A stretch of DNA of 64,000 bases from Corallococcus sp. Its GTDB lineage: Bacteria; Bacillota; Clostridia; Christensenellales; CAG-314. This document shows, in pieces, positions 1 to 64,000 of the stretch. A program made the position numbers and the translations under genes. Location of the stretch: contig JAMPAB010000002.1 in the NCBI GenBank assembly GCA_023667435.1, forward strand, positions 41,180 through 105,179, in the 5' to 3' direction. The notes beneath the pieces are model-generated. The model ran no database searches and was not told where the DNA came from. It saw only the letters and a list, made by a program, of their open reading frames with translations. How positions within the stretch are numbered: the first letter of the stretch is position 1; each line of letters opens with the position of its first letter.

Positions 1-4
1 CGGC

Positions 5-271
5 TTGACGAAGTATAACGCGCGCATTACGCCGTCAAAACCTTGCAGGTTCGATTACTGTATGGCTAAAGGCAATATCCGAGATTACGCAACGATAGAA
101 CAGTTGCTTGTGATAGCGAATATGGAAAGTTTGAACGCATATCTCATAGAACAAGGTTTACCTCAGAGCGAAAGGTTAAAGCAACTAAACGCTATGGCGG
201 TATCACAGCTTCGAGTATTGCAACAAAGCAATTCGTGGCTGCTTGCGGAAGGCAAGAAAGATGACGAATAA
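5..271 (+). CDS. hypothetical protein, probably the 3' part of a gene cut by the window edge
   Basis: The reading frame stays open back to nt 2, so the TTG at 5 is probably not the true start. Stop TAA at 269-271, with a hairpin 55 nt downstream. No motif I can name with confidence. Confidence 0.4.
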   Translation: MTKYNARITPSKPCRFDYCMAKGNIRDYATIEQLLVIANMESLNAYLIEQGLPQSERLKQLNAMAVSQLRVLQQSNSWLLAEGKKDDE

Positions 272-325
272 CTACTGGCGTAGCAGCGTATAAAATTCAC
301 AAACAGCTTAAATTCAATGTTAAAT

Positions 326-370
326 GGGGCTGTCGCAAATTAGTAAAAAACTTGCGACAGCCCCATTCTC
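326..370 (+). terminator. hairpin terminator downstream of ORF 5..271
   Basis: GGGGCTGTCGCAA (326-338) pairs perfectly with TTGCGACAGCCCC (352-364) across a 13-nt loop. The tail ATTCTCTTT is only weakly T-rich. The same stem sequence recurs at 45996-46025 and at 58904/59025. Confidence 0.65.
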
Positions 371-518
371 TTTAACCTACGACTTACCAAAAATTTCCTA
401 TTGAAATTACGGTAACGGGGAAAGCGTTTTTTTAACGTCGAAAAAATTCAACCCGTTCCGAGCGATACGGAAAATACGCATACAAAAAACGTGAATTTTC
501 GCAATGTTTCGTTTTTTA

Positions 519-547
519 TTGACAATATATCAAATATATTTTATTAT
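519..547 (+). promoter_or_regulatory. sigma-A type promoter for the giant adhesin gene
   Basis: TTGACA (519-524), 17-nt spacer, TATTAT (542-547). GGAG at 590-593 lies 8 nt before ATG 602. Confidence 0.55.
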
Positions 548-601
548 TAGAAAGATATAAAGTTTTATTTTATATTATTACACATTTTTGGAGAACGAAT
601 T

Positions 602-787
602 ATGAAAAAACAAAAAATGATGACGCGAAAAATATCTTTGACGGTATTTTTTGCAACGGTTATCGCGCTTTGCATATTCGGACTTCTCCTCACTCAAATT
701 ATTTACGGGGATACGCTTGTTATGGGCGAAACTGCTAACGCAAGCGATACCCCCCCCGTCACGAAACTGCGGTTGAGTACGTTATAG
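602..787 (+). CDS. signal-peptide / N-terminal segment of the giant adhesin, separated from the body by a frameshift in a C8 tract
   Basis: ATG 602 has an SD. MKKQKMMTRKISLTVFFATVIALCIFGLLL reads as a basic n-region plus hydrophobic core. The frame ends at TAG 785-787, 28 nt after the C8 run. The body ORF frame opens at 739. Confidence 0.7.
   Translation: MKKQKMMTRKISLTVFFATVIALCIFGLLLTQIIYGDTLVMGETANASDTPPVTKLRLSTL
750..757 (+). repeat. C8 homopolymer at the junction of the two adhesin reading frames
   Basis: Direct count gives c750-c757. The frame-2 and frame-1 ORFs overlap only across 739-787. C9 or C6 would fuse them. The tract also forms the heptamer C_CCC_CCC in the upstream frame. 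Confidence 0.95.
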
Positions 788-894
788 GCGACCGTTCCGT
801 TTCGGGAGAATATGAGGAGATTTCCAAAACGGAATACCGCTACAAAGACCTTGCAAACGGTTACAACGCGGCGATTGCAAAGGCTTTCGAACTG

Positions 895-3800
895 TTGAGC
901 CAAAGCGACAGCGACAACAAATACGTGCGCGTTACGCTTGCAGATGACTGGACGGCTTCGCAGACGAATCTCGAAGGATGGACTTCGTTCGGAAGCGGAG
1001 AGGGCTTTTCGTCGGGAAGAATATTCGTACCGTACGACGCGAATATCGTGCTGGACTTAAACGGAAAAATCGTCAACCGTGATTTAAGCGAGTATTACGG
1101 AAAGAACCCCAACGGCAGCGTATTGTACGTAGAAGGCAACCTGATTGTCGAGGACGGCGCGCCTGCTGTCACACATACGATTGCCGGTTATCGTTACGAT
1201 TGGGACGAGGGGTACACCGTCTTCGATTCCGAAACCGTTAACGGCGGAGTTATTACCGGAGGCAAAGCAGCAACCGGCGGAGGAATAAACGTGGCCGATT
1301 ACGGTACGCTTACGCTGTGCGGAGGCAACGTATTCGGCAACTGCAGCACGGGCAACGGCGGAGGAATAGCGCTCGGCGATTACTGTTCGTTCGTAATGGA
1401 CGGCGGTAAAATTTGGTACAACAGCGCAGAACAGGGAGACAGAAACAACGGCGGAGGAATAAGCGCCGAATACTGCCGCATTATTATCAACGGCGGAACA
1501 ATTTCAAATAACTACGCCGATTCACGCGGCGGAGGAATTTATTCGTCCGCAAACGGTTCCAGCGAGGGATTCGATGAGACCGGCGCTGCCGCGTTCGCGA
1601 TTTACGGAGGCGAAATATCCGAGAACATATCCTCTGCCGAAGGAAGCGGTATTTACTACTCCCAAAACACCTGCATGATCGTCGGCGGATCCCTAGAATA
1701 TAATACGAGCCAGCGCAATTGGGCGGTGTACGGTTCGGGCGATTTGTACGTAGGCGGCAATGCCCGCATTGACAATAATAACTCTGATGAAGGGTATGGG
1801 GAAGAGTATATTTACGATTCCAACATAGGCTTGGCAACGGGCTGCTGCTTGCGCGTTACGGGCAGTTTTGAAGAAGGCGCGTTTTTTGCCGTATCCGACC
1901 CGACAATAGAGATTGTCAATTACGACAACTACGGCTATTCGTACGGTTCGGAAGAAACCGACGAGAACGGCAATCCGGTTGCGCAGCGCAATATCGACGA
2001 AGACGGACATCCCATCGATCCGACAACGTTTTTCGAGTACGACGAATACGACGGAATAAAATATAATATAACCCGCGTACAAAACGGCGCAGGCACGAGT
2101 TTGCCTCAGGCCTATTCGGGAACGCTGCGCGCTACAACCTACAACGTCATATGGTATCTATATCAGACGAACGAGGAAGGAACAGACGTGTCGAAAGTTA
2201 CTTACGGCAATCAATGTTACGAATCGGACAAAAACGCAACGGTAATACGTTATCCCGTTACAGAATACGGTACTTGGGAAAACAGATACAGAACGGGTAT
2301 TATGGCGAAAGTACTCGACGAAAACGACAACATAATAAACACGCTGGAGGCGGAAGTATACTATCCTTATCAAGGCACTCCCCGCAATTACGCGCCGTTT
2401 ACCACCTCCCACAACGACACATTGGAAACGGATCACCCGTACTCCGTAAGAATAAAGGTAAACGAAGAATACCTGTGGGTATCTCTCGATATTTACGCGA
2501 CGTCGATAGCGGACGCTGAGGTAACGGCGGAGATTCACGAAGATGCGAGATACTATCGGCTGGACGAAAATCTAAATGGGCGAATAAGCCTTACTGAAAA
2601 TGATTTCGATATAACGGTAACATTGAAGGACGGAACGGAGCTTACAAAAGGCGAGCATTATACCGTCAGTCTACCCAATCCGGATCCGAACGTCTACGAA
2701 AAGTTTTACGTTGAAATAAAGGGCATAAATACTTATAGCGGCACAAAGTCGTCAAACCTATTGTCTCTCGAAACAAACGAAAATCTCGAGTGTTATTTTG
2801 ACTACTGGCAAATTATAACTTACAATACCGATACAGAAAACATAGAGCGTACAAATTCCGAAACCAATCCGCATGTGATTGATTACGACTTCTACTATGC
2901 CGAAGAACAGCTGCTGGGAAGAAACTTTGCAAAAGACTTGAACGCTCACTGTTACTACAAAGTTGCCAATGCCGACGCTGACGACAATAGAAAATATGCC
3001 GCCAACGTATATTTTAATGCCGCTTCGGAAAACGGGGTCGCATTCGATATTTACAAGAAAGTCGAAGGAAAATGGACGCTTCTCGACGGCAACGAAATAA
3101 TAGGCATCGGCGAATATAAAATAGAACTTAGCACAAACAAGGTTTCTACCCCAAATGCGATGATTAGAGAAACTACTTTCAAACCGTTTTATCTAACCGT
3201 TAACCCGCTTGAGATAGATTCAGTATTATCCGTCGTCGATGGCGACAAAGGAGGATCAGGCGCGAAACTTAACGACGCGCTGAAGATATACTACAACGGC
3301 GACAACCTCGCCGACGTGTTGAAAAAGGATGACGCTTACATCAGTAACGGAGTAACGACGGTGTTGACGGAAGACGGCGATACCGTATACGTTTACTACA
3401 ACGGCAACAAAATGAACGTCAAAATAAGCGACAGCTTGGAGATCCAAAGACTTCCGTATAGGGAAGACGGCGAATGGCAGTACAAATGGTTACTTGTCAA
3501 AGATATCGGCAAAGCGTATATTACTCACAGCATAGGAGACGAAACGGGTATTGCCGGCGAGTCGGAAACCCTAACGCTAATCACCACAACGGTCAGAATA
3601 GAATTTGAGAACTTTATATTTGAGGTGCAACGCGAAGTCGAAGTAGAAAATGACGGCGAAGTTACAGTCGAAACCGTAACCGAATACGTAAACTACTTAG
3701 AAACGACGTTTAACTGGGCGATAGTAACTGCCTGCAACAACGTTCTCGGCGAGGACGATAAAGCGTATACGCCCGTAAAAAACGGCGGAGAAACGCCTAA

Positions 3801-6800
3801 AATAGAATACGGCGACGCGATCGACGTACCCAAAGCGCGCTACGGCGACGGAGTGATACTGCGCATTACAAAAGCCGACAACATTGACGAAAAATTCGTA
3901 GCGGTAGACGTATACGGTGCGACAGCGCTGTACGGTTACAGCGAAACGGCCGAAGGCAACTTGGGCGACAAAATCGGCAAAACGTTCGACGAATACGTTG
4001 CGGAGATTATCCGTAAAGGCGGCACGGGAAATTACAAACTTTACGCGCAGACGGCGGACTACACCGACAACGCAACGGGAATTAAGTATGTTTCCGCCGT
4101 ACAGGAATACGCTTTTACCGTTACCGCGCGCAATATCGGAAAGGAAGGAGAGGACATCAGAATAACCGTAACAGGCGAATACTCTTATACGGGCAGCCAA
4201 ATAACACCCGACGTTTACGTCTTAATAGACGGCATACCGTGCAAAGCAGGAGTCGACTACACCGTTTCTTACGGCGAAAACCTACTTGCGGGAACGAAAA
4301 CCGGCAGCATCACCGTAAATGGCACAGGCGTATATGAGGGAGAAAAGACGGTAGAGTTCGATATAGCGAAAGCCGCCAACAAGTGGACGATACTGAGTAT
4401 GTCCGTGTGGAATCACAATGCGTATAACGCGGACGAACACATTATAATATCCTACGCGCCCGTCGGACGCGACAGCGCGACGTACAAAATAGAAAAGTTC
4501 GAAGACAAACAGTGGAAATCGGTTGCAGGGCTGGAAGCTTTCAAAATAGACGCGAAAGGCAAGATCATAGACGATCAAGAAGGCGCAATCACCGACGCGC
4601 TTAACGGACTTCGCGACAAAAACAGACTTATCGCAACGATTGCAGAAAGCGACAACTACTACGGAGACACGACGGACTTCGAATTCGACATAGAAGCGCT
4701 GCAATCCTCTTACGCCGCGCCGCAGCTTATGCACTTGACGACGGGCGCAGGCAAGAACGACGTTTATACGGGACATATCCTGTCGATAGGTATTCAAAAC
4801 TACAATCCTACGGGAATGAAAGCGGAATTGGACGACGGACTTACGCTCGAAGGCAACGTACTGTACGCAACCGACGCGGGAACGTACACGGTAACGATTA
4901 CGCTGACGGGCGAGGACAGCGTTTGGAGCGACGGTTACGAAGGAGTAAGCCGAACGTTCACGTGGACTGTAAACAAACAAAAGGTTACCATACCCGCTTA
5001 CGGAGTTCGTTTACTTACGTACAACGGACAGGCGCAAACATATTTACCCGCAGGATTTGACTCGGCGACGATGGAAATATCCGAAAATACGGGAACGAAT
5101 GCGGACACGTACACCGCTGTTATAAAGTTGAAAGATACCGACAACTACGAGTGGGCAAATAACGCACAGGGAGAAATTCCGTACGAATTCGAAATAAAAC
5201 AAGCAAACAACGAGTGGACTGCGCTGAGCATCACGGAATGGTACAGCAAACACTACGACGCGGCAGTCAACAGAATAGCAGCATCTGCGGCGTTCGGTTA
5301 CGCGCAGGCGACGTACAAAATAGAAACGTACGTCGGCGGAAGATGGACGGCGGTTGAAGACCTGAACGGATTCAAAATCGACGCGAACGGCAAAATCATA
5401 GACGACAAAAACGGCAAAATTACCGACGCTCTGAACAAACTTCGCGGACAGTACAGACTTACCGCAGCTATTGCGGAAAGCGACAACTTTACGGAAGCGA
5501 CCGATAGTTTCGAGTTTGAAATCGAAGTGCTGTTGACAACCTACGCAACGCCCCGTCTGCTGCTTTTGACGACGGGCGCAGGCAAAAACAACGCTTACAC
5601 GGGGCACGAACTGTCTATCGGCATACAGAACTTGAACCTTGAAGGAATGGATATCGAACTGAGCGCAAAGAACGGATTTTCGCGCGTAGGCGGTACGCTG
5701 TACGCAACCGAAGCGGGAACGTACACGGTAACAATCGAGCTGTCGAACGAGGACAGCGTTTGGAGCAACGGTACGTCAAACGCGATAACGTTGGAGTGGG
5801 TAATAAGAAAACAAACGGTTGCCGCGCCCGCTTACGGAGAAACGGTACTTACGTACACAGGAAGCGAGCAAACTTACTTGCCCGAAGGGTTCGACGATTC
5901 CGTTATGGAAATATCCGAAAATACGGGAACGAACGTAGCTCGGTACACGGCAACGATAAGTCTTAAAGACCCCGACAACTACGAATGGAGTTCCAACCCC
6001 GACGCTGCTGCGCGTTCGTACGTATTCGACATAACGAAAGCCATGAACCGCTACACCACTCTGAGCATAGCGACGTGGTATTACCGCGATTACAATCCCG
6101 ACGTCAACAGAATAGTTTTCGACGCGGCGTTCGGTCTTGTACAGGCAACGTACAAAATAGAAAAGTACGTTGACGAAACCTGGACGGACGTTGAAGGTTT
6201 GGAAGACTTTAAGCTTGATGCGGACGGCAACGTTATAGACGAGGGCGGCAAGATTGCCGAAATATTGAACGGACTTCGCGGCAAATACAGACTTACCGCC
6301 GTAATAGAAGGAAACGACAATTACAGCGAAATAACCGCAACTTCTTACGAATTCAGTATCGTAATTCTGCCTACGAAGTACGACACGCCCGAACTTATGT
6401 ATCTGACGGCGGGCATAGGCAAAAACGACGTTTACACGGGACACGTTCTGTCGATAAGTATTCAGAACTTTAACATTGCCGGAATGGATATCGACCTGAG
6501 CGAGGGACTGACGATCGAAGGAAACGTGCTATACGCGACGAACGCGGGCACCTATACCGCTACGATTACTCTGTTGAGCGACGACAGCGAATGGGGCGAC
6601 GGACTGGGCGGAAACAGCAGAACGTTTACCTGGACGATCGGCAAAATAAAAGTTGCCGTGCCCGATTACGGAACGACGAAGCTTTCGTACAACGGAAGCG
6701 AACAGACGTACCTGCCGAAAGGGTTTGACGCGGCGACAATGGAAATATCCGACAATACGGGAACGGACGCCGACACGTACACGGCGAAAGTAAGACTTAA

Positions 6801-7092
6801 AGACCCCGTCAATTACGAGTGGGATAACCCCGACTACGGCGTGGAAATCCCCTATCAATTCGAAATAGAAAGCGCGACAAGGTTGTTTATAACGATCGTG
6901 TGCATACTTGCCGCCGCTGCGGCGGTTGCCGCGTTTGCCGCGCTTGCGCAATGGCTGATGCACAGACAACGCTTGAAAGTATTCGCAATGGCGAACGAAA
7001 CGGATAGCGACGAGAACGACGGCGAAGACGTTGACGGTGAAGAAGAAAACGAAAACGACGTTGAAGAACACGACGAAGGAGGTAACGAGTAA
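895..7092 (+). CDS. giant surface adhesin-like protein body (2,065 aa as tracked; frame open from 739)
   Basis: The N-terminal third has repeated GGGI/GGG-type turns (ATGGGINV, NGGGIALGD, NNGGGISAEY, SRGGGIYS, GSGIYYS), typical of PMP-like right-handed beta-helices. Three ~277-aa tandem repeats follow. A C-terminal TM helix (LFITIVCILAAAAAVAAFAALAQWL) is followed by a poly-acidic tail. The tracked start is a TTG without an SD. Confidence 0.9.
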   Translation: MSQSDSDNKYVRVTLADDWTASQTNLEGWTSFGSGEGFSSGRIFVPYDANIVLDLNGKIVNRDLSEYYGKNPNGSVLYVEGNLIVEDGAPAVTHTIAGYRYDWDEGYTVFDSETVNGGVITGGKAATGGGINVADYGTLTLCGGNVFGNCSTGNGGGIALGDYCSFVMDGGKIWYNSAEQGDRNNGGGISAEYCRIIINGGTISNNYADSRGGGIYSSANGSSEGFDETGAAAFAIYGGEISENISSAEGSGIYYSQNTCMIVGGSLEYNTSQRNWAVYGSGDLYVGGNARIDNNNSDEGYGEEYIYDSNIGLATGCCLRVTGSFEEGAFFAVSDPTIEIVNYDNYGYSYGSEETDENGNPVAQRNIDEDGHPIDPTTFFEYDEYDGIKYNITRVQNGAGTSLPQAYSGTLRATTYNVIWYLYQTNEEGTDVSKVTYGNQCYESDKNATVIRYPVTEYGTWENRYRTGIMAKVLDENDNIINTLEAEVYYPYQGTPRNYAPFTTSHNDTLETDHPYSVRIKVNEEYLWVSLDIYATSIADAEVTAEIHEDARYYRLDENLNGRISLTENDFDITVTLKDGTELTKGEHYTVSLPNPDPNVYEKFYVEIKGINTYSGTKSSNLLSLETNENLECYFDYWQIITYNTDTENIERTNSETNPHVIDYDFYYAEEQLLGRNFAKDLNAHCYYKVANADADDNRKYAANVYFNAASENGVAFDIYKKVEGKWTLLDGNEIIGIGEYKIELSTNKVSTPNAMIRETTFKPFYLTVNPLEIDSVLSVVDGDKGGSGAKLNDALKIYYNGDNLADVLKKDDAYISNGVTTVLTEDGDTVYVYYNGNKMNVKISDSLEIQRLPYREDGEWQYKWLLVKDIGKAYITHSIGDETGIAGESETLTLITTTVRIEFENFIFEVQREVEVENDGEVTVETVTEYVNYLETTFNWAIVTACNNVLGEDDKAYTPVKNGGETPKIEYGDAIDVPKARYGDGVILRITKADNIDEKFVAVDVYGATALYGYSETAEGNLGDKIGKTFDEYVAEIIRKGGTGNYKLYAQTADYTDNATGIKYVSAVQEYAFTVTARNIGKEGEDIRITVTGEYSYTGSQITPDVYVLIDGIPCKAGVDYTVSYGENLLAGTKTGSITVNGTGVYEGEKTVEFDIAKAANKWTILSMSVWNHNAYNADEHIIISYAPVGRDSATYKIEKFEDKQWKSVAGLEAFKIDAKGKIIDDQEGAITDALNGLRDKNRLIATIAESDNYYGDTTDFEFDIEALQSSYAAPQLMHLTTGAGKNDVYTGHILSIGIQNYNPTGMKAELDDGLTLEGNVLYATDAGTYTVTITLTGEDSVWSDGYEGVSRTFTWTVNKQKVTIPAYGVRLLTYNGQAQTYLPAGFDSATMEISENTGTNADTYTAVIKLKDTDNYEWANNAQGEIPYEFEIKQANNEWTALSITEWYSKHYDAAVNRIAASAAFGYAQATYKIETYVGGRWTAVEDLNGFKIDANGKIIDDKNGKITDALNKLRGQYRLTAAIAESDNFTEATDSFEFEIEVLLTTYATPRLLLLTTGAGKNNAYTGHELSIGIQNLNLEGMDIELSAKNGFSRVGGTLYATEAGTYTVTIELSNEDSVWSNGTSNAITLEWVIRKQTVAAPAYGETVLTYTGSEQTYLPEGFDDSVMEISENTGTNVARYTATISLKDPDNYEWSSNPDAAARSYVFDITKAMNRYTTLSIATWYYRDYNPDVNRIVFDAAFGLVQATYKIEKYVDETWTDVEGLEDFKLDADGNVIDEGGKIAEILNGLRGKYRLTAVIEGNDNYSEITATSYEFSIVILPTKYDTPELMYLTAGIGKNDVYTGHVLSISIQNFNIAGMDIDLSEGLTIEGNVLYATNAGTYTATITLLSDDSEWGDGLGGNSRTFTWTIGKIKVAVPDYGTTKLSYNGSEQTYLPKGFDAATMEISDNTGTDADTYTAKVRLKDPVNYEWDNPDYGVEIPYQFEIESATRLFITIVCILAAAAAVAAFAALAQWLMHRQRLKVFAMANETDSDENDGEDVDGEEENENDVEEHDEGGNE
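4375..6870 (+). repeat. three in-frame tandem repeats of ~0.83 kb inside the adhesin gene
   Basis: Units start at about 4375 (ANKWTILS), 5203 (ANNEWTALS) and 6040 (AMNRYTTLS). Periods are 828 and 837 nt. The protein units are clearly homologous (…ATYKIE.…W..V.GLE.FK.DA.GKIIDD… GAGKN.VYTGH.LSIGIQN… TYLP.GFD..TMEISENTGT…). Confidence 0.85.
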
Positions 7093-8030
7093 TGAACGCA
7101 TTTAATTTACTTGCCGGAATATTTTATCCGTGGCAAACGACGGTAATTGCAGTCGTATCGCTTGTAATAGCGGGATTTATCGTCTTAAACGTTTACTTCG
7201 CGTTCAAATTCCGCATTGCCGCCGAACGCAAAATGTTCGATGACGAATTGCAGGGCAAGCGCGACGCGCTTATGGCAAGATTGAACTACCTGTACGCAGG
7301 CGGAGAGGCAGACAAACACGACTGGATGTTCTTCCTTAATTCCGAAGACGACGAGGAGGAAACTGCGGCGACCGAAACGGTTGCGGCGGAAGAAGGCAAA
7401 CAGCCCATGAATACGGTGTTGCTGCGCGTAGACGATTTGCAGCCGCGCGTACGCTTGAAGTTGGGTATGCGCGCAAAACGTTTCGACGGCAAATGCTTTT
7501 ACGTACGTTACCGCTTCGGGTTCGACGCGAAGCTGCGCTTTGCAGACGACGAAACGAAGGAAAGATACGTTCAAATTATGGACAACTTCCGCTCGTACGA
7601 AGGAGTTTCCATCGAAAAGAGCTTTGCCTCGCAACGCGTTATGTTAGGCAAGACAATGCTTGCTTCGGTTACTTTTGCGGGACAGCGTATGTGCGTAGGC
7701 TTTGCGGTAGAACCGACCGAAGAATACACTACGGGACAATATCGCGGCGAGGACAAATCGGACAAGAAACGCTTTGCAAAAACGCCCGTAGTAGTACGTA
7801 TACTAAGCGGCGAAAACAAGACGGAAGCCGTAAGAAGACTGTTTGCAAAAATTGCGGAAAAGAACGGTATCGTTCGCGGCGAAACGAAGAAATACGTTTA
7901 CGACCTTGACGTACGCACGCAGGAACAGCTGATTGTGTCGGGCGCGGTGAAAGTTATAATAGTCGCCGACGCTCCGAACGAAACGGCAACGGCAAACGCC
8001 GCGCAAACGGCGCAAGTCGCGGCGGAATAG
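7092..8030 (+). CDS. hypothetical membrane-anchored protein, translationally coupled to the adhesin gene
   Basis: ATG 7092 overlaps the adhesin stop (TAATG). It has an N-terminal TM helix (TTVIAVVSLVIAGFIVLNVYFAFKF), an acidic linker and then a ~200-aa domain with no motif I recognise. Confidence 0.7.
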   Translation: MNAFNLLAGIFYPWQTTVIAVVSLVIAGFIVLNVYFAFKFRIAAERKMFDDELQGKRDALMARLNYLYAGGEADKHDWMFFLNSEDDEEETAATETVAAEEGKQPMNTVLLRVDDLQPRVRLKLGMRAKRFDGKCFYVRYRFGFDAKLRFADDETKERYVQIMDNFRSYEGVSIEKSFASQRVMLGKTMLASVTFAGQRMCVGFAVEPTEEYTTGQYRGEDKSDKKRFAKTPVVVRILSGENKTEAVRRLFAKIAEKNGIVRGETKKYVYDLDVRTQEQLIVSGAVKVIIVADAPNETATANAAQTAQVAAE

Positions 8031-8064
8031 GCGCATATAATTACAATTAACGAGAGGTGTCAAT

Positions 8065-8292
8065 ATGACTAAGAAAAAAGAATTGAAAAAATCGATAGAA
8101 GCGTCGCGCGCGGAAATCGATAATCTGACGTACAAACTTCAACGCTCGATGGTAGCTATAATCGAAGCGATTGTGGAAAACCGCAAACCGAGCGACAAGG
8201 ACATAGAATACTTTAAAACGTTTTCCGCTCTTATCGACGTTGAACGCGCGAACCTGCAAAAACTGACGGAACAGTTGGCAACGCTTAACTGA
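8065..8292 (+). CDS. small coiled-coil-like hypothetical protein (75 aa)
   Basis: ATG follows GAGAGGTG. The composition is a heptad-like charged helix. A strong bidirectional terminator lies ~90 nt downstream. Confidence 0.55.
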   Translation: MTKKKELKKSIEASRAEIDNLTYKLQRSMVAIIEAIVENRKPSDKDIEYFKTFSALIDVERANLQKLTEQLATLN

Positions 8293-8380
8293 CGCGCGAA
8301 CGCGCTTTCCGTTAGAAATCGGACAACGAAAGTTTCTTTGTAAAATGTGCGGAAGTTTCATTCCGACAAACAATCAAAAA

Positions 8381-8419
8381 AGTCTCTCCCGCTGCATAGT
8401 AGCGGGAGAGACTTTTTTA
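8381..8419. terminator. bidirectional rho-independent terminator between convergent units
   Basis: AGTCTCTCCCGC (8381-8392) pairs with GCGGGAGAGACT (8402-8413). It is preceded by A6 and followed by T6, and sits between the + gene ending at 8292 and aroK ending at 8590. Confidence 0.8.
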
Positions 8420-8589
8420 TTAGAACGTACGCGGACGGTTTTTTTTTGCAACACCGAATTGTCAACGCGATACGAAGTAATAAAAGGCAGATAAACTCGT
8501 TTAAAACTGTTTAGTCGTTTATGATAAAAAACGCTTTTTCGATAAATTAAACACGTAGTCGTTTGTGAAACCGCTTGCCGCAACGGAAA

Positions 8590-9084
8590 TCACTCGAAAA
8601 GTTTATTGTAAATTTCTTCGGCGACTTGAATGGAAGTTTTGCCGTCGGTAGAGACTATTACGTCGGCATAACGCGAATAATACGCGCTGCGTTCCGCAAT
8701 TATCGCTTCTATTTCGTTTGCATTAAGTCCGTCGAAAAGAGGGCGCGGAGAATCTCCCAAACGGCAAAGAACGGAGTCCGCCGTCACCGTCAGCCACACT
8801 ACCGTAGCGTTACGGGCAAAGGAAGCGAAACCGTCGGATAACACGCTGCCGCCACCGCAGGAAATAACGACGTCGTTTACGTCTTGCAAACTGCTTAAAA
8901 CAACGCTTTCCGTTTTGCGGAACTCCGCTTCGCCCGACGTTTCGAATATTTCCGATATACTGCGTTTTGCCGTGCGTTCCGCTTCTTTGTCTACGTCTAT
9001 ATGTTTAAGCCTCAGTTTGTCCGACAAAAGCGCGCCGACCGTAGATTTGTAGGAACACGCAAAACCTATCAAAATTATTTTCAT
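8590..9084 (-). CDS. aroK: shikimate kinase (atypical P-loop)
   Basis: Size (164 aa), operon context and overall AroK-like sequence (MKIILIGF....KSTVG..L...L, CGGGSV) support the call. The P-loop reads GFACSYKST rather than GFMGxGKST. Confidence 0.8.
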   Translation of the reverse strand: MKIILIGFACSYKSTVGALLSDKLRLKHIDVDKEAERTAKRSISEIFETSGEAEFRKTESVVLSSLQDVNDVVISCGGGSVLSDGFASFARNATVVWLTVTADSVLCRLGDSPRPLFDGLNANEIEAIIAERSAYYSRYADVIVSTDGKTSIQVAEEIYNKLFE

Positions 9085-9515
9085 TTTTTATCCTTGACAG
9101 AATTCACCGCAAAGTCAACCGCTTCGAAATAGCTTTCTATGCCCTTGCCGTAAAAATACCCCGCGCATACGTCTTTAAGTACGTCCGTTTTGCGGAAATC
9201 TTCGCGCGAATAAATATCCGACATATGAACTTCAATAACGGGGACGTCGATACATTCGATGCAATCGCGCAAAGCGTAGCTGTAATGGCTGTACGCGCCG
9301 GCGTTAAATATCACGGCGTCGCACTTCGTCTGCTGCAATATTTCCACAAGACGTCCTTCGTAATTGCTATGCACCGTTACCGTCTTTACGTCTTTTTCCT
9401 TAGCGTAAGCGGCAACCTTTTTTTCTAAAACGTCCAGAGTGTCTTTGCCGTAGCAGTCGGGATTACGCCGTCCCAGCATATTCATATTAACGCCGTTAAG
9501 TAACAGTATTTTCAT
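9081..9515 (-). CDS. aroQ: type II 3-dehydroquinate dehydratase
   Basis: MKILLLNGVNMNMLGRRNPDCYG... is an AroQ-type N-terminus. Length 144 aa. Its stop overlaps the aroK start (ATGA). Confidence 0.9.
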   Translation of the reverse strand: MKILLLNGVNMNMLGRRNPDCYGKDTLDVLEKKVAAYAKEKDVKTVTVHSNYEGRLVEILQQTKCDAVIFNAGAYSHYSYALRDCIECIDVPVIEVHMSDIYSREDFRKTDVLKDVCAGYFYGKGIESYFEAVDFAVNSVKDKK

Positions 9516-9573
9516 TTTGCGTCCCCTTTTTTAATTATTGCCGCATAATTTGACGCTTGACGCCGCCGCGACT

Positions 9574-11565
9574 TTACCTCGAAATCGACTGATTGTATTT
9601 TTCCAGAAATTTTACGAAACCGCCGTAGTCGTTACAAATAGGCGTTCCCGTCCACAGCGAAAAGCTTTTTGCGCCCTGATGATACAGCATTTCCAAACCG
9701 TCCACGTACTTGATATTGCGGCGCAGTGCTTGATTTCTTATTCCGCTTTTTCCCTTATACGCCGCGACAAAAGCGAACTTCGTACTTTCGGGCAGGACGA
9801 TATTCTGCTCGAATTCGCATTCGGGCACAAACGACAGCACTCCGTAAGGCGCATCAACCCCCTGTAAACCGTACTTTTCCGTAAGCAACCGCGCTTTTTC
9901 TTCCGTGCGGTTTATGATCTTCATTTTGCAACCGTATTGCTTCAATACGGAAATACATTCTTCGGCTGCTCCGCCCGCGCCTACTATCCACAGAGACTTT
10001 CCGTAAAAATCCACTCCGTTGTTTTCAAGAGCTTGCACCAAACCGTATCCGTCGGTCGATTGCGGAAGGACGTTTTTTCCTACTGTGTTGACGGAAGGCG
10101 ACGCGCCGTTCAACAATTCCGCCACGCGCCGCTTAAACGGCATCGTAACGTTCAATCCGTCGAAGCGGTCGATAACGTTTAACAACTCTGCGTCGGCTAT
10201 ATCGCGCGGAAGCGTTACCGTATCGTAGCTGCAGCAAACGTCGCAACGTTCGGATAAGTACCCCATAAGATAAGGCGACATGCTAAGAGCGACCGACGAA
10301 CCTATAAGTCCCAGTTTTAGCGGACGTATTCCGAACGCTTCCGAAAATTCGGGGAACGACACCGCAAACGGAGTTTCGTCGATAATGCCTCCGCCGCAAA
10401 CAAACGAAATAACCGCCTCGCACATAGCTATGCGGTGATCTCCGAAACTTTTAAACGCAGGATGCTTTGCAACGTTTCCGTCGGATATTACGGTAAGATT
10501 CTCTCCGTCGAAAACCGCGTCGCTGCCGCATTGTTTCGCCATATGGATTATCGCGGATATTCTGTTACATTCCTTGTATTGCAACTCGGAAACGCCGCAA
10601 AACACGTGTCTGCCTTCGATTGTAAAAGCGATAACGGCAAGCAGAGGTATCTCGTCGATTGCGTCGCAAACGTCCGCCGCAGACGCGTACAGCGGCTTCA
10701 AATCGCTTTTGCCTACCGTTATATCGCCTACCGTCTCGCCTAAAACGTGCCTTACGTTTTCGAATCGGATATTTACGCCGCTCCCCGCAAGCACCCGCAA
10801 AAATCCCGCTCGCCGTTCGTTGAGCAATACGTTACGGCAAATCAACGTTCTTTTAGACATAACCGCCGCGCCGATTTGATACGCTACGGACGATATGTCC
10901 GCAGGCAACGTGATATCGAGCGGAGAAACGTCGCTTTTTCGTACCGTTACCGACAAACCGTCGACGACGATATCGGCGTTGAGAGATGCCAGCATAAGCT
11001 CGGTATGATTTCGGGTGGCGATTTTTTCCGTATAAGACGTTTCTCCTTCGGCAAACAGACCCGCAATTAAAACGGCGCTTTTTACCTGCGCCGAATCGAC
11101 TTCGGCGCGTATTGCCGCTCCCGAAAGCTTTCCGCCCAGACTTTCAAACAGAAAACCGTCGCCCGTTGCGAACTTTGCGCCAAGCTTTTCCAACGGCTTC
11201 AAAACGCGGTCCATAGGACGTTTGCAAAGAGACTCGTCTCCGACGAATTTTGCACGAACGCCCAACCCCGCGACGAGTCCCGCGAGCAGTCGCGCTGAGG
11301 TGCCGCTGTTTTTACAGTCTAAAACGACGTTGTCGCAGGGGGATGATATGGGAGTTACTTTCGCTGCGGAACCGTCGATAAATATTTCCGCCCCTAATTT
11401 GCGCAGACATTCGGCTGTGGCAAGCACGTCGTCGCAAACGGAAATGTTGCGTATAACGCTGTTTCCCTTTGCAATGGCGGCAAATATCAGAGCGCGGTGA
11501 GACATAGATTTGTCGCCGCGCGCTACGTTGGTATTTATATCGAATTGTCCGTTTAATCTAAGCAT
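9574..11565 (-). CDS. aroA: fused EPSP synthase (N-terminal ~415 aa) / shikimate dehydrogenase (C-terminal ~245 aa)
   Basis: The N-terminus has GDKSMSHRALIFAA, the AroA KS.SHR motif. The C-terminal part has LGLIGSSVALSMSPYLMGYL, NVTMPFK and VGAGGAA, which are AroE substrate and Rossmann motifs. It is a single uninterrupted 663-aa ORF. Confidence 0.85.
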   Translation of the reverse strand: MLRLNGQFDINTNVARGDKSMSHRALIFAAIAKGNSVIRNISVCDDVLATAECLRKLGAEIFIDGSAAKVTPISSPCDNVVLDCKNSGTSARLLAGLVAGLGVRAKFVGDESLCKRPMDRVLKPLEKLGAKFATGDGFLFESLGGKLSGAAIRAEVDSAQVKSAVLIAGLFAEGETSYTEKIATRNHTELMLASLNADIVVDGLSVTVRKSDVSPLDITLPADISSVAYQIGAAVMSKRTLICRNVLLNERRAGFLRVLAGSGVNIRFENVRHVLGETVGDITVGKSDLKPLYASAADVCDAIDEIPLLAVIAFTIEGRHVFCGVSELQYKECNRISAIIHMAKQCGSDAVFDGENLTVISDGNVAKHPAFKSFGDHRIAMCEAVISFVCGGGIIDETPFAVSFPEFSEAFGIRPLKLGLIGSSVALSMSPYLMGYLSERCDVCCSYDTVTLPRDIADAELLNVIDRFDGLNVTMPFKRRVAELLNGASPSVNTVGKNVLPQSTDGYGLVQALENNGVDFYGKSLWIVGAGGAAEECISVLKQYGCKMKIINRTEEKARLLTEKYGLQGVDAPYGVLSFVPECEFEQNIVLPESTKFAFVAAYKGKSGIRNQALRRNIKYVDGLEMLYHQGAKSFSLWTGTPICNDYGGFVKFLEKYNQSISR

Positions 11566-11587
11566 AGCAGTTTAATATAATCCGCGA

Positions 11588-12490
11588 TTACAGCAACAGG
11601 GATTTTACGACGTCTAACGGCATCTCGGTAAAAGCGAATTCGTGCGGCAATATAAACGCTACTTTGCCGAACGCGTTTTTCTTGTCGTTGACCGTATAAT
11701 TAAGTATTTCCTCCGTCAACGGATAAATTCGGAACTTTTCGGAAATTTCCGATCGCCATTTGCGGCAATAATCCTGCGGACATTTACCCGCCTTAAACGC
11801 CAGCAACGTTTCGTAATATAATCCGTTTGCCACAGCTTTGCCGTGAGAAATACCCAAACAAAGCTCCATCGCGTGTCCTATGGTATGACCGAAATTAAGC
11901 AAACGGCGTTCGTTCGAATCGTACGGATCGCGCTTGCAAATTTCTTCTTTGTACGATACGCACGCTTTGATTACTGCTTCCGTATTATCGACGGGAATCG
12001 CGCTTATTTCCTCCGACAGCATACGGTATTTAATCAGTTCGCCGTATCCGTCGTTAAGCTGTTCCGCATTTAAAGTACGCAAAAAATCGAAGTCTATTAC
12101 CGTATCGGCATTATAAAACGTGCCTACGGCATTCTTTACCCCGTCCAAATCGACGGCGGTTTTTCCGCCTATACTGCTGTCTATTTGCGCAACCAACGTC
12201 GTGGGGACGTGTATAAGCGACGTTCCGCGTTTGTAAATACTTGCGGCAAAACCCGCCGCGTCCCCGATACTGCCGCCGCCTACCGCAACTACGGTGCCGC
12301 TGCGTGGCAATTTCTTTAAGAGAAACCACTTACACAGTTTTTCCGCTTCCGCAAAGCATTTCGCTTTCTCGCCCTGCGGCAGAATGTAAACGTTGTCGCC
12401 CTTTATTCCGTACAAACGAGCTATATTGCCGTCGGTCACTATAAGACAGTCCGAGTATTCGCTTAGAACAAATTTTCTGTACGTTATCAT
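11588..12490 (-). CDS. aroB: 3-dehydroquinate synthase
   Basis: VAVGGGSIGDAAGFAASIYKRGTSLIHVPTTLVAQIDSSIGGKTAVDL is AroB-typical. The start overlaps the aroC stop (ATGA). At 300 aa it is somewhat short. Confidence 0.88.
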   Translation of the reverse strand: MITYRKFVLSEYSDCLIVTDGNIARLYGIKGDNVYILPQGEKAKCFAEAEKLCKWFLLKKLPRSGTVVAVGGGSIGDAAGFAASIYKRGTSLIHVPTTLVAQIDSSIGGKTAVDLDGVKNAVGTFYNADTVIDFDFLRTLNAEQLNDGYGELIKYRMLSEEISAIPVDNTEAVIKACVSYKEEICKRDPYDSNERRLLNFGHTIGHAMELCLGISHGKAVANGLYYETLLAFKAGKCPQDYCRKWRSEISEKFRIYPLTEEILNYTVNDKKNAFGKVAFILPHEFAFTEMPLDVVKSLLL

Positions 12491-13533
12491 CAGGCTTTAC
12501 CTTGCTTAATCAGTTGATTCAACAGCACGTACGCCAAAATATTTTCGGCGATAACTCCGACGTTAGGTACTACGCAGGTATCTGCGCGCTCGTAATGCGC
12601 CTCAGTTTCCTTTAACGTAACGCTGTCATACGTAACTGCGCCTTTTACGGTAGGAACGGGTTTTACGGTCAAACGGCACAGTATATCGCGGCCGTTGGTA
12701 ATACCCGACACTATCCCTCCGCAGTTGTTGGTGGCGTAAACTATTTTACCGTCGTTTACCTCTAATTTGTCGTAACATTCCTTGCCGCTTAAAATTCCGT
12801 ATTTTTCGGCGATTCCGAACGATATTCCTTTAACGGACGGTATTCCCATAAGGTTTGCGGAAATCCGCGCGTCCAACCGTTCCTCATACGGCAAAATCTC
12901 GCCCAACCCCATAGGCACTCCGCAAGCTCCCACCGTCACCGCGCCGCCCAAACTGTCGCCGTTTTCTCTCGCAACGTCTATTTTCTTCATCATGCGTTGC
13001 GTGGCGAGGGGGTCTGCGCAGTGCAGCAATGCAAAATGTTCTTCCTGTTCGGATACTCCGAAACGGTATTTTTTACGCGACGAAACGCCGCCTATGCTTT
13101 CGACGTAATGATACGTAAATATGTTAAAACGTTTTAAATACTGCCTGCAAATTGCTCCCAGCACTACGTAACACACGCTGTTGCGCGCAGACGCAATCTC
13201 GTTGAGCGCGCGAACGCCGCTGTTTTCGAAACGCGCCTGCCCTACGACGTCCGCGTGACCGCTGCGTAAGGCGGTTATCTCGCTTCTTTTTTCCGCGCAA
13301 GCATTGGCGACGAAAAAACGCAGTTCGCCGTTAACCGTTACGGTATCGCCGAATCCGTCGAACGCCGCTTCGTCGCGAAACGTCTGTCTTGAACTGCGTC
13401 CGTAACCCGTTTTTCTTGCGGCAAGCTGTTTGTTTATTTCGGCGACGTCAAACGTAAAGCCGTTCAGAAGTCCTTTGATCACTCCTCCGTATCCTTTTCC
13501 GTGAGACTCGCCGTAAAATTCGAACGTTATCAT
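12490..13533 (-). CDS. aroC: chorismate synthase
   Basis: MITFEFYGESHGKGYGGVIKG... I trimmed the tracked ORF (to 13647) to the internal ATG at 13533. That ATG follows GGAAGGA and lies 2 nt after the upstream gene's TAA. Confidence 0.9.
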   Translation of the reverse strand: MITFEFYGESHGKGYGGVIKGLLNGFTFDVAEINKQLAARKTGYGRSSRQTFRDEAAFDGFGDTVTVNGELRFFVANACAEKRSEITALRSGHADVVGQARFENSGVRALNEIASARNSVCYVVLGAICRQYLKRFNIFTYHYVESIGGVSSRKKYRFGVSEQEEHFALLHCADPLATQRMMKKIDVARENGDSLGGAVTVGACGVPMGLGEILPYEERLDARISANLMGIPSVKGISFGIAEKYGILSGKECYDKLEVNDGKIVYATNNCGGIVSGITNGRDILCRLTVKPVPTVKGAVTYDSVTLKETEAHYERADTCVVPNVGVIAENILAYVLLNQLIKQGKA

Positions 13534-13535
13534 TG

Positions 13536-14933
13536 TTAATCCTTCCACGCATTTGGACAAATACGTTTTTCCTTGAACCAGTCGGTATCTTTCAGTTTGA
13601 TACTGTTGTTGGAAAAGTACATCATGTCCTCGCCGTCGGCGTTGCACGAAAATACTATGTTGCCGTTCATCGATTTAACGGTACCCTTACTGCTCCAACC
13701 CGTATCGCAGTAGAAATCCACCATTGTAGTCACGAACACTTTATCTGTATATTCCGCGACGTTGTCTATAAATTGCTGCGTGGGAAATTGATTTTCGTTG
13801 GCTTTTGTATATTCGCTCGTGCCTGCGCACGTGCAAACGCATACGTACTCGGGCGTAAGCTTTTCCATAAGCGCTTTGGACGACGAAGTTTTACTTCCGT
13901 GATGCCCCGCTTTGTACACCTTGCAGTGAGGCAATTCGTCTTTGTAATATTCTACGAGTTTTGCCTCGCCCTCCGCTTCGAGATCGCCCGAGAAGAAGTA
14001 ATGATTGACCTCTCCGCTGTCCAACGTCTGATTGAGCATTACGCATACGGAGTAATTGTTTTCATCGCTCGTCGTGTTTTCGTAATAATAATTATACAGC
14101 ACTTCCATCTCGACGCTGTCGGACAAAGCGTACGTCCTGCTTGCGCCGTTGGCATTGTTGTAACAATCCAATGCGGAATAGCGCTTCGCTCCGTTGTTTA
14201 CCGCCTGCGCGCGTTTTTCCAAATAGTTACCGTAAAGCGTGTTAGCGCCCTTAGCGGTTGTTACGTTCTGATTAGTCAGAGCGAAATCTATAATCGTTCC
14301 GCATTTGTACTTTTCGAAGATCCCCTGCGCTTTGCTTGTTCCCACAAAACCGGCAATATGGTCCTGATGCGCGTGCGTCGCTATTACGTATTCCAACTTG
14401 CCGTCGGTTACGTAATTGTCGATATATTCCGAGATCGTAGCGGCAGAAGACTGTCTGCTGCCCGCGTCGATTAACACGTCACAATCTCCAGCTTTGATGT
14501 ACACGCTGTCGCCTACGTACTTGTTGCCCAACTCCAAAAAGTGTATGGAAAGTTCCTTTTCCTTTATTACGGATACGTCGTACGTTTCGCTGTTGAACGC
14601 TCCGCCGATAAATCCGTCCTCGCCGTAAATTACGGTATTGTACCAACCGTTAAAATAGCCGAAAATCGCAATCCCTACTATCGCGATAATCAACAGTACC
14701 AACAAAACGCGGAAAAATTTTTTCTGTTTTTTATTGCCTGCTTTAACGGCGCTTTCCGCAGTTGCCGCAACGACGCCTGCTACCGCGTCCTTGTTATCCT
14801 TAAAACTTTTACTCGTATCGTATTTTTTCGCCGCCTTAACTACGCGGTTTACGTTTGTTTTTGCAGAGCTTTTGCCGCTCGACTTCTTTTTCCCCGATGC
14901 GGATTTGCCGCTTGACGACTTCTTTTCTGCCAT
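13536..14933 (-). CDS. membrane-anchored MBL-fold hydrolase of the ComEC-lactamase type
   Basis: ATHAHQDHIAGF (HxHxDH) and YKAGHHGS motifs are present. The N-terminus is a Lys/Ser-rich tail followed by one TM helix. The C-terminal tail NSIKLKDTDWFKEKRICPNAW is shared with the upstream paralogue. Confidence 0.85.
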   Translation of the reverse strand: MAEKKSSSGKSASGKKKSSGKSSAKTNVNRVVKAAKKYDTSKSFKDNKDAVAGVVAATAESAVKAGNKKQKKFFRVLLVLLIIAIVGIAIFGYFNGWYNTVIYGEDGFIGGAFNSETYDVSVIKEKELSIHFLELGNKYVGDSVYIKAGDCDVLIDAGSRQSSAATISEYIDNYVTDGKLEYVIATHAHQDHIAGFVGTSKAQGIFEKYKCGTIIDFALTNQNVTTAKGANTLYGNYLEKRAQAVNNGAKRYSALDCYNNANGASRTYALSDSVEMEVLYNYYYENTTSDENNYSVCVMLNQTLDSGEVNHYFFSGDLEAEGEAKLVEYYKDELPHCKVYKAGHHGSKTSSSKALMEKLTPEYVCVCTCAGTSEYTKANENQFPTQQFIDNVAEYTDKVFVTTMVDFYCDTGWSSKGTVKSMNGNIVFSCNADGEDMMYFSNNSIKLKDTDWFKEKRICPNAWKD

Positions 14934-14942
14934 AAATAGCTT

Positions 14943-14953
14943 CCCCCCCCCCC
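14943..14953 (-). repeat. G11 (C11 on + strand) tract in the SD position of the MBL gene
   Basis: Minus strand reads GAAC-G11-AAGCTATTT-ATG(14933). No other SD-like element lies between the upstream stop (14980) and the ATG. Confidence 0.95.
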
Positions 14954-14979
14954 GTTCTATTTTACGTTCCGTCCGCGCG

Positions 14980-16878
14980 CTACGCCTGACCGTCGCTTTC
15001 TTGTTGATCCCACGCGGCAGGGCAATCGCGGTTAGTCTTAAACCAATCGGTATCTTTCAGTTTGATATTATTATTGGTGCAGTTAAGAGAAATTTCTCCG
15101 TTTACGCACGAGAACACTATATTTCCGTTCATCGACTCGTATCCGTTATTGTACCACTTCTCGCCGCCTTTACCGTCCGACTTCCATATAATCTTTCCGA
15201 GAGTGGTCACGTATACTTTGTCCGTATAGGGCGCTATTCTGTTGATAAATTCCTGCGTGGGGAAGCTGTTCGACAAATCCTGAGGAACGATTTTCAAATA
15301 CTCGACGTTTCCCGCGCAGCAGCAGATACAAACGTATTGCGGTTTGATTTTTTGCAGCAACGTTTCGCTCGAAGACGTAGAGGAACCGTGATGTCCCGCC
15401 TTGTACAGCACTACTTCGGGTAAATTCGGATTAAGCTCGACCAATGACCTTTCGCCGCTCGCTTCCAAATCTCCCGTGAATAAATAGTGATTGCTCCCCT
15501 GAGTAATAAGCGCGCATACGGAATAATTGTTTTCTTCGCTGCTCTTTTCCGTGTAATATTTATGTTCCAGAATTTCCATCGTAACCGAGCCGTCGCCCGT
15601 CAGATCGTAAACTTTCTGCGCGCCGTTTAAACCTTTTACGCAGTCGTTCGCGTTATATACGTTTGCGCCTTCCTCTTTTTCCGCTTCGACCTTTGAGCAG
15701 AAATTCTTATATAAATCGGAGGTTGCGTTAAAGAGAGAAAACTGTATTATATTTTCGCATCTGTATCTGTCCAAAATACCCGGCGTCGAACTCGTTCCTA
15801 CAAAACCGGAAATATGGTCGGTATGGGCGTGCGTCGCAATTACGTACTCCAACACTCCGTCGGTACAATACTTTTTGATATAGTTGTCTATTGTTTTCGC
15901 GCTGCCCGTCGTGCTTCCCGCATCGATAAGAATATCCGTATCTCCCGCCTTAATGTAAATACAGTCGCCCGTGCTTTGATTTTCGAATTCCAAAAAGTGT
16001 ATCGACAAATTACCGTTTGCGATAATTTCGGAAGAACCGTCGATTACAGTAACGTCAACAAAACAGTTTTTCGTTTCTCCTCCGTCCGTATAGCTTACGG
16101 TGACTTTTTGCGAACCCGCAGTCGTCGAGCTGAATCCTCCTACGGAAAAGTTGGTGACGGTTTTGCTCGAACCGTCGCTGTAATACGCGGTAACTGCGAT
16201 ATCGGCGCTCGAAAGTTTTCCTCCTACCTCGATATTGCCTCCGTTGTACGTTGCGGTAATCGAAGTCAAAGTCGGATCTACTACTGAAACGGATTTGACC
16301 GTAACCGCAACGTCCTTTGTTTTGGTAGTTACGCCGTTAGTATAACCGACGGTAACGGTCTTATCGCCGCTTGTAGAAAAATCGTAAGTTAAAGTAAAGT
16401 CCGTAACCGTTTGCGTCGTTCCGTTGTCGTAATTTGCAGTAACGGCAAAGTCGCTTTTATTCAACGTATCGCCGACGTATATCTCTCCGCCGTTATACGT
16501 CGCGGATATAGAAGTCAACGTCGGAGCTATGACGGAAACGGTCTTGACGGTAACCGTAAACGAAGCCGCTTTTGTAACTCCGTTATCGGTATATCTTACT
16601 ACAACCGTTTTGTCTCCGCTTGCAGAGAAGTCGTACGTAAGAGTATACGAAGAAACGTCCTTTTCCGAATTGTCGCTGTATAACGCGGTTACTTTGACGT
16701 TCGATTTGTCCAAAACGTCGCCTACGAACACGTCTTCGCCGTCGTACGTTGCCGTAATCGACGTCAACGACACTTTATTGCAAGCTGCCGCGCAAAGACA
16801 CGCTACGGCAAGCAGAAAGACCAGCAGAGTTATTAACAGCGCGTTTTGCAATGATTTTCTTTTAAACGTTTTCAACAT
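14980..16878 (-). CDS. secreted/anchored MBL-fold hydrolase (ComEC-lactamase type) with four Ig-like repeats
   Basis: N-terminal signal/anchor (LLITLLVFLLAVACLCAAAC). Four ~85-aa units of the type LTSI.ATY.GG.I.VG..L....v.VTA.Y.dG…TVT.FT.. resemble Big_3-like domains. These are followed by ATHAHTDHISGF and YKAGHHGS. Confidence 0.85.
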   Translation of the reverse strand: MLKTFKRKSLQNALLITLLVFLLAVACLCAAACNKVSLTSITATYDGEDVFVGDVLDKSNVKVTALYSDNSEKDVSSYTLTYDFSASGDKTVVVRYTDNGVTKAASFTVTVKTVSVIAPTLTSISATYNGGEIYVGDTLNKSDFAVTANYDNGTTQTVTDFTLTYDFSTSGDKTVTVGYTNGVTTKTKDVAVTVKSVSVVDPTLTSITATYNGGNIEVGGKLSSADIAVTAYYSDGSSKTVTNFSVGGFSSTTAGSQKVTVSYTDGGETKNCFVDVTVIDGSSEIIANGNLSIHFLEFENQSTGDCIYIKAGDTDILIDAGSTTGSAKTIDNYIKKYCTDGVLEYVIATHAHTDHISGFVGTSSTPGILDRYRCENIIQFSLFNATSDLYKNFCSKVEAEKEEGANVYNANDCVKGLNGAQKVYDLTGDGSVTMEILEHKYYTEKSSEENNYSVCALITQGSNHYLFTGDLEASGERSLVELNPNLPEVVLYKAGHHGSSTSSSETLLQKIKPQYVCICCCAGNVEYLKIVPQDLSNSFPTQEFINRIAPYTDKVYVTTLGKIIWKSDGKGGEKWYNNGYESMNGNIVFSCVNGEISLNCTNNNIKLKDTDWFKTNRDCPAAWDQQESDGQA

Positions 16879-16884
16879 AGCACG

Positions 16885-16895
16885 CCCCCCCCCCC
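16885..16895 (-). repeat. G11 (C11 on + strand) tract filling the 20-nt gap between the patatin stop and the MBL start
   Basis: Minus strand reads TAA-CGT-G11-CGTGCT-ATG(16878). The tract is the only SD-like sequence in the gap. Confidence 0.95.
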
Positions 16896-16898
16896 ACG

Positions 16899-17738
16899 TT
16901 AACGTCGGCGTATTTGCAGTAACTCTTTTATTTCGTCCATCTTCGCCATTGCGGCGCGATAGCCTTCTTCAACCATTTCGTCGATATACGACAAACTGGT
17001 ATTTTTGTACTGCGACAGTTCGGGTTCTATCACGATATCGCTGTTGTGATACCCTTTGTACATAGTAGATTTCGTCGTTATATTCCACGTCGCGACAAGC
17101 GTGTCAACCAACTTGCGCGATTGCGTTCCTTTGCCGCGATTGTGATTCAAATCGACGCCGATAACGATTTCCGCGCCCATGCGGCGGCATACGTCGGCAG
17201 GCATATTGTTGAGCAGACCTCCGTCGACAAGCAGCATACCGTCTATTTCCACAGGTTTGAACAATGCCGGTACCGCGCACGATGCAGACACCGCCTGCGA
17301 AACGTTGCCCGAGTTAAGCACCACCTCGCGTCCTTCGGTAATATCCACCGCAACTGCGGCAAACGGCGTCGATAAGTCGTCGAACGTTTTGTCGCATAAC
17401 AGCTTGTCGGCAATTTTCGCTATGTTGGCAGACTCCGAACCGATTACGATGCGCGAATTGAGAACGTCTTTTCTGCGGACGTTTTTTCCTTCCTCTATAA
17501 TGTCGTCAAGAGAAACGCCAGCGCAATACATCGCGCCCATCAAGCTTCCAGCGCTTGTACCCGCAACGCAATCGAATCCGATGCGGTTTTCTTCGAACGC
17601 GCGCAGTACGCCTATATGCGCAAACCCTCTCGTTCCTCCGCCCGATAAGGCAAGTCCAAGTTTGAATTTCAACGGTATTTTGCCGTCGCTATTCAGTTTT
17701 TGTTGTTTACCGAAAATTTTCACTGATATATTATACAA
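16899..17738 (-). CDS. patatin-like phospholipase
   Basis: GLALSGGGTRGFAHIGVL (oxyanion GGG.RG), GTSAGS (nucleophile elbow) and DGG are present. The start is uncertain. The tracked TTG lies inside a TTGCCA-17-TATAAT promoter-like sequence, and a GTG 15 nt downstream has no SD. Confidence 0.8.
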   Translation of the reverse strand: MYNISVKIFGKQQKLNSDGKIPLKFKLGLALSGGGTRGFAHIGVLRAFEENRIGFDCVAGTSAGSLMGAMYCAGVSLDDIIEEGKNVRRKDVLNSRIVIGSESANIAKIADKLLCDKTFDDLSTPFAAVAVDITEGREVVLNSGNVSQAVSASCAVPALFKPVEIDGMLLVDGGLLNNMPADVCRRMGAEIVIGVDLNHNRGKGTQSRKLVDTLVATWNITTKSTMYKGYHNSDIVIEPELSQYKNTSLSYIDEMVEEGYRAAMAKMDEIKELLQIRRR

Positions 17739-17788
17739 TATAAAAACGGTTTTGGCAAGACCGACAATTCAGAATAACCGACTTTAAT

Positions 17789-17824
17789 AAAAAAAAAGAA
17801 TCCGTCGCCTAAGCTTGCGGATTC
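17789..17824 (-). terminator. rho-independent terminator after the 152-aa membrane protein gene
   Basis: GAATCCG (17798-17804) pairs with CGGATTC (17818-17824). On the minus strand it is followed by T9 (17789-17797). Confidence 0.75.
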
Positions 17825-17871
17825 TTTAAAACTGTCAAATAAATATTCGATTGTAAACGCGTTGCGTTCTT

Positions 17872-18330
17872 TTATTCCTGAGCGCTCGCGGAAGGAACTT
17901 CCTCGTTTGCCTTAGCGGCGTTTCTGAGTTGAATTGCGCCCACCAAATACAACACGGGGATAACCAAACCCAACAAAGCGGAGAACCATTGTCCGTAAAT
18001 GATGTCCATTATCGCCCCTATACCGCATACTACGATAACTACAATCGCCGTAATAAAGCAAGCCTTAGAGGACTTCTGCATAACGCCGATTACGCCTGCG
18101 GCAATGTAAGCAGCGGCATCGATAAGGTATACGACGCCCAGAATGATTATCATAAGACGCACAGCCGCTTCTATCGTTGCCGCATCCGCGCCCGAATCTT
18201 CGATCGCGCCGCCGATAATTCCCGAAACAAGGTCTCCCGCCGCGAAGAAAATCAACGCCATAAGGGCAAGAAAAGCGCCGCAGACAATCATTAAAATACT
18301 GGATACTTTAAGTAATTTGTTCTTTTCCAT
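17872..18330 (-). CDS. small polytopic membrane protein (about 4 TM), unknown function
   Basis: AAAGGAG lies 7 nt before the ATG. Four hydrophobic segments. It has its own promoter and terminator. Confidence 0.75.
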   Translation of the reverse strand: MEKNKLLKVSSILMIVCGAFLALMALIFFAAGDLVSGIIGGAIEDSGADAATIEAAVRLMIIILGVVYLIDAAAYIAAGVIGVMQKSSKACFITAIVVIVVCGIGAIMDIIYGQWFSALLGLVIPVLYLVGAIQLRNAAKANEEVPSASAQE

Positions 18331-18366
18331 AACAGTTACTCCTTTTTCTTTTTTAAGATTGTTTTA

Positions 18367-18396
18367 AGTATACCCCCCCCCGTATGCAAAAGTCAA
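18367..18396 (-). promoter_or_regulatory. sigma-A promoter whose spacer contains a G9 tract
   Basis: Minus strand reads TTGACT (18396-18391), then TTTGCATAC + G9 (an 18-nt spacer; G9 = 18381-18373), then TATACT (18372-18367). The ATG at 18330 lies ~37 nt further downstream. Confidence 0.65.
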
Positions 18397-18490
18397 GTAT
18401 TATCGTAAAATTTAAATACATTTTTTCGCTTTTAATCGACAGCGACGGCAAAGCAATCTACGTACAATAACGCTCGCGCTTGCTCGCGGC

Positions 18491-18544
18491 AAATAAAAAA
18501 CAGTCTGCGGTAAAACAGGTTTTTTCCCTAATTGCCGCAAACTG
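18491..18544 (-). terminator. terminator after rubrerythrin
   Basis: On the minus-strand RNA, CAGUUUGCGG pairs with CCGCAGACUG (10 bp including one G-U). The loop is long (24 nt). The hairpin is followed by UUUUUUAUUU. Confidence 0.55.
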
Positions 18545-18580
18545 CTTAAATATGTAAATAATTACGTTGATACGCTCGGA

Positions 18581-19123
18581 TTATTTCTTGAAATAACGGT
18601 TGTAAAGTCCTTCGAACGCTTTGCCGTGACGGGCTTCGTCGCGAGCCATTTCGTGAACGGTATCGTGAATAGCGTCGAGCCCTGCCGCCTTAGCGCGTTT
18701 TGCCAAATCAGTTTTGCCCATAGTAGCGCCGTTTTCCGCTTCGATACGCATAGCGAGGTTTTTGGCGGTGCTGTCCGTCACAACTTCTCCCAAAAGCTCG
18801 GCAAACTTAGCTGCGTGCTCCGCTTCTTCGTAAGCGGCTTTTTCCCAATACAAACCTATTTCGGGATAACCTTCGCGGAAAGCCACTCTCGCCATTGCAA
18901 GGTACATTCCCACCTCGCTGCATTCGCCGTTGAAATTAGCGCGAAGATCGTCCAAAATATCCTTAGACGCGCCTTTCGCGACGCCTACAACGTGCTCCGC
19001 CGCCCAGCTGAGTTCGCCCGCTTGCGCTACGAACTTTTCTTTGGGAGCTTTGCATTGAGGGCACGAAGTCGGAGCCTCGTTTCCTTCGTGAACATAACCG
19101 CATACAGAACATACAAATTTCAT
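18581..19123 (-). CDS. rbr: reverse rubrerythrin (N-terminal rubredoxin-like domain + ferritin-like diiron domain)
   Basis: The N-terminus has [10 protein letters not shown]....[11 protein letters not shown] (two CxxC pairs). It is followed by a four-helix diiron region with E..EH-type motifs ([21 protein letters not shown]). Confidence 0.9.
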
Positions 19124-19210
19124 TTCAGTAATTCTCCTTTTTATTTTTAATAAATTTTATTGTTTTCAATTTTTCGACTTGCCTTTTGCAAGATTTTTCC
19201 GCTTGCGGAA

Positions 19211-19324
19211 TTATTCTTCGTCAAGCGTAAATTCCTCTGCGCCCACGCCGCACAACGGGCAGATTTCAGGGGGTTCTTCGCCTTCGTGAACGTATCCGCA
19301 TACGCTGCATATCCATCTTTTCAT
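19211..19324 (-). CDS. 37-aa rubredoxin-like protein (not in the ORF track)
   Basis: My translation is [37 protein letters not shown]. It has two CxxC knuckles. AAGGAG lies upstream, and its ATG overlaps the perR stop (ATGA at 19321-19324). Confidence 0.7.
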
Positions 19325-19701
19325 TTGTTTTTCTCCTTATTTATTTTTGTCCGACATTCGTCGCAACAGCCGTAAAACGTAACTTCGTACCTGTCGACGT
19401 CGGCAAGACTGTGCTGGACGTTTATATCCGACGGCAGGACGTCCTCGATTCTTCCGCAACGGGAGCATACTTTATGAGCGTGTTCTTCTACTCGCGCGTC
19501 GTAGCGTTCGGTGACGCCTTCGACGCTTATCCGCTTTACTCTGCCGACAGAACAAAGCTCGTCCAAATTGCGATACACCGTTGCCAAACTTACGTTGGGA
19601 ATTATTTCGCGCGTTTTGCCGTATATCCACGTAATATCGGGGTGCGAATCGGTTTGAGACAACACCTTGTATACCGCTTCGCGCTGCGAAGAAAATCTCA
19701 T
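19321..19701 (-). CDS. perR: Fur-family regulator, PerR-like
   Basis: A Fur-family winged helix ([12 protein letters not shown]) and C-terminal CSRCG....CDEC zinc site are present. It is the first gene of an oxidative-stress operon. Confidence 0.8.
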
Positions 19702-19715
19702 TAAATACTCCTCAT

Positions 19716-19754
19716 TTACAATTATATGATAAACTTTATCGGTTAATTTGTCAA
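19716..19754 (-). promoter_or_regulatory. perR operon promoter with an overlapping imperfect Fur/PerR-box-like inverted repeat
   Basis: Minus strand: TTGACA (19754-19749), 17-nt spacer, TATCAT (19731-19726). TTATCAT-ATA-ATTGTAA (19732-19716) is a 7-3-7 inverted repeat with 2 mismatches and overlaps the -10. Confidence 0.45.
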
Positions 19755-19866
19755 TATTTTTAAAAAATTTACAAAAAAAATTTTCGAAAAAATAAACGGC
19801 AAAAGTAACGCGGTCAAACGCTTGAAAAATTTACGCAAGTGCAATAAAATAATTGTCGGTGATAAT

Positions 19867-20589
19867 ATGAACGTACAGCAGCTTTTGTCCCCTTTCAGAC
19901 GGGCGGTTAACGATTACAATATGATAAACGACGGCGACAAAATAGCCGTAGGAGTTTCGGGCGGAAAAGACAGCCTCGTTTTGCTTACGCTTATGCGCGA
20001 GTACCAAAAATATTTCCGCTGCGACTTTCAGCTTACGGCGGTAACGATAGATATGGGGTTTGCCGACGGCGTTTACGCCCCAGTAAAAAAATACTGCGAG
20101 GAAATAGGCGTTTCCTACTCCGTCGTATCTACCGACATTGCGGAAATAATTTTCGATATACGCAAAGAGAAAAATCCGTGCAGTCTTTGCGCAAAAATGC
20201 GCAGAGGCGCCTTAAACGGAGAGATAACTTCGAAAGGTTTCACCAAACTTGCGTTGGGGCACCACCTCGACGACGTCGTGGAAACCTTTATGCTCAGTTT
20301 GTTTTACGAAGGCAGACTGAATACCTTTCAACCCAAATCGTATATGTCGCGAAGCGGCGTCACACTGATACGTCCGATGATCTACCTTAAAGAAAAAGAT
20401 ATAGTAGGCGCAGCAAAAACATTGCCTGTGGTACACAACCCATGTCCTGCCGACAAACATACGGAACGCGAAAATATGAAATCGCTTCTTAAAGAACTTT
20501 CGAAGAAATATCCCGACCTGACGGAAAAATTCGCAAACGCAATTATGCACCCCGAACGGTATAATCTGTGGGATAAGACGGAAAAGTAG
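19867..20589 (+). CDS. ttcA: tRNA 2-thiocytidine synthase TtcA-family PP-loop ATPase
   Basis: VGVSGGKDS (PP-loop), NPCSLCAKMRRG and LALGHHLDDVVETFMLSLFYEG are present. I moved the start to ATG 19867, trimming the tracked TTG at 19822. Confidence 0.85.
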   Translation: MNVQQLLSPFRRAVNDYNMINDGDKIAVGVSGGKDSLVLLTLMREYQKYFRCDFQLTAVTIDMGFADGVYAPVKKYCEEIGVSYSVVSTDIAEIIFDIRKEKNPCSLCAKMRRGALNGEITSKGFTKLALGHHLDDVVETFMLSLFYEGRLNTFQPKSYMSRSGVTLIRPMIYLKEKDIVGAAKTLPVVHNPCPADKHTERENMKSLLKELSKKYPDLTEKFANAIMHPERYNLWDKTEK

Positions 20590-20682
20590 ACGGCTTGCCG
20601 AATAACCGCGCAATTAAGGCGAATTTTGTCATAAAATTGCACAAACCGACGTTTAATATACTACTGAACGTCGGAGACTGCA

Positions 20683-20931
20683 ATGAAAGAATATATAACG
20701 GAACGCGTAACGGAAATAGCGCACTACCTTGTCGAAAACAAATGCACGGTAAGGGAAGTCGCCGACGTTTTCTGCGTGAGTAAATCCACCGCGCATAAAG
20801 ACCTGTCCGAGCGTTTGCCGCAGCTGGACAAAGAGCTCTACCTAAGCGCGTCGGATATCCTAAAAGAAAACTGGGACGAACGCTACGTACGCGGCGGCGA
20901 GGCCACAAAAAGAAAATTCAAAGAAAAATAA
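20683..20931 (+). CDS. spoIIID: sporulation transcriptional regulator SpoIIID
   Basis: The 82-aa sequence ...CTVREVADVFCVSKSTAHKDLSERLP......RGGEATKRKF matches my recollection of SpoIIID closely. Confidence 0.9.
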   Translation: MKEYITERVTEIAHYLVENKCTVREVADVFCVSKSTAHKDLSERLPQLDKELYLSASDILKENWDERYVRGGEATKRKFKEK

Positions 20932-21044
20932 AGCTTGCCGCATTTAATTCGACGTACGCGCAAACTTGTAATGTTTCGAGATTGCATAAAATTCGCGATT
21001 CGGGAAAGCATCGCTGAAATTTGCATAATCCTACAATAAATCGG

Positions 21045-21080
21045 CAACCGAGAAATCGCAAGGATTTCTCGGTTGTTTGC
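21045..21080 (+). terminator. terminator downstream of spoIIID
   Basis: CAACCGAGAAATC (21045-21057) pairs with GATTTCTCGGTTG (21063-21075), followed by TTTGC. Confidence 0.7.
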
Positions 21081-21229
21081 ATAAGTTCCGATATAAGCTT
21101 TTGACGTCGCTATGCGCGGCGCAAACCTGCCGAGTTCGCTTTTTGCGCGTGAACGTACGCCCGAAGATAAAACCCGTCGCCGCGAAAATCGAAACAAATA
21201 CGCAGTTTAACGCAGCCGTACGGTTTTAT

Positions 21230-22234
21230 TTACCATCTATTCTTTGCGTGTTCGCAAAACGCAACGAAGGGAGGAACGTACAGGCGCTGACCGTCGTCTA
21301 GCACTACGTAACCGCACCACAACCCGAAACGCTGATGACAGCTGTTGTTTACGACGACCGCATTCGTTGTCGTATAATTGTCGTACAGCATTTCGACGTC
21401 GAATACAAAACGCTTGTCGTCGGATATGTAATGGTAGGCGTCGCCTAACTGCATTTCTTCAACGTTGCCCAACTTGTACGCTTTGTTGTCGTAAAAGAAC
21501 ATATTTTCCGTAGCTTTCGACGTGTCGCCGAATCCCCAACCGATGTTAAATCCGAAATGCTTTCCGTCCACAATCGTTCCGCCGTTACCCCATACCCAGC
21601 TGTGCGAATAAGGCCAAACGCCTCTGCCCCAGTCCAGTAAACCGAAGCCGTTGTGAATTTCGTACGCCATATCGTCTATACGGCATCTGCCGTCTACGGT
21701 AAAACAGTTTTCTTTGTAGTTAAGATACCAGTGACGTTTCTGCTCGAAGGGGGTTGCTATAACCATTTTTTCCTTTTGAGAGGAGCAGTTGGTAAGCATT
21801 ACGTCTATTTCCGCTTTTATTCCTTTTTTAGTGGAATACGTCAAAGACAAACGCCGTCCTTTGTCCGTAACCTCGAATTGCGCAAGCAGATTTTCCGAAA
21901 AATACTGTAACACGTTGGGAAATTCGGGATTTAACGGCATTTTATCTTTAAATACGTTTTGAAACATTATCTGTTTGCCGACGGAACGGCGCTTGCCCGT
22001 ATCGAGATCGATAAGGGTCGCCGAAACGGACGAAGCGTAGGAAACGTGCCCCATTGTCATCTGCAACACTACGTGACCGAAGTGCATCTGATAAAAATCC
22101 CACTCTTTAAGCCTTAACGGAGGACATTTAACCTTACTGCGGTCGTAAAGATAGTACATATGCCGCGCAAAGCCGGGATTTTCCAAATTGCCCGATTTAT
22201 TCAACAGTTTCTGATTGCTTTTGATTTCGTTCAT
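21230..22234 (-). CDS. hypothetical cytosolic protein (possibly DUF2804 family)
   Basis: A long clean ORF of 334 aa, Trp/aromatic-rich and apparently beta-rich. The family assignment is from memory only. Confidence 0.7.
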   Translation of the reverse strand: MNEIKSNQKLLNKSGNLENPGFARHMYYLYDRSKVKCPPLRLKEWDFYQMHFGHVVLQMTMGHVSYASSVSATLIDLDTGKRRSVGKQIMFQNVFKDKMPLNPEFPNVLQYFSENLLAQFEVTDKGRRLSLTYSTKKGIKAEIDVMLTNCSSQKEKMVIATPFEQKRHWYLNYKENCFTVDGRCRIDDMAYEIHNGFGLLDWGRGVWPYSHSWVWGNGGTIVDGKHFGFNIGWGFGDTSKATENMFFYDNKAYKLGNVEEMQLGDAYHYISDDKRFVFDVEMLYDNYTTTNAVVVNNSCHQRFGLWCGYVVLDDGQRLYVPPFVAFCEHAKNRW

Positions 22235-22238
22235 AATA

Positions 22239-23021
22239 TTAACCTTTTTTGTTTCCGAACAGCATTACAAGCCGCATAAGCAATTCCAGTATTTCGACGT
22301 ACAGATAAATCAACGTAGTAACCAGCGAAAAAGCGACGCACCACTCGTACTTTTTGTCCGCGCCGGCGTTTACGAGATAGTCCACGCTTTGCATATCCCA
22401 CGCGAGCGTTATTGTAGCCCAAATTATACACACTGCGGAGACGGCAAGTTGAATCCACCACAGGGCGGAAAAATCTCCGAACGCGCCCGTAAGAGATATC
22501 AACCAAACGATAAGTTCCAACACGATAAGACTGAAAAACGCAATCATCAAACCGCGCATAAATTTACTGCTGATTTTCACTCCCAGCAGTCTGTTGACGG
22601 CAAGAGAAATGAGAAATACTATCGCCGTACCCAAAAATGCGGCAAAAGCTATTCCCGGATAGAAAATATCCACGAACAGTGCCAGTATGCCGAGCAGGCA
22701 TCCCTGCAAAATAGCGTATATTACGCTCAGTACCTTAGCTGCGGACGGAACAAAGGCGATGACGATAGCTATTACGATAAGCGGGACGGCGCAAACGGCC
22801 GTAGCTATGCCGACGGCTACAAGCGCTTCGCCCACATATCCGTTGCCTATTGCCCACAGCATAACAAACTCGGTAACTATCGCAAACAAAATCGTAAGAA
22901 AAGTCAGTAGCGCCGACTTTCCGTAAACGCCTTTATAGGTTACCGATTCGGTTTCCGTTCCCAACTCGTTGCGCTGTGACTTCGCTACCCAACGTCTGAC
23001 AGACGGATTGCCCATTCTCAT
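22239..23021 (-). CDS. Bax-inhibitor-1/YccA-like polytopic membrane protein
   Basis: A short N-terminal cytosolic segment (MRMGNPSVRR...) is followed by ~7 TM helices, 260 aa in total. It lies 4 nt upstream of the next gene. Confidence 0.65.
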   Translation of the reverse strand: MRMGNPSVRRWVAKSQRNELGTETESVTYKGVYGKSALLTFLTILFAIVTEFVMLWAIGNGYVGEALVAVGIATAVCAVPLIVIAIVIAFVPSAAKVLSVIYAILQGCLLGILALFVDIFYPGIAFAAFLGTAIVFLISLAVNRLLGVKISSKFMRGLMIAFFSLIVLELIVWLISLTGAFGDFSALWWIQLAVSAVCIIWATITLAWDMQSVDYLVNAGADKKYEWCVAFSLVTTLIYLYVEILELLMRLVMLFGNKKG

Positions 23022-23224
23022 AATTCCAAATCTCCTAGATTGATTGTTTTAATTGTAGCACAGTTTCCGCAATTATGCAAGTTAACTCGACAGTAAGATT
23101 TTTCCCGTAAAATCGCTTCGTTAAACGTCGGGCGCGCAACGGCAAATCTACTACGTTTATATCGAAATACACGTTCGAATAACCGTATTATACGCATTGT
23201 GCTATACATATGCGATATAATCAG

Positions 23225-23253
23225 TTGTCAAAACAAAAAACTTGCGATATAAT
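23225..23253 (+). promoter_or_regulatory. promoter for the transglutaminase-core surface protein gene
   Basis: TTGTCA (23225-23230), 17-nt spacer, TATAAT (23248-23253), ~125 nt upstream of ATG 23378 (SD GGAGG). Confidence 0.5.
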
Positions 23254-23377
23254 ACGTACGCAAACGGCTTGACGTATTCTTTCGGCAAAGAACAGTCGAT
23301 ACGTTTGCAATCGCGCGGTAAATGCACTAAATCCGATTCCGCCGATTAAAATATAAAGAAAATATTTTGGAGGTTTT

Positions 23378-26300
23378 ATGAAAGTTGAAACAAGACGAGT
23401 ATCCGTTGCGATACTGAGCGTAGTTTGCGCGCTATTTTTGATACTGGGCGTAACGCTGTTCGACACGAACAACGCTTTTCAGACGTATGCCGAAAGTGCG
23501 GAACAAATTACGTCTACATACTACTACGACCATCTTAAAAACTTAAACGGTAGCGACTACGCTATGGCAAAAGAGTTTTACGACATTTTAGACGAGTTGA
23601 ATACGACGGGCGACTTTAAAGACGGCGTAATCAACAAGGAATTAAGCGAGGTTTTGACGCCCGCAGAAATTGCAAGCTGGGTAGAAAACGGAAATCTCGA
23701 TATCCCCAAAGCGTTCGGCGCGGCAAGGGATTCCTATTACTACGATCACCCCGAATTGTTCTACGTGGATTTGTACAAACTCACGCTTAGCGCGGGACGC
23801 GTAAACGGAACGTACGTCGCGTACCTCGACTGCGGCACGGAAGCAGACTGCTATATGGATAACGGAGCTTTGACAAGCGAAACGGCCGTTAACAACGCAA
23901 TCGCTGCTTACGAGCAGAAAATCCAAACAATCGTAACCTACGTCAAGACGAGCGCCGCGCAAAACTCTTTCGGCACCGCGCAAGATATGCTGTGGGCAAA
24001 TTACGCTAACGAATACATTGCGGGACACGTCGAATACGACTACGAAGCATTAACTGCTGCAAACGCTTCCGAAAATTACAGCAAACCTTATATAGGCAAC
24101 GCTTACGGCGCGCTTATCGAAGGGAAATGCGTATGCAGCGGTTACTCGTTTGCGTATAAAGCAGTTATGGACGCATTGGATATTCCCTGCGTAATAGTAA
24201 GCGGAATAAGCATTGACAAAAGTACCGACGGCGTTACCGACAAAGGCGAAGCGCACAGTTGGAACTACGTTTGGCTGCAAGTTCCGCAGGACGACAACGT
24301 TGCAGAGGCGGTTGCTCTTGCGGATACGGCAACAGCGAAGAATTGCGCCTGGTACGCTTACGACGTTACGTGGAACAGTACCGGTTCGGACACCTCCGCT
24401 TACGTTAACATGAGCGCGTACACGGCAAGCGTAAATCATTTGGCAGATCCCGTCATATCCACGTCGGGATACAATATGCCTTACCCTGAACTGTCCGCCT
24501 ATAATTACGGCGCGGCAACGGTAGAAAGCGACTTTTACCACAGCAGCGCGTATACTCCCTACGGCAACGAAACGGACAACAGCGGCAATCCTCTTATGCA
24601 ATACGTTACGTACGTCAGTTACAAAGGCAAAGGCGCTATCGCTCTGTTGGAAGACGGACTGCACATTGTTTACCGTCATTATGCTTACAACGACGACACA
24701 AACGAAATGTATTGGACGGCATGGTGCGATATAGGCAATATGTACAAGGATACACTGGGAATGACAGAGGAAGACGAAGGAAATCAAACGTACGCGCCCA
24801 TAGCCTACAACTGCATGTATACGCAATTTGCGGTGGTAGATATCGAACCCGATATCAACTACAATCCTGACGATAAAATTCTCACAACTTCTCACACGAA
24901 TTTCTATTACAGCAAGGACAATGCGGATTTCGGCGAACACACTGTATACATTTCTCCGTTGTACACAAACAAAGCTTTCGGAACGTACACCGCCGCGCCT
25001 TACGTTGTAAGCACTACTCCGCGCCATACGGGAGTTGTAACGATCAACGACTCGATGGGCGACGGAACGGGATCGGTTGCCGACAGCAAAGCGTTTGAAA
25101 TCAGCGTGACTTACGACGAAAACCTGCACGTTTTGGACAGCAGCAAACCTATCGGCATCGAATTCGTTTCGAGCTTTGCGAATATCGATAGATACGCGGG
25201 ATTCGTCGCGTATGAAGACGGTTCGTACGTAAAAATCGTAAACGGCAACACGTTGACGTTTAAATTCAAACCCAGTCTTATGTACGAACACAACAGCGAG
25301 TTGTACTCTTTCTACTTCTCCAACGTAGGTTCGACCAAACTGATGCCTAACGGAAACACGTCCGACAAACTGCCCAATCCTGCGCACTTCCACTTTGCAA
25401 GAAGCTATATGCAGTGCCCGTTGATTTTGGGACACGGCAAACTTTGGATAGATTGCTGCGCGCAACCGACGCTTGTAAGCAACTCCGACCTTGCGGCGAT
25501 GGATTTCAAAGACCCCGACGGAAACTCAACGTTCTCCGAACAGGCGCGCAGTCAGATGATGCTCGTTGCCGAATCCGTCAAACCCGAAGTAGAGAGCGCG
25601 ATGCTTTCGGAAATCAACAAGAGCGGACTTAAAACAAAGGATATCAAAGCAAGCGAAACGTACGACATCAACCTGCAAATCTGCGGCAAATATCCCGTAA
25701 TACCCGACGGCAGTTACGTTAAAATAGCTCTCGGATTCCCCGAAGGTTACGGCCCCGAAGACGAAGGCGTCACATTTAAGCTGTATCACCGCAAACACGT
25801 TTCCGGCGATAAATATATCATAGAAGAAGTACCCTGCGTAGTAACGCAGTTAGGAATAGTAGCTACTGTTACAAGCTTCTCGCCTTACATGGTTGTAGCT
25901 GCCGACGCTAAGACGGTTTCGGCAAACAAGACAATTTACGCTACAATCGACGGAAAAGGCGGAACGCTCAGCCGCGAAGACGGAAAAGTTCAAACCTTAT
26001 CGGGGGGGGCGACGTATACTTACACCGTTACGCCCGATGAAGGATACGGCATTTACAAAGTAATGCTCAACGGACAAGACGTAACGAGCAGCGTTCAAAA
26101 CGGCAAACTGACCGTCGGTTACGACGATTTGCTCAACAACAACGAGCTTGTAATCAAGTATATTTCCGACGTTGCGGCGCAGCGTTACGCGGCGAACGAC
26201 TTTGAGATCGTAGACCCCGTTACCGTCGTCGTATCGACAAAGGGCGAAGCAAGCATAGCCAAACCGAGCGCAGAGTTGGCAATCAACACAATTACGCCTG

Positions 26301-26419
26301 CTCCCTCGAACAACGCCGCGATTATCGTTATCGTATGCGTGGCGGTTGCAGTTGTTGCTGCGGCGTGCATAGTTGCGTTTATCCTTATTAAACGCAAACG
26401 CAACAACGCGGAAAAATAA
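23378..26419 (+). CDS. large surface protein with a transglutaminase-like cysteine-protease core and a C-terminal TM anchor
   Basis: N-terminal signal/anchor. The core reads GKCVCSGYSFAYKAVMDALDIPCVIVSG ... GEAHSWNYVWL ... WYAYDVTWN (Cys-His-Asp pattern). The C-terminus is AAIIVIVCVAVAVVAAACIVAFILIKRKR. Confidence 0.85.
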   Translation: MKVETRRVSVAILSVVCALFLILGVTLFDTNNAFQTYAESAEQITSTYYYDHLKNLNGSDYAMAKEFYDILDELNTTGDFKDGVINKELSEVLTPAEIASWVENGNLDIPKAFGAARDSYYYDHPELFYVDLYKLTLSAGRVNGTYVAYLDCGTEADCYMDNGALTSETAVNNAIAAYEQKIQTIVTYVKTSAAQNSFGTAQDMLWANYANEYIAGHVEYDYEALTAANASENYSKPYIGNAYGALIEGKCVCSGYSFAYKAVMDALDIPCVIVSGISIDKSTDGVTDKGEAHSWNYVWLQVPQDDNVAEAVALADTATAKNCAWYAYDVTWNSTGSDTSAYVNMSAYTASVNHLADPVISTSGYNMPYPELSAYNYGAATVESDFYHSSAYTPYGNETDNSGNPLMQYVTYVSYKGKGAIALLEDGLHIVYRHYAYNDDTNEMYWTAWCDIGNMYKDTLGMTEEDEGNQTYAPIAYNCMYTQFAVVDIEPDINYNPDDKILTTSHTNFYYSKDNADFGEHTVYISPLYTNKAFGTYTAAPYVVSTTPRHTGVVTINDSMGDGTGSVADSKAFEISVTYDENLHVLDSSKPIGIEFVSSFANIDRYAGFVAYEDGSYVKIVNGNTLTFKFKPSLMYEHNSELYSFYFSNVGSTKLMPNGNTSDKLPNPAHFHFARSYMQCPLILGHGKLWIDCCAQPTLVSNSDLAAMDFKDPDGNSTFSEQARSQMMLVAESVKPEVESAMLSEINKSGLKTKDIKASETYDINLQICGKYPVIPDGSYVKIALGFPEGYGPEDEGVTFKLYHRKHVSGDKYIIEEVPCVVTQLGIVATVTSFSPYMVVAADAKTVSANKTIYATIDGKGGTLSREDGKVQTLSGGATYTYTVTPDEGYGIYKVMLNGQDVTSSVQNGKLTVGYDDLLNNNELVIKYISDVAAQRYAANDFEIVDPVTVVVSTKGEASIAKPSAELAINTITPAPSNNAAIIVIVCVAVAVVAAACIVAFILIKRKRNNAEK
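26002..26009 (+). repeat. in-frame G8 tract ~410 nt before the stop, upstream of the membrane anchor
   Basis: TTA TCG GGG GGG GCG reads LSGGA. Direct count gives g26002-g26009. Confidence 0.95.
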
Positions 26420-26503
26420 TGCACAACGCAAAAATTTAAAGCATAAAGACGCGCTTGACGAATTATTTCATTAAGGCGCGTAAATACGGCAAATACAATT
26501 ACC

Positions 26504-26547
26504 AAAAGTCGTTTGATTTCGGACAATTCGAATTCAAACGACTTTTT
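26504..26547. terminator. bidirectional terminator between convergent genes
   Basis: GTCGTTTGA (26508-26516) pairs with TCAAACGAC (26534-26542), flanked by A4 upstream and T5 downstream. A second hairpin (AACGGTCGATAGC / GCTATCGGCCGTT) lies at ~26560-26592. Confidence 0.65.
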
Positions 26548-26634
26548 CAGTATAATAAAACGGTCGATAGCTTGACGCGCTATCGGCCGTTATTGAAATA
26601 TACGATATTAGGACGTCTCGACACAAGCAGAACG

Positions 26635-27900
26635 TTATTCGTCGCTACCCGACAGGTCATCCGGAGCGCGCTCTACAAGACAGTTGTTTTCCGACTTGTA
26701 AACTCTGTTATTCTCGTCAACGGTCAACGTTTCCAAAAGAGGACATTCGCGGAAGATGTTCTGTCCTATAGACGTCACAGTTGCAGATATGCTTACGCTT
26801 TTTAAAGAATCGCACCTGTTAAACACGTAGCTTCCCAAAGCAGTAACGCCTGCGGGAATTTCGAGACTTTGCAAATTGACGCACGATGCAAACGCCATAT
26901 TATTTATTACGCGGAGATTATTGCCCAAAAATACGACTTTTTCCAACCTGTCGCAGTTGGCAAATCCGTCCGCAGCTATTTCCAATACGGGTCTGCCCTG
27001 ATACGTCGCGGGGATATAGACAACAGCGGGACATTGCAACGACAATGCTCTTACCGACCATCCGCCCTTTATTTCGGAGAAACGAAGATATTCTCCTATT
27101 TTTGCGGGAGTTAAGCGCGTTTCGATATGCGCGCTGTCGTGCATACAAGTACGCGTTTCTTCGCCTTCCACAGCTTCGGTTGCTATTTTGCTCGTCACCC
27201 ATTCGCCGTATTCGTGTCCGATAGGATCTATTCTTTTTCTTTGAATATGCTCGGAATCGTTTCCGCATACCGACAACGCAATACCGCTTTGAGTGCATGT
27301 CGGCGTTTCGATTACGGCGAACTCGCTCCAGTTATGTCCCAAAGCGTCGATTTCGCGCGACTCCGTATGTCCGTTATCGTTACGGCAATAACGCGTTTCA
27401 ACGCCTTTGTCTACGCAAGTAGGGGAAAGCGTTACCGTCCATTCGCCGAAATCGTGTTCCGTTGCGACAATGCTTTGCAGTTGAACGTGAGCTGCGTCGT
27501 TGAGACATACCCTCATTTGCGACCCGTCCGACAGACAAGTCGGAGCGTTTACCGTCGTCCACTCTCCGTAACTGTGACCGATAGCTTTGACGGCGCGTTT
27601 ATCCGAATTGCCGCACTTAGAGCAATAACGCTGTTCTACGCCGTCGACGACGCACGTCGGTTCCGTTACGATCTCCCATTCGCCCCAGCTATGTCCCGTC
27701 GCCGCCGTTTCGCGCGTTTGACGGATTTCGGAATTTGCAAGCGACGTACGCGCAAGCAACCCCGATTCTTCGCACGTGGGCGCAGTCACTACTTCCCATT
27801 CGGTAAACTGTTCGTCATGATCGCAGCCCGCAATCAACAATACGGCGAAACAAATAAATGCAACGGCGCACAATATCAATAGTTTATCTCGAATTTTCAT
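26635..27900 (-). CDS. lipoprotein with six Cys/His-rich ~40-aa repeats and a C-terminal BspA-type leucine-rich-repeat domain
   Basis: I trimmed the start to ATG 27900 (MKIRDKLLILCAVAFICFAVLLIAGC has a lipobox). Six units match H.[WY]GEW..V..PTC...G.....C. The LRR_5-like region includes FANCDRLEKVVF..., FASCVNLQSLEIP, FNRCDSLKSVSI and FRECPLLETLTV. Confidence 0.8.
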   Translation of the reverse strand: MKIRDKLLILCAVAFICFAVLLIAGCDHDEQFTEWEVVTAPTCEESGLLARTSLANSEIRQTRETAATGHSWGEWEIVTEPTCVVDGVEQRYCSKCGNSDKRAVKAIGHSYGEWTTVNAPTCLSDGSQMRVCLNDAAHVQLQSIVATEHDFGEWTVTLSPTCVDKGVETRYCRNDNGHTESREIDALGHNWSEFAVIETPTCTQSGIALSVCGNDSEHIQRKRIDPIGHEYGEWVTSKIATEAVEGEETRTCMHDSAHIETRLTPAKIGEYLRFSEIKGGWSVRALSLQCPAVVYIPATYQGRPVLEIAADGFANCDRLEKVVFLGNNLRVINNMAFASCVNLQSLEIPAGVTALGSYVFNRCDSLKSVSISATVTSIGQNIFRECPLLETLTVDENNRVYKSENNCLVERAPDDLSGSDE

Positions 27901-27963
27901 ATCGAACCGTAACTCCTTTTTACAAGTATATCTCGGATTACCGCGTTTGTCAATATTTTTCGC

Positions 27964-27992
27964 TTGACAAAACGCGGTCGAAAAATTAGAAT
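27964..27992 (+). promoter_or_regulatory. glyQS promoter
   Basis: TTGACA (27964-27969), 17-nt spacer, TAGAAT (27987-27992). The leader is ~60 nt with AGGAG before ATG 28057. Confidence 0.6.
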
Positions 27993-28056
27993 AGAAACGC
28001 AGCGATAAATATAATCGCAATAAAATTTTATTGTAAAAATCAGGAGATTTAATACT

Positions 28057-29445
28057 ATGGCAGAGCTTACAATGGATAAACTTGTCAACCTCGCAAAGGG
28101 ACGCGGATTTGTGTTTTCGGGCAGCGAAATATACGGCGGACTCTCCAACTCGTGGGATTACGGCCCGCTGGGCGTCGAGCTGAAAAATAATATCAAACAG
28201 GCATGGTACCGCAAGTTTGTAAAAGAGCACCCATTAAACGTAGGACTCGATTCGGCAATAATAATGAATCCCAAAACGTGGGAAGCCACAGGACACCTCG
28301 CAGGATTTTCCGATCCTTTGATGGACTGCAAAAGCTGCAAAACGCGCTATCGCGCGGATAATCTTATAGAGGAATATCAAGCGAAACACGGTATAGAAAG
28401 CACCGTCGCCGCTATGACCGACGACGATATGTCGTCATACATAAAGGAACACGAAATTCACTGCCCCGTATGCGGAAAGTGCGATTTTACCCCCATACGC
28501 AAATTCAACCTTATGTTCAAAACCTTTATAGGAGTTACGGAAAACTCCTCTTCTACCGTATATCTTCGTCCCGAAACGGCGCAGGGCATATTCGTTAACT
28601 TTAAAAATATCTGCCGCACCACGCGCAAAAAAGTACCGTTCGGCGTAGGACAAATAGGTAAAGCGTTCCGCAACGAGATTACGCCCGGCAACTTCATCTT
28701 CCGTCAAAGAGAATTCGAGCAAATGGAAATGGAATTTTTCTGCAAACCCGGCACGGACCTGGAATGGTTCGACTACTGGAAAAATTTCTGCAAACAATGG
28801 CTGTTGGATCTGGGGATGAAAGAGGAAAATCTGAGATTGCGCGATCACGACAAGGACGAGTTGTGTTTTTACAGCAAGGCGACGACCGACTTCGAAGTCA
28901 AGTTCCCGTTCGGTTGGGGAGAACTGTGGGGAATCGCCGACAGAACGGACTACGACCTGACGCGCCATCAGGAGACGTCGGGACAACCGCTCGATTACAC
29001 CGATCCGCAAACAAACGAAAAGTATATTCCGTACGTAATCGAACCGAGTCTGGGCGTAGACAGAGCTTTCCTTGCGTTCCTTTCCAATGCGTACGACGAG
29101 GAGGTAGTAGGCGACAACGACGTACGCGTCGTACTGCACCTGCACCCCGAGCTTGCGCCCGTAAAAGCTTGCGTATTGCCTCTGTCGAAGAAGCTGGGCG
29201 AACAGGCTACCGCAATCTACAACGATTTGCTTAAAGAATTCGCCTGCGACTACGACGAAGCAGGAAGCATAGGAAAACGTTATCGCCGACAGGACGAAAT
29301 AGGTACGCCCTACTGCGTAACGGTAGATTTCGATACCGAAACCGACGGTTGCGTAACCGTTCGCGACCGCGACACGATGCAGCAAGAAAGAATACCTTTG
29401 TCCGAGTTGAAAACTTATCTTAAAAACAGAATATTTATTTACTGA
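28057..29445 (+). CDS. glyQS: glycine--tRNA ligase (alpha2 type)
   Basis: 462 aa. [61 protein letters not shown] and PSLGVDR are characteristic GlyQS sequence. Confidence 0.95.
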
Positions 29446-29450
29446 AAATT

Positions 29451-29481
29451 GCGCAGTCGAAGTTAAACCGACTGCGTTTTC
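29451..29481 (+). terminator. glyQS terminator
   Basis: CGCAGTCG (29452-29459) pairs with CGACTGCG (29469-29476), followed by TTTTC. Confidence 0.7.
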
Positions 29482-29482
29482 T

Positions 29483-29517
29483 ATAAAAAAGTTGCCGCAG
29501 GTTTTTATCCTGCGGCA
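29483..29517 (-). terminator. terminator of the SDR gene
   Basis: TGCCGCAGG (29493-29501) pairs with CCTGCGGCA (29509-29517). On the minus strand it is followed by CTTTTTTAT. Confidence 0.7.
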
Positions 29518-29529
29518 GTTTGCTTAGTG

Positions 29530-30423
29530 TTATTGCATGCGTTTCGCCATCATTTTCTGAAACATTTTAGTATTGTAAAGCTTTAACGCGGCAGGCACGT
29601 CGAGTTGATTTTTTGCAAATCCTAAAACTTTTTCCGCATTGTGTCCCATATCGGCAATAAACATCAGACCCGAAACGAAACATGCCATATCCGAATTAAG
29701 GAACACGATCGGCATTGCCATTTCATGCGAAGTTGCAAGTCTGCCTATTGCGCCGTTTTCCCTTACAAGCGCTTCGTTACCTCCTGCCATTTTTTCAAAT
29801 TCCTGCTTCATCCCCGTATCGGTCGAACCCGGAAGAAGCGCATTTACTCTTATTCCTCTCTTGCCGAATTCCACAGCTTTAAGCGAAGCGTAATAATTCA
29901 TTGCGCGTTTAGAAAGAGTATAGGACATACCGCCGGTAGGAATTTCCTTAGGACAAACCTTCTTCATAAATTTTATCATTTCGTCCCACGTTTCCGCTTT
30001 CATAATCTTTTTGTACTCTTTCGCCCACTTTTCCCACATAAGACCGCCGCACGAGGTAACGTAAACTATCGCCCCTCCGTTTGTCATACGCTTGTCGAGA
30101 TAAACGTCCGTAATATATTTATTAGCGATAAAATTAACCGTAAAAGTCGTCCAGTAACTCGTTTTTGCACCGCTGAGTCCCGCAACGCCGAAGAAACTGT
30201 CTATCTTTTGCGGAAGCTGCGCAAACGCTTCGTCTATGCTTTGTTTGTCCGAAAGGTCGCATTGTACAAATTGTTTCATTCCTTCGATTTGCAATTCGTT
30301 TCGGTCAAGACCGTAAACCTGCGCGCCGAGATTTACCAGCATTTCGCATACCGCCCTTCCTATACCGCTTGCCGAGCCTGTTACGACGCAAACTTTATTG
30401 TTATAGCCAAAATAATCTTGCAT
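29530..30423 (-). CDS. short-chain dehydrogenase/reductase family oxidoreductase
   Basis: I trimmed the start to ATG 30423, which follows GGAAGGA. VVTGSASGIGRA (TGxxxGxG) and YTLSKRA (YxxxK) are present. Confidence 0.85.
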   Translation of the reverse strand: MQDYFGYNNKVCVVTGSASGIGRAVCEMLVNLGAQVYGLDRNELQIEGMKQFVQCDLSDKQSIDEAFAQLPQKIDSFFGVAGLSGAKTSYWTTFTVNFIANKYITDVYLDKRMTNGGAIVYVTSCGGLMWEKWAKEYKKIMKAETWDEMIKFMKKVCPKEIPTGGMSYTLSKRAMNYYASLKAVEFGKRGIRVNALLPGSTDTGMKQEFEKMAGGNEALVRENGAIGRLATSHEMAMPIVFLNSDMACFVSGLMFIADMGHNAEKVLGFAKNQLDVPAALKLYNTKMFQKMMAKRMQ

Positions 30424-30448
30424 TTTCGTATCCTTCCTTGTATAATAT

Positions 30449-30468
30449 AATGAGACAAAAGTCTCATT
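30449..30468. promoter_or_regulatory. perfect palindrome in the SDR/TetR divergent region (candidate TetR operator)
   Basis: AATGAGAC-AAAA-GTCTCATT (8-4-8). A half-site copy, AATGAGACAAAAG, recurs at 30515-30527 just upstream of the TetR ATG. Confidence 0.5.
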
Positions 30469-30541
30469 GAAAGTATAAATCAATTCCGAAGAAAATTCAA
30501 CATACTGAATATCAAATGAGACAAAAGGGGCAAATTTTCTC

Positions 30542-31045
30542 ATGAAAACTGCGGTTGTAAAACAATATTTGTGCGATGCTTTATTTCGCCTGATGGATAA
30601 AAAAGATTTTAATTCCATTACGATTAACGAGCTTGTAAAGGTTGCGGGAGTTTGCCGAGCTTCCTTCTACAGAAATTTTATATCTTTGGAAAGTATCGTT
30701 GACTTTTATTATCGGGAAATGTTTGCAAAAATCTATCCCGTCAACAGAATGACCGAAAGTAACATGGCGCAAACGGTCAAAAATATCTTTTCGTCTTTAA
30801 AATCGATGCGGAAACCGTTGTCGGTTTTAAGCAAACAGAATTTGTTGAACGGAATGGAAAAATACGTTTTTGACACAACGTTGAACAAAATAAACGAATT
30901 AGGCGTTATGAACAACCGTTATCAACCTTATTTTTTCGCGGGAGCCTCGTTTGCCCTTATAAAAGCCTGGATAGAATTCGACTTTTGCGAAAGCGAAGAC
31001 GAAATGACCGAAATATTTTTCAAATCGCTAAAAGGTTATTTGTAA
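30542..31045 (+). CDS. TetR-family transcriptional regulator
   Basis: The N-terminal HTH reads FNSITINELVKVAGVCRASFYRNF. It is 167 aa and divergent from the SDR gene. Confidence 0.85.
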   Translation: MKTAVVKQYLCDALFRLMDKKDFNSITINELVKVAGVCRASFYRNFISLESIVDFYYREMFAKIYPVNRMTESNMAQTVKNIFSSLKSMRKPLSVLSKQNLLNGMEKYVFDTTLNKINELGVMNNRYQPYFFAGASFALIKAWIEFDFCESEDEMTEIFFKSLKGYL

Positions 31046-31320
31046 TAAATAAAACAAACGCGCTCTATGCTCCGTAGCGCAGACTTCGACAACTAAGCGA
31101 TGCTGCGCAAGCGTGACGTCCAACGCAATTCGACGGTACAAAATATTTCTGCGCGAGCCGAAAACTCGAAACAATTTGCAGACAATGCAATCGGTCCGAC
31201 GGTCGCCGACAATCAGGCTGCCGTCAATGCTTTCCGTATACGTTTTGCAACCAACGGTTGCTTGATTGAAATTCCGTCCCGTGCTATTATTAAATTACAA
31301 TAACATCGAAGGAGATCTCT

Positions 31321-31767
31321 ATGTTAGATTTACAAGCCGTCGGCGAAAATATCCGCAGTCTTCGGATAAAAAACGGTCTGAGTCAAGACTATATCGCCGA
31401 ATTGTTGGGAGTATCGCACCAGGCGGTATCGCGTTGGGAAAACGGTCTTGCGGTACCGTCGGTAGACAACATCGCAGAACTGTGCGAAGTGTTCGACGTC
31501 AGTTTCGAACAGCTGCTTTGCTTAAACGGAAAAATAGAATGGAACTCAAAAGATATATTTAAGGGACACAGCAGAATGTTCGTTGTAAAACAGATAATAA
31601 GCGGAGCGGTACGTTACGATATAGCGGGTAACTTCGACGCGTTTATGCCGCAGGAGCGGTTGATGATACTCAAAGCCGTCAAGGAACGGCGAATCGAGGC
31701 GGATATATCCGTACTCAGCCGCAAGTTGACGCCCGACGAGCAAAGATTTATGGGAGGTAAAAAATGA
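31321..31767 (+). CDS. XRE-family HTH regulator with a C-terminal extension
   Basis: NIRSLRIKNGLSQDYIAELLGVSHQAVSRWENG. SD GGAG lies upstream. Confidence 0.85.
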   Translation: MLDLQAVGENIRSLRIKNGLSQDYIAELLGVSHQAVSRWENGLAVPSVDNIAELCEVFDVSFEQLLCLNGKIEWNSKDIFKGHSRMFVVKQIISGAVRYDIAGNFDAFMPQERLMILKAVKERRIEADISVLSRKLTPDEQRFMGGKK

Positions 31768-31925
31768 AGCGATTAATTTGCAAAAACACTCAAACAACGT
31801 TACTTGAAAAACGGATAATAGACGAAGAACGCGCCCGAGCGGAATTAAACAAACAAATAGCTATGGCGAATATGCGCGAATACCGCATACTGTCCCATAT
31901 AAACAAAAACGGAGGTTTGTTATGA
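31764..31925 (+). CDS. 53-aa hypothetical protein (not in the ORF track)
   Basis: My translation is MKRLICKNTQTTLLEKRIIDEERARAELNKQIAMANMREYRILSHINKNGGLL. GGGAGG lies 6 nt upstream. ATGA overlaps occur with both neighbours (31764-31767 and 31922-31925). Confidence 0.6.
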   Translation: MKRLICKNTQTTLLEKRIIDEERARAELNKQIAMANMREYRILSHINKNGGLL

Positions 31926-32440
31926 AAAACATCGACGAAATGCTGTGTTATATGGACGAAGAAGACGTTTACGAATTGGCGAAGGAAGTTATCGACGGAG
32001 GTCTCGATATGGAGTTGGGACGTATGCTCCCCTATATGGATGAGGAAGACGTAAACGAGCTTCTGAGCCTTGCTCTAAAACGAAATTTTAAATGCGACGT
32101 AAAGGAATTTTTGCCGTATCTCGACGAAGAAAAAGTCGATGAAATATGCGAAAAAATCGCCGCAGATCCCGAATATGCAAAAGATTTAACGTTGGACGAC
32201 GTACTGCCGTATGCTTCGGAAGAAGGAATAGACAAACTGTTTACGACGTACGCGCGTCAGGGCAAGTTCGAACCGAAAGCTCTGCCGTACGTATCGGAGG
32301 AATGTTTACACCGTTTTGTGACGGAATATTGCGCCAATCCCGATTTCGACGTTGACATCGACGTACTGTATCCGTACCTCGAAAGCAAAGATATTTCGTT
32401 GCTCTTTAAAACGTATTTAAAAAAGCGTAAGCGGCAATAA
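31922..32440 (+). CDS. acidic repeat protein with six ~28-aa 'LPY(M/L)DEE' units
   Basis: The units are MLCYMDEEDVYEL, MLPYMDEEDVNEL, FLPYLDEEKVDEI, VLPYASEEGIDKL, ALPYVSEECLHRF and VLYPYLESKDISLL. An SD lies inside the upstream small ORF. Confidence 0.75.
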   Translation: MKNIDEMLCYMDEEDVYELAKEVIDGGLDMELGRMLPYMDEEDVNELLSLALKRNFKCDVKEFLPYLDEEKVDEICEKIAADPEYAKDLTLDDVLPYASEEGIDKLFTTYARQGKFEPKALPYVSEECLHRFVTEYCANPDFDVDIDVLYPYLESKDISLLFKTYLKKRKRQ

Positions 32441-32563
32441 CCGATCCGTATTAGAATTAAATTGCGTTTTTGATTGCAAAAAGCGTTTGTTTTTAGTATA
32501 ATAAATGCGTTCGCGCGGTCGTTAGACTTTGCGGACGCATTTAACGTTGCAGGAGTTGTAGCA

Positions 32564-34708
32564 ATGGACATTAACGGAAAAATCACAGAAGAACTGGACG
32601 TTGCCAAATGGCAAGTTGACGCCGCCGTCAAGCTTATCGACGAAGGAAACACCATTCCCTTTATATCCCGTTACCGCAAAGAAGCGACGGGACAGCTTAA
32701 CGACGAACAATTGCGCAAACTGTTCGAAAGACTGACGTATCTGCGCAATCTCGAAGAAAAAAAGCAGCAGGTGCTCAAAAGCATAGACGAGCAAGGACTT
32801 CTTACGGAAGAACTGCGCGATCAAATAGAAAAAGCGGAAACGCAGGTTGCGGTAGAAGACCTGTACCGTCCTTTCCGTCCCAAACGCCGCACGCGCGCCA
32901 TTGTCGCTAAGGAAAAAGGACTGGAAGGACTTGCGAATATAATTCTGCTGCAGGAAACGAATAAAAATCCGAAAGAGTTCGCGGCGGAATACGTCAACCC
33001 CGAAAAAGGCGTAAATACGGTAAAAGAAGCTTTGCAGGGGGCGTTAGACATAATTGCCGAAATTATATCCGACAACCCCGAGTATCGCAAAGCAATTCGC
33101 GGTTTTACTTACCAACTGGGACAGATTACGTCGACGGCAAAAAAACCCGACGTAAAAACGGTGTACGACAACTATTACGCCTACGAAGAAGATATCGCAA
33201 AGATTGCGGGGCACCGCATACTTGCCGTCAATCGCGGCGAAGCTGAAAAAGTATTGACCGTAAAAATCGCCGCGCCGTCCGAGCTTATATGCGACTATCT
33301 GTCGCGCCATATAGTAACTAAGGACAATCCCAACACCGCGCCGCTATTGACGCTTGCTCTCACCGACAGTTACGTAAGATTGATTGCGCCCAGTATCGAA
33401 ACGGAAATACGCAATATGCTTACGGAAAAAGCTGAAGAAGGCGCAATCGCTGTATTCGGTAAAAATCTTGAACAACTGCTAATGCAGCCTCCTATCGTAG
33501 GTCAAGTCGTTTTGGGATGGGACCCCGCCTTCCGTACGGGTTGCAAGCTCGCCGTAGTAGACGCTACAGGCAAAGTGCTTGATACGACGGTAATTTATCC
33601 TACCGCACCCACCACTCCCGAAAAAATAGCAAAAGCTAAATTAACGCTGCAAGCGCTAATCAAAAAATACAATGTTACCCTTATATCTTTGGGTAACGGC
33701 ACGGCCTCGCGCGAAAGCGAACAGATAATCGTAGAGTTGCTTCGCGAAACGGGTCTGCCCGTGCAATACGTAATAGTAAACGAGGCGGGAGCGTCCGTCT
33801 ACTCTGCAAGCAAACTGGCAACGGAGGAATTCCCCGAATTCGACGTAGGACAGCGCAGCGCGGCGAGCATAGCCCGCAGACTGCAAGATCCGTTGGCGGA
33901 GTTGGTAAAAATCGACCCGAAATCCATAGGCGTCGGACAGTATCAACACGATATGAATCAAAAGAAACTGGGCGAAACGCTCGAAGGCGTTGTAGAGGAC
34001 TGCGTAAACAAAGTGGGCGTTGACCTTAACACCGCTTCCGTCCCGTTACTCACCTATATTTCGGGAATCAACGCTTCCATTGCCAAAAACATTGTAACGT
34101 ATCGCGAAAAGAACGGAAGCTTTACAAACCGCGAACAGTTGCTTAAAGTGGATAAACTGGGCGCGAAAGCGTACGAACAGTGCGCGGGATTTTTGAGAAT
34201 TTCCAACGGCGAAAATCCGTTGGACGCCACCAGCGTTCATCCCGAAAGCTACGACGCGGCAAGTAAATTTATGAAACTGCAGCATATCGAGCCCCAAAAT
34301 ATAGGAAATCTGTCGGGACTTTCCAAAACAATAAGCGACTACAAAAAACTTGCAGATAAGTTGAACATAGGCGAGTTGACGTTGCGCGACATAGTGTCGG
34401 AACTGGAAAAGCCTGCGCGCGACCCGCGCGAAGAAATGCCTAAGCCCATACTGCGCAACGACGTACTCGAAATGAAGGATTTAAAAGAAGGTATGCTGCT
34501 TAAAGGCACGGTACGTAACGTCATCGACTTCGGCGTATTCGTAGACATAGGCGTACACCAGGACGGACTGGTACATATATCGCAGCTTTCTTCCGCAAAA
34601 TACGTCAAGCACCCTTTGGAAGTGGTAAAAGTAGGAGATATCGTAGACGTAAAAGTGTTATCCGTCGATTTAGAGAAAAAGCGGATATCGCTGACGATGA
34701 AAATCTGA
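32564..34708 (+). CDS. tex: Tex-like transcription accessory protein (S1 domain at the C-terminus)
   Basis: IPFISRYRKEATG, YqgF/HhH-like central regions and the C-terminal S1 (GTVRNVIDFGVFVDIGVHQDGLVHISQL) are present. I moved the start to ATG 32564, which follows AGGAG. Confidence 0.9.
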   Translation: MDINGKITEELDVAKWQVDAAVKLIDEGNTIPFISRYRKEATGQLNDEQLRKLFERLTYLRNLEEKKQQVLKSIDEQGLLTEELRDQIEKAETQVAVEDLYRPFRPKRRTRAIVAKEKGLEGLANIILLQETNKNPKEFAAEYVNPEKGVNTVKEALQGALDIIAEIISDNPEYRKAIRGFTYQLGQITSTAKKPDVKTVYDNYYAYEEDIAKIAGHRILAVNRGEAEKVLTVKIAAPSELICDYLSRHIVTKDNPNTAPLLTLALTDSYVRLIAPSIETEIRNMLTEKAEEGAIAVFGKNLEQLLMQPPIVGQVVLGWDPAFRTGCKLAVVDATGKVLDTTVIYPTAPTTPEKIAKAKLTLQALIKKYNVTLISLGNGTASRESEQIIVELLRETGLPVQYVIVNEAGASVYSASKLATEEFPEFDVGQRSAASIARRLQDPLAELVKIDPKSIGVGQYQHDMNQKKLGETLEGVVEDCVNKVGVDLNTASVPLLTYISGINASIAKNIVTYREKNGSFTNREQLLKVDKLGAKAYEQCAGFLRISNGENPLDATSVHPESYDAASKFMKLQHIEPQNIGNLSGLSKTISDYKKLADKLNIGELTLRDIVSELEKPARDPREEMPKPILRNDVLEMKDLKEGMLLKGTVRNVIDFGVFVDIGVHQDGLVHISQLSSAKYVKHPLEVVKVGDIVDVKVLSVDLEKKRISLTMKI

Positions 34709-34759
34709 TTTCTTACAAACCGAAAATCAAACGCGCAATACAGCGCTTTTATATAAAAC

Positions 34760-34793
34760 GCAACGCCTCCGAGTAAAATCTCAGAGGCGTTGC
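34760..34793. terminator. hairpin terminator between convergent tex and the kinase gene
   Basis: GCAACGCCTC (34760-34769) pairs with GAGGCGTTGC (34784-34793), a 10-bp perfect stem. The T-rich tail (GTTTTATATAAAA) is on the minus strand. Confidence 0.7.
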
Positions 34794-34831
34794 GCTGTTA
34801 CTGACAGTAATTTCGAATACAGACAACCGTT

Positions 34832-36481
34832 TTATTCTTCCGTTTCGGCAAAGCAGCTGCCGCCTATAAATTCGCGCAGAAGCGAATTGCACGGCACCCA
34901 CTTTTCGTCGATTTCCTTAAAATATTTCAAAAATTTAATAAGTCGGTTTGCAGTAATATAGTAAGGACTGTCCGATTTGACTTCCTGAAGCGCGGGCAGC
35001 GCGTACTTCTTCAAAACGCACAATTCGTAAGTTAACGCCGAATTGAACACGTAGTTGCAGCCTTCCTGATAAGGATAAATCCACTTAAATTCTCCGCGAC
35101 GAACGCTCGGCCACATTTCCAGCGTTCTTTCGGCGGATGCTCCGCGATATTTTTTGTCGCGCACAATACGGCGCAACAGTCTTATATCGGTATAACTTAT
35201 GGGATTGTGATTGTCCAAATTGATTTGGAATTGCGGTGCAATATATATTTTGAATTTTTGGTGCTTCGGTATAGCGTGAGACAGTTGGTCGTTAAGCGCG
35301 TGGATTCCCTCGATGATGATAGGCGTATTTTCCGTTATTTTGACGCGCGTACCGCCGCTTACCGCTCTGCCGCTGCCGAATTGATAGTTGGGCAACTCCA
35401 CCTCCTGCCCGTCGATTAGCGCCTGCATGTGTTCGTTAAACAACGCCACGTCGATAGCGTCGATATGCTCGAAATCGGGTTCTCCGAATTCGTCGAGAGG
35501 AATCTGATCTTTGTTTTTATAGTACATATCCAAAGATATACGCAGAGGATTGATTCCTCTTGACATAAGCTCTATCTTCAATCGGTTGGAAAACGTAGTC
35601 TTGCCCGAACTGGACGGACCCGCTATGCAAATCAAACGTATACTGTCTATGTCGTCGGCGATAAGTCCGCCTAATTCGTGCAGCATACCGTTATGTAACG
35701 TTTCGTTCATATTGATAAAATCGACGTACGTATCGGCTTGCGCGCGTTCGTTCATTTTGGATATTATCTCGGCGTTGCACAGCTTCGCCCATTTGTGAGC
35801 GCGCTTTAAAACCCTAGAAAAAGTGGGTTCGTCGTTAAACGCGGGAATTTGCCCTTGCGCCTCGTGACGCGGATATTGAAGGATAAAATGACCGTCGTAA
35901 CAGAACATATTAAACTTTTTCAAATATCCCGTCGACGGCACCATATAACCGTACATATAATTGAGATAGTCGCCGCATTTATAGAAATGGCAGATTTTCT
36001 CGGGACGGTACTGTAACGTTTCCGCTTTATCCGTCTGTCCCTGAGAAATAAAGTACGCTTTCGCTTCGTCCTTAGGCATAGACGTTTTTACAAACGGGAC
36101 GTCCGCATTTACAAGACGCTCCATTTCCGCTTTGACAGCGGCAAGCATGGCTCTGTCCATTGCCACGTTAGGTTGCAATACCGTAATTAACAGCGAGCGG
36201 GAAATCGCATAACTTATTTTTACCTGATACGCGGGATAAAGATTGTGAAAAGCGAGAACGATTAGATACCGTATACTTGTCTCGTACACTTTCACGGCAT
36301 CGGAAGAAGTCAAGTCCAACAGTTCCACGTTGGAATCGTAACACAAATCGTACGTAAGTTCGCGCAAACGGTTGTTAACTTTTACCGCCATATATTTTTT
36401 TTCTCGATCGTCTATCAGACTTAATACGGGGGTTTTTCCGTCCAGCTTATAAGTTTTGTTTTGTATGTTTACAGTAAACAT
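34832..36481 (-). CDS. uridine-kinase/phosphoribulokinase-family nucleoside kinase with a long N-terminal ThrRS/TGS-like extension
   Basis: P-loop CIAGPSSSGKTTFSNRL lies in the C-terminal half. The ~270-aa N-terminal region resembles that of the long 'Udk-like' proteins of Firmicutes, from memory. Confidence 0.7.
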   Translation of the reverse strand: MFTVNIQNKTYKLDGKTPVLSLIDDREKKYMAVKVNNRLRELTYDLCYDSNVELLDLTSSDAVKVYETSIRYLIVLAFHNLYPAYQVKISYAISRSLLITVLQPNVAMDRAMLAAVKAEMERLVNADVPFVKTSMPKDEAKAYFISQGQTDKAETLQYRPEKICHFYKCGDYLNYMYGYMVPSTGYLKKFNMFCYDGHFILQYPRHEAQGQIPAFNDEPTFSRVLKRAHKWAKLCNAEIISKMNERAQADTYVDFINMNETLHNGMLHELGGLIADDIDSIRLICIAGPSSSGKTTFSNRLKIELMSRGINPLRISLDMYYKNKDQIPLDEFGEPDFEHIDAIDVALFNEHMQALIDGQEVELPNYQFGSGRAVSGGTRVKITENTPIIIEGIHALNDQLSHAIPKHQKFKIYIAPQFQINLDNHNPISYTDIRLLRRIVRDKKYRGASAERTLEMWPSVRRGEFKWIYPYQEGCNYVFNSALTYELCVLKKYALPALQEVKSDSPYYITANRLIKFLKYFKEIDEKWVPCNSLLREFIGGSCFAETEE

Positions 36482-36856
36482 TTATATCTCCTTGCGCCGT
36501 AAACCTAATTACGTTTTATTACCGAAAATTATCGATGCAAAACAAACGCGGTTTTGACGGCAAATTGTAAAAACTCTATTTCCGAGTGGAAAAGTATATT
36601 AACATATTTTTAGGGCAAAGTCAATACCAAACGAAAAAAACGGCGTATGACAATCGCAGAAAAACAGGCGCAACTTGCCGCGCGGTAACGCCGAATACCG
36701 TTTTTATGGTTTAACGCGCCTGACATTCCGCAAAAGATATACGCTTACTTAGTTTGTTTCTTTTTGACAGGTTTTCGGGTCGGCATCGGTTTTGGCGTCC
36801 GACCCGAAACCGCAACGCGTATCGTTTTATTTTATATTATGCCGAAATATTCTCCG

Positions 36857-37375
36857 CTACATTTTCTGCGGTTCGGGGTAAACTTCTCCGAACGTTTCGA
36901 CGCGGACGGACTTGATTTGCTGTTTTTCAAACGGACGGTCCGAATAATCCGTATATTCGTCGGCTATTTCGTCCACTACTTCCATACCGTTTGTAACCTT
37001 TCCGAAAGCGGCGTACGCGCCGTCGAGATGAGGCGCGTCCCGATGCATAATGAAAAACTGACTGCCGGCGCTGTCGGGATTCATCGCGCGCGCCATAGAG
37101 ATAACGCCGCGTTCGTGCTTGAGATCGTTTTTTACGCCGTTTTGCGAAAACTCTCCCTTTATCGTATATCCTGGACCGCCTGTGCCCAAACCTTTGGGAC
37201 AACCGCCCTGAATCATAAACCCCTTTATTACCCTATGAAAAATAAGTCCGTCATAGAAGCCCTTATTAGCCAGACTTATAAAATTATTTACCGTGTTCGG
37301 CGCAATTTTAGGATAAAGCTCTATTACTATTTGCTTGCCGTTGTTCATCGTTAACGTTGCCAGAGGATTTTGCAT
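36857..37375 (-). CDS. ppiB: cyclophilin-type peptidyl-prolyl cis-trans isomerase
   Basis: [15 protein letters not shown]...[13 protein letters not shown] and [17 protein letters not shown] are present. Confidence 0.93.
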
Positions 37376-37622
37376 AATACGCTCCTTAATCCGAATATTC
37401 GCGCCGATTTACGCACATCTGCCGACGGGAGATACGGCGACTGCGTTCGACGCAACTACTAAATTATAATAAATAAACCCGTCAATGTCAATACGCATCG
37501 GTAAAAAATACACGACGGCGTAGCCGATGACAAACTGCCGACAAATTTCAAACATTGTCAACCGTCTAAAGCAATGCCTACGTTTACGAAATTTATAAAA
37601 AAGAAAATTAAATTATAAAACG

Positions 37623-37654
37623 ATCGGATTTGGCGCGATGTCAAATCCGATTTT
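37623..37654. terminator. orphan terminator-like hairpin at the left edge of the low-GC island
   Basis: ATCGGATTTG (37623-37632) pairs with CAAATCCGAT (37642-37651), with A-rich sequence upstream and TTT downstream. No gene ends nearby on either strand. Confidence 0.4.
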
Positions 37655-37759
37655 AATTGTTGTCCTTTGCAACAAGAGTTGCCGCCGCAATAGCAGGGGA
37701 TTCTGTTTTGTTTGATATATTTACGCGGTACATGTATTTTTCCAACATTACAAATAATG

Positions 37760-37788
37760 TTGAAAATTTTTCCTTGTTATGCTATAAT
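37760..37788 (+). promoter_or_regulatory. extended -10 promoter of the giant LRR lipoprotein gene
   Basis: TTGAAA (37760-37765), 17-nt spacer ending in TGC, then TATAAT (37783-37788). Confidence 0.6.
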
Positions 37789-37795
37789 TGGCTTA

Positions 37796-37894
37796 CCACA
37801 TCGACAATTGAATACACATAAAACGACGAATATATCTCCGGTAGATATATGCGCTTTTCTCAAATTGTCGTTTTATGTCAATTGTACGGTGTGG
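37796..37894 (+). promoter_or_regulatory. 99-nt compound hairpin in the 5' leader
   Basis: Pairings: CCACA with TGTGG, ACAATTGA (37804-37811) with TCAATTGT (37878-37885), and ACATAAAACGAC (37816-37827) with GTCGTTTTATGT (37867-37878). An apical hairpin pairs ATATATCT with AGATATAT (37830-37850). Confidence 0.6.
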
Positions 37895-37921
37895 TAACCT
37901 AATGAGGCGTATATACTGCAA

Positions 37922-37954
37922 GTGTCGTTCTCATTTAGGGGACGGCACTTTTTT
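37922..37954 (+). terminator. intrinsic terminator inside the leader, 8 nt upstream of the SD (attenuator candidate)
   Basis: GUGUCGUUC (37922-37930) pairs with GGACGGCAC (37940-37948), 9 bp including two G-U pairs, with a 9-nt loop. It is followed by T6 (37949-37954), then GGAGG (37962-37966) and ATG 37973. Confidence 0.6.
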
Positions 37955-37972
37955 AATACTCGGAGGCAAACT

Positions 37973-40900
37973 ATGAGGAAAAAACTAAGTATAGCGTTGT
38001 TATTATTTGTGACGTTAATAGCCTCGCTTACGTTAGTTGGCTGTAAGCATAAGCATAACTATACCGTACAGTCGGTAACCGAACCCACCTGTACGGAGCG
38101 CGGTTACACAACATACGTATGCGACGGCTGTGACGACACTTACAAAGATAACTACGTCGAAATAAAACCGCACACGCCTCAAACAGCCACAAACGAAAAC
38201 GTTGTAACGGCGGACTGTACTCACGCAGGCGGTTACGACGAAGTGATTCGCTGTAAGGATTGCAATGTTATAATGTCTACTACTCATCATAACGTTGAAA
38301 CGACTTTGCATACGCTCAAGGGACCTACGCGAGAGAGCGTAGTTGAGCCCACTTGTTCTACGTTCGGCAGTTATGATGAAGTCATATATTGTAGCGACTG
38401 CAACGCAATACTTTCGTCTACGCCTAAAACAATAGATAAACTTCCGCACACGCCCGAAGAAAATTGGATAATAGACCGTAATGCTACTTGTACCGTCAAG
38501 GGTTCAAAGCATTTAGAATGTTCCGTTTGTCATACAACGTTACAAACGGAAAGCATACCAACAACCGAACATAAATACGGAGCATGGACTATTAACTCCG
38601 ATGCCCACCGGCGCACATGTTCAACATGCAAAAGCGTTGAAAGTGGCAACCATAATATGGCAAATGAACATTGTACAGTCTGTAACTATTATGAAAAAGA
38701 CTATTCTCAATTGTTTGACTTTGTGCTTGTAGACGGAGAATACGTTGTAACGCGTTACAAGGGTACTGATACTATCGTGACTGTTCCGTCTCGCTACAAT
38801 GGCAAAGATATTACAACTATCAAGGCAAACGCATTTAGCGCTTGCGGATACTATATTACAGATTTAATAATTGAAAAAGGCATAACTACTATCGAGGAAG
38901 GCGCTTTAATCGGGTGCTCCGCATTACGTACGCTGTCATTGCCTCAGTTAAACTGTCATTTTGCCAAACTTTTTGATATGTCTTCTACTACGCTTTCTGT
39001 TGCACAAAGCGATATATATCCAAGCGCAGTTGATTCTTATACGATAAAAGTTAATGGGGTAAACCGCATTTTTGGTATACCGAGAGACGGTTGTTCGTGG
39101 TATTACAACGGTACATTATCCGACGGTAGAATTTATTGCAACGACGAATTGACCGTTTTGTCAAGCAAACAAACATACGAAACTACCGTCGGCGTATATT
39201 GGACGCTGCCTACGTCTGTAAGAATAAAGTATTATCAATTGCCAACTTACTTCAAAAAACTAACTATAACCGATGAGGCAATTTCGTTAAACAACAGTAA
39301 ACTGTCGGGCTGCTCGGACTACGAAATAGAAATACAACGGGTTGAAATTAAAACCATTACAATAGCAGACGTAGTATCTTACATTGATGAATTTGATGTA
39401 AACAATTATTCGTTTACGGTCAAATATACGAACGATACTTCTAATACCGTAAATGACGTATTTAACTATATTGAGAATGACAACAAGGCGTTATTGTCAA
39501 CCGTTGGAGAACACGAATTGTCGCTATGTTTTGAAGGTGTAACATTTAAATGGAATCTCACTCTTAATAATCATACGTTTAGTAATAATGTACAACTAAC
39601 ATCTCAATCTTATTACTACGACGGCGACAGTAAGTCATTGGCGGTTGAAAACTTGCCTGATGGCGCAAACGTGCAGTATATCAACAACGGACAAACGGAA
39701 ATTGGTGTTTATGATATTACTGCTACAATAACAAAGCCGTACTACGATGATTTGCAATTGCAAGCGACTCTAACGATAAAACAAGACGTTTACAGCATTA
39801 CTTACAACAATCTTAACGGAGTTGAAAACAACAACCCCGACACGTTCAATGCGTCTAAAGGACTTGTATTGAACAATTTGGAAAAATTAAATTATGTATT
39901 TGTAGGTTGGTACAAAGACAGTCAATTCAAAACAAAAATAGAAAGTATTCCTCTTGAAACTGAAGAAAATATAACTCTTTATGCGCAATGGAAAAGCATA
40001 TTCCAGTTAAGCGGAAACTCTATTGTCGGTATTACCGATTATGGCAAGACGTATACCGAAATTATAATCGATCCTATTATTGAAGGAGTTAATATAAGAC
40101 AAATTGGCGAATCTGCTTTTGCAAATTGCAAGGCAATGACAAAAATTACAATTCCCGACACTATAACGACAATAGGCGCTTCGGCTTTTGCAAATTGCAA
40201 TAAATTAATAAAAATTGATTTTAAGGGAGAAATAGCAGACTGGTGCAATATAAGTTTTGGTAATAGCAGTGCTAATCCCCTGTACTATGCACATAATTTG
40301 TACGTAAATGGCGAACTTGTAACGGAGTTAGAAATACCCGACGGTGTAACCGAAATAAAGAATTGCGCATTTTGCGGTTGTACAAGCATAACAAGTGTAA
40401 CAATACCAGATAGCGTACAGTCAATAGGCTATTACGCGTTCGATAATTGCGGCAACCTAATAGCGGTTTACTATACTGGAGTAATAGCAGATTGGTGTAA
40501 TATTAGTTTTGGCGGTTACGGTGCAAATCCGTTGTACTATGCTCACAACTTGTACATAAATAACGAAATAATATCCGGAGATATAGTAATGCCCAACGGC
40601 GTTACTACCATACCGAGTTACACTTTCAAAAACAGTGCAATTACAAGCATAACAATACCAAACAGCGTTACATCAATAGACGGTTATGCGTTTGACTCTT
40701 GTAATAATTTAACTGCTGTATACTACGCAGGAACAGTAGGAGATTGGTGCAAAATTAATATTAACAGCAATCCGATGTCCTATGCTCAAAACTTATATAT
40801 AAATAACGAAATAATATCTGGTGATATAGTACTCCCTGATGGTGTTACTACTATACCGATGTACACTTTCAAAAATAGTACTATAACGAGTATAACGATA

Positions 40901-42949
40901 CCTAATAGTGTCAAAACGATAGGTGGTTTTGCATTTCAAAATTGTAACTGTCTAACTGGCATTACGGTTCCTAACAGTGTGACGTCAATAGGCAGTTCCG
41001 CTTTTAGCGGTTGTAGCAGTTTGGAAAGCATAACGTTGCCGTTTGTGGGCGGATCAAGAAAAACTGCGAGCGCTGCCTATCAATATCCGTTTGGATATAT
41101 ATTTGGAACAAGCAGTTATACTGGCGGAGTGGAAACTGAGCAACGATATTACGGTCCCATTATAAACGGAAATGTATATACTGAAATTACTAATTACTAT
41201 ATTCCATTGACGCTAAAATCCGTAACGATAACGGGCGGTAATATACTTTACGGCGCGTTCTATGGTTGTAGTGGACTAACAAGCACTACGGTATCTGACA
41301 GTGTTACATTGATAGCAGGTTTCGCATTCTATGATTGCAATAACCTAACAAGCATAACAATGGGTAAAAGCGTAACGTCGATAGTTGGCAATGCGTTCGT
41401 TGGTTGTGATAGTCTAGCAACGGTATACTATACTGGCTCAATAGCCGACTGGTGCAATATAAGTTTTGGAAATAATTATGCTAATCCATTGTACTATGCT
41501 CACAACTTGTATATAAATAACGAACTTGTAACGAAGTTGGATATACCCGACGGCGTAACCGAAATAAAGGATTACGCATTTTCTGGTTGTGCAAGTATAA
41601 CAAGCGTAACAATCCCTGACAGCATTAAATGGATAGGTAAGAATGCCTTTTACAAGTGTACTAGTTTAATATGTGCATCAATCAGAAACGGTTTAAAGAC
41701 AATAGGGGAAAATGTATTTAGTTGCAGTGGTCTTACGAGCATTATAATTCCTGACAGCGTAACATCAATAGGTGAGGCCGCGTTCTCTAGTTGCAATAGT
41801 CTGGCTAGTGTAATTATTGGCAACGGTGTTAGGACAATAGATGATGTTGCGTTTGCTAGCTGCCGTAGTCTGATAAACGTAACGATAGGCAACAGCGTTA
41901 CTTCGATAGGTGTTGATGCATTCTATTATTGCATTAGGTTAGTTGAAGTGTACAATTTGTCGCGTCTAACTATTGTTGCCGGTTCAATTGATAACGGATA
42001 TGTGGCAAGTTATGCCAAGATAGTCCATACTTCTGCAAACGAAGCAAGTAAACTAACCACGACAGCCGACAATTATTTATTCTACGCTGATGACAAAAAT
42101 GTCTATCTTATAGGCTACATTGGCAATGAAACGGAGTTGATTTTGCCAAATAATTTCAATGACCGTCCTTACGCAATAAATAAATATGCGTTTGCCAAGA
42201 ACGATAGTTTAACAAGTATAACAATTCCAGATAGCGTCACGTCGATAGGCAGTTACGCATTCGAAGGTTGCAGTAACTTAACAAACATCATAATTCCCGA
42301 CAGCGTAATATCACTACAATCTGCATTTGGTGGTTGTAGTAGTTTACAATATAATGAGTATGATAATGCACTGTATCTAGGCAATACTAACAACCCGTAC
42401 TTAGTACTGTTCAAGGCAAAAAATACAGATATAACTACTTGCGAAATAAACGAGAATACAAAGATTATATACAGCTCAGCGTTCTATAATTGCAGTAAAC
42501 TTACAAGCATTACAATTCCTAATAGTGTTACGTCAATAAACGATGGTGCGTTTTCTTATTGTAGTAATCTAATTAGTATAAAATTCGGGAACAACGTGGT
42601 ATCAACGGGCTATCAAACATTTGCTTATTGCAGAAGTTTAACAAGCATAGCATTAGGCAACAACGTAAATGTGATAGGTAATTATGCGTTTTGTGGTTGC
42701 AGCAACCTAACAAGCATAATAATTCCCGAAAGTGTAACGTCAGTAATTGCTGGCGCATTCTATGACTGCAGTAGTCTAAAATCAGTGTACTACAAGGGGA
42801 ATGCGAACACTTGGGCGAAAATTAGTTTAAGCAGTAGTGACAATGCCAATTTGATTGCGGCTGCGAAATACTATTATAGCGAAACACAACCAACAACCAG
42901 CGGCAGATATTGGCACTATGACGACAATGGGGATATCGTTGTTTGGTAA
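37973..42949 (+). CDS. giant (1,658-aa) BspA-type leucine-rich-repeat lipoprotein with N-terminal Cys-rich repeats
   Basis: I trimmed the start to ATG 37973 (MRKKLSIALLLFVTLIASLTLVGC has a lipobox). There are 4-5 PTC...G......C..C units, then dozens of LRR_5-like units (ITIP.SVTSIG..AF..C..LTSI). Composition is markedly AT-richer than neighbouring genes. Confidence 0.88.
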   Translation: MRKKLSIALLLFVTLIASLTLVGCKHKHNYTVQSVTEPTCTERGYTTYVCDGCDDTYKDNYVEIKPHTPQTATNENVVTADCTHAGGYDEVIRCKDCNVIMSTTHHNVETTLHTLKGPTRESVVEPTCSTFGSYDEVIYCSDCNAILSSTPKTIDKLPHTPEENWIIDRNATCTVKGSKHLECSVCHTTLQTESIPTTEHKYGAWTINSDAHRRTCSTCKSVESGNHNMANEHCTVCNYYEKDYSQLFDFVLVDGEYVVTRYKGTDTIVTVPSRYNGKDITTIKANAFSACGYYITDLIIEKGITTIEEGALIGCSALRTLSLPQLNCHFAKLFDMSSTTLSVAQSDIYPSAVDSYTIKVNGVNRIFGIPRDGCSWYYNGTLSDGRIYCNDELTVLSSKQTYETTVGVYWTLPTSVRIKYYQLPTYFKKLTITDEAISLNNSKLSGCSDYEIEIQRVEIKTITIADVVSYIDEFDVNNYSFTVKYTNDTSNTVNDVFNYIENDNKALLSTVGEHELSLCFEGVTFKWNLTLNNHTFSNNVQLTSQSYYYDGDSKSLAVENLPDGANVQYINNGQTEIGVYDITATITKPYYDDLQLQATLTIKQDVYSITYNNLNGVENNNPDTFNASKGLVLNNLEKLNYVFVGWYKDSQFKTKIESIPLETEENITLYAQWKSIFQLSGNSIVGITDYGKTYTEIIIDPIIEGVNIRQIGESAFANCKAMTKITIPDTITTIGASAFANCNKLIKIDFKGEIADWCNISFGNSSANPLYYAHNLYVNGELVTELEIPDGVTEIKNCAFCGCTSITSVTIPDSVQSIGYYAFDNCGNLIAVYYTGVIADWCNISFGGYGANPLYYAHNLYINNEIISGDIVMPNGVTTIPSYTFKNSAITSITIPNSVTSIDGYAFDSCNNLTAVYYAGTVGDWCKININSNPMSYAQNLYINNEIISGDIVLPDGVTTIPMYTFKNSTITSITIPNSVKTIGGFAFQNCNCLTGITVPNSVTSIGSSAFSGCSSLESITLPFVGGSRKTASAAYQYPFGYIFGTSSYTGGVETEQRYYGPIINGNVYTEITNYYIPLTLKSVTITGGNILYGAFYGCSGLTSTTVSDSVTLIAGFAFYDCNNLTSITMGKSVTSIVGNAFVGCDSLATVYYTGSIADWCNISFGNNYANPLYYAHNLYINNELVTKLDIPDGVTEIKDYAFSGCASITSVTIPDSIKWIGKNAFYKCTSLICASIRNGLKTIGENVFSCSGLTSIIIPDSVTSIGEAAFSSCNSLASVIIGNGVRTIDDVAFASCRSLINVTIGNSVTSIGVDAFYYCIRLVEVYNLSRLTIVAGSIDNGYVASYAKIVHTSANEASKLTTTADNYLFYADDKNVYLIGYIGNETELILPNNFNDRPYAINKYAFAKNDSLTSITIPDSVTSIGSYAFEGCSNLTNIIIPDSVISLQSAFGGCSSLQYNEYDNALYLGNTNNPYLVLFKAKNTDITTCEINENTKIIYSSAFYNCSKLTSITIPNSVTSINDGAFSYCSNLISIKFGNNVVSTGYQTFAYCRSLTSIALGNNVNVIGNYAFCGCSNLTSIIIPESVTSVIAGAFYDCSSLKSVYYKGNANTWAKISLSSSDNANLIAAAKYYYSETQPTTSGRYWHYDDNGDIVVW

Positions 42950-42980
42950 GTATAACTAAATAAATGAAAGGAGTAAGTAT

Positions 42981-43352
42981 ATGGAAGAAAGAAGTAAGCT
43001 TAGTGACGCATTAAAAGAATTTGAGCAATCGGGAGTAAATTATCTTCCATCGCTTTATGGCGCTAGTGTTGCGAGAGGGACAAGTTTAGATATTCAATTT
43101 AAGAGCGACTCGATATATTTTAAGCGAAAGAATACTCAAATGAGCGTTAAAAGAGATAATCTTTGTAAATCTTTTGAGTTGTTGTTAAAAAGTAAACAAT
43201 TGCATATGGGTGAACGCCAATTTACTAATATTATAAGCGAAGGGTGCGTTCAAGCATTTTTCTTTCAATTGCTAAAGTATCTAGGCTTAGCAAAAATACA
43301 GGGAACGGGTGTACATGGAGATAAATTCGTCGCGGTGCCGTTGAATACTTAA
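42981..43352 (+). CDS. hypothetical protein (123 aa)
   Basis: AAAGGAG lies 8 nt upstream of the ATG, and the gene starts 31 nt after the LRR gene stop. No motif recognised. Low GC like the LRR gene. Confidence 0.6.
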   Translation: MEERSKLSDALKEFEQSGVNYLPSLYGASVARGTSLDIQFKSDSIYFKRKNTQMSVKRDNLCKSFELLLKSKQLHMGERQFTNIISEGCVQAFFFQLLKYLGLAKIQGTGVHGDKFVAVPLNT

Positions 43353-43436
43353 AGAACTATCGGTGCTACAACGACAACCACGAAATTCTCGTTTGGACAT
43401 ACAACAAAGAAAACAATTAACAAAAGGAGAAATATT

Positions 43437-43778
43437 ATGGAGTACAAAACGGAACAAGTATATGAGCAATATTTGGCTTACCTTTGGGGAGTAAAAAAAG
43501 TCTGTATCACAAATACGGAAATCACTGTTGTTTTGAGGGAAGATAATAACTTTGATTTGCAGGCAGAAGCATTTTTGCAAGCGTATGAAAATGCAAAAAA
43601 TGATGAAAAAGCGCAGGAAATTTTGAAACGTGGAATGGCTATTGTAATGAATATCCTTGATGATTTGACGCACGAAATAGCAGCGCATATTCCTAAGATT
43701 GCTGATGGAAAATTTACTTGGAAATATGACGATAAAACCGCAAAAAACCTCCTTGAGATAAAAAAGGCAGTTGGATAA
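43437..43778 (+). CDS. hypothetical protein (113 aa)
   Basis: AAAGGAG lies upstream and a terminator downstream. No motif recognised. Confidence 0.6.
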   Translation: MEYKTEQVYEQYLAYLWGVKKVCITNTEITVVLREDNNFDLQAEAFLQAYENAKNDEKAQEILKRGMAIVMNILDDLTHEIAAHIPKIADGKFTWKYDDKTAKNLLEIKKAVG

Positions 43779-43821
43779 TGGGGAAGCGACTGACGGCATA
43801 CATAAATTGGAATAAAGTTCC

Positions 43822-43860
43822 AAAAAAGCCGAGAGATTAATCGCAATCTCTCGGCTTTGC
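43822..43860. terminator. bidirectional terminator
   Basis: AGCCGAGAGATT (43827-43838) pairs with AATCTCTCGGCT (43845-43856). A6 lies upstream and TTTGCTGTTGTT downstream. Confidence 0.75.
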
Positions 43861-43894
43861 TGTTGTTAAGGCGTGTAGTTATTGTTGGCAACGG

Positions 43895-44092
43895 CTATCT
43901 ATACACCGCCAAATACTTTCTTTGAATTCTTTGCATACATTCATGCGTGGAACTAATCGCTCTGCATACTTCTCTTGCAATTTGCGGGTAACTCATTCCG
44001 TTCATACGGTATTGCAGAAAAAGGCACACTACCGCTGCGCAAGAGAACGTACGGCGAGTACGTATTGACGAAGTATACCGTTTGCATAACAC
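43895..44092 (-). CDS. small HTH protein resembling sigma-70 region 4 (possibly a gene remnant)
   Basis: LFLQYRMNGMSYPQIAREVCRAISSTHECMQRIQRK resembles the region-4 HTH of ECF/phage-type sigma factors. It is only 65 aa. An overlapping 77-aa ORF in another frame (43953..44186) hints at a frameshifted larger gene. Confidence 0.3.
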   Translation of the reverse strand: MLCKRYTSSIRTRRTFSCAAVVCLFLQYRMNGMSYPQIAREVCRAISSTHECMQRIQRKYLAVYR

Positions 44093-44192
44093 CGCAAAAA
44101 GCTTTATAGCTCGAAATCTTTCTGACTAACCGTCGCGCGCGGCATTGCGGATTAAAATTCAGAACGCGGCAAAACCGCAAAATCAATTTTTG

Positions 44193-44221
44193 TTGACTTT
44201 ATTTTTGCGTTTTTGTATAAT
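44193..44221 (+). promoter_or_regulatory. strong extended -10 promoter 375 nt upstream of the aminopeptidase ATG
   Basis: TTGACT (44193-44198), 17-nt spacer ending in TG, then TATAAT (44216-44221). Confidence 0.6.
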
Positions 44222-44312
44222 ATAATCAAAAATAATCAACCGAAATACCCATCGAATGTGAGATGTTCGTACTTCGAATCGATAATTTATCATTCGATGA
44301 TATAATATAACA

Positions 44313-44520
44313 GACACGAACTATATCTTACGCAGTATTAAAGTTATCAACGTGATACGATGTAATAAACAGCGGTTAAATGCCGTTAGACGCAGTCTGT
44401 TGTTTTATTATATCGTACACGAACAATACTAACTCTAATATTTAGCAATCAACGTAATACGATGTAATAGCGAGCAGTTAGCAGTAGTTAATTGTAGTTA
44501 AACATCGTTAACTATTTAAT
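44313..44520 (+). repeat. two tandem ~100-nt hairpin-forming repeat units in the leader
   Basis: Both units begin ACACGAAC... and share the core ATCAACGT(G/A)ATACGATGTAATA (44346-44367 and 44448-44469). In unit A, ACGATGTAATAAACAG pairs with CTGTTGTTTTATTATATCGT. In unit B, ACGATGT pairs with ACATCGT. Confidence 0.7.
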
Positions 44521-44595
44521 ATAGTCCATTATAAAAACATAAAATCACCGCGCGCAATAAACGTATTTTGCCGCGCAAAATCCGGAGGAAAAATT

Positions 44596-45828
44596 ATGCT
44601 TACAAACAAACAGATGGAAAAATACGCAGAGCTTGCCGTACGTGTAGGCGCCAATATGCAGAAAGGACAGGAAGTCGTAATCCACTGCGACGTACAATGC
44701 GCTCAATTTGCTCACTTAATTGCGGAAAAAGCTTACGAATTCGGCGCAAAAACGGTACATATGGAATGGCGCGACGAAAAGCTCAAACGCATCAATATGT
44801 TAAACGCCGACAAAGAAGCGCTGTGCGACATTCCGTCGTATCAGACGGAATTGTGGAATTACTTTATCGAACGCAAATGCTGTCTTATTTCCATATCGGC
44901 AGACGATCCTAATATGTACAAAGGCTGCGATCCCGACAAATTATCCGCATACGAAGTAGCTTTTCAAACGGCAAGACGTCTGTTCCGCAACGCCACCATG
45001 TCCAACTATCTCCGTTGGACCATTGTATCCATTCCCACTCCCGCTTGGGCGCAGCAAATCTTCCCGAACGACTCCGTAGACGTCGCTATGGACAATCTGT
45101 GGAACGCGATAGGTCATATTATGCGTTTGGATCAACCCGACCCCACCGCAGCGTGGCGCAAAGATATAGATACTCTCGTCAAACGAGCCGAATATCTTAC
45201 CGAATGTAACTTCGAGTACATTCATATGACCAACAAAGAAGGCACCGACCTGAAAGTAGGACTTGCCGAAGGACACGTATGGGTTGCCGCAGAAGAAGAA
45301 GGACAGGACGGCATTTCCTTTACCGCCAACATGCCGACGGAAGAAGTTTTTACCGCGCCGCACAACCGTAAAATCAACGGCAAGGTTGTCAACGCTCTGC
45401 CGCTTGTCAACAACGGCAATATAATAGACGACTTCTCGATTACTTTTAAGGACGGAAAGGTTGTCGATTACAGCGCGAAAGTAGGTTACGAAGCGCTTAA
45501 AGGGTTGCTTTCCAGCGACGAGGGAGTGCTTTCGTTGGGCGAAATTGCTCTCATAGGCAAAAACTCGCCCATTGCTGAAAGCGGAATACTGTTTTACAAC
45601 ACGCTGTTCGACGAAAACGCAAGCTGCCACCTTGCATTCGGCGCAAGCTATCCCACTACCGTAAAAGGCGGCGTGGATATGACGACGGAACAGCTTTCCG
45701 CGCGCGGAATGAATCAAAGCATCCAACACGTCGACTTTATGGTAGGCACAAAAGATATAGACATAGACGGCATAGGTTACGACGGTACCGTTACGCCTAT
45801 ATTCCGCAACGGCGAATGGGTAATTTGA
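44596..45828 (+). CDS. pepS: M29-family aminopeptidase (PepS/AmpS type)
   Basis: 410 aa. MLTNKQMEKYAELAVRVGANMQKGQEV.I, the C-terminal HLAFGASYP and IQHVDFMVG are typical of aminopeptidase T/S. Confidence 0.88.
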   Translation: MLTNKQMEKYAELAVRVGANMQKGQEVVIHCDVQCAQFAHLIAEKAYEFGAKTVHMEWRDEKLKRINMLNADKEALCDIPSYQTELWNYFIERKCCLISISADDPNMYKGCDPDKLSAYEVAFQTARRLFRNATMSNYLRWTIVSIPTPAWAQQIFPNDSVDVAMDNLWNAIGHIMRLDQPDPTAAWRKDIDTLVKRAEYLTECNFEYIHMTNKEGTDLKVGLAEGHVWVAAEEEGQDGISFTANMPTEEVFTAPHNRKINGKVVNALPLVNNGNIIDDFSITFKDGKVVDYSAKVGYEALKGLLSSDEGVLSLGEIALIGKNSPIAESGILFYNTLFDENASCHLAFGASYPTTVKGGVDMTTEQLSARGMNQSIQHVDFMVGTKDIDIDGIGYDGTVTPIFRNGEWVI

Positions 45829-45995
45829 GGGCGTATAAGCGTCACAATATTTTGTTAAACATCATAGCCCGCTACGGTCATTTACAGTTAGTAAACTCCC
45901 TTGCGGGCTATTCGTTTGCCTCATCTTGCTCGCTTCTACGCCCTCAAATGGGTTTGTTGAGAATATTCTATATGAATTTCACTCTTTTAAAAGAA

Positions 45996-46025
45996 GGGGC
46001 TGCCGCTATTTATTGCGACAGTCCC
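45996..46025 (+). repeat. second copy of the GGGGCUG(U/C)CGC...UGCGACAG.CCC hairpin family
   Basis: GGGGCTGCCGC (45996-46006) pairs with TGCGACAGTCCC (46014-46025), 10 of 11 positions including one G-U, followed by TTT. It lies 170 nt downstream of pepS. Confidence 0.6.
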
Positions 46026-46145
46026 TTTGCATATGCCGAGTTTTAAAAATATCCTCGAATGACAAATCGTCAATTCAAAATACGAATAACTCACATTCGA
46101 TGGATATTTCTACTGATTGCAAGTCGATTGTTTTTGAGTGTACGA

Positions 46146-46652
46146 TCAATCTCTGTCCTGCATACGACGGTATTCCACGATAATTGCCTGGTCGTCGGTG
46201 GAATTTTTGACCATTTCACGCAGTTGCGGCAACGGGGTTGCAAGCACGTAAACGCCCAAATACCTGTACTCTTCCTGACTTGCCTGACCTTTGCCGCCTT
46301 TAATTTTGGCAAAGACAAAGCGCGGAGTATAATCTTTTTCGTATAGCGTAGCGATATCGATACGATTGAGTTTTGTCCAACACTCTTTGATGCTTTCAAA
46401 GTCTTCGGAAATTTCGTTAGTTATGTTGTTGTTGCCCTTTTGCAAACTGAGATTACTGTACGCCAAAAACCAAACGTTATATCCCTGCGGCGTAACTTTT
46501 TCCGGTTGGGCGTACATATCGCAATTCTGCTTTCCGAAATTTTTAGCGTAAGCTTTGTTCCAATTCATTTTTTCGCACAGATACTCGTAAATTATGCCGG
46601 AATTAGTTTTAGACGGACACTTTGACAATGCTCTTTCCATTTGTTTTTTCAT
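46146..46652 (-). CDS. hypothetical protein (168 aa)
   Basis: A clean ORF with GGAAGGAAAACATT upstream of the ATG. No motif recognised. AT-richer than its neighbours. Confidence 0.6.
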   Translation of the reverse strand: MKKQMERALSKCPSKTNSGIIYEYLCEKMNWNKAYAKNFGKQNCDMYAQPEKVTPQGYNVWFLAYSNLSLQKGNNNITNEISEDFESIKECWTKLNRIDIATLYEKDYTPRFVFAKIKGGKGQASQEEYRYLGVYVLATPLPQLREMVKNSTDDQAIIVEYRRMQDRD

Positions 46653-46695
46653 AATGTTTTCCTTCCTTGATTATATTTATAATTTATTTGATTAC

Positions 46696-47484
46696 TCAAA
46701 AATTCCGATCGGGGATATCGCCTACGCCGTTAAGAATCGTCTTGGGGCGGAAAGGAAACTGCTCGACTGTTTCGCGGGTAGATACTCCCGACAAAACAAG
46801 TACGGGGTAAAGTCCGCTTTCCATTGCGGCGATAATATCGGTATCCATTCTGTCTCCGATCATAGCTACGTCGGGCGAATGTATGCCGACCTTATGAAAA
46901 CGCTCCATTGCCGCTCGCATCATAAGGGGATTAGGCTTGCCTACGTAATAAGCTTTACGGTTAGTGGCGTACTCGATAGGCGCTATAAGCGCTTTGCAAG
47001 CGGGGATTTCGCCGTGCTCCGTAGGCGTAGTTATATCGGCGTTTGTGCCGATTAAACGCGCTCCCTTATTTACAAGCTTAGTTGCTTTTTTGATATTTTC
47101 GAAATTGTAGTTTTCCGTTTCGCCTATTACGACGTATTCGGGATCCACGTCGTTCAACGTAATTCCGACGTCGTACAATGCGTTAGTAAGTCCCGCGTCG
47201 CCTATAACGTAAGCCGACGTTGCGCCTTGACCTTTAAGAAAACTCGCCGTTGCTAGCGCGGCGGTATGAAAATTGTCCTCGCCCACTTCGAGACCCATAC
47301 GCGCAAGCTTTTGTTGAAGTTCCTTAGGCGATTTTTGACTATTATTAGTTAAAAACAAAAACTTCTTCTCGTTTTTGTACAACCATTCTACGAACTCCTT
47401 GACGCCGTCGAGCAATTTATTGCCGTGATAAATAACGCCGTCCATATCGCAAATATAACCTTTTTTACTGCGTAAAATATCCAT
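46696..47484 (-). CDS. HAD-IIA family sugar-phosphatase (NagD-like)
   Basis: I trimmed the start to ATG 47484, which follows GGAGAAG. YICDMDGVIYHG (DxD motif), LFLTNNS and MIGDRMDTDI are present. Confidence 0.85.
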   Translation of the reverse strand: MDILRSKKGYICDMDGVIYHGNKLLDGVKEFVEWLYKNEKKFLFLTNNSQKSPKELQQKLARMGLEVGEDNFHTAALATASFLKGQGATSAYVIGDAGLTNALYDVGITLNDVDPEYVVIGETENYNFENIKKATKLVNKGARLIGTNADITTPTEHGEIPACKALIAPIEYATNRKAYYVGKPNPLMMRAAMERFHKVGIHSPDVAMIGDRMDTDIIAAMESGLYPVLVLSGVSTRETVEQFPFRPKTILNGVGDIPDRNF

Positions 47485-47597
47485 ATTCTTCTCCTTCGGC
47501 AAGATTTTACTACAATTACGTAAAAAAATCAAGCTTATTCGAAGTGCAAAAATCGGATATAATTTTAGACGCGTTGATATTTCTTTTACCAAAATAC

Positions 47598-47626
47598 TTT
47601 ACTTGTAGTTAAAATTGTGTTAGAAT
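47598..47626 (+). promoter_or_regulatory. promoter of tRNA-Ser
   Basis: TTTACT (47598-47603), 17-nt spacer ending in TGT, then TAGAAT (47621-47626), ~38 nt before the tRNA 5' end. Confidence 0.5.
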
Positions 47627-47663
47627 AATTTGGCAAACAAATATGAGCTGATGACCGGAACAT

Positions 47664-47754
47664 GGAGAAATACCCAAGTGGCCGAAGGGGCGCCCCTGCT
47701 AAGGGTGTAGTACGTGTAAGCGTAGCGAGGGTTCAAATCCCTCTTTCTCCGCCA
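47664..47754 (+). tRNA. tRNA-Ser (anticodon GCU), CCA encoded
   Basis: Manual fold: acceptor GGAGAAA pairs with TTTCTCC. Anticodon stem CGCCC pairs with GGGTG around loop CTGCTAA. There is a long variable arm. The T-arm is GAGGG-TTCAAAT-CCCTC. Discriminator G plus CCA follow. Confidence 0.9.
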
Positions 47755-47779
47755 ACGACGCTAGCTCGTTTGCAATCGC

Positions 47780-47817
47780 AACGCGTCGAACTTTAAAAGT
47801 TCGACGCGTTGTTTTTT
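47780..47817 (+). terminator. tRNA-Ser terminator
   Basis: AACGCGTCGAAC (47780-47791) pairs with GTTCGACGCGTT (47799-47810), a 12-bp perfect stem, followed by GTTTTTTTG. Confidence 0.85.
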
Positions 47818-48005
47818 TGCTGATTTTTAGCGCGGCATTGCGTAATTATTGTCTTGCGGTGTTTGCGCGCCGACAAAAACTCCGTTGCAGAAACAGGATG
47901 ACAAATAAACTACTCTATGATAAAATAAGATTACGGCTTTTATTGATTAACAAAAGCTTGCCGCTATGTCAATACTGCAATTCAACTTTCTGAAGGAGCA
48001 AAAAA

Positions 48006-48692
48006 ATGGAAAGATGCGTTACCACGCTGTTTATGTTAACTTCGCTGGACGGTAAAATCAGTACGGGTTCTACAAACGAAACGGACTTCGACAAAGATTT
48101 TCCTGCGATCGACGGCGTCAAGCAGGGACTTCGACAATACTACGACATAGAACAAACAACCGATTTGTGGTCGCTTATTTCCGGCAAAACGCAAGCGAAG
48201 CTTGGCGTAAACGAAAAACCGCTGCCGAAAAGCAAAGGTCCCGTATCGTTTGTATTGATAGACAACAACAATCTTACGCAAAGAGGGGTAGAATATTTTT
48301 GCGCGCTGTCGCAAACGTTCGTACTCGTTACGGTAAACCCGAATCACCCTTCGTTCAACGTGAAAGAAACAAATTTACATATCGTTTTGCAAGAGCACTT
48401 AAATATGGCGGACGTTTTCCGCCGTTTAAAATGCGAATACGGCTGCGAAAGAATCACCGTACAAACGGGAGGAACGTTAAACGCATTGATGCTCCGCGAA
48501 AAGCTTATAGACTACGTCGATATAGTAGTCGCGCCCGTGCTGGTAGGAGGGAAAGACACGCCTTCTTTAATCGACGGAGAATCGTTTACGAACGTTTCGC
48601 AATTATGCGACGTTGCCCCGTTGGAGCTGCTGAAAGTCCGACAACTCCGAGATTCCTATTTGCGTCTTACGTACCGAACGCTAAAACGATAA
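48006..48692 (+). CDS. RibD C-terminal domain / dihydrofolate-reductase-like family protein
   Basis: MLTSLDGKISTG..., ITVQTGGTLNALMLREKLIDYVDIVVAPVLVGG. 228 aa. Confidence 0.75.
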   Translation: MERCVTTLFMLTSLDGKISTGSTNETDFDKDFPAIDGVKQGLRQYYDIEQTTDLWSLISGKTQAKLGVNEKPLPKSKGPVSFVLIDNNNLTQRGVEYFCALSQTFVLVTVNPNHPSFNVKETNLHIVLQEHLNMADVFRRLKCEYGCERITVQTGGTLNALMLREKLIDYVDIVVAPVLVGGKDTPSLIDGESFTNVSQLCDVAPLELLKVRQLRDSYLRLTYRTLKR

Positions 48693-48787
48693 CGCCGAAA
48701 TTTTGAGAAATCTCCGAATTTTATTACGCATAATATATTATCCGAAAGCTTACGAGCCTAATCCTATTTGCAATCGACGTAATACAA

Positions 48788-48826
48788 ACAGAGACGGATC
48801 TTACGGCAAGCAAGACCCGTCTCTGT
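48788..48826. terminator. hairpin between convergent genes
   Basis: ACAGAGACGG (48788-48797) pairs with CCGTCTCTGT (48817-48826) across a 19-nt loop. T-rich sequence follows on the minus strand (TTTGTATT). Confidence 0.55.
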
Positions 48827-48875
48827 TAATTGAAAATTTCATTTTTTACTTTTTATATTTATATTTTCGAAGAAA

Positions 48876-51134
48876 TCAAATTCCCAAACACTTTACGTAT
48901 TTGTAAATAAACCTACGGATTTTGCTTCCGTTGGACGATATCGCTTCCGCAACGGATGAAATGTAATGTTCCACAAACTTCCTTTCGTTTACGCTCAAAT
49001 TTCTTCCGCCGTACACGCTGCGCTCTATCAACTCCACAAAACGGCGCGTATCTTCTGCCGCCACGCCGCATTTAGCGAGCGTATCTTCGCTAAAACCGCC
49101 TATCGCTTTGCAGTCGCGTTCCACAATGGAATATGCCGCGCGGCCGTACTGCTCTCCCTCGCTATTTAACAGCTGTCGCCGTTTTGCAAAGCAAATCCGC
49201 CGTATTACAACTATCACAAGGATAATTGCCGCAACAGCCAAAAGAGCGCCTGATACGGGCGTCAGGACTTTAAGAACTGCAAGCAGCTTCGCCTCCTCAG
49301 GAGTAAGCGGCTCTATCGGTTCTATTATCGGAGGCGGATTCGGATCGTCCGGTTTTATCGGTTCGGCGGGAGGGACGATAGGCTCGACGGGATCCTCTAT
49401 ATGATCGGGATCGGTCGGGTCTACGTCGGTATCTTTTTCCTCTTCGGAGTAATACGTAGGCGTAACCTCTATAGGCAGCCATCCCATACCCTCGAAATAC
49501 ACTTCCGTCCACGCGTGAGCGTTATTGCCCGTAATTTCCAAATCGGTAACATCGCCCGTACCCGTATAACGCACAAGATAACCTTCGACGTATCTTGCGG
49601 CGAAACCGTAACTTCGGAAAATGTACGTAGCTGCAGTAGCGAAATACGCGGAATTGGCTTTGCTTATACCGTTGCCGAAAAACTCGGCGATAAAATCGTC
49701 CTCTATTGCATCGGGCGTATCCGAATATTGAAAGAATTCCGAAAAATACGCTCGAATTTGCTGAGTTGCGGTACTTATGACGCTGCCTCTGAAATCGAAA
49801 GCGTTATCGATAGCCTGCAAAGTTTCGGGGGAAATTTCCGAATAGACCTTCGTCGCAAAGTTGCGGTACTCGTTTTCGAGAACGAGATATTCGCGCATCT
49901 GCTGCGTTCTGTCGGCGCCGCTTTCCAACCACTTCGCCTGCGTAACGCGTTCGCTGCTTCTGTCCCCCGTAAACACAGTGTATTCGTAAGTAGACGGCGT
50001 AAACAAATTACTGCGCAAATTCAAATCGTAAAACTGCGAACCGTTGGAATATTCTTTTACGGCGTACGGAGCGTACACGTATTTGCGGTTTGCCGAAACG
50101 TTTTTTACCGTTACGGAATAACTGTTGTCGTTTCCGCTTACACTGCCGTAATCGGCGAACTGAGTGGACGTCTCCATTCCGTTAGCCTTCAAAAATGACA
50201 GCAGCCCTTGATAATCGTCCTGAACGTAAGTATTCCTGTCCGTCACACGCCATTTGTTATCGGAAAAATCACTGCCTACAAAACCTTTCAAATACAATAT
50301 CGGCGTATCCGCGCTCAGACTTACCGTCAATTTAACGTCCTTAGAAGAACGCATCCCGTACGAATTTTTTATTTTACCTTCGGGCAGACTGTCCGAACCG
50401 TAAATAATGTTTTCTGCCTTATTTATAAAATCCGTTCTGAAACCCGCAACGACGCTGCTGCCTTTGTATAAATAGCAGGGAATAAGCCCCGTCAATAATA
50501 CGGCGGCGCAAACAAGATAGCAGATTCCCGCTTTTAAGTTAAATTCCCTATCCGACAACAGCAATCCGACAATCGAAAGTATCAACAAAGCGACTGCAAA
50601 CACCTGCGGAAACAATCCCAAACAAAGCCATACGATAACCGTAACCGCCGAAACGATAATATATGCCAAACTGTGCCTATCAAACAGCAAAGTCGCTCCA
50701 AATGCAAGCCAAACGGCCAAAACGGAAGCAAACGTGAAGTCGGATGCGTTCGAAACCGCAACGTTGAATGACCTGAAACCCCAGTGAAGATTTTGATTGG
50801 CAGCCGCAGATACGTAATTAAAAAAAGTCAACACGCCGTTTACGAAAGACTGTATATCCGCCAATACGCACACTGCCGTATACAGAATCGCCGCAGAAAG
50901 AGTAATTATACGTGCAACGATCCTTCTGCGTTTATTTTTGAAAAACAAGCATGCAACTACAACCGGAACGCCCATAATAAACGCGCTCATATACGCGGCG
51001 TTCAAACTCAACGCCGACATAAGCGTAAGATAAAGCGACGCAAAAGTCAAGACGCCGATAACAATCTTGAATATCGTCGTTTCTTTGCCGAGCGCGGCTT
51101 TCATTATTACGTTTTTTTTCGTTGCTTTTGCCAT
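48876..51134 (-). CDS. TgpA-like polytopic membrane protein with a transglutaminase-like core (non-canonical triad) and a DUF4129-like C-terminus
   Basis: About 6 N-terminal TM helices. The core reads NSAYFATAATYIFRSYGFAARYVEGY ... NNAHAWTEVYFEGMGWLPIEVTP. It is followed by a Pro-rich linker, a TM helix and a C-terminal helical domain. It is the last gene of the MoxR/DUF58 operon. Confidence 0.8.
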   Translation of the reverse strand: MAKATKKNVIMKAALGKETTIFKIVIGVLTFASLYLTLMSALSLNAAYMSAFIMGVPVVVACLFFKNKRRRIVARIITLSAAILYTAVCVLADIQSFVNGVLTFFNYVSAAANQNLHWGFRSFNVAVSNASDFTFASVLAVWLAFGATLLFDRHSLAYIIVSAVTVIVWLCLGLFPQVFAVALLILSIVGLLLSDREFNLKAGICYLVCAAVLLTGLIPCYLYKGSSVVAGFRTDFINKAENIIYGSDSLPEGKIKNSYGMRSSKDVKLTVSLSADTPILYLKGFVGSDFSDNKWRVTDRNTYVQDDYQGLLSFLKANGMETSTQFADYGSVSGNDNSYSVTVKNVSANRKYVYAPYAVKEYSNGSQFYDLNLRSNLFTPSTYEYTVFTGDRSSERVTQAKWLESGADRTQQMREYLVLENEYRNFATKVYSEISPETLQAIDNAFDFRGSVISTATQQIRAYFSEFFQYSDTPDAIEDDFIAEFFGNGISKANSAYFATAATYIFRSYGFAARYVEGYLVRYTGTGDVTDLEITGNNAHAWTEVYFEGMGWLPIEVTPTYYSEEEKDTDVDPTDPDHIEDPVEPIVPPAEPIKPDDPNPPPIIEPIEPLTPEEAKLLAVLKVLTPVSGALLAVAAIILVIVVIRRICFAKRRQLLNSEGEQYGRAAYSIVERDCKAIGGFSEDTLAKCGVAAEDTRRFVELIERSVYGGRNLSVNERKFVEHYISSVAEAISSNGSKIRRFIYKYVKCLGI

Positions 51135-51156
51135 TGTTTTTTTTATTCTGAAAAAA

Positions 51157-52311
51157 TTAAAGTTCCATTGTCGACAACGTCGCTTTGAGCTGCTGCGAGG
51201 AAACTTCTATAACTTTAATAGTTCCTTCGTCGTACTGCCCGACCATATCGTTTACCGCAAGAACGGTCATGTCCAATCCGCGATGTTCTTTCAGTTCGGC
51301 GCTGCTTACGGACGACGTTACGAATATTATTTTCGTAAACGACGCGCACGCTTCCTCTCGGGAAAAATAGAACAACGTTTCTGTGTTTCCTTCCTCCACC
51401 TTAATGCTCATAAGCGCGTACACCATAGAAACGAAAGAATCGCTGTCCGACACTTCGGATGAATAAAACGAACCGTCGTTAAACCAACCTACGCTGTGCG
51501 CGTACTTTTCCATCTTCAATGCGTCCGAAATAGACACGGCAATATCCAACACCGCATTAAGCTGTTCGTCGGAAGCAACGTTATTTTCTTTGTTGCGGCT
51601 CATATCCACCAATATCAGCGTATGATGATCGTCTGTGCTTCCGTATTCCTTCGACACAAGGCTGTCAAACTTACTCGATAATTTCCAGTGGACGGAATTC
51701 AAAGCGTCGCCCGGAACGTAATCGCGAATATCGAAAATTTCCGAATGATCGTTTCCTTTTTGAGGCAAAGAGTTTTCGCCCGAAAGAGACGCTCGCGTTT
51801 TAATGCCTATATGCGTTTGAATATCGTCGTACAGCACGGGCGACACTATAGATTCGGCAAAATCGGCGCGTTTAACGCTTAGAGAACAAATCCCCAGCAA
51901 ATCTATAAGCTGCAATTTTTTAAAACGAACGTTAATTCTGCCCGAATCGGCGCTTTTGAAATCATACGTGTGCGGAGCATACGACAAATCGTTAAACACG
52001 AAGCTTCTGCAAGTTGTTTTGTGAAATGTCGTATTTTCGATTTCCGCGATAACTTTTACGCAACCTGCCAACACGCGGGGTCTGAGTCCTACGCGCATAG
52101 TGATTTGAAGCGAACCGCCGCGTATGCAAGAATCGCGCGTTTCGTAATCGAAACGCACGCGGTTTCTTGCGAAAAGCAACGCGACGAAAGACGTCAGCGG
52201 AAAAAGTATTAAGCATATCAAAAAGAATAATGCTACGCCGCTGTCCGTCAAAATAAACGCCGCGATAGACGCAAGCAGAGTTATAGCGTAAAAAATTCGT
52301 CTGAAAAGCAT
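51157..52311 (-). CDS. DUF58 family protein
   Basis: Two N-terminal TM helices are present. DIRDYVPGDALNSVHWKLSSKFDSLVSKEY is the hallmark DUF58 motif. It lies 6 nt after moxR. Confidence 0.85.
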   Translation of the reverse strand: MLFRRIFYAITLLASIAAFILTDSGVALFFLICLILFPLTSFVALLFARNRVRFDYETRDSCIRGGSLQITMRVGLRPRVLAGCVKVIAEIENTTFHKTTCRSFVFNDLSYAPHTYDFKSADSGRINVRFKKLQLIDLLGICSLSVKRADFAESIVSPVLYDDIQTHIGIKTRASLSGENSLPQKGNDHSEIFDIRDYVPGDALNSVHWKLSSKFDSLVSKEYGSTDDHHTLILVDMSRNKENNVASDEQLNAVLDIAVSISDALKMEKYAHSVGWFNDGSFYSSEVSDSDSFVSMVYALMSIKVEEGNTETLFYFSREEACASFTKIIFVTSSVSSAELKEHRGLDMTVLAVNDMVGQYDEGTIKVIEVSSQQLKATLSTMEL

Positions 52312-52317
52312 AGTCTA

Positions 52318-53256
52318 TTACTTACCCATTGACGGTACGGGAGTATTTTTGAGAATATCTGCCAAAATCGCGCGAGAAGTCAGTCCTTCCAACTTTGCGC
52401 GCGGACGAAGTATAAGACGGTGCGCGCATACGTCGGCAAATACGTCGGCGACGTCGGAGGGGATAACGTAATCGCGTTCGGACAGAATCGCGCAGGCGCG
52501 TACCATACGCGACAAAGCGATAAGTCCGCGAGGACTTACTCCCAACTCGATAAGCGGATTGTTTCGCGTAGCTTCGCACAGCGCAACCATATATTTCAGT
52601 ATTTCCTCCGACACTTTTACCGAGCCGAGATAATTCTGAATTTCCACGATACTGTCGCGATCGGTAATGCACGTTAACGAATCGATAGGATCGCTTTCGT
52701 GATGGCGGCGCAGAATTTCTACTTGCTCGTCGGAATCGGGATAACCTATCGAAAGCTTAACCATAAATCTGTCTAACTGCGATTCGGGCAACGGTTGCGT
52801 TCCCAAAGAACCCGACGGGTTCTGAGTCGCGATACAGATAAACGGAGACGGCAGTCTGTGCGTTACGCCGTCTATCGTTACGCAGTTTTCCTCCATCGCT
52901 TCCAACAATGCGGACTGTGTTTTTGCGGACGTACGGTTGATTTCGTCGCCCATAAACAGATTGCAGAATATGGCGCCTTGCTTGTAATCGAATTCTCCCG
53001 TAGTCTTGTTGTATACCGTAAAACCGATTATATCCGACGGCATCGTATCGGGCGTAAACTGAACGCGTTTAAAGTCCAGACCCAACGTCTTGGCAAACGC
53101 CAGAGCTAGCGTAGTTTTACCTACGCCGGGATTATCCTCCAACAAGATGTTACCCTTAGCGTACACCGCCATCAGTACCTTGCGTACTACTTCTTCCTTA
53201 CCTACGATTACTTTACCGATATTTTTAATAATGGATTCGGATTTTTCAATAATCAT
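52318..53256 (-). CDS. MoxR-family AAA+ ATPase
   Basis: LLEDNPGVGKTTLA (Walker A) and LFMGDEINRTSAKTQSALLEAMEE (Walker B/sensor) are present. I trimmed the start to ATG 53256, which overlaps the upstream stop (ATGA). Confidence 0.9.
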   Translation of the reverse strand: MIIEKSESIIKNIGKVIVGKEEVVRKVLMAVYAKGNILLEDNPGVGKTTLALAFAKTLGLDFKRVQFTPDTMPSDIIGFTVYNKTTGEFDYKQGAIFCNLFMGDEINRTSAKTQSALLEAMEENCVTIDGVTHRLPSPFICIATQNPSGSLGTQPLPESQLDRFMVKLSIGYPDSDEQVEILRRHHESDPIDSLTCITDRDSIVEIQNYLGSVKVSEEILKYMVALCEATRNNPLIELGVSPRGLIALSRMVRACAILSERDYVIPSDVADVFADVCAHRLILRPRAKLEGLTSRAILADILKNTPVPSMGK

Positions 53257-56200
53257 TCTTCTTCCTCGCTTGTTATACTTTCCCAAGAAACGGGATTTCC
53301 GTCTTCGTCTATAAAGAACCACTTATATCCGTCGGGGGGCGGCAGTTCCGTTTCCTCCTCGCTATACAAATAGCGGTCGATACCTTCTTTGTCGTTATTG
53401 TAATATTTACCCGTAGTTCCGACGGGACAACCGTGCGTTAAATATTCGATATTTACGGAATGAGCTCCGCCCGCGAGCAGCGCGTTAAGTTCGTCCTCCG
53501 TCATCTTGAAGAACACGGATTCGATGCCGTATTGACCGTAGAAAGCGTAACTCTCGATCGTCGTCATTTTGTCGTACAGCAATACCGTTTTGAGGACGGC
53601 GCAGCAACGCGTTTCCTGAGAATCTGACGTATCTATGCTGTTTGCAAAGGAGAACGCTCTTTCGCCGATTTTTTCCAGACTTTCCGAACCGTAGAAAGTT
53701 TCCAGTTTTCGACATTCGTAAAACGCATATTTACCAATAGTTTTAACGTTTTCGGGAAGTCGGATATTTGTTAAAGTAGCGTGATAAGCAAACGCCCAGT
53801 CTCCTATTTCCGTCACATCTTCGAGAATATCCAAATCGACAAGTCCGTTCTTTGCCGCAGCCAAATACAGTTTTTTGCCGTCTTTGGAATACAGCACGTT
53901 GTTTACGACTTTAAAATACGGGTTATCTGCGCTTACCGAAATCGTTTCCAAAACCTTCAACGTAGAAAACGCCGTAGTGTCTATCGTTTTTACTCCTCTG
54001 CCGATAGAAATGCTTGCAAGCTTCGAGCAGGAATTGAACGCTTTTGCGCCTATGCTTTCGACGCTGTCGGGAATAACGACGCTTGTTATCACGTTGTTAT
54101 TCATAAACGACGCGCTGCCGATTTCCTTCGTTCCGTCGGGAATCGCAACCTCTTTTACAAGTCCCATAGACAGTACAAGCGATTCGCCTTGATAAACAAG
54201 GTCGCCCGAATATTCGTACGTTTCGTTTTCCGCGTCTATCGAAAACGTCTTTATACCCGTACAGCTAAGCAGTATATTGGAACCTATTTTCGTGACCGAT
54301 GCGGGTATGGTCATTGCCGTCAACTTTGTGGAATTGTAAAACGTTGCTTTACCCAGATTTTCGATACCGTCGTTTAGCGTAAACGACGTGACTTTCGTCA
54401 GATTATGCGCCGAATACGGCAAGGTGATGCGAGTTTCTTCGGGAAGAACTACCGACGTACTGTCGTATGCCGACGGAACGGCGTACAACACAGCGAAATC
54501 GTCGTATGTTTTATTGCCTGCTTTTTTTCCGAAAAGCATACCGTCGATAATCTTGAAATTGACGTTGTTCTCCGCAACGGTAATTGTCGTAAGTTTTCTC
54601 GTAGCATACAGGACGGGTTCGATTACTCCGAATTCTTCGGGATCGTCGTCGTCAAACGGATAATTACCGAAAGTAACAACGTTCGGACCCAAATGCAAAC
54701 TCGTAAGATTAGCGCAAGAAGCGAATGCATATCCGCCTACGTTAATTACGCTGTCCGGCAGAACGACGTTTTCCAACCCGTAATAAACCGTTTGATTATC
54801 GCTGTTTTTCGCGCTTGTTCCGCAGCTTCTGAACGCGCTGAAGCCTATATCGGTCAAAACCTCGCTCCACGTAACGTCGGCAAGATGCGTACATTGACCG
54901 AACGCGCGTTCGCCTATTTCCGTAACCTTGTTTAAATCGACGCTCGTAAGCGTTGTGATATAGTAGAAGCAATAATCGGGAATATCCGTTATATTATCGG
55001 GAATAGTCAGAGTTTCAAGAGACGTTTCTTGGAAACAGCGTGTGGACAGTTCCGAAAGATTGGGACATACGGATAAGTCTATCGACGTAATCTTACTTTT
55101 GAAAAACGCGTTGTTTCCCATCGTTACCAGACTCGACGGCAAAGTTATTTCGGTAAATCCGCAGCTTTTGAACGCGCTCGCGCTTATCGTTTCCACGCCG
55201 TCGGGTATAGAGAAGTTTGTAAGATTGATGCAACCGGAAAACGCGGAGGATCCTATATATGTGATACTGTCGGACAAAACGACGTTGTTGAGACTTTCGC
55301 AATTATAGAACAAATACGACGGAATAGCGTGTTCCAACGCAAGTCTGCGACCGCCGTCGCTGAACGTAATATCGCCCAAACCCTCAACGCTTTCGAGAGA
55401 CGTACATTCGTAGAATACGGACGAAGCCAGCTGTTTTAACGAAGCGGGAAGCGTTACGCTCTTTAACGACGAACAACCTGAAAACGCCGATTCGCCTATA
55501 CTTTCCAACTCGTCGCCCAAATCGACGGACACAAGCTTGTCGCAACCGTTAAACGCGTCGCCATCGATGCTTACCGTGCCTTCTTTTACGGTATAGGAAG
55601 TCATTTTTCTGTCTACTACGAGATTGAGATTGTATTTGTTGCTTCCGCCCGCATTAGGCATAGACACGTACAAGGCGTGACCGTCGCTGTCGCTTAGCGA
55701 CGTTCCGACAAATACGCCCGAATTGATAGAGACAATTCCTTTGCAGCCCGTAACGCTGCTTAACGTAGAATAGTAGAAACAGTAATTGTTAAGCGTAGTA
55801 ACGCTGTCGGGAATATCCAACGCAACTATGTTCCAATATGCGCACGAATAAGAGTCGATAACGTTAAGATCCTCGTGGAACGTTACTTGCAACGAACTTG
55901 CGGGCATCAGATACAGTCTGGAATAATCTTTGGAATACAGTCCCGAGTTAAACGACGAGTACCACTCGCTGCCCGAATCTACCGTTATTTCTTCCAAACC
56001 GTAAGTATTTAAGGCGTTGCTGGAAGACAACGCCATTCTGGCGGTAGAGGGAAGTCTCAACTTTTTGAATTTAACGGGATTTGCGTCGGATACGTTACTG
56101 AAAACCTTCGCCAAATCGACGTACGTTACCCCTTCGGGCACAACTACTTCGTCGGTAGCTTCGCCGGTATATCCTTCGAATACGCGTCTGTTGGCGTCGT

Positions 56201-56894
56201 AACGTATACTGAGCTTATTAAAATCGCTCACAGACAGGAAATCGGCGCTAAACTTCAATTTCTTTTCCAAGTTTCCCGAAACCTTAGCCATCGAAACTAT
56301 GCCCGTAGTAGGTTCGTTTTTGTTTGCCATATACCAACCGTTGAATCTCAACGCGCGTTCCGAATCGTTACGCATCGCCGTCTCGTCAACGGAATAGTTA
56401 TTTGCGGACATATCCACCCACACGGACAACGACAAATCGTCGGAAAAGCTTGCGGAGGCGCTGACCGTTTTCCAAAGAACGGTTTGCTCTTTATCCAAAT
56501 AAAATTCCGCCGTATAGTCGATTACGTCGTATATAATGTAGTTGTCGGTTTCTTTGTAAGCTATCTTTATCTGCTTGTTCAAACCGCTTGTAGACAAATC
56601 GAAGTTTTCGTACGTCACGGCGCCGTCGCGCAAGTGCTTTTCGGTTATCGCTACTTCGTTTCCCTCGTCGTCAGTAAGAGAGCATCCGCATTTTACGATG
56701 ATTTCGACGGGGTCAATCGTCATATTGCGCGCGAACACGAGATCGTCGTTGTGTTCGATGTGCAATACAGCGTTAGCATTGATACCGTCTATGGTATGCT
56801 TAGGGTCGTAAATCTCGCAAGCTGCAAGAGCCGCCGCGCTGACGGTAGCCAACGCGAACAAAACAAGCAGCAATATTATCCTTGATTTTTTCAT
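53253..56894 (-). CDS. 1,213-aa BspA-type leucine-rich-repeat lipoprotein
   Basis: MKKSRIILLLVLFALATVSAAALAAC has a lipobox. There are many LRR_5-like units (IPDSVTT.., AFSGCSSLKSVTLP, FYECTSLESV, AFSGCINLTNFSIP...). Its stop overlaps the moxR start. Confidence 0.88.
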   Translation of the reverse strand: MKKSRIILLLVLFALATVSAAALAACEIYDPKHTIDGINANAVLHIEHNDDLVFARNMTIDPVEIIVKCGCSLTDDEGNEVAITEKHLRDGAVTYENFDLSTSGLNKQIKIAYKETDNYIIYDVIDYTAEFYLDKEQTVLWKTVSASASFSDDLSLSVWVDMSANNYSVDETAMRNDSERALRFNGWYMANKNEPTTGIVSMAKVSGNLEKKLKFSADFLSVSDFNKLSIRYDANRRVFEGYTGEATDEVVVPEGVTYVDLAKVFSNVSDANPVKFKKLRLPSTARMALSSSNALNTYGLEEITVDSGSEWYSSFNSGLYSKDYSRLYLMPASSLQVTFHEDLNVIDSYSCAYWNIVALDIPDSVTTLNNYCFYYSTLSSVTGCKGIVSINSGVFVGTSLSDSDGHALYVSMPNAGGSNKYNLNLVVDRKMTSYTVKEGTVSIDGDAFNGCDKLVSVDLGDELESIGESAFSGCSSLKSVTLPASLKQLASSVFYECTSLESVEGLGDITFSDGGRRLALEHAIPSYLFYNCESLNNVVLSDSITYIGSSAFSGCINLTNFSIPDGVETISASAFKSCGFTEITLPSSLVTMGNNAFFKSKITSIDLSVCPNLSELSTRCFQETSLETLTIPDNITDIPDYCFYYITTLTSVDLNKVTEIGERAFGQCTHLADVTWSEVLTDIGFSAFRSCGTSAKNSDNQTVYYGLENVVLPDSVINVGGYAFASCANLTSLHLGPNVVTFGNYPFDDDDPEEFGVIEPVLYATRKLTTITVAENNVNFKIIDGMLFGKKAGNKTYDDFAVLYAVPSAYDSTSVVLPEETRITLPYSAHNLTKVTSFTLNDGIENLGKATFYNSTKLTAMTIPASVTKIGSNILLSCTGIKTFSIDAENETYEYSGDLVYQGESLVLSMGLVKEVAIPDGTKEIGSASFMNNNVITSVVIPDSVESIGAKAFNSCSKLASISIGRGVKTIDTTAFSTLKVLETISVSADNPYFKVVNNVLYSKDGKKLYLAAAKNGLVDLDILEDVTEIGDWAFAYHATLTNIRLPENVKTIGKYAFYECRKLETFYGSESLEKIGERAFSFANSIDTSDSQETRCCAVLKTVLLYDKMTTIESYAFYGQYGIESVFFKMTEDELNALLAGGAHSVNIEYLTHGCPVGTTGKYYNNDKEGIDRYLYSEEETELPPPDGYKWFFIDEDGNPVSWESITSEEEE

Positions 56895-56926
56895 AGTTAT
56901 GCCCTCTCTCCTATCGTTATTAAAAG

Positions 56927-58642
56927 TTACTTTCTTACTTTCTTACTCTTCTTCGCTGCAATAATTTCCCCAGAACGTTTCCTCAGTTCGTTAAAGTCGA
57001 TGGGTTTGGACACGTGACCGTCCATACCGGCGGCTTCGGATAATTTTATATCTTCCACAAACGCGTCTGCGGACAATGCGATAATAGGCGCGCTTTCCGC
57101 GTCCGCCTTGCCGCTGTTTCTTATGGCGCGCGCGGCATCGCGTCCGTTTAAACGCGGCATCTGAATATCCAATAATACCAAGTCGAACGAATATTCCTTC
57201 GACTCCGTAAAGGTATCGACCGCCTCCTGTCCGTCGTGCGCCCACGTTACCACCGCGCCTTCGCTTTCGAGAATTTCTATGGCGATTTCGGCGTTAACCT
57301 CGTTATCTTCGGCAAGAAGAATACGACAATCTTTGAAAGTAAAGTCCGACGCTTCTGCGTATACTTCTTCCGCCACAACGGCAGCCGTTTCTGCATCCTG
57401 CTCCACTTCGGCGACGGGCAACGACAGAAAAACGGAGAAATCCGTTCCTTTCCCGAGCTCGCTGTCAACAACTATGTTGCCGCCCATCAAACGCACGATA
57501 TTGTCGCAGATTGCAAGACCCAAACCCGTTCCGCCGTAATGATGCGACGTAGAAGCTTCTTCCTGCTCGAACGGACGCATAATCTTATGGATATTTTCGG
57601 GAGCTATACCTTTACCGGTATCGCGAACGCGTATCATCAACTGAATGTTACCGCCGATATTATCCAACTGCTTAAACGTAACTTCGATTTTGCCGCCGGC
57701 AGGCGTAAACTTATTTGCATTGGAAACAAGGTTCGTGACGACTTGCGTAAGACGCATTTCATCGGCGACAAGATAACGCGCGCTTATATCCACCGTTTCT
57801 ACGAGGAAGTTTATACCCTTGCTCGTGACGGTCGTATTGAACATATTGCGGATTTTTTCCGCAAATCCCATAATATCCATCTGCGCGTTAAACAGCTGCA
57901 TTTTGCCGCTTTCGATTTTCGAAATATCCAGTATGTCGTTAATCATACTAAGCAAGAATACGGATAAATCGCCCGCGCGTTCCAGATAGTTGGATACCTT
58001 TTCGGGATCGGACACATTCATGCGCGCAAGAGATATCATACCCATAACGCCGTTCATCGGGGTACGTATCTCGTGACTCATATTAGACAAAAACGAAGAT
58101 TTCGCAGCCGCTTGTTCCAACGCAAAATCCAACTGTTTTTTCATTTCGTCGCGGCTGTTCTTTTGTTCGGTTATATCGAGGATGGTAAACGCAATGTAGT
58201 CTTTTCCGTCGCTCTCGGCGCAAAACGCTTCTATTTTGCCGAATTTTCCGTCTCCGTAACCGAATTCCTGCTCGAACGAATCAGTTTTATCCCACTGCTT
58301 AAAGTTGTTTTCGAACGCGCGAGTGTACTCTCTGTCAATATGTTTCTTGACGGCTTCGGTATCTAAAAACAACTCTTCTTTAGTTACGCCGAAAAACTCG
58401 TAAACGCCCGAGCTGATGTACACCGGTTGATATGTTTGCGCGTCCACGACCAAAAAGGCGGACGATTTTCCCTTGCCGTAAATATCCGCAAAAGCTTTTT
58501 CGCCGTCGCCGAGTTCTTTGACGCGAACGAGATCTTTGCGCGCTTTGCTTTTGTTTGCCGAAAAGCAAATAACGCATAGCGCTACGCAAACGCCCGCTAA
58601 AAGAGCCATTATTATGCTGTATACTACAATATAAGTAGTCAT
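56927..58642 (-). CDS. hybrid sensor histidine kinase (TM - PAS-like - HisKA - HATPase - REC)
   Basis: I trimmed the start to ATG 58642, which follows GGAGAAAAG. FLSNMSHEIRTPMNG is the H-box. G-boxes GTGLGL are present. The C-terminal receiver includes ILLAEDNEVN...DLVLLDIQMP. It ends 32 nt upstream of the LRR gene. Confidence 0.88.
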   Translation of the reverse strand: MTTYIVVYSIIMALLAGVCVALCVICFSANKSKARKDLVRVKELGDGEKAFADIYGKGKSSAFLVVDAQTYQPVYISSGVYEFFGVTKEELFLDTEAVKKHIDREYTRAFENNFKQWDKTDSFEQEFGYGDGKFGKIEAFCAESDGKDYIAFTILDITEQKNSRDEMKKQLDFALEQAAAKSSFLSNMSHEIRTPMNGVMGMISLARMNVSDPEKVSNYLERAGDLSVFLLSMINDILDISKIESGKMQLFNAQMDIMGFAEKIRNMFNTTVTSKGINFLVETVDISARYLVADEMRLTQVVTNLVSNANKFTPAGGKIEVTFKQLDNIGGNIQLMIRVRDTGKGIAPENIHKIMRPFEQEEASTSHHYGGTGLGLAICDNIVRLMGGNIVVDSELGKGTDFSVFLSLPVAEVEQDAETAAVVAEEVYAEASDFTFKDCRILLAEDNEVNAEIAIEILESEGAVVTWAHDGQEAVDTFTESKEYSFDLVLLDIQMPRLNGRDAARAIRNSGKADAESAPIIALSADAFVEDIKLSEAAGMDGHVSKPIDFNELRKRSGEIIAAKKSKKVRK

Positions 58643-58903
58643 CTTTTCTCCGAAATCCGATGTTCGAACGCAACGGTCTGCCGATACGCTGCGTATAATT
58701 ATACAGATATAGTATATCACAAGAAGCGACAGTTTTCAACACATTTACATAAAAAACCGATATTTGAGACAATCGGCGGCTGCTCTTAAACAAAATACTC
58801 AAATAGCAAGCAGCGACTGCTTGGATATAGCAGTCGCTCCGTTTAATATCCTCCTCAGACGTACGTATTCGAACCCGTAAGTTTTGGCGGCTATATGCAA
58901 AAA

Positions 58904-59039
58904 GGGGCTGTCGCATTAAGCGCATAATATACGCTTTTGTGAATGATTGCAAAAAGACGCTGAAAAATATATATTTTCAACGTCTTTTTCGTATGGTTTA
59001 TGAGATGTTTTGAATAAATAATGTTTAATGCGACAGCTC
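58904..59039. repeat. third copy of the GGGGCTGTCGCA hairpin family, arms separated by 105 nt
   Basis: GGGGCTGTCGCATTAA (58904-58919) and TTAATGCGACAGCTC (59025-59039) are complementary at 14 of 15 positions. The intervening sequence contains the terminator at 58951-58989. Confidence 0.55.
58951..58989. terminator. bidirectional terminator downstream of the giant gene
   Basis: AAAAAGACGCTGAAAA pairs with TTTTCAACGTCTTTTT with one mismatch, and A/T runs lie on both sides. Confidence 0.75.
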
Positions 59040-59078
59040 TTTTACGTATTTTTTCGGTTTCGTCGGTTGCGTTGCATT

Positions 59079-62000
59079 TTAGTAGGCGCGCCAGTAATCT
59101 CTGTTTGCAACGTATTGCGTGGCAACGCCGTAGACGGGCGCGTTCAACTCGAGATTCAACTGCGCAGTGCATATGGAAATCAAGTTGATACTGCCGTTTA
59201 AGTTTGTCAACGTAAAGTCGTTTTCGTTGTACAGCACGTCGATATTCAACGTTCCCAAACTGCTGTCGATGGGGGAAAGGTCCGCCGAAATATTGAAGTC
59301 GCCCGTAGTATATTTGTAGTCCTTCAATACGTCTTCTATGCCGTAATCGTTCGTATTCTCTTTGGTGATAGCTTTCTTGATTTCGTCTTCGATAGCGCTT
59401 CCGAAATTCACCAATTGCAAAATATAATCTATTGCGTTTGCCGAGAACGTCGCCGAATCTATACCCGACTCGATATAGTTTTCGTTTTCCAAATGTACCG
59501 TATTGCCGGACGACGCTGCTTTGTGATAGCCGACGGCAAGATATTTACTGCCGTGTCTTTCCCAATTCGCAACCGTATTGCAATCGCCGAATAAGCCGAT
59601 TTCCTTCCCGCACTTAGCACAGTATTTCGACACTATATAATCGCCCTTATTTACTTTGGTGTTGACGTAGGAGTTGCGAACTATATCGAACTTATCCGTA
59701 ACGCCGTTGTAGAATATGTAACCGTCTCCGCCGTAATCGTTGAATACCAGATTTTCGATTTGAAGTTTGCTCGCTATCGGACGGGACAGTCTGACGGCTA
59801 TCTGCACCTTATTGTTCTCGTCGATATCGACAAATAACTCGACTTCCAACGTAATATCGCGAGTGAGAATATTAACAGGTATTTCGCCCGAGATATAGAA
59901 CGCGCGGGTATTCTCGCCTTCTTTCGGCGTAGCGGTTTTGATAAACGCCGAAAGCAACTCGTACATACTGTTGAAATCGATATGATACTCGGAGTAGTTA
60001 TACGCCAAAATATCCTGAACCGCAGTATATTGCAATCCGCTTATCCACTTGCTTTCGTCAAACGTTCCGTCGTTCTTCGAATCGGCGTATTCCTTTACGA
60101 GATCCGATGCGGTGACGACTATATTTTCCAAATTCAACGACATATTGTCGTACGCTAATTGCAGGCAGTTAAGCACCAAACCGTTTCGGCTCTCCGTCTG
60201 AGAAGCGGAAACTACTACGTCGCCGAGCTTACTCAAAAATACCTGACCGTTGATAATCAAATTGAAAATACCGTTTTCGTAAGACAGCTTGCGCAGCAGC
60301 GTAGAGTAATCCACCAACGCCGCGTTGCCTTCGGCTTCCGCCATTGCGGCAAATACTTGATCCACAATCTGCTGAATCTGCGGAATAACGGCTACCAACG
60401 GACCGTACAGGCTTGCGCACTTTTCTATTGTCGCAACGTCTATCGTCAATCTCAATGTGTTTCTGGCTTGATCTGACTTTATCTGTCTTCCCGTATCGGT
60501 CACGTATACGCTGCCGTCCTTGTAGACTATATCCAACGACATAAAGTCCTGCCACTCGTTTGCGGAACGCTGTTTGAGAACGTTCAAGACTGCGCGCAGC
60601 TTAAATGTATTCATACCTTCCGACAGAGCGTTGCTGTAATAAAACTCGAAGTAGGAGCCCTTTGCAATACGGTAAGTCTGACCGCTGATCGTCATTTCCG
60701 AATCGGCGGCGAAATCGAACTTCCAGCTGTTGGTGTGAACCAGCGCTTCTATGGAAGGCAGGAATTCTTCCAGTACCTCGTCTATTGCAACGTAAGCGAC
60801 GTCGTCCGTAAATTCGCGGTATTCCGTTTTCTTCGCGGGATAAATTTCCAACGTTTTGGACATAACGGGCGCAACGACTTTTATAAGCGTTCCGTTAGCA
60901 AAGCTTGCCGTCATATTTATGCCTGCAAAACTCAATCCCATACGCACGAATCCGTTATCCGACGAAATACTTAACGACGATATTATCGAAGGTACGTCGA
61001 TATCAGTAAATGCGTTCATATCCAAATCGCCGAACATCGACTCTTCCCTGCCGCTGAATTCGTTTACAAGCGCGTCTATACGTTGACATATTTCGATAAT
61101 TTTCGAAATATCGCCCGTTGCGAAAATCTTATCGCCGGCGGCGATTTTGACAACGCCGTTACTGTACCAAACGTTAAGATTATCTACGCGCAATTTATAT
61201 ACGCCGTTAATCAAGTCGAGATTTGCGTAGACGGTATTCTGTTCGTCCACTTTTATCGCAAGGTTGGTAGTAAAGTCGCCGTCGGGTGCGGTAACGACCG
61301 CGTCCGCAGGACTTACGGTCGCTTGCAAACTTAACGCCGCGCCCGCGTGTTCGAAGTCCGTAAAGCTTACGCAAAGTCCGTTGTTATTTGTCAACGCAAC
61401 CGTAAACGGCGAAGACGTTCCGAATTGACCGCCGTCAACGCTCAACGTCAAAGTTTTGCCGTCGAACGAAAACGCGTTGATTAACTTACCGTAAAGGATG
61501 CTTTGCGCGTTAAACTTAGCTATAACGTTTTTAACAAGAGCAAGCAATGCGTCAACGTGAGCGTTATAACCCATGCACGCGTCCAAAGTTTCTTCAATCG
61601 ACGACGCGCCGCTCGCGCCGCCGTCAATGCGTACGGCGAGTTTGAAATCGTCAACCGACATATACAGATAGTTGTCTACAAACCATACCTGCGCGTTTAT
61701 CGCATTGATATTGTCGTAGAATAATTTCGCCGTTATCCGTATTCCCTTGTTGTAAGCTATATTACTCTCAACAAAGTATTCTTTGCCGCTTACTACTACG
61801 CTTCCTTCTATCTTTATTCCGTATCCCTCAGCCGTTAGCAACTCCGCTATGGCGTCGCAATATCTCTCCGCTATCTCTATTACGTCCGCGCAGCCTCTGT
61901 CTATGCTCGGCTCAACGTAGCTGTTTGTTAGTCCGCAGACTATCTTCATTCCCTCTGCGTCTACTTCTATTCCCCCTATCTTTCCGTCGCTGCCTATCGC

Positions 62001-64000
62001 TATCTCTAACGCTATTCCGTTGTAACTTGCTTTGATCGTAGTCCCGTTCTCTCCGAACTCGACCGCTATTCCTTTTATTATCTCGGGAATGGGTATCTCG
62101 CTATCGATCTCAGGCAGACTTATCTCCGTGAATTTATTTATTACTTCTAACAGCCGCTCTATCTCGTTTACGGCAAGTTTTACTTTTACCGCTCCGTAGT
62201 TTACGTATACCACACCGTTATCGTAAAGCAACGCTATCGTCTCTCCGTACATCTCCGTGTACGCAGTTATCTTCTTGTTGTATACGTCGATTCGCGCTAC
62301 TATCTCGTATCCGAATATCTCCGCCGTTACGTCCGTTACGTATAGCTCCGCCGAAGGCGCTTCTACCGCTTCGTCTCTTCCGACAACGCTTACGCTAAGT
62401 TCGCTTAACGCTACTTCGCCTATGCTCAGTCCCTTTACGCTTAACGTCAGTTCATCCGTTCCGCTTAACGTTACTTCTACGTCGTCTATTCCGAATTGCT
62501 CGCCGTTAAACGTTAACGCAAGCTCGCTTCCGTTGTATTCGAATTCCTTTATTACCTTGCCTATCTCTACGTCGGCAAGTTTTCCGCTTATCTCTTCTAT
62601 TCCGTTAAGTATTCCGTCTAATACGTCGCTGTATCCGTACAAGCTCTTAAGTACGCTCGCCGCGTCTATGCTTCCATTGTCGCTTACGCTTGTCTCGCTC
62701 GCTATCTTTATTCCGTTTACGCTCGCGTATACGACGCCGTTTACATAATATACCTCTCCGTCTATTATGTAATTCTTTCCTTCTCTTACCTTTATATCTG
62801 CGCGTATTCCCTTGTTGTAGGCTATATTACTCTCAACAAAGTAAACAGAATCTTTTATTTCGATTTCCGCAGCAAGAGTAATGCGAGCTCCGTTATTCAT
62901 CAAATCTACGAACGACTTATATGCGTCCGCGACGTATCCCGTCAGCAAGCTTACGGGAATGAAACCGCTTCCGTCGCCGACGTCGAGTTTCACGGTATCG
63001 TTCGATTGACGTATTTCAAGCTCGCGACCGAATACTACGCCCGTTACGCTTACGAAACCGAAATCGGATTGCGCCAAATTGACGGACAGAATATTGCCGT
63101 CAAACTCCGCGTAGATACGGGGCGAATTGCCGTTCAAATCTACCGTTATGCAGCTAAGAATTTTTTCTATATTCAAACCGCTCAAATCGACGTCCGCTTC
63201 GGGAAGTTCGATACCGAACGTTTCGGTAATTAACGCTATAATATCTCCCAGTTCGTCAATTCTTCCGCGCACAGCGATACTGCCGAATTTAACAAACAAC
63301 TCGTCGTTTACGAATCTGACGTAAGCGGTCTCGCCGAACAGCTCTGCCGATGCGTTTATATCCATAGCAAGCAAATCCGCCGAAACAAAGAACTTAACGC
63401 CGTCTAAAGTACCTTCCAGATTAAGTACGTAGTCTTGCGCGTTCGGAGCCTTGATTTCTCTTACGTTACGCTTGACGGTAGCTGTAATATCGGCAGATAT
63501 TCCGTTTGCTATACGTACGTCGCTAAGCGCGGCGGCAAGATACGTATTGTTTACAACGTACAGTTCCAAACCGAATTCGCCTAACGACAATGCGTCCGCA
63601 TTTATAAGCATTGTAGCTTTGCCGTTGTTAAACGCAAATTTTTTGATGATGCTTGCAAAATCGATACTTGCCAAATCTATATTTTGCGTCGTATCGACTA
63701 CCGTTTCGACAGCGTTTACGACAGACCTTACAAGCTCGTTATCTATGCCGTTAAGTAATGCCGCAATCTTGTCTGCGTCGATATCCAAACCGTCTCCGTC
63801 AACCTCGAAGGCGACTTTTACGCCGTTGACCGTAAGATATACTTTGCCGTCAAAGTAGACTGCGTCGGCATTTATTACGTCGCCGCTTTCGCAATAAACT
63901 ACGGCGGAAACGCTTATATTGCCGTTTATATCGCGGCCGAAGTTACCGCGTATGCCGTAAGATTCGCCGTTGACGTCCAAAGTCAAATCGAAATCCGCTC
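59079..64000 (-). CDS. giant modular protein (>1,635 aa), N-terminus outside the window, function unknown
   Basis: The frame is open to the window edge, because the tracked TTG at 63986 has in-frame codons upstream. At least three ~355-aa super-modules are marked by Y.V.G..Y..VNG.K.A and YFVESNIAYNKGIR. The distinct C-terminal ~450 aa contains KYCAKCGKEIGLFGDC. Confidence 0.85.
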   Translation of the reverse strand, partial: ADFDLTLDVNGESYGIRGNFGRDINGNISVSAVVYCESGDVINADAVYFDGKVYLTVNGVKVAFEVDGDGLDIDADKIAALLNGIDNELVRSVVNAVETVVDTTQNIDLASIDFASIIKKFAFNNGKATMLINADALSLGEFGLELYVVNNTYLAAALSDVRIANGISADITATVKRNVREIKAPNAQDYVLNLEGTLDGVKFFVSADLLAMDINASAELFGETAYVRFVNDELFVKFGSIAVRGRIDELGDIIALITETFGIELPEADVDLSGLNIEKILSCITVDLNGNSPRIYAEFDGNILSVNLAQSDFGFVSVTGVVFGRELEIRQSNDTVKLDVGDGSGFIPVSLLTGYVADAYKSFVDLMNNGARITLAAEIEIKDSVYFVESNIAYNKGIRADIKVREGKNYIIDGEVYYVNGVVYASVNGIKIASETSVSDNGSIDAASVLKSLYGYSDVLDGILNGIEEISGKLADVEIGKVIKEFEYNGSELALTFNGEQFGIDDVEVTLSGTDELTLSVKGLSIGEVALSELSVSVVGRDEAVEAPSAELYVTDVTAEIFGYEIVARIDVYNKKITAYTEMYGETIALLYDNGVVYVNYGAVKVKLAVNEIERLLEVINKFTEISLPEIDSEIPIPEIIKGIAVEFGENGTTIKASYNGIALEIAIGSDGKIGGIEVDAEGMKIVCGLTNSYVEPSIDRGCADVIEIAERYCDAIAELLTAEGYGIKIEGSVVVSGKEYFVESNIAYNKGIRITAKLFYDNINAINAQVWFVDNYLYMSVDDFKLAVRIDGGASGASSIEETLDACMGYNAHVDALLALVKNVIAKFNAQSILYGKLINAFSFDGKTLTLSVDGGQFGTSSPFTVALTNNNGLCVSFTDFEHAGAALSLQATVSPADAVVTAPDGDFTTNLAIKVDEQNTVYANLDLINGVYKLRVDNLNVWYSNGVVKIAAGDKIFATGDISKIIEICQRIDALVNEFSGREESMFGDLDMNAFTDIDVPSIISSLSISSDNGFVRMGLSFAGINMTASFANGTLIKVVAPVMSKTLEIYPAKKTEYREFTDDVAYVAIDEVLEEFLPSIEALVHTNSWKFDFAADSEMTISGQTYRIAKGSYFEFYYSNALSEGMNTFKLRAVLNVLKQRSANEWQDFMSLDIVYKDGSVYVTDTGRQIKSDQARNTLRLTIDVATIEKCASLYGPLVAVIPQIQQIVDQVFAAMAEAEGNAALVDYSTLLRKLSYENGIFNLIINGQVFLSKLGDVVVSASQTESRNGLVLNCLQLAYDNMSLNLENIVVTASDLVKEYADSKNDGTFDESKWISGLQYTAVQDILAYNYSEYHIDFNSMYELLSAFIKTATPKEGENTRAFYISGEIPVNILTRDITLEVELFVDIDENNKVQIAVRLSRPIASKLQIENLVFNDYGGDGYIFYNGVTDKFDIVRNSYVNTKVNKGDYIVSKYCAKCGKEIGLFGDCNTVANWERHGSKYLAVGYHKAASSGNTVHLENENYIESGIDSATFSANAIDYILQLVNFGSAIEDEIKKAITKENTNDYGIEDVLKDYKYTTGDFNISADLSPIDSSLGTLNIDVLYNENDFTLTNLNGSINLISICTAQLNLELNAPVYGVATQYVANRDYWRAY
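61738..62843 (-). repeat. pair of 41-nt direct repeats exactly 1,065 nt (355 codons) apart inside the giant gene
   Basis: CGTATTCCCTTGTTGTA(A/G)GCTATATTACTCTCAACAAAGTA occurs at 61738-61778 and 62803-62843 with 40/41 identity. Both copies encode YFVESNIAYNKGIR. Confidence 0.9.

What the first reader, a model, noticed from the sequence alone, without database searches (positions are those of the whole stretch)
739..787. A C8 tract uncouples the signal peptide from a 2,065-aa adhesin body (phase-variable OFF state, -1 slippery site, or homopolymer error)
ORF 602..787 (frame 2) encodes only a signal peptide plus about 30 residues. The 6.2-kb body is in frame 1, which opens at nt 739 after a TAA at 736-738. 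The two frames therefore overlap only across 739-787, around an uninterrupted C8 run at 750-757.

Reading frame 1 out of the tract gives ...DTPP/RHETAVEYVIGDRSVSGEYEEISKTEYRYKDLANGYNAAIAKAFELLSQSD... This is continuous with the tracked body, whose own start is a TTG with no SD. C9 or C6 would fuse everything into a secreted protein of about 2,163 aa.

In the upstream frame the tract is also an X_XXY_YYZ heptamer (C_CCC_CCC, 751-757). A -1 ribosomal slip there would give the same fusion product.
Basis: partly seen in the sequence, partly recalled or inferred. Interest (0 to 1): 0.7.

Follow-up and report, generated by a model that had tools for sequence, protein, structure and literature searches.

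The report
Poly-C switch in giant surface-protein gene
A run of eight C's just after the signal peptide throws a 2,163-residue surface-protein gene of an uncultured gut Clostridia bacterium out of frame, and this is most likely the OFF state of an ordinary slipped-strand phase-variation switch, a well-known kind of mechanism.

Summary
ATG 602 has a near-consensus promoter and a Shine-Dalgarno sequence. It opens a 61-codon ORF encoding a signal peptide. The 2,111-codon body lies in the -1 frame and has no start of its own. The two frames can only be joined inside 739-787, where the C8 run (750-757) sits; C9 gives one 2,163-aa protein.

Full-length homologues are single ORFs with the signal peptide fused to the same N-terminal domain. 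The body is intact and under purifying selection (dN/dS 0.33 against a second strain).

The tract is one of five G/C runs of 8 or more bases in 64 kb (0.15 expected; no runs of 7, one of 6), all at envelope-protein genes. In a 99.6%-identical strain, two of three sibling tracts differ in length. A related MAG has three giant genes with 5' G9 tracts, one out of frame.

There is no frameshift-stimulating RNA structure. Bifidobacterium breve bbr_1889a/b is an experimentally proven equivalent.

Best reading: a slipped-strand phase-variable contingency locus caught OFF (about 0.65). A homopolymer miscall (about 0.2), programmed recoding and recent pseudogenisation cannot be excluded without reads. 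It is a new member of a known kind, of moderate interest.

The parts
519..547 (+). Sigma-70-type promoter, TTGACA-17 nt-TATTAT, driving the leader and the whole gene
   Evidence: 11 of 12 consensus matches. It is the only strong + strand site in 300-1000.
590..593 (+). Shine-Dalgarno sequence GGAG, 8 nt upstream of ATG 602
   Evidence: Read from the sequence.
602..787 (+). Leader ORF as it stands with C8 (61 aa). It comprises a basic n-region, a hydrophobic stretch of about 22 residues, IYG/D, a linker and Pro-Pro from the tract, then 9 out-of-frame codons and TAG.
   Evidence: The signal peptide is judged by eye and by colinear alignment with the signal peptides of homologues.
750..757 (+). 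C8 homopolymer, the proposed slipped-strand switch. C9 or C6 would be ON; C8 is OFF. It is also formally the heptamer C_CCC_CCC (751-757).
757..7092 (+). Body of the surface protein in frame 1 (2,111 codons plus stop). It comprises an N-terminal cap, a GGxI-repeat beta-helix-like region, a middle region, three repeats of about 278 aa, and a C-terminal transmembrane helix with an acidic tail.
   Evidence: - Translation.
- No Pfam hit.
- Homologue consensus GGxIxxNxAxxxGGGVY.
- AlphaFold2 model confident over residues of about 90-340, made of short strands.
- 99.1% identity with no gaps to P0301 / L017 of a second strain.
- dN/dS 0.33.
7092..8030 (+). Downstream 312-aa protein with an N-terminal transmembrane segment. 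Its ATG overlaps the adhesin stop (TAATG) and it has its own GGAGG. It is probably co-transcribed, and so probably subject to polarity when the switch is OFF.
   Evidence: The same gene order is seen in L017. There is no Pfam or PHROG family hit. Co-regulation is inferred.
14943..14953 (-). Sibling tract: G11 on the coding strand, 9 nt upstream of ATG 14933 of a 465-aa MBL-fold membrane protein. It is G9 in the second strain.
16885..16895 (-). Sibling tract: G11, 6 nt upstream of ATG 16878 of a 632-aa Big_3 + MBL-fold protein, directly after the patatin stop codon. It is G10 in the second strain.
18373..18381 (-). Sibling tract: G9 inside a promoter spacer (TTGACT-18 nt-TATACT) upstream of a 152-aa membrane-protein gene. 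It is also G9 in the second strain.
26002..26009 (+). Sibling tract: G8 in frame (ON) inside a 1,013-aa transglutaminase-like surface protein with a signal peptide and a C-terminal transmembrane anchor.

Best explanation
The C8 run is a hypermutable homopolymeric tract, a contingency locus, placed just after the signal-peptide coding region of a single gene. That gene encodes a 2,163-aa membrane-anchored surface protein with a beta-helix region and repeat modules, probably an adhesin.

Slipped-strand mispairing during replication changes the tract length. With C9 (or C6) ribosomes starting at ATG 602 read through and make the secreted, C-terminally anchored protein. With C8, as in this sequence, they terminate at TAG 785-787 after 61 codons. 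The body has no start or signal peptide of its own, so it is not made. Transcription of the 6.3-kb untranslated body and of the overlapping 312-aa gene is probably reduced by polarity.

Shown here:
- the anatomy of the locus;
- the single-gene nature of the two ORFs;
- the non-random occurrence of such tracts;
- their length polymorphism at sibling loci;
- selective constraint on the body.

Inferred:
- that this particular tract changes length at high frequency and reversibly;
- that C8 is the true state of the sequenced population;
- the adhesin function;
- the polarity effect.
For: 1. **One gene.**
   - The promoter, Shine-Dalgarno sequence and ATG exist only for the leader.
   - Frame 1 has no start before TTG 895.
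   - The full-length homologue P0307 (1,634 aa, 34% identity, E = 8e-37) aligns colinearly from its signal peptide across the junction into the same N-domain, and shares the C-terminal transmembrane / HRQRL-type tail.
   - P0002 and seven other homologues also start with a fused signal peptide.
2. **The tract class is non-random.** There are five G/C runs of 8 or more against 0.15 expected, none of length 7 and one of length 6. All five lie at genes for membrane or surface proteins, in positions typical of phase variation:
   - a promoter spacer;
   - immediately 5' of two start codons;
   - the 5' coding region;
   - in frame inside another surface-protein gene.
3. **Tracts are length-polymorphic.** Against a same-species MAG contig (L016, 99.6% identity over 9.25 kb), 2 of the 3 indel events are G11->G10 and G11->G9 in these tracts.
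4. **The same design recurs in relatives.**
   - L008 (a Christensenellaceae MAG) has three tandem giant surface-protein genes, each with a G9 at codons 11-13. One is out of frame with its 1,818-aa body.
   - L014 has TTGACA-atattc-G13-TATAAT.
5. **The gene is not decayed.** There are 2,111 open codons, no indels over 1,405 codons against strain 2, and dN/dS 0.33 (p = 0.012 against neutrality).
6. **The assembly is not error-ridden.** 63 homopolymers of 6 or more bases lie in intact ORFs, and the housekeeping genes (shikimate operon, GlyRS) are intact.
7. **Experimental precedent.** B. breve UCC2003 bbr_1889a (65 aa, signal peptide) and bbr_1889b (2,674 aa) are separated by a G-tract. Expression is switched by replication slippage, with polarity on downstream genes (PMC9187656).
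Against: - No reads and no second copy of this particular tract were available. The second strain's contig (L017) starts 2.1 kb downstream of it, and no other sequence of the 5' end exists in the collections searched. Variation at this locus is therefore not shown.
- Length differences between two assemblies at the sibling tracts could themselves be homopolymer miscalls.
- Two sibling tracts (the G11s) sit where length changes have no obvious ON/OFF effect, so not every tract in the class is necessarily a switch.
- CCC is the commonest Pro codon here (197 of 501), so a CCC-CCC pair is not unusual in itself.
- The mismatch-repair status and mutation rate of this organism are unknown.
Confidence: 0.65

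Rival explanations
1. Sequencing or assembly miscall. The true genome has C9 (or the population majority does), and the gene is simply intact in the organism. The frameshift is a consensus error at a G/C homopolymer.
For: - Homopolymers of 8 or more bases are the commonest residual error site in long-read assemblies and a known weak spot of all platforms.
- The only disruption in the window is at such a run.
- The sibling tracts differ between two assemblies, which could equally be miscalls.
- The body is perfectly intact and under purifying selection.
Against: - 63 other homopolymers of 6 or more bases, including T8, A7 and G8 runs, lie in intact ORFs.
- An independent MAG of another species shows the same out-of-frame state at an equivalent 5' G9 in one of three giant genes.
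- The proven B. breve case was also first taken for an annotation problem.
- Even if C9 is the true majority length, the tract would still be a candidate switch, so this rival concerns the phase and not the mechanism.
Confidence: 0.2
2. Programmed recoding. Either -1 ribosomal frameshifting on C_CCC_CCC or RNA-polymerase slippage on the C/G run makes a fixed fraction of full-length protein from the C8 allele.
For: - The heptamer is in the correct frame, and a -1 shift gives the fusion product.
- C_CCC_CCC is listed among the efficient -1 motifs in E. coli when paired with a stimulator (PMC4066793).
- The out-of-frame L008 gene also needs a shift in the -1 direction.
Against: - There is no stimulatory structure. 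The 116 nt from the tract onward fold no better than shuffles (z = 0.34), and the only sizeable hairpin starts about 30 nt downstream.
- There is no SD-like element in the 26 nt before the heptamer.
- Without stimulators, heptamers give at most about 0.5% in E. coli.
- Homologues are single continuous ORFs without the tract, so neither the overlap nor the heptamer is conserved.
- In L008, two of three equivalent tracts are in frame, which fits a mutational switch and not an obligatory recoding site.
- Low-level leak by either route may still occur.
Confidence: 0.07
3. Recent, effectively permanent inactivation. The gene is a young pseudogene that happens to have been hit at its most mutable site and is on its way to decay.
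For: - The gene is strain- or species-specific, with no close homologue of the N-terminal 522 aa among 5.8 billion proteins.
- Large surface-protein genes turn over quickly. Synteny with relatives is broken exactly at such genes.
Against: - There are no further stops or indels in 6.3 kb.
- dN/dS is 0.33 against a second strain.
- The lesion sits in a reversible tract belonging to an over-represented class.
Confidence: 0.08

Closest known systems
Bifidobacterium breve UCC2003 bbr_1889a/bbr_1889b and bbr_0113a/b intragenic G-tract switch (Penno et al. 2022, PMC9187656)
   Same: - Host is a Gram-positive gut commensal.
- A short upstream ORF (65 aa) carries the promoter, Shine-Dalgarno sequence, start codon and Sec signal.
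- A giant body ORF (2,674 aa) follows, without a usable start or signal peptide.
- The two are separated by a homopolymeric G/C tract.
- In-frame tract lengths restore one surface protein.
- Downstream genes are affected by polarity.
   Different: - The B. breve genes are sortase-dependent pilins with LPXTG motifs in a sortase cluster. This protein has no LPXTG, ends in a transmembrane helix with an acidic tail, and has no sortase nearby.
- The host here is a Clostridia-class organism.
- Slippage is demonstrated there and only inferred here.
Translational SSR phase variation of surface proteins in Neisseria, Haemophilus, Campylobacter and Helicobacter (poly-G/C contingency loci; for example HmbR/HpuAB PMC3786947, the Campylobacter phasome PMC6321876, H. 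pylori SabA PMC2715451)
   Same: - Poly-G/C tracts are about 8-13 nt long.
- They sit in the 5' coding region or the promoter spacer of surface-structure genes.
- There are several such loci per genome.
- The run-length distribution is bimodal.
- Tract length differs between strains.
   Different: Those are Gram-negative pathogens in which switching rates were measured. Here the host is an uncultured gut Firmicute related to Ca. Fimimonas, and nothing has been measured.
Chlamydial polymorphic membrane proteins (Pmp; Pfam PF02415 repeat) and other parallel beta-helix adhesins. My recollection that some pmp genes carry poly-G tracts is own knowledge and was not checked here.
   Same: - The N-terminal region shows GGxI / xxN repeat periodicity.
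- Remote homologues carry PF02415.
- The model is built of short beta-strands.
   Different: - There is no PF02415 hit for this protein at E <= 0.01.
- There is no autotransporter beta-barrel; the protein has a C-terminal transmembrane anchor instead.
- No structure match is significant (best E = 0.068).
Bacterial -1 programmed frameshift sites (dnaX A_AAA_AAG; IS3/IS911 A_AAA_AAG)
   Same: An X_XXY_YYZ heptamer lies in the overlap between a short upstream frame and a long -1 frame.
   Different: - There is no stimulatory hairpin, pseudoknot or upstream SD-like element.
- The overlap is not conserved in homologues.
- The upstream product alone (a signal peptide) has no plausible function.

Membership tests
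SSR-mediated (slipped-strand) phase-variable contingency locus | Uninterrupted repeat tract long enough to be hypermutable (G/C homopolymer of about 7-8 bases or more) | tested here: met
   C8 at 750-757, uninterrupted.
SSR-mediated (slipped-strand) phase-variable contingency locus | The tract is placed so that +/-1 repeat unit toggles expression (5' coding region or core promoter), and the OFF product is short | tested here: met
   - The tract covers codons 50-52 of 2,163.
- C8 gives a 61-aa peptide; C9 or C6 gives the full protein.
- There is no alternative start before TTG 895.
SSR-mediated (slipped-strand) phase-variable contingency locus | Such tracts are over-represented relative to base composition and stand apart from the background run-length distribution | tested here: met
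   5 observed against 0.15-0.17 expected. Runs of 6-7 bases: 1 observed against 3.5-4.5 expected.
SSR-mediated (slipped-strand) phase-variable contingency locus | Tract length differs between strains, or within a population, at this locus | not testable with these tools
   - The second strain's contig begins at window position about 2817.
- No other copy of the 5' end was found.
- At sibling tracts the feature is met for 2 of 3 (G11/G10, G11/G9, G9/G9).
SSR-mediated (slipped-strand) phase-variable contingency locus | High-frequency, reversible ON/OFF switching of the phenotype | not testable with these tools
   This needs cultures or deep error-corrected reads.
SSR-mediated (slipped-strand) phase-variable contingency locus | The interrupted gene is otherwise functional (intact and under constraint) | tested here: met
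   - 2,111 open codons.
- 0 gaps over 1,405 codons against strain 2.
- dN/dS 0.33, p = 0.012.
Programmed -1 ribosomal frameshift site | X_XXY_YYZ slippery heptamer in the zero frame within the overlap | tested here: met
   C_CCC_CCC at 751-757, with codons CCC CCC at 752-757. The motif is shift-prone in E. coli with stimulators (PMC4066793).
Programmed -1 ribosomal frameshift site | Stimulatory element: a downstream hairpin or pseudoknot 5-9 nt after the heptamer, or an upstream SD-like sequence | tested here: not met
   - Folding of 745-860 gives z = 0.34 against shuffles.
- Only a weak hairpin abuts the tract, and the larger one starts about 30 nt downstream.
- There is no GGAGG-like sequence upstream.
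Programmed -1 ribosomal frameshift site | Conservation of the two-frame arrangement and heptamer among homologues | tested here: not met
   All eight homologues whose N-termini were read are single ORFs with a fused signal peptide and no Pro-Pro tract at the aligned position.
Pmp-type / parallel beta-helix adhesin (PF02415 Chlam_PMP repeat) | Significant match to the family profile | tested here: not met
   0 Pfam families at E <= 0.01 for both halves of the protein. Only remote homologues carry PF02415.
Pmp-type / parallel beta-helix adhesin (PF02415 Chlam_PMP repeat) | Parallel beta-helix fold of the repeat region | tested here: inconclusive
   - The AlphaFold2 model has pLDDT of about 90 over residues of about 90-340, built of regular short strands.
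- The top Foldseek PDB hits are beta-helix proteins (Ag43, pectate lyases, tailspikes), but none is significant; the best E is 0.068.
Pmp-type / parallel beta-helix adhesin (PF02415 Chlam_PMP repeat) | C-terminal autotransporter beta-barrel | tested here: not met
   The C-terminus is a single hydrophobic helix followed by HRQRLKVF and an acidic tail. The organism's relatives encode SpoIIID.

The most novel reading that the evidence does not exclude
This uncultured gut Clostridia lineage (nearest named relative Ca. Fimimonas; Christensenellaceae-like MAGs) may run a dense poly-G/C 'phasome' acting at three levels: promoter spacer, immediately 5' of start codons, and intragenic. It would stochastically vary a repertoire of giant surface proteins.

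The local tract density is 5 per 64 kb. By my own recollection, Campylobacter jejuni has roughly one per 60 kb. That would extend SSR contingency loci, so far documented mainly in Gram-negative pathogens, mycoplasmas and Bifidobacterium, to abundant commensal Firmicutes known only from metagenomes. It would also mean that MAG consensus sequences systematically mis-report the ON/OFF state of their adhesins.
Probability: 0.4. Interest if true: 0.5.

Novelty: new member of a known kind. Interest (0 to 1): 0.35.

Why it matters
If the switch is real, it shows that an uncultured gut commensal varies a 2,163-aa surface protein stochastically. It probably varies several other envelope proteins in the same 64 kb as well. 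That bears on colonisation, immune or IgA evasion, and phage-receptor masking.

There is also a practical point. Automated annotation will call this locus a 61-aa hypothetical protein plus a 2,065-aa protein with a TTG start and no signal peptide, or a pseudogene. Recognising the tract restores the true gene. It also flags that homopolymer frameshifts in MAGs are not all errors.

The mechanism itself is textbook, so a specialist would not be surprised.

Tried and rejected
**Looking for an orthologue carrying the tract**
- A word-indexed search of 5.8 billion proteins with the fused N-terminal 522 aa found only hits of 27-38% identity.
- Exact-sequence look-ups of the 61-aa leader, the 312-aa neighbour, AroK, AroQ and the upstream ORF were all 'not on record'.
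- The genome-contig scan found only distant relatives matching the C-terminal half, residues 1132-2107.
- Two metagenome-contig scans, with the N-terminus and with AroA-AroE, found nothing.
- The same-species MAG GCA_023664405.1 was found through AroA-AroE (P0181). Its contigs stop short of the tract: L016 ends in aroA/E, and L017 starts at window position about 2817.

**Function**
- Pfam, NCBIfam and PHROGs gave nothing for the big protein or the 312-aa protein.
- The Foldseek search of the PDB was not significant.
- The 312-aa protein is not related to the ORF that follows a giant gene in L008.

**Other tests**
- Codon-bias argument for a 'designed' tract: rejected, because CCC is the commonest Pro codon here.
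- Rfam scan of the window: only one tRNA, and nothing at the locus.
- Idea that the G11 tracts could fuse neighbouring ORFs: rejected. The patatin stop codon precedes the tract, and no upstream start exists in the MBL frame.

Full report
**1. The observation**

The sequence is as described. An uninterrupted C8 occupies 750-757.

ORF 602..787 (ATG, frame 2) encodes 61 residues:
- a basic n-region (MKKQKMMTRK);
- a hydrophobic stretch of about 22 residues;
- IYG/D, then a short linker ending Asp-Thr-Pro-Pro;
- nine out-of-frame codons and TAG.

Frame 1 is closed by TAA 736-738. It then stays open from 739 to 7092. Its first possible start is TTG 895, which has no Shine-Dalgarno sequence.

One extra C joins the two frames into a 2,163-aa protein reading ...ASDTPPRHETAVEY.... 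The codons in frame 2 are ACC CCC CCC GTC, so C_CCC_CCC (751-757) is formally a -1 slippery heptamer.

The only good expression signals belong to ATG 602. They are TTGACA-17 nt-TATTAT at 519-547 (11 of 12 consensus matches) and GGAG 8 nt before the ATG.

**2. Two ORFs or one gene?**

They are one gene. An exhaustive HMMER search with the first 1,200 body residues found family members. Their N-termini, read directly, all begin with a signal peptide fused to the same N-terminal domain.

The best full-length homologue is P0307 (1,634 aa).
- It aligns colinearly with the repaired protein from the signal peptide, across the junction, into the domain (34% identity, E = 8e-37).
- It has about 52 residues ahead of the conserved AVYRIG / AVEYVIG motif, the same as the window's leader.
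- It ends in the same kind of transmembrane helix plus H(K/R)(Q/R)RL tail.

P0002 behaves the same way. The 46 codons between the tract and TTG 895 are therefore coding.

**3. What the protein is**

There is no Pfam or NCBIfam family for it.
- Remote homologues (27-38% identity) come from Clostridia MAGs, and some carry the Chlamydia-Pmp repeat PF02415.
- The alignment consensus shows a GGxIxxNxAxxxGGGVY periodicity.
- An AlphaFold2 model of body residues 1-522 is confident (pLDDT about 90) over residues of about 90-340 and is made of regular short strands.
- Foldseek against the PDB gave no significant match. The top of the list is parallel beta-helix proteins such as Ag43, pectate lyases and tailspikes.
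- The C-terminal half contains three repeats of about 278 aa, then a transmembrane helix and an acidic tail.

'Large membrane-anchored surface protein, probably an adhesin' is a fair label, but it is an inference.

A 312-aa gene for a protein with an N-terminal transmembrane segment overlaps the stop codon (TAATG). It has no family.

**4. The organism**

GlyRS is at most 89% identical to anything in the protein collection. The nearest named relative is Ca. Fimimonas merdipullorum at 83%.

Relatives encode SpoIIID, so this is a Clostridia-class Firmicute despite the odd NCBI lineage of Ca. Fimimonas. Distant relatives of the adhesin's C-terminal half (residues 1132-2107) come from Christensenellaceae and Clostridia gut MAGs.

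One same-species MAG exists, GCA_023664405.1 'Firmicutes bacterium NC332'.

**5. Is the tract special?**

Yes. The window has five G/C runs of 8 or more:
- C8 at 750;
- C11 at 14943;
- C11 at 16885;
- C9 at 18373;
- G8 at 26002.

It has no run of 7 and a single run of 6. Markov models of order 1-3 predict 0.15-0.17 runs of 8 or more, and 3.5-4.5 runs of 6-7. Short runs are therefore depleted and long ones form a separate class.

All five sit at envelope-protein genes.

| Tract | Position relative to genes |
|---|---|
| C9 at 18373 (G9 on the coding strand) | Spacer of TTGACT-18 nt-TATACT, upstream of a 152-aa membrane-protein gene |
| C11 at 16885 and at 14943 (G11 on the coding strand) | 6 and 9 nt upstream of the ATGs of two MBL-fold envelope proteins |
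| G8 at 26002 | In frame inside a 1,013-aa transglutaminase-like protein with a signal peptide and a C-terminal anchor |
| C8 at 750 | The tract of the finding, after the signal peptide of the adhesin gene |

**6. Are such tracts variable?**

Contig L016 of the second strain is 99.6% identical over 9.25 kb. It has only three indel events against the window. Two of them are in the tracts (G11 to G10, and G11 to G9), and the promoter G9 is unchanged.

This is what hypermutable tracts predict. Miscalls in one of the assemblies cannot be excluded.

**7. Does the design recur?**

Yes.
- L008 is a Christensenellaceae MAG whose giant proteins share only a repeat domain of about 100 aa with this one. 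It carries three tandem giant genes, each with a G9 at codons 11-13. Two are in frame. One is out of frame with its 1,818-aa body, and G10 or G7 would give 1,852 aa.
- L014, a relative with 89% GlyRS identity, has TTGACA-atattc-G13-TATAAT.
- The tract positions differ between lineages, and the homologues of the window protein lack the Pro-Pro tract. The tracts therefore look independently acquired.

**8. Is the gene alive?**

Yes.
- The body has 2,111 open codons.
- Against the second strain (L017 / P0301), 1,405 codons align without a gap at 99.1% identity.
- There are 11.5 synonymous and 13.5 non-synonymous differences, giving dN/dS 0.33 (p = 0.012 against neutrality).

**9. Assembly quality**

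63 homopolymers of 6 or more bases lie inside intact ORFs. The shikimate operon, GlyRS and the other housekeeping genes are intact. Only the C8 breaks a gene.

**10. Recoding**

- The 116 nt from the tract onward fold no better than shuffles (z = 0.34).
- There is no upstream SD-like element.
- C_CCC_CCC is among the better -1 heptamers in E. coli, but only with a stimulator. Unstimulated heptamers give at most about 0.5% (PMC4066793).
- The two-frame layout is not conserved in homologues.

Programmed frameshifting is therefore unlikely, although a low-level leak is possible.

**11. Comparison with what is known**

The closest case is Bifidobacterium breve UCC2003. There a 65-aa ORF carrying the signal peptide (bbr_1889a) and a 2,674-aa body (bbr_1889b) are separated by a G-tract. 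Replication slippage restores the frame, pili appear, and downstream genes suffer polarity when the switch is OFF (PMC9187656).

The present locus has the same anatomy but differs in the protein class. It has no LPXTG motif or sortase, and it uses a transmembrane anchor. It also differs in host. More broadly, it matches the poly-G/C contingency loci of Neisseria, Haemophilus, Campylobacter and Helicobacter (papers listed).

**12. Verdict**

| Reading | Confidence |
|---|---|
| Slipped-strand phase-variable tract in a single giant surface-protein gene, recorded in the OFF phase | about 0.65 |
| Homopolymer miscall of an in-frame tract; this would change the phase, not the mechanism | about 0.2 |
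| Programmed recoding | about 0.07 |
| Recent pseudogene | about 0.08 |

The switching itself is not shown. No reads and no second copy of this tract could be obtained.

This is a new member of a well-known kind. The interest is moderate. It lies mainly in the local density of tracts in an uncultured commensal Firmicute, and in the annotation lesson for MAGs.

Noticed in passing
window 18373-18381 (- strand), promoter 18394-18367: G9 forms most of the 18-nt spacer of TTGACT...TATACT, upstream of a 152-aa membrane-protein gene (17872..18330). This is the classic layout for transcriptional phase variation or rheostat control. The tract has the same length (G9) in the second strain, L016.
   Followed up: partly
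window 14943-14953 and 16885-16895 (- strand): Two G11 tracts sit 9 and 6 nt upstream of the ATGs of consecutive MBL-fold envelope-protein genes. No other Shine-Dalgarno sequence is present, so they may themselves serve as one. They are G9 and G10 in strain 2. What a length change would do here is unexplained.
   Followed up: partly
window 26002-26009 (+), inside 23378..26419: G8 lies in frame (encoding Gly-Gly) at about residue 875 of a 1,013-aa transglutaminase-like surface protein with a signal peptide and a C-terminal transmembrane anchor. A +/-1 change would remove the anchor, which might switch the protein between cell-bound and released forms.
   Followed up: no
L008 6426-6464, 12215-12256, 19681-19721: A Christensenellaceae MAG (CAJUJO010000017.1) has three tandem giant surface-protein genes, each with G9 at codons 11-13 before the signal-peptide core. 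The first is out of frame with its 1,818-aa body.
   Followed up: yes
L014 11576-11607: In the closest GlyRS relative (GCA_964607155.1), TTGACA-atattc-G13-TATAAT (a 19-nt spacer) lies just downstream of glyS. No obvious + strand gene lies within 500 nt, so its target is unknown.
   Followed up: partly
window 8439-8447; 18525: Other homopolymers also differ between the two strains. The intergenic T9 is T7 in L017, and an A6 is A5 in L016.
   Followed up: no
window 8590-9515 (aroK, aroQ): Divergence from strain 2 jumps to about 4% in aroK and aroQ, against 0.3-0.6% in the adhesin gene and in the 9.25 kb beyond aroA/E. This suggests a recombination patch. The MAG's contig break (L016 / L017) falls at its edge.
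   Followed up: no
window 37922-42949, 53253-56894, 59079-63986, 23378-26419: The window is unusually rich in very large predicted surface proteins. These are two BspA-type LRR proteins of 1,675 and 1,213 aa, a 1,635-aa protein with no family, and the transglutaminase-like protein. They are interleaved with housekeeping genes, and synteny with relatives (L014, L015) breaks exactly at these genes.
   Followed up: partly
window 9574-11565 (- strand): EPSP synthase and shikimate dehydrogenase are fused in one 663-aa protein (AroA-AroE). The fusion is widespread in this clade, with hundreds of homologues of the same length.
   Followed up: no
taxonomy: NCBI places Ca. Fimimonas in Myxococcaceae, and some related MAGs are labelled 'Corallococcus sp.'. 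Yet these genomes encode SpoIIID and cluster with Clostridia and Christensenellaceae MAGs, so the labels look like a mis-assignment.
   Followed up: no

Follow-up and report, generated by a model that had tools for sequence, protein, structure and literature searches.

Five long G:C homopolymers as candidate contingency loci at envelope-protein genes of a clostridial gut bacterium

Genes and tracts of the locus

The DNA analyzed here is a 64-kb stretch (the window) of a gut MAG of the Bacillota/Clostridia, mislabelled as 'Corallococcus sp.'. It carries five G:C homopolymers, designated T1 to T5, at five genes that all encode predicted membrane or surface proteins. The original prediction had placed these runs just past a signal peptide (T1), at two Shine-Dalgarno (SD) positions (T2 and T3), inside a promoter spacer (T4), and inside a transglutaminase-like ORF (T5). 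Each run was recovered with exactly the predicted length and position, and the placements were correct.

T1 is a C8 run (ACC CCC CCC G; 750-757, + strand) in the 5' coding region of an adhesin gene. The expression unit (519-7092, + strand) comprises a promoter, an SD, a start codon, a signal peptide, T1, and a body of ~2,100 aa. The promoter (TTGACA-17-TATTAT, 519-547) is strong, matching 11 of 12 consensus positions, and is followed by a GGAG SD at ~590 and ATG 602. T1 lies 49 codons after this ATG, just beyond the hydrophobic core of the signal peptide. The body has beta-helix/MBG-like repeats, and its C-terminal end consists of a TM anchor and an acidic tail. A point absent from the original prediction is that the assembled C8 allele leaves the adhesin out of frame (OFF), with a stop after 61 aa; this stub is annotated as NC099_00620. 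When the frames of other alleles were computed, C7 gave a stop after 57 aa, and C6, C9 and C12 gave the full fusion protein (2162-2164 aa). The body, which is in the +1 frame, is not translatable alone, since a stop in this frame lies 12 nt upstream of T1 and the first possible start, TTG 895, has no SD. Slippage at T1 would toggle translation of a ~2,160-aa membrane-anchored adhesin, with C9, C6 and C12 being ON and C7 and C8 being OFF, and the sequenced population would be mostly OFF.

It could also be proposed that T1 is read by programmed -1 ribosomal frameshifting or transcriptional slippage on C CCC CCC, which would provide a fixed, low level of adhesin from the C8 allele with the DNA unchanged. 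The zero-frame A-CC CCC CCC is formally an X XXY YYZ heptamer, and an insertion-equivalent (-1) shift restores the frame. However, no stimulatory structure was found 5-9 nt downstream of T1 (the fold of 758-850 has z = -1.1), the only stable hairpin begins ~36 nt downstream, and heptamers made up of C alone generally slip poorly. Such decoding is also silent on the other four tracts, and we consider it very improbable.

T2 and T3 read as G11 on the coding (-) strand of a patatin-MBL-MBL operon. T3 (16885-16895) begins 3 nt beyond the stop codon of the patatin gene (16899-16901), and 6 nt separate its end from ATG 16878, which puts it at the SD position of the MBL-Big3 gene (14980-16878, - strand). 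The product is a 632-aa lipoprotein containing a signal peptide with a LAVAC lipobox, Big_3 Ig-like domains, and a ComEC-type metallo-beta-lactamase (MBL) domain. T2 (14943-14953) occupies the 46-nt gap between the stop of this gene (14980) and ATG 14933, with its 3' edge 9 nt from that ATG, again the SD position. The gene it serves (13536-14933, - strand) encodes a membrane-anchored protein of 465 aa. Its N-terminal tail is rich in Lys and Ser, a single TM segment spans aa 70-88, and the MBL domain is again of the ComEC type. The two MBL proteins are paralogues (51% identity over 357 aa), and T2 and T3 are expanded SD G-runs of these extracytoplasmic hydrolases. The 3' edge of each tract stays fixed, so that the SD-to-ATG distance is independent of tract length and a switch effect is not evident; no length effect was predicted by ordinary RNA folding. 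An influence of these two tracts on translation is the least certain step of the proposed mechanism.

T4 is a G9 run (18373-18381, - strand) that makes up the 3' half of the spacer between the good -35 and -10 hexamers of a promoter, TTGACT-N18-TATACT (18367-18396, - strand). This promoter drives a monocistronic gene (17872-18330, - strand) with a hairpin and T9 terminator at 17789-17830. The encoded small membrane protein (152 aa, ~5 TM segments) is conserved in relatives and matched no Pfam or NCBIfam family. Slippage at T4 would alter the -35/-10 spacing (G8, 17 nt; G9, the native 18 nt; G10, 19 nt) and so act as a transcriptional rheostat. Orthologous promoters at three loci of related species (L038, L039 and L040) have the same hexamers and 18-nt spacing and contain no homopolymer. 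Since T4 at its present length reproduces this spacing, the sequenced state is probably 'normal ON' and not a suboptimal one.

T5 is an in-frame G8 run (26002-26009, + strand; tcG GGG GGG Gcg, Ser-Gly-Gly-Ala, codons 875-878) in a gene (23378-26419, + strand) for a 1013-aa surface protein with a transglutaminase core. The protein has a signal/TM segment at its N terminus and, at its C terminus, a TM anchor with KRKR behind it; T5 lies ~95 codons upstream of this anchor. Computed slip products are 894 aa (G7) and 887 aa (G9), both without the anchor. A slip would swap the last ~135 residues, including the anchor, for a short out-of-frame tail, and would convert an anchored transglutaminase-like protein into a truncated, probably released form. 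The Gly-Gly pair is not conserved among the homologues compared; protein conservation does not call for the tract. Of 91 Gly-Gly dipeptides, no other is encoded by GGGGGG, in which the rarest Gly codon is used twice.

Excess of G:C runs and their association with envelope genes

Apart from the five tracts (C8, C11, C11, C9 and G8 on the forward strand), no G or C run in the window reaches 7 nt, which bears out the claim that no comparable run occurs elsewhere or in any housekeeping gene. Among shorter C runs in the 64 kb there are four C5 and no C6 or C7 before lengths 8, 9, 11 and 11 are reached; among forward-strand G runs there are eight G5 and one G6, then the G8. Expected numbers were extrapolated from run-extension probabilities of the window itself (orders 1-4), with long tracts excluded from the estimate. 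They were 0.03-0.16 for G:C runs of at least 8 nt, vs 5 observed, and 0.0001-0.001 for runs of at least 11 nt, vs 2 observed. The Poisson P for the excess is ~1e-7 to 1e-10, and it is still <=2e-4 when the tracts themselves are kept in the estimate. A/T runs of at least 8 nt show no excess in the window (~5 expected for each base; 2 A runs and 4 T runs observed). The A/T runs of nine had been ascribed to terminator tails, and this was upheld: A9 (17789-17797) is the T9 tail of the good terminator hairpin 3' of the 152-aa gene, and T9 (8439-8447) lies ~20 nt past a stronger, bidirectional terminator.

All five tracts are attached to envelope genes, as predicted, but the enrichment is weaker than had been implied. 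Envelope genes make up 50% of the window bases, so that the association alone is weak evidence; all five tracts would fall at such genes by chance with a probability of ~0.03 by length and ~0.002 by gene count. No tract was found in several other large surface-protein genes of the window, namely those for BspA-type LRR proteins (26635-28230, 37922-42949 and 53253-56894), a 1635-aa ORF (59079-63986) and a second transglutaminase (48876-51134). Four of the five tracts lie between -60 and +160 nt relative to a start codon (P ~0.002, in a test picked post hoc).

Tract lengths in sister and related genomes

Sequence collections contain two MAG assemblies of this species. They are 99.2-99.6% identical over a compared stretch of 17.4 kb, which includes T2-T5 and differs by 93 substitutions and 3 indels. 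Each G11 tract accounts for one of these indels: the sister MAG has G9 at T2 and G10 at T3 (L001), G9 at T4, and, in L027, G8 at T5. The third is also homopolymeric (A5 vs A6). In the comparison across strains proposed in the original prediction, T2 and T3 differed between these two assemblies, and T4 and T5 were identical in length; the A/T runs covered, three of 7-9 nt, did not change either. T2 and T3 would be the fastest-changing tracts.

These differences could be technical. In that case the tracts would be real, but the T2/T3 differences and the T1 frameshift would be homopolymer miscalls in low-coverage assemblies, with lengths fixed and the adhesin in frame. A MAG consensus can miscall homopolymer lengths, both genomes are MAGs, and the contigs of the fragmented sister assembly measure 6.7-9.3 kb and end within genes. 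The length differences are confined to the longest tracts, where sequencing error peaks, and the homopolymeric nature of the third indel fits as well. On the other hand, the tracts occupy the same positions in two independent assemblies, and G7 is present in the same promoter of another species, which argues that they are not poly-G read artefacts. The 2-nt difference at T2 (11 vs 9) is above a typical consensus miscall, and the A/T runs, G8 and G9 agree perfectly between assemblies. Finally, all other long ORFs of the window (up to 1,675 aa) are intact, which indicates that the assembly is not frameshift-prone. We regard a technical origin as quite unlikely.

A further alternative is neutral slippage, whereby a short G-run passes a threshold length, drifts, and persists where its length is nearly neutral; the tracts would be hypermutable, with no evolved switch. 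The starting runs would be an SD GGGG(G), a G-rich spacer and a Gly-Gly codon pair. T2 and T3 would then be harmless 5'-ward SD expansions, T4 would rest at its native spacing, T5 would be kept in frame by purifying selection, and T1 would mark an inactivated adhesin gene. Several observations are consistent with this. The orthologous sites in four related species are ordinary SD G-runs of 4-5 nt (GGGGGAAA.., CGGAG.. and ACGGAG at T2; GAGGA, GGGGA, AAAGGA and GGAG at T3), and these plain runs suggest that neutral expansion would account for T2 and T3 equally well; here, length moves neither the SD relative to the ATG nor ordinary folding. T4 has the spacing of its tract-free orthologues, and both T4 and T5 are invariant between strains. 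Except for the T4 promoter, tract positions are not conserved across species. In addition, in-frame G9/G10 tracts of a CofD-like gene in two related species are stable or broken by synonymous change, with no length variation across 7 samples, so that tracts of such length show no extreme instability in consensus sequences.

Neutral slippage does not explain, however, why runs of at least 8 nt occur only at expression-relevant envelope sites and are missing from ~30 kb of other sequence, nor the gap at lengths 6-7. The adhesin body is a clean open frame of 2,100 codons with no second lesion, which would be unexpected in an old pseudogene. The same promoter core has also kept a G-tract in a species with only 59% protein identity (L002), where A+G7 within a 17-nt spacer lies 5' of an unrelated lipoprotein/glycan operon. 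We consider neutral slippage rather doubtful.

Our preferred reading, to which we give somewhat better than even credence, is that the five tracts are slipped-strand contingency loci at expression-critical sites of five envelope-protein genes. G:C homopolymers would have arisen specifically in this species and be hypermutable, and slipped-strand mispairing during replication would add or remove one G:C pair. All five are plausible loci of this kind, and the case is strongest for T1. The original proposal of a contingency-locus set is sustained insofar as the tracts are real, exceed chance and sit at length-critical sites, T1 is OFF, T2 and T3 vary between assemblies, and a related species has a polymorphic C8/C9 tract (9, 8 and 9 in three samples) in the 5' leader of the gene for a Flg_new surface protein. 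It is weakened by the fixed lengths of T4 and T5 in the two assemblies, by the lack of an evident switch effect at T2 and T3, and by the weaker envelope enrichment. High-frequency reversible switching, and any role of the tracts in fitness, are what we infer from this pattern.

Comparison with known phase-variable systems

In Neisseria, the signal-peptide coding region of pilC contains a poly-G tract, and the leader-peptide region of opa contains CTCTT repeats. Contingency loci that switch translation ON and OFF have been reviewed as a general class (PMC11868660). T1 is similar to pilC and opa in being a G:C homopolymer just behind or within the part of a large adhesin gene that encodes the signal peptide; slippage by one base would bring the body into or out of frame, and the assembled length is OFF. 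It differs in its host, an uncultured spore-forming Bacillota gut bacterium and not a Gram-negative mucosal pathogen, and in its adhesin, which is unrelated and has beta-helix/MBG-like repeats and a TM anchor at the C terminus.

Homopolymers in promoter spacers include the poly-G/C tracts of Neisseria porA and opc, the poly-G tracts of Treponema pallidum tpr and TP0126, and the poly-A tract of Mycoplasma hyorhinis vlp; reportedly, Bordetella pertussis fim has poly-C in this position. Like these, T4 lies wholly between the -35 and -10 elements of a membrane-protein gene, and a slip would change the spacing by 1 bp. Unlike these, it has the spacing of tract-free orthologues and no length variants in two strains.

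A G(n) tract of 6-12 nt lies 29 bp upstream of the ORF of the Moraxella catarrhalis surface-protein gene uspA1; it has 6-11 G across strains and yields graded mRNA levels with length (PMC7302503). T2 and T3 are likewise strain-variable G tracts close to a start codon, with 9-11 G ending 6-9 nt before the ATG. Also comparable is the leader tract with C8 or C9 in the related species. In contrast to uspA1, with its measured mRNA effect, T2 and T3 are intra-operonic and located at the SD itself, and their geometry shows no obvious effect.

A poly-A tract in Listeria monocytogenes inlA leads to a truncated, secreted InlA. C-terminal switching or truncation via homopolymers is reported for Helicobacter canadensis (PMC2823697). 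T5 resembles both in that the homopolymer is late in the ORF and a slip would remove the C-terminal anchor, the protein not being abolished. Unlike in inlA, the anchor is a TM helix and not LPXTG, and only the in-frame allele occurs in two strains.

The original prediction had remarked that this mechanism was not known from spore-forming Clostridia-like organisms, and in the literature searched we found no report of repeat-driven phase variation in Clostridia; phase variation of C. difficile is described as DNA inversion (PMC11868660). The novelty is narrower than this suggests, since phase variation driven by repeats has been described for other Firmicutes. The mga poly-C tract of Group A Streptococcus figures in the reference list of PMC11868660, and that of PMC2831843 cites work on swarming phase variation in Bacillus subtilis and on truncated Listeria InlA.

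As a set, the tracts recall the poly-G 'phasomes' of Campylobacter jejuni and Helicobacter, as presented in PMC6321876: several poly-G/C tracts of at least 8 nt occur in one region, here the 64-kb window, on surface-structure genes, and G:C runs are otherwise avoided. The present host differs in phylum and lifestyle. If the switching is true, a contingency-locus trick of the Neisseria type would be at work in a spore-forming gut commensal Firmicute.

G:C tracts and their gene context

The window (64 kb, GC 45.6%) contains exactly five G/C runs of at least 7 nt by direct count, and these are the runs named in the original prediction: C8 at 750-757 (T1), C11 at 14943-14953 (T2), C11 at 16885-16895 (T3), C9 at 18373-18381 (T4) and G8 at 26002-26009 (T5). 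T2, T3 and T4 read as G on the minus strand, on which their genes lie. The spectrum of C runs has a gap, with 60 runs of length 4, four of length 5 and none of 6-7, followed by those of 8, 9, 11 and 11; G8 aside, the longest G run is a single G6. The length at which slippage becomes frequent was taken as about 7-8 for G:C homopolymers.

Expected numbers were derived from analytic run-extension probabilities of orders 1-4, estimated on the window itself with the long tracts excluded. For runs of at least 8 nt, 0.03-0.16 are expected and five are observed (Poisson P about 1e-7 to 1e-10). The claimed improbability of the 11-mers was borne out, as the same estimate gives 1e-4 to 1e-3 runs of at least 11 nt and two are present. 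A/T runs of at least 8 nt are, if anything, below expectation, and the excess is therefore G:C-specific. A poly-G sequencing artefact was ruled out because the same sites carry tracts in an independent assembly. TRF and Rfam searches for other repeats and RNA families gave nothing relevant.

All five tract-linked products are predicted membrane or surface proteins: the adhesin, which has both a signal peptide and a C-terminal anchor; the MBL-Big3 lipoprotein and a TM-anchored protein, both with metallo-beta-lactamase (MBL) domains; a small 5-TM protein; and an anchored transglutaminase-like protein. The five genes belong to the surface/host-interaction class that, along with R-M systems, is typical of contingency loci, in a window of which envelope genes occupy 50%. 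The claim that every run lies at an envelope gene holds for five of five products, but with 12 such genes covering 32.2 kb the probability of this outcome by chance comes to 0.03 if reckoned by length and to 0.002 if reckoned by gene count. Several large surface-protein genes in the window have no tract. Position near start codons is a sharper regularity than envelope association: four of the five tracts lie between -60 and +160 nt of a start codon, where about 14% of the window qualifies (P about 0.002 in a test picked after the data were seen).

Reading frame, promoter spacer and membrane anchor

The adhesin gene is preceded by a strong promoter (TTGACA-17-TATTAT, 519-547) and an SD, and a typical signal peptide (MKKQKMMTRKISLTVFFATVIALCIFGLLL...) opens at ATG 602. 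T1 occupies codons 50-52 of this ORF, after the signal peptide, as had been proposed. The C8 frame stops after 61 aa, and a C7 frame would stop after 57 aa; C9, C6 or C12 would give a product of ~2,160 aa by joining the ORF listed at 895-7092. In the frame of the adhesin body, a stop lies 12 nt 5' of the tract and the earliest possible start is TTG 895, without an SD, so that the body is not expressible alone. The N-terminal part of the restored adhesin is beta-helix-like, and the protein also has three ~330-aa repeats, a TM helix at its C-terminal end and an acidic tail. This layout is that of a classic translational ON/OFF switch with the assembled allele OFF, and its architecture provides strong support. 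A protein homology search with the frame-restored adhesin gave no match for the adhesin body of the window or of the sister MAG. In GenBank, the 61-aa stub (602-787) is entered as a separate "hypothetical protein", NC099_00620, and OFF-phase genes in MAGs can end up split or missing in annotation, as at 602-787 / 895-7092. Programmed -1 ribosomal frameshifting at T1, which calls for a stimulatory RNA structure 5-9 nt 3' of a slippery heptamer, was rejected: C CCC CCC formally qualifies as such a heptamer, but no significant structure follows it (z = -1.1).

The main rival explanation regards the tracts as neutral products of slippage, tolerated where the site is permissive, and the T1 gene as dead. 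The adhesin body is, however, an intact frame of 2,100 codons, 6-7-nt runs are absent apart from one G6, and the tracts are confined to expression-relevant sites. The best-supported reading remains that the five are slipped-strand hypermutable tracts acting as candidate contingency loci.

T4 was correctly placed inside a promoter spacer. In the promoter TTGACT-N18-TATACT (10/12 consensus matches), G9 makes up the 3' half of the spacer; the promoter serves a monocistronic 152-aa gene with ~5 predicted TM segments, no known family and a hairpin+T9 terminator at its end. Orthologous promoters in related species (loci L038, L039 and L040) keep the hexamers, the leader TAAAAtAATCTTAAAAA and the 18-nt spacing, and their spacers are ordinary sequence with no homopolymer; G9 thus corresponds to the native spacing. 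By slip arithmetic, G8 would give a 17-nt and G10 a 19-nt spacer. Another relative (locus L002, MBL-Big3 59% identical) has the same core, acTTGACTTTTGCATAC-A-G7-TATACT, driving an unrelated lipoprotein gene that heads a DUF5722/metallophosphatase/GT2 operon, which indicates that a G-tract has persisted in T4-type promoters over considerable divergence. The case for T4 as a contingency element is good on architecture and conservation; both strains compared below have G9.

The same promoter core precedes non-homologous first genes, the 5-TM protein in the window (17872-18330) and the glycan-operon lipoprotein in L002 (752-1371), and gene cargo between the T4-type promoter and the patatin gene has been exchanged between the two species. 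When metagenomes were scanned for the T4 promoter core regardless of spacer, 23 loci were returned, none with poly-G and none representing further strains. Twelve of the 23 belong to an unrelated promoter/operator family, and the promoter 15-mer alone is not diagnostic. This family (L005-L009, L011, L012, L014, L016, L020, L021, L025 and L026) reads TTGACTTTTGCATACC-N7-TATACT-ttt-GGTATGCAAAAGGAGG, with a palindrome, TTTGCATACC/GGTATGCAAA, flanking the -10 element, and has only the 15-mer in common with the poly-G promoter. The small gene 3' of it starts M-x-PKKMGRPTD (HTH-like), which suggests a putative autoregulated repressor.

T5 lies inside the transglutaminase surface-protein gene, as predicted, and reads tcG GGG GGG Gcg (Ser-Gly-Gly-Ala) at codons 875-878 of a 1013-aa ORF. 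The protein has an N-terminal signal/TM segment and a transglutaminase core, and KRKR comes directly after its C-terminal TM anchor. Slip products lose the anchor (G7, 894 aa; G9, 887 aa). Homologues that are 43-54% identical all have the anchor, and just one Gly is conserved at the tract site. GGG is the rarest Gly codon (5.8%) in the window's genes, and GGGGGG encodes one of 91 Gly-Gly pairs, that at T5. A role of T5 as a contingency element is plausible. At 48876-53322, the genes for a MoxR AAA ATPase and a DUF58 protein form a triad with that for a 752-aa transglutaminase-like membrane protein, which has no tract and no sequence relationship to the T5 protein.

Tracts of the patatin-MBL-aro operon and comparison of two strains

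T2 and T3 are both located in very short intercistronic gaps of one operon, which starts from a promoter at 17758-17730 (TTGCCA-17-TATAAT) and encodes a patatin-like phospholipase, the MBL-Big3 lipoprotein (632 aa), the TM-anchored MBL protein (465 aa) and aroC-aroB-aroA/E-aroQ-aroK. T3 starts 3 nt past the patatin stop codon and ends 6 nt 5' of the MBL-Big3 ATG, and T2 ends 9 nt 5' of its ATG. The two MBL proteins have ComEC-type domains and are 51% identical over 357 aa, so that the description of G11 tracts at the SDs of two paralogous MBL genes stands. Equivalent sites in four related species are ordinary SDs (GGGGGA, GAGGA, GGGGA, CGGAG and GGAG), and T2 and T3 are therefore species-specific 5'-ward expansions of SD G-runs. 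Because the 3' edge is fixed, the SD-to-ATG spacing is independent of tract length.

Two contigs of a sister MAG of the same species (NC332_, GCA_023664405.1) span window positions 9593-26997 (17.4 kb) and include T2-T5, which allows two strains to be compared as MAG consensus sequences. The first contig (L001) is 99.62% identical to the window, with 31 substitutions and three indel events, and the second (L027) is 99.24% identical, with 62 substitutions and no indel event. The indels are A5/A6 in a terminator region, 11 vs 10 at T3 and 11 vs 9 at T2 (window vs sister); three A/T runs of 7-9 nt are unchanged. T2 and T3 differ in length between the two consensus sequences, and, with two of the three indels, these longest tracts are indel hotspots relative to the 17.4-kb flank in this two-strain comparison. 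T4 (9) and T5 (8) are identical in the two consensus sequences. A technical origin of the length differences between assemblies is conceivable but does not fit well, as T2 differs by 2 nt and all other homopolymers agree perfectly.

Toward T1, the sister contig extends 6.7 kb and ends an estimated 2 kb or so short of the tract; exact-protein and cluster look-ups of the genes flanking T1 gave no usable match, the 69-aa gene upstream of T1 having no identical copy in the sister assembly. The end of L001 and the start of L027 overlap by 17 bp (18833-18849) within a rubrerythrin gene, and a break inside such an ordinary gene shows that the sister MAG is fragmented. No third assembly of this species is present in the collections searched.

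Ordinary folding energies over T2 and T3 are flat from G5 to G13, and ordinary mRNA secondary structure was ruled out as a mechanism since the predicted energy is unaffected by tract length. A role as promoter spacers was also dismissed: the hexamers are poor and transcripts would begin inside the signal-peptide coding region. When ViennaRNA was run with a G-quadruplex term, a two-tetrad quadruplex over the SD was predicted to appear precisely at G11, changing the energy from -23.5 to -35.1 kcal/mol at T3 and from -22.2 to -43.2 kcal/mol at T2, although in our judgement the model likely overestimates two-tetrad stabilities. G11 is the shortest run able to form an intramolecular two-tetrad quadruplex (GG-G-GG-G-GG-G-GG), and the sister G9 and G10 alleles are too short. 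Conceivably, T2 and T3 might be length-thresholded translational switches working through an SD-swallowing RNA G-quadruplex and, with T1, T4 and T5, might make up a multi-mechanism repeat "phasome" of a commensal, spore-forming lineage of gut Clostridia, a model that we consider very unlikely. If the quadruplex reading were true, a slip of 1-2 bases would uncouple single cistrons of the operon from their neighbours.

Relatives of the window and known phase-variable systems

The source MAG (locus tags NC099_, window proteins MCM1533136-MCM1533154) is labelled "Corallococcus sp." at NCBI. Corallococcus is a myxobacterial genus (Myxococcota), so this label must be wrong and represents a taxonomic mislabel in the public record. 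The content of the window is that of Bacillota/Clostridia, with SpoIIID, surface proteins with Listeria-Bacteroides repeats and BspA-LRRs, ComEC-type MBL domains and a GC content of 45.6%. Its relatives are all labelled as Clostridia, Clostridiales or Bacillota MAGs, and the sister MAG as "Firmicutes bacterium". A scan of the genome collection for MBL-Big3 recovered one relative (L002) only, and not the window's own species.

A related, much more abundant species (L028-L037), syntenic with the window, has a C8/C9 tract in front of the gene for a 749-aa Flg_new surface protein; the tract lies 24 nt 5' of the SD and measures 9, 8 and 9 in three samples. In the CofD-like gene of this abundant species, an in-frame G9 encoding a Gly3 motif is constant in length, and a synonymous G-to-C change interrupts it in 4 of 9 samples. 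In two samples of another species, the CofD Gly3 motif is encoded by G10, whereas 21 kb of yet another species are free of G:C runs of at least 7 nt. As tract content differs among relatives, long G:C tracts are patchy and lineage-labile in this clade; at 0.78 runs per 10 kb, they are most frequent in the species of the window.

Several genes of the abundant species vary among samples. A BaxI-like membrane-protein gene, about 800 nt upstream of a DUF2804 gene, is polymorphic: its forms are an intact one (261 aa), one shortened by a TA indel (GGGTATATC vs GGGTATC) and one split by TGG-to-TAG. The GT2 and CofD-like genes (about 15,240-15,360) are separate in most samples, fused into a ~1010-aa ORF by TAG-to-CAG in L032 and present as a 1016-aa fusion in L034; they also form a single ORF in L039 and L040, where the CofD Gly3 tract lies at 6196-6205 and 1642-1651, respectively. 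G-tract slippage as the source of these gene-call variations (BaxI, 261, 240 and 55+194 aa; GT2/CofD, split or fused) was ruled out by sequence, the actual causes being the TA-dinucleotide indel and TGG-to-TAG nonsense change for BaxI and the TAG-to-CAG stop loss for GT2/CofD. Tandem paralogous genes of 153-154 aa with no Pfam match (L028-L033, about 1,600-3,800) occur in two to four copies across samples. An ISL3-family transposase gene beside Tex (L041, 3267-4433) is missing from the window and other relatives.

Overall, the proposed contingency set is supported by the tract excess, the length differences of T2 and T3 between the two assemblies and the placement of T1 (frame ON/OFF), T4 (-35/-10 spacer) and T5 (anchor loss), but envelope enrichment is weaker than proposed. 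T2 and T3 are placed at the SD, but with an ATG spacing independent of length.

For a few host-adapted pathogens, phase variation driven by repeats at several loci is textbook knowledge. Full-text literature searches turned up no description of repeat-driven contingency loci for Clostridia or gut Clostridiales, in line with the novelty suggested originally, which is tempered by repeat-driven phase variation in other Firmicutes. The Clostridia example in a phase-variation review, C. difficile, involves invertible DNA (PMC11868660). The reference list of that review cites the Group A Streptococcus mga polycytidine tract, and swarming phase variation in B. subtilis and truncated InlA in Listeria are cited in that of PMC2831843.

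If switching occurs at these tracts, the Neisseria/Campylobacter strategy would be in use in an uncultured, commensal lineage of gut Clostridia, applied to genes for an adhesin, lipoprotein and membrane proteins. "Frameshifted pseudogenes" in such MAGs may then be OFF-phase genes, strain-level surface heterogeneity (phage/antibody escape) may escape consensus assemblies, and gut metagenomes would call for read-level homopolymer genotyping.

Each tract has a known mechanistic counterpart. T1 is comparable to Neisseria pilC and opa, and T4 has its parallels in Bordetella fim, Neisseria porA/opc and Treponema tpr. T5 is similar to C-terminal switching in Helicobacter canadensis and to Listeria inlA. 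T2, T3 and the C8/C9 leader tract of the abundant relative are similar to the G(n) tract of Moraxella uspA1, which lies 29 bp upstream of the ORF, ranges from 6 to 11 G among strains and produces graded mRNA levels (PMC7302503).

Follow-up and report, generated by a model that had tools for sequence, protein, structure and literature searches.

The gene of a 152-aa four-TM membrane protein in the analysed window (the whole stretch of DNA studied here; 64,000 nt, GC 45.6%) is preceded by a predicted promoter whose hexamers are conserved in nine lineages and in whose spacer a G9 tract fills 9 of the 18 positions, the porA-type geometry described in the original prediction. The comparisons given below make this promoter G9 a plausible but unproven slippage-driven dimmer of expression; the type of mechanism is already known, and the host lineage is unusual. 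With modest confidence, set a little above even, we read the site as a promoter-spacer contingency locus of the porA/fetA/tp0126 type that would undergo graded phase variation. Points in favour of graded phase variation include the conserved promoter, an indel confined to the tract, the instability of sister tracts, a C8 frameshift tract and published precedents.

The promoter, its conservation and the gene it precedes

The features of the locus are as follows.

17786..17827, minus strand: intrinsic terminator of the 152-aa gene, 10-bp stem and U9 (RNA folding, dG -21 kcal/mol, z -3.5)
17872..18330, minus strand: coding sequence of the 152-aa four-TM membrane protein, a distant DUF4064 relative (ORF, homologues, hydropathy profile)
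18331..18366, minus strand: leader, with the block TAAAAYAATCTTAAA and the Shine-Dalgarno sequence AAAGGAG at 18339-18345 (sequence; alignment)
18367..18372, minus strand: -10 hexamer TATACT, the same in all nine lineages (sequence and consensus scan)
18373..18381, minus strand: G9 homopolymer (C9 on the plus strand), candidate slippage site (sequence; lineage comparison)
18373..18390, minus strand: promoter spacer of 18 nt, TTTGCATAC plus G9 (sequence; lineage comparison)
18391..18396, minus strand: -35 hexamer TTGACT, TTGACA in lineage L026 (sequence and consensus scan)
18492..18547, minus strand: intrinsic terminator of the upstream rubrerythrin gene, 13-bp stem and U6 (RNA folding, z -3.8)

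All elements named in the original prediction, from TTGACT, the 18-nt spacer with G9 and TATACT to AAAGGAG, the ATG and the 152-aa four-TM ORF, were recovered on the minus strand at the positions given for them. The arrangement TTGACT-18-TATACT agrees with the consensus at 10 of 12 positions, the distance from the -10 hexamer to the ATG (18330) is 36 nt, and we infer a transcription start near 18360. Near-consensus hexamers, a spacing in the 16-18 nt range, the distance to the Shine-Dalgarno sequence and ATG, and conservation among orthologues place the site among promoters of the sigma-70/sigma-A type. The 152-aa gene is an insulated monocistronic unit with terminators on both sides, and the terminator of the rubrerythrin gene shields the promoter from read-through.

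Taken alone, the hexamers are at chance level, as a consensus scan of 1.8 kb returned 4 promoter-like sites against 2.3 +/- 1.8 in shuffled sequences. Comparative data were obtained from about 17 relatives of the 152-aa protein, which share 54-67% identity with it and are all metagenomic. The contigs of nine other family members were fetched; seven of these include the promoter region and, with the window and a second assembly of the same species, make up nine lineages. Synteny is kept, the order being rubrerythrin or IspD, the small TM protein, patatin and a Big_3/metallo-beta-lactamase gene. The sequences CTTGAC and TATACT and the leader block AAAA-A--CTTAAA are invariant in the nine-lineage alignment, and the longer leader block TAAAAYAATCTTAAA is nearly so; the spacer has a single invariant column out of 18. 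The invariance of hexamers and leader while the spacer sequence diverges, and not the consensus score, strongly indicates that the hexamers form a real promoter that is in use, as had been predicted.

Eight of the nine lineages have an 18-nt spacer, with or without a tract (TTTTAACGTTGCAAGAGG, TTTGCATATTGTGAGGGG, TTTACTTGTCGCGCGGGT, TTTGCTTATTGCGGGGCG, TAGGCATACGGGGGAGGG and three G9 forms), and L038 has one of 17 nt. This argues that 18 nt is the native geometry and that G9 would be the normal expressed state rather than a detuned, sub-optimal one. The view that 17 nt (G8) is the optimum, with G9 one slip away from it, does not agree with this distribution.

The leader block (18346-18366 on the minus strand, with the same block in L002-L040) is more conserved than either the spacer or the Shine-Dalgarno region, and may reflect an operator or a constraint on the initial transcribed region. 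RNA folding gave no stable fold for the leader, and an Rfam scan of 17700-18700 returned no known RNA element, its only match being a sub-threshold one to McaS on the terminator. The PerR-rubredoxin-rubrerythrin genes upstream prompted a search for a Fur/PerR operator in the leader. This candidate was rejected: the 7-1-7 box TTATAATnATTATAA needs 4 mismatches and was not recovered at up to 3, and the number of such boxes across the window is within the chance range (12 versus 8.8 +/- 3.2).

The 152-aa protein has hydrophobic segments at about residues 12-30, 59-77, 90-108 and 115-133. A Pfam search with it returned no match, the gathering threshold of PF13273 not being reached, and 9 of 16 family members gave weak, sub-threshold DUF4064 matches (best E 0.012). 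A family profile aligned by hhalign with the PF13273-annotated protein P0018 gave a probability of 98.3% (E 1.6e-14). These profile comparisons indicate that the family is related to DUF4064 (PF13273) and is not a formal member of it. The only characterised DUF4064 protein found in a literature search was AuxB of Staphylococcus aureus, which was shown experimentally to have four TM segments and coordinates cell-envelope processes (PMC12505970). The window protein is likewise a small four-TM membrane protein of Bacillota; AuxB, however, has a long cytoplasmic tail that is missing in the window protein, and its function is not transferable.

One MAG record with this protein is labelled 'Corallococcus sp.' (Myxococcota) and the other 'Bacillota bacterium'. 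The former name seems to be a taxonomic error, in view of the GC content of the window (45.6%) and of its genes for SpoIIID (20683..20931), rubrerythrin, a regulator of the Fur family and giant BspA-type LRR proteins. Putative surface proteins of very large size are frequent in the window, at 37922-42949 (plus strand), 53253-56894 (minus strand) and 59079-63986 (minus strand); among them are BspA-type proteins with leucine-rich repeats, one of 1675 aa and one of 1213 aa, and an ORF of 1635 aa that has no annotation.

The G tract in the nine lineages

The comparison of homologous loci proposed in the original prediction gave the following series at the position of the tract.

Window and second assembly (L001): G9, 18-nt spacer
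L026 (protein 67% identical; TTGACA-AGAGTATAC-G9-TATACT): G9, 18-nt spacer
L040: G9, 18-nt spacer
L038: G8, 17-nt spacer
L039: GGGGGAGGG, with one interruption, 18-nt spacer
Remaining four lineages: mixed but G-rich sequence (GTGAGGGG, GCGGGGCG, GCGCGGGT, CAAGAGG)

The G8 of L038 is the sole indel in the promoter core across the nine lineages, and it lies inside the tract. Variation in tract length, which had been anticipated, is therefore seen in this one 17-nt version, but not between the two assemblies of the species or in two other species, all of which have G9. Pure runs of G8-9 are present in four lineages whose proteins are mutually 57-64% identical, and a midpoint-rooted neighbour-joining tree of the proteins has tract-bearing lineages on either side of its root. 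A distribution on both sides of the root would mean either that the tract is ancestral and decayed twice or that it was gained repeatedly.

Spacer positions 1-5 have diverged among the tract-bearing lineages, and the G run is pure in four of the five. That the run stays pure despite the divergence of positions 1-5 favours its maintenance, although the sample is small and the adjacent ATAC is also conserved. This ATAC, directly 5' of the tract, is indeed invariant in the tract-bearing lineages, and the base adjoining the -10 hexamer is G in eight of the nine lineages. Such conservation could also be expected if the run were a sequence-specific cis element, either a regulator site or a rigid G.C segment that tunes the geometry or melting of the promoter, and were kept for this reason rather than for its mutability. 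In agreement with this, the ATAC-G8/9-TATAC block contains two GTATAC/GCATAC hexamers that flank the run, and conservation extends beyond the tract, to ATAC on the 5' side and to TATACTTAAAA and the leader on the 3' side. However, four tract-less lineages combine the same -35 and -10 hexamers, leader and gene with quite different spacers, so that the G run is dispensable for promoter function. Moreover, the length of the tract is either G8 or G9, an A interrupts it in one lineage, the comparison with known motifs gave no match and the Fur/PerR box failed. We consider a cis element of this kind unlikely.

Searches of larger collections did not extend the series. Neither a DNA pattern of the conserved promoter nor the protein-alignment pattern A1 matched in genome_contigs, a species-representative collection from which the family seems to be absent. 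Scans of metagenome_contigs with the promoter pattern and with ATACGGGG..TATACTTAAAAYAATCTTAAA returned no match, and missed even the JGI contig L026.

Long G/C runs in the window and their instability

G/C runs of lengths 3 to 7 occur 603, 107, 12, 1 and 0 times in the window, followed by two runs of 8, one of 9 and two of 11. Five runs of at least 8 were thus observed where 0.04-0.16 are expected, and for runs of at least 9 the expectation is about 0.03; the G9 run is far beyond chance. The distribution of G/C run lengths in the window is bimodal, whereas A/T runs decay smoothly. This bimodality points to a threshold length above which runs expand unchecked, or else to selection acting on long tracts. 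All five tracts of at least 8 are located at genes of envelope or surface proteins. The four besides the promoter G9 are as follows.

750-757, plus strand: C8, at the junction of a signal-anchor frame (ATG 602) and the body of a 2065-aa ORF, in region 602-7092
14943-14953, minus strand: G11, at the Shine-Dalgarno position 9 nt upstream of an ATG (14933), with no other Shine-Dalgarno sequence
16885-16895, minus strand: G11, at the Shine-Dalgarno position in the 20 nt that separate the patatin stop (16899) from an ATG (16878)
26002-26009, plus strand: G8, in frame in ORF 23378..26419 (transglutaminase-like protein, 1013 aa), shortly before the part that encodes the C-terminal membrane anchor

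Instability was assessed by comparison with an independent NCBI assembly of the same species (GCA_023664405.1, contig JAMPFP010000044.1), the 152-aa protein having two NCBI accessions (MCM1194871.1 and MCM1533149.1). An exact look-up of the window's rubrerythrin found no record and that of the patatin led to the same second assembly only; as the look-ups yielded no further strains, the species is represented by two assemblies only. The 4454 aligned columns contain 2 substitutions and 3 indels, and every indel is in a homopolymer: from the window to the second assembly, A6 becomes A5, the G11 at 16885-16895 becomes G10 and the G11 at 14943-14953 becomes G9. Judging from this alignment, it is evident that the genome changes fastest at its long G/C runs, with the reservation that consensus homopolymer lengths may contain errors. 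The promoter tract shows no length difference within the species. As to the other changes, the A6/A5 indel is at 18520-18525 (minus strand), in the loop region of the rubrerythrin terminator, and an A/G substitution at 18511, in the stem of that terminator, is compensable.

The gene that follows the G11 at 16885-16895 encodes a 632-aa Big_3/metallo-beta-lactamase lipoprotein, and the one that follows the G11 at 14943-14953 a 465-aa membrane protein with a metallo-beta-lactamase fold, for which L026 has GCGGAGAG at the corresponding place. Both G11 tracts replace the ordinary GGGGA/GAGGA Shine-Dalgarno sequence of relatives. Their 3' edge, and hence the spacing to the ATG, is the same in both assemblies, and their changes in length probably have little effect. 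Because these tracts vary while the spacing to the ATG is fixed, the expansion of G-rich seeds seems possible in this lineage even where no switching function is evident.

The promoter tract could have a similar origin, as a mutational by-product without a role in switching: G-rich seeds in non-coding DNA would expand by biased slippage to G8-11, and purifying selection would hold the spacer at 17-18 nt by removing length variants, which would make the tract a liability of the promoter and not a regulator of it. We regard this as possible but doubtful. It would account for the G-rich sequence that the tract-less relatives have at the same position, for the two Shine-Dalgarno sites at which the short G-rich motifs of relatives have become G11 with lengths that vary freely between assemblies, and for the presence of G9 at the promoter in both assemblies. 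A neutral tract should, on the other hand, gain interruptions like the distal spacer, yet it is pure in four divergent lineages and only that of L039 is interrupted. Nor does a by-product predict the preference of the tracts for genes of envelope proteins, including an N-terminal frameshift position and a site upstream of a C-terminal anchor. Even in this case, slippage would still yield heritable variation in expression.

The two tracts inside coding sequence are relevant in this respect. A C9 at 750-757 would restore a stop-free ORF of 2163 aa that encodes an acidic tail and a TM segment at the C-terminus, and with C8 the gene has the appearance of a frameshift contingency locus that is switched OFF. 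When the C9-repaired N-terminus of this giant protein was used to look for an in-frame (ON) copy in the second assembly, only distant matches (27-36% identity) were returned, some of them with Chlam_PMP repeats. At 26002-26009, a change to G7 or G9 would end the protein at about residue 887-894, with loss of the anchor, making the G8 a candidate site of C-terminal phase variation.

Homopolymers are error-prone, and the G11/G10/G9 differences between the assemblies could partly be consensus errors. An assembly or sequencing artefact, either a homopolymer miscall or poly-G from two-colour chemistry, is nevertheless highly improbable as the source of the promoter tract, which is situated inside long contigs with coherent flanks and recurs in independent NCBI, JGI and Logan data from five lineages. 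What speaks for it, besides the error rate, is that the contigs of two family members, L037 and L041, end at or near the tract: that of L037 starts at the last G and that of L041 starts 6 nt after the -10 hexamer. Assemblies thus tend to break at the promoter poly-G, with heterogeneity, read trimming or loss of coverage as possible causes. We set these breaks aside as evidence of heterogeneity, since L037 keeps one G, as would be expected of read trimming or loss of coverage more than of a G8/G9 bubble.

Proposed mechanism and comparison with known systems

In the contingency-locus reading that we prefer, a promoter of the sigma-A type with a G9 tract as half of its spacer would drive the monocistronic gene of a DUF4064-like four-TM envelope protein. 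Because long G runs are length-unstable in this organism, slippage is expected at the promoter tract as well. Replication slippage there would generate sub-populations with G8 (17 nt) and G10 (19 nt), together with rarer variants, and each change in length would shift the distance and rotational phasing between the -35 and -10 hexamers and thereby the level of transcription, in a heritable and reversible manner. As for sigma-70-type promoters in general, activity would be expected to fall progressively at spacers of 19 nt or more and of 16 nt or less. The expressed states would be G9 and G8, with G10 or more and G7 or fewer progressively weaker, so that the tract would act as a dimmer and not as a strict switch. 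Slippage at the promoter tract, its effect on transcription and its adaptive value are what we infer here.

Graded control is more likely than clean ON/OFF control, because the hexamers are near-consensus and spacers of 17 and 18 nt are both consensus states. Of the independent ON/low/OFF unit that had been put forward, the independence holds, the gene being monocistronic between two terminators, but the clean ON/OFF states give way to graded ones. A single slip may alter expression only modestly, since 17 and 18 nt are both in the normal working range. The presence of G9 in three of the four lineages with an uninterrupted tract could reflect either a fairly stable tract or the purging of variants.

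A more far-reaching reading is that this gut lineage, which has sporulation genes, uses poly-G contingency in four ways, through promoter spacing (G9), ribosome binding (G9-11 replacing the Shine-Dalgarno sequence), N-terminal frameshifting (the 2163-aa Pmp-like surface protein) and loss of a C-terminal anchor (the transglutaminase-like protein). Selection for mutability would then have kept the promoter tract in species with proteins that share only ~60% identity. We put this forward tentatively, and think that it would probably not hold in full. If true, it would constitute an unusually old contingency locus for its phylum; in Bacillota, phase variation through repeats is considered a minor mechanism next to DNA inversion.

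Should the tract slip and tune transcription, the range of contingency loci of the classic pathogen type would come to include an uncultured gut commensal of the Bacillota that is known only from MAGs, and this would imply that the DUF4064-like protein and the other tract-linked envelope proteins are under fluctuating selection, for example by phage, immunity or envelope stress. The lineage series (G9 in three, G8 in one, interrupted in one and degenerate in four) is a natural construct set on conserved mutability. Homopolymer lengths in MAG consensus sequences of this lineage are informative and should not be 'polished' away.

Promoter tracts that set spacing, and thereby give ON/OFF or graded expression of surface proteins, include the poly-C of Bordetella pertussis fim2/fim3 and the poly-A of Mycoplasma hyorhinis vlp. 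The fim tract lies between the site of an activator (BvgA) and the -10 element, and the vlp tract consists of A in a very AT-rich genome. In contrast to Bordetella fim, no activator dependence is evident here.

Closer in geometry are Neisseria meningitidis porA (poly-G) and N. gonorrhoeae fetA/frpB (poly-C), in which a tract of about 9-14 nt between the -35 and -10 elements results in graded expression (PMC5320596; discussed in PMC7864442). As here, a G/C homopolymer is placed in the spacer of a sigma-70-type promoter of an envelope protein, and these genomes also have frameshift-type and C-terminal tracts, as the window appears to have. The Neisseria species, however, are Gram-negative pathogens in which switching has been shown experimentally and the length of the promoter tract differs from strain to strain, whereas the present locus belongs to an uncultured, spore-former-type member of the Bacillota in which the promoter tract is G9 in both assemblies compared. 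Furthermore, the native spacing here is 18 nt and not 17, and the product is a small inner-membrane four-TM protein instead of a porin or receptor.

Treponema pallidum provides another set of precedents. The OmpW homolog gene tp0126 and the genes tprL and tprE,G,J have promoter poly-G tracts of about 8-11 nt, which in tp0126 lie between the -35 and -10 elements, with an optimum at 17 nt; one length dominates in most molecules, that of tprL being about 81% G9 with minorities of G8 and G10 (PMC7864442). Fragment-length analysis, 5'-RACE and GFP reporters were used in that work, and tract length affects reporter activity (PMC7864442). Those loci have fragment-length, 5'-RACE and reporter support, and the present one that of sequence comparison. 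The likeness extends beyond the single promoter: many poly-G tracts are found at envelope genes across the T. pallidum genome, and the tracts of the window are also located at envelope genes.

Follow-up and report, generated by a model that had tools for sequence, protein, structure and literature searches.

A predicted terminator between promoter and ribosome-binding site suggests possible attenuation of a giant LRR lipoprotein gene

Introduction

Few surface proteins of gut Clostridia are as large or as variable as the BspA-type LRR proteins, and to our knowledge almost nothing is known about the regulation of the latter. The locus described here raises the question of whether the leader of one such gene decides if transcription reaches the coding region, and which parts of the leader could do so. 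The gene lies in a window of 64 kb, by which we mean the whole stretch of DNA that was analysed, and all positions are given in the numbering of this window. An earlier note on this DNA had read the leader as a candidate attenuator or riboregulator in which a large hairpin and an intrinsic terminator precede the start codon. Here we report the folds, promoter and domain scans, family searches and homologue comparison that bear on this proposal.

Results

Gene product and source genome

The LRR lipoprotein gene (37973..42949, + strand) encodes a product of 1658 aa. A domain search of the product identified a lipoprotein-type signal peptide ending in LVGC, Cys-rich repeats, one Flg_new (Listeria-Bacteroides) repeat, and 10 matched stretches of the BspA-type LRR_5 profile. 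The NCBI protein MCM1533167.1 (1430 aa) represents this product with an internal start assigned to it, 228 codons 3' of the SD-preceded ATG at 37973 (gene-start region 37973–38656). The public annotation therefore lacks the lipoprotein signal peptide and the Cys-rich repeats, which are conserved in the homologue P0121 (see below). The source, a Clostridia-like gut bacterium that is uncultured, is a MAG labelled 'Corallococcus sp.' (proteins MCM1533166/7) for which there is no close sequenced relative. The label is at odds with the content, as the region has ~42% G+C. The cyclophilin-type PPIase encoded in the window is 78–85% identical to proteins of Christensenellaceae, other Clostridia MAGs, and unlabelled metagenome contigs.

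The gene for this PPIase (36857–37375, − strand) is the upstream neighbour of the LRR gene and divergent from it, with its own perfect-consensus promoter at 37491–37463, so the 600-nt intergenic region is a divergent promoter region. This region also contains a perfect 10-bp hairpin (ATCGGATTTG/CAAATCCGAT, 37622–37652) that is T-rich on both sides and has no gene there for it to terminate. This hairpin may act as an insulator between the divergent promoters or be left over from the island boundary.

An accessory surface-protein island

In the closest relatives the PPIase gene is directly divergent from a peptidase-M29 gene, with 162–192 nt between them (PPIase identity of 85% for L085 and L089 and 83% for L086–L088). 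Since the M29 gene is adjacent to the PPIase gene in these relatives but is found at 44596–45828 here, ~7 kb (~37492–44190) has been inserted. The insert holds the leader, the LRR gene, two small ORFs without a Pfam match, a bidirectional terminator (43828–43855), and a sigma/HTH-like remnant. The G+C content of the cassette is 0.36–0.40 compared to 0.43–0.49 in the flanks, and in a further relative (L090–L092, PPIase identity 84%) this site is occupied by a different LRR_5 gene whose leader is simple. The leader is thus part of an accessory, lineage-specific surface-protein island. A synteny walk through the PPIase relatives yielded no homologous leader because the closest relatives are without the whole cassette.

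The remnant is a 65-aa ORF (43895–44092, − strand) that ends …MNGMSYPQIAREVCRAISSTHECMQRIQRKYLAVYR and resembles sigma-factor region 4 or an HTH domain. Judged from its sequence, it is probably a truncated regulator or a mobile-element remnant, and it would mark the right edge of the island; the bidirectional terminator comes after it. A promoter resembling that of M29 in the relatives (TTGACT-17-TATAAT, ~44194–44222) lies ~370 nt upstream of the M29 start, as opposed to ~35 nt in L085. In this region (44194–44595) the extra DNA holds two tandem ~100-nt units with direct repeats at 44298–44325/44401–44428 and 44346–44378/44448–44480 that are 75–85% identical.

Promoter and predicted transcript start

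A sigma-A-type extended −10 promoter is present at 37760..37788 on the + strand, as the earlier note had described it, with TTGAAA at 37760–37765, TG at 37780–37781, TATAAT at 37783–37788, and a 17-nt spacer ending in TGC. In a promoter scan it scored 11/12 plus TG and was the best + strand promoter of the intergenic region. The transcript start is predicted from spacing at A37795, 7 nt after the −10 element. No other + strand candidate scoring at least 9/12 was found by the scan between this promoter and the ATG. A promoter downstream of or inside the terminator was considered and rejected: the sole candidate is a lone TATACT (37912–37917) with no −35 element, and a transcript starting from it would still include the terminator. 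The distance from the T-run of the terminator to the ATG is 18 nt, too short to house a promoter. Given this gap and the divergent upstream gene, the LRR gene would be transcribed only through the terminator, and the terminator would act only on the LRR gene's own transcript.

A predicted intrinsic terminator before the Shine-Dalgarno sequence

The predicted intrinsic terminator (37920..37954, + strand) has a 13-bp stem (37920–37932/37938–37950), an AUUUA loop, and a T6 run at 37949–37954. Direct reading bore out the stem (37922–37948) and T6 run of the earlier note and lengthened the stem: the core at 37922–37948 has 11 bp (−15.1 kcal/mol) and the full stem 13 bp (−17.6 kcal/mol; range −15 to −18). 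The pairs comprise six G-C, three G.U and four A-U. On the opposite strand the three U.G pairs would become A.C mismatches, and the terminator is therefore specific to + strand transcripts, with a G+C-rich stem-loop directly followed by a U-tract on the transcribed strand. Its strength matches that of gene-end terminators identified at 8413, 47809, 29490, and 26560 in a survey of the whole window. The translation initiation region (37959..37975, + strand, CUCGGAGG) comes right after it, as previously claimed; the SD GGAGG (37962–37966) and the AUG (37973–37975) were read directly, and the T-run ends 7 nt before the GGAGG. The terminator is therefore placed as in an attenuator, between the gene's only promoter candidate, with its predicted start, and the ribosome-binding site (RBS).

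Three further surface-protein genes of the window start at 602, at 23378 and, on the − strand, at 27902; all have simple leaders, and none of these leaders contains a terminator. The last of the three (26635–27902, − strand) is divergent from glyQS and encodes a second lipoprotein in which Cys-rich repeats are combined with an LRR_5 domain. Its leader is short and plain (TTGACA-17-TATACT, GGAG, no terminator), which indicates that only the gene at 37973 has the structured type of leader. At 602, an ATG with GGAG 8 nt upstream opens a signal-peptide ORF (602–790, + strand) that stops after 61 codons, and a C8 homopolymer (750–757) precedes the stop. With C9 instead of C8 the frame would run for 2163 codons to 7092, joining a 2065-aa ORF (895–7092, + strand). 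The C8 tract points either to a phase-variation switch of the slipped-strand type, set to 'off' here, or to a sequencing error in the homopolymer.

Conservation of the terminator in a homologous gene

A search among 5.8 billion proteins identified P0121 (contig L081, from SRR33454272) as the only orthologue-like relative of the LRR protein, with 64% aa identity over the first 198 codons. Whole-protein and N-terminal searches for LRR orthologues yielded P0001, which is the same gene, and P0121 as the only matches. Exact-protein look-ups for the window's own proteins gave no match. Two metagenome scans revealed no LRR orthologue, and the leaders on the contigs L082 and L084 are short and unrelated.

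The sequence of contig L081 starts 45 nt before the ATG and reads GCCGTCTC-gtta-GAGGCGGC-a-TTTTTT-attacaa-GGAG-atgaact-ATG. Positions 1–27 hold a homologous hairpin and a T6 run, and the spacing from T-run to ATG is identical (18 nt). The contig starts inside the 5' arm of the terminator, and the comparison covers the terminator, SD and ATG rather than the antiterminator (described below) or the 5' hairpin. Stems were compared by hand over eight pairs, aligned from the T-run inwards. Three pairs are identical, four have a one-sided change that still pairs (G.U to G-C three times and A-U to G.U once), one has a double change (G-C to A-U), and none is broken.

Between L081 and the window, 25 of 34 positions (74%) are identical over the stretch that runs from the terminator 3' arm up to the ATG, compared to 44% of third codon positions in the adjoining coding region (49% at conserved residues). 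With all pairs kept, this difference argues that the terminator-RBS module is under purifying selection as a hairpin and U-tract, a conclusion drawn from one relative and from the 3' module. The covariation check that the earlier note had proposed for homologous leaders thus came out in favour of the terminator, with structure-preserving substitutions in one homologue across the 3' module.

A compound hairpin at the predicted 5' end

Folding of the whole leader (37795–37976) gave −64.2 kcal/mol (z = −7.3), and none of 200 dinucleotide shuffles folded as well. The first part forms a compound hairpin of 101 nt and 38 bp (37795..37895, + strand, −40.0 kcal/mol) that begins flush with the predicted +1. 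It comprises P1a (37795–37803/37887–37895, 9 bp) followed by bulge A37886, P1b (37804–37811/37878–37885, 8 bp) followed by a 5-nt bulge (37812–37816), P2 (37817–37829/37865–37877, 13 bp) followed by a 14-nt asymmetric internal loop (37851–37864), and P3 (37830–37837/37843–37850, 8 bp) with the apical loop CCGGU (37838–37842), all on the + strand. A large hairpin had been described here before; its presence stands, and its basal stem is corrected from 5 + 8 bp to 9 + 8 bp with a start at 37795. Among all 101-nt segments of both strands of the window (mean −21.2, sd 6.2), the hairpin is ~3 sd below the mean energy.

In the predicted fold the hairpin is an almost perfect helix and does not have the junction of an aptamer. 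With its start at the predicted +1 it looks more like a 5' stabiliser, and the simplest reading of the model is that it is also an autonomous folding domain. Gram-positive 5' stabilising stem-loops, such as those of the Bacillus subtilis aprE leader and of the ermC type, are stable hairpins at or near the 5' end. The hairpin here is likewise at the predicted 5' end, ahead of the structured leader of a surface-protein mRNA, and its stem falls within ~4 nt of that end if the start lies 7 nt after the −10 element, where spacing places it. In contrast to these stabilisers it is far longer, at 101 nt and 38 bp, its start is predicted, and it could be a substrate of RNase III. A role as RNase III substrate or as a protein docking site may also be considered for it.

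Hairpins at +2 were also found in the predicted 5' UTR folds of the 1013-aa gene at 23378 (23259–23308, + strand) and of the PPIase gene (37456–37399, − strand). These two leaders, whose z-scores are not individually significant, suggest that 5'-proximal hairpins are common in the genome.

The arms of the compound hairpin are nearly perfect (2 G.U among 38 pairs), which could mean that the palindrome is young and belongs to the DNA, instead of being an RNA structure under long selection. Its symmetry continues for 8 nt on the upstream side of the predicted +1, and CAATTG occurs in both arms. Together with its position in a ~7-kb island missing from the closest relatives, these features would fit a DNA-level element without RNA function that arrived with the island, such as a mobile-element relic, an operator pair (CAATTG), or an invertible segment. 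This origin is highly improbable in our estimation. The hairpin is single-copy in the window, loci and collections searched and has no target-site duplication, the promoter is outside the repeat, and the 39–65-nt spacer is too short for a typical inverton, so the arrangement departs from that of invertons, MITEs and REP elements. The + strand also folds better than its complement (−40.0 compared to −33.5 kcal/mol), and the conserved terminator would be left unexplained. An inverton built from the weak repeats I4 and I6 was tried and rejected, as these repeats are not collinear.

Two exclusive folds downstream of the hairpin

The earlier note had proposed a switch in which AACGAC could pair with either of two copies of GUCGUU. 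The hexamers are present where it placed them (AACGAC at 37822–37827; GTCGTT at 37867–37872 and 37924–37929), but the switch itself was rejected: the best structure pairing AACGAC with GUCGUU at 37924–37929 has −29.4 kcal/mol, compared to −60.9 kcal/mol for the terminator state. It costs 31 kcal/mol and needs melting of the −40 kcal/mol hairpin.

A better alternative in the folding model is a candidate antiterminator hairpin identified by prefix folding (37898..37939, + strand, −12.8 kcal/mol). In it the 5' strand, CCUAAUGAGGCG (37898–37909), is paired to the complete 5' arm of the terminator, to the terminator loop, and to the two bases with which the terminator 3' arm begins. In prefix folding the compound hairpin is complete at 37895 and the hairpin at 37898–37939 forms next. 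The antiterminator is the minimum-energy fold for transcripts ending at 37939–37945, and the terminator takes over at ~37946–37948. The two structures are mutually exclusive, and a pseudoknot combining them would span 9 bp with a 1-nt loop. The terminator state has −60.9 kcal/mol and the antiterminator state −53.5 kcal/mol, and in the equilibrium fold the pair probability of the terminator is 0.9997. An antiterminator of this level was reached by 2.6% of dinucleotide shuffles of the linker and by 4.1% of genomic 24-mers (p ~0.026–0.041). The excess over chance is marginal, comes from one sequence, and is suggestive of a real alternative fold. In the full-length fold, CCU..UGAG (37898–37906) pairs weakly with CUCG.AGG at the SD and adds ~−4 kcal/mol; similar pairing of the SD region might form in read-through RNA.

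These values leave room for a leader that senses nothing. A constitutively leaky terminator behind a 5' stabiliser would provide fixed low read-through for a costly 5-kb gene, and the antiterminator would be due to chance or to tuning of the leak. We regard this as unlikely, yet as an explanation of real weight. It is favoured by an antiterminator only marginally above chance, by the absence of an aptamer-like fold and of a Rfam match, and by the +2 hairpins of two other leaders in the window, which suggest a general habit of the genome; conservation of the terminator fits equally well. It is opposed by the wastefulness of joining a strong promoter to a strong terminator where a weaker promoter would suffice, and by the preference of the nascent RNA for an alternative fold that spans the whole 5' arm of the terminator.

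The strand that would form the antiterminator also overlaps a 17-codon uORF on the + strand, identified by direct reading, which runs from AUG 37849 to UAA 37900–37902, followed by an in-frame UGA, and encodes MRFSQIVVLCQLYGVVT. In leader-peptide attenuation, a ribosome at the uORF stop would mask the antiterminator strand and lead to termination, and an earlier stall would lead to antitermination. The stop falls within CCUAAUGAG (37898–37906), part of the antiterminator 5' strand, which is the geometry of a classical attenuator, and the peptide is rich in Val, Leu, and Ile. Set against this, a leader-peptide attenuator has an SD and an accessible start, and the uORF has neither: no credible SD precedes it, only GGUAG 7–8 nt upstream, and AUG 37849 is buried in P3 of the −40 kcal/mol hairpin. 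A second uORF (AUG 37875 to UGA 37976) spans the terminator, and in L081 a stop codon breaks its frame. Firmicutes do not as a rule couple translation tightly to transcription, which also counts against this mechanism, and we hold it to be very unlikely.

Searches for known families and further copies

We searched for known regulatory RNAs and for copies of the leader elsewhere. A scan of the whole window with Rfam 15 at the gathering score produced a single match, a tRNA. With E values up to 10, the region 37300–38100 matched only sub-threshold plant microRNA models and the Listeria antisense RNA rliD, which is due to the long helix. The Rfam 15 scans were negative for riboswitch, T-box, and protein-binding leader families, in agreement with the earlier statement that no riboswitch or T-box core could be recognised. 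Resemblance to RAT, PyrR, TRAP, or HutP sites was rejected by eye and from the Rfam result. There was no antiterminator-protein domain among nine neighbouring products in a domain scan.

BLAST found no copies of the leader in the window or in 80 PPIase-anchored genome loci, and there were no matches to the leader in plasmid and phage collections. The terminator and the conserved T-run/SD/ATG pattern had no matches in viral contigs. The 17-nt hairpin arm had four viral-contig matches without extended similarity, about the number expected by chance from a rough estimate for the size of the collection.

These results bear on whether the promoter, hairpin, and terminator instead form a stand-alone gene for a trans-acting small RNA of ~155–160 nt, with the LRR gene as a read-through product. 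The unit is complete as predicted, with a strong promoter, a stable 5' hairpin and a strong terminator, and the 14-nt open internal loop and apical CCGGU loop could be seed regions. However, none of the collections searched yielded another copy or a homologue of the hairpin, and the LRR gene has no separate promoter. L081 keeps the terminator-SD-ATG junction with fixed spacing, which ties the element to the downstream gene, and a small-RNA gene is accordingly improbable.

Discussion

We tentatively interpret the 178-nt leader as a cis-acting transcription attenuator of the accessory LRR-lipoprotein gene, with the antiterminator corrected as above, and place our confidence in this reading a little short of even. 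The transcript start, termination itself, the switching, and any effector are elements that we infer. Transcription would start at ~37795 from the strong extended −10 promoter. The first 101 nt would fold at once, flush with the 5' end and independently of the rest of the leader, and would most likely guard against 5'-end-dependent decay. The next 77 nt could adopt two exclusive structures, of which the antiterminator (37898–37939) would form first as the RNA emerges. The more stable terminator (37920–37954) would then displace it unless the antiterminator were held or the timing of the polymerase altered. Termination would yield a leader RNA of ~155–160 nt and read-through a 5-kb mRNA. The SD region shows weak complementarity to the antiterminator's 5' strand, so that the RBS might also be freed on antitermination.

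Of the attenuator or riboregulator envisaged by the earlier note, the terminator between promoter and RBS is retained and is conserved in L081, whereas the ligand-sensing part found no support. A protein or a kinetic factor seems a more likely effector than a small molecule bound by an aptamer.

Firmicute leaders that switch between terminator and antiterminator (riboswitches, T-boxes, LicT/SacY-RAT, PyrR, and TRAP systems) share with this one a strong promoter, a long leader, a terminator before the RBS, an upstream strand able to pair with the 5' arm of the terminator, and two exclusive folds. They differ in that there is no aptamer, T-box, RAT, or PyrR-binding consensus here (Rfam 15, E up to 10), that none of the nine neighbouring products scanned carries a PRD, PyrR, or TRAP-type domain, and that the regulated gene encodes a surface LRR lipoprotein and is not a metabolic operon. 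Term-seq has reportedly uncovered leader attenuators that respond to antibiotics or ribosomes (Dar et al. 2016, Science). The leader here resembles them in having a 5' UTR terminator and a short uORF whose stop overlaps the antiterminator strand, but this uORF is without an SD and buried in a stable helix, and the gene that follows does not confer resistance. The processive antiterminators of long operons, LoaP and other NusG paralogues, also target leaders. Those leaders and the present one have in common a hairpin followed by an intrinsic terminator ahead of an unusually long transcription unit. Here, none of the nine neighbouring products scanned has a NusG-like domain, and the leader does not resemble the described elements in sequence.

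The leader is therefore an unclassified instance of a well-known regulatory design, described from one genome and a partial homologue. A bolder proposal is that it is the founder of an orphan class of effector-responsive attenuators, in which the 5' hairpin with its 14-nt loop docks a protein or ligand and binding decides whether the antiterminator persists and so turns on the giant BspA-type LRR adhesins that uncultured gut Clostridia encode on variable islands. This is speculative, and we think it a long way from probable.

The conserved terminator ahead of the LRR gene implies that expression would be gated after initiation, and the 77-nt module is a concrete, mutable object for testing. 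If there is no effector, the locus would be one more leaky-terminator leader. If there is one, it would link an environmental or host cue to the display of an adhesin-like protein.
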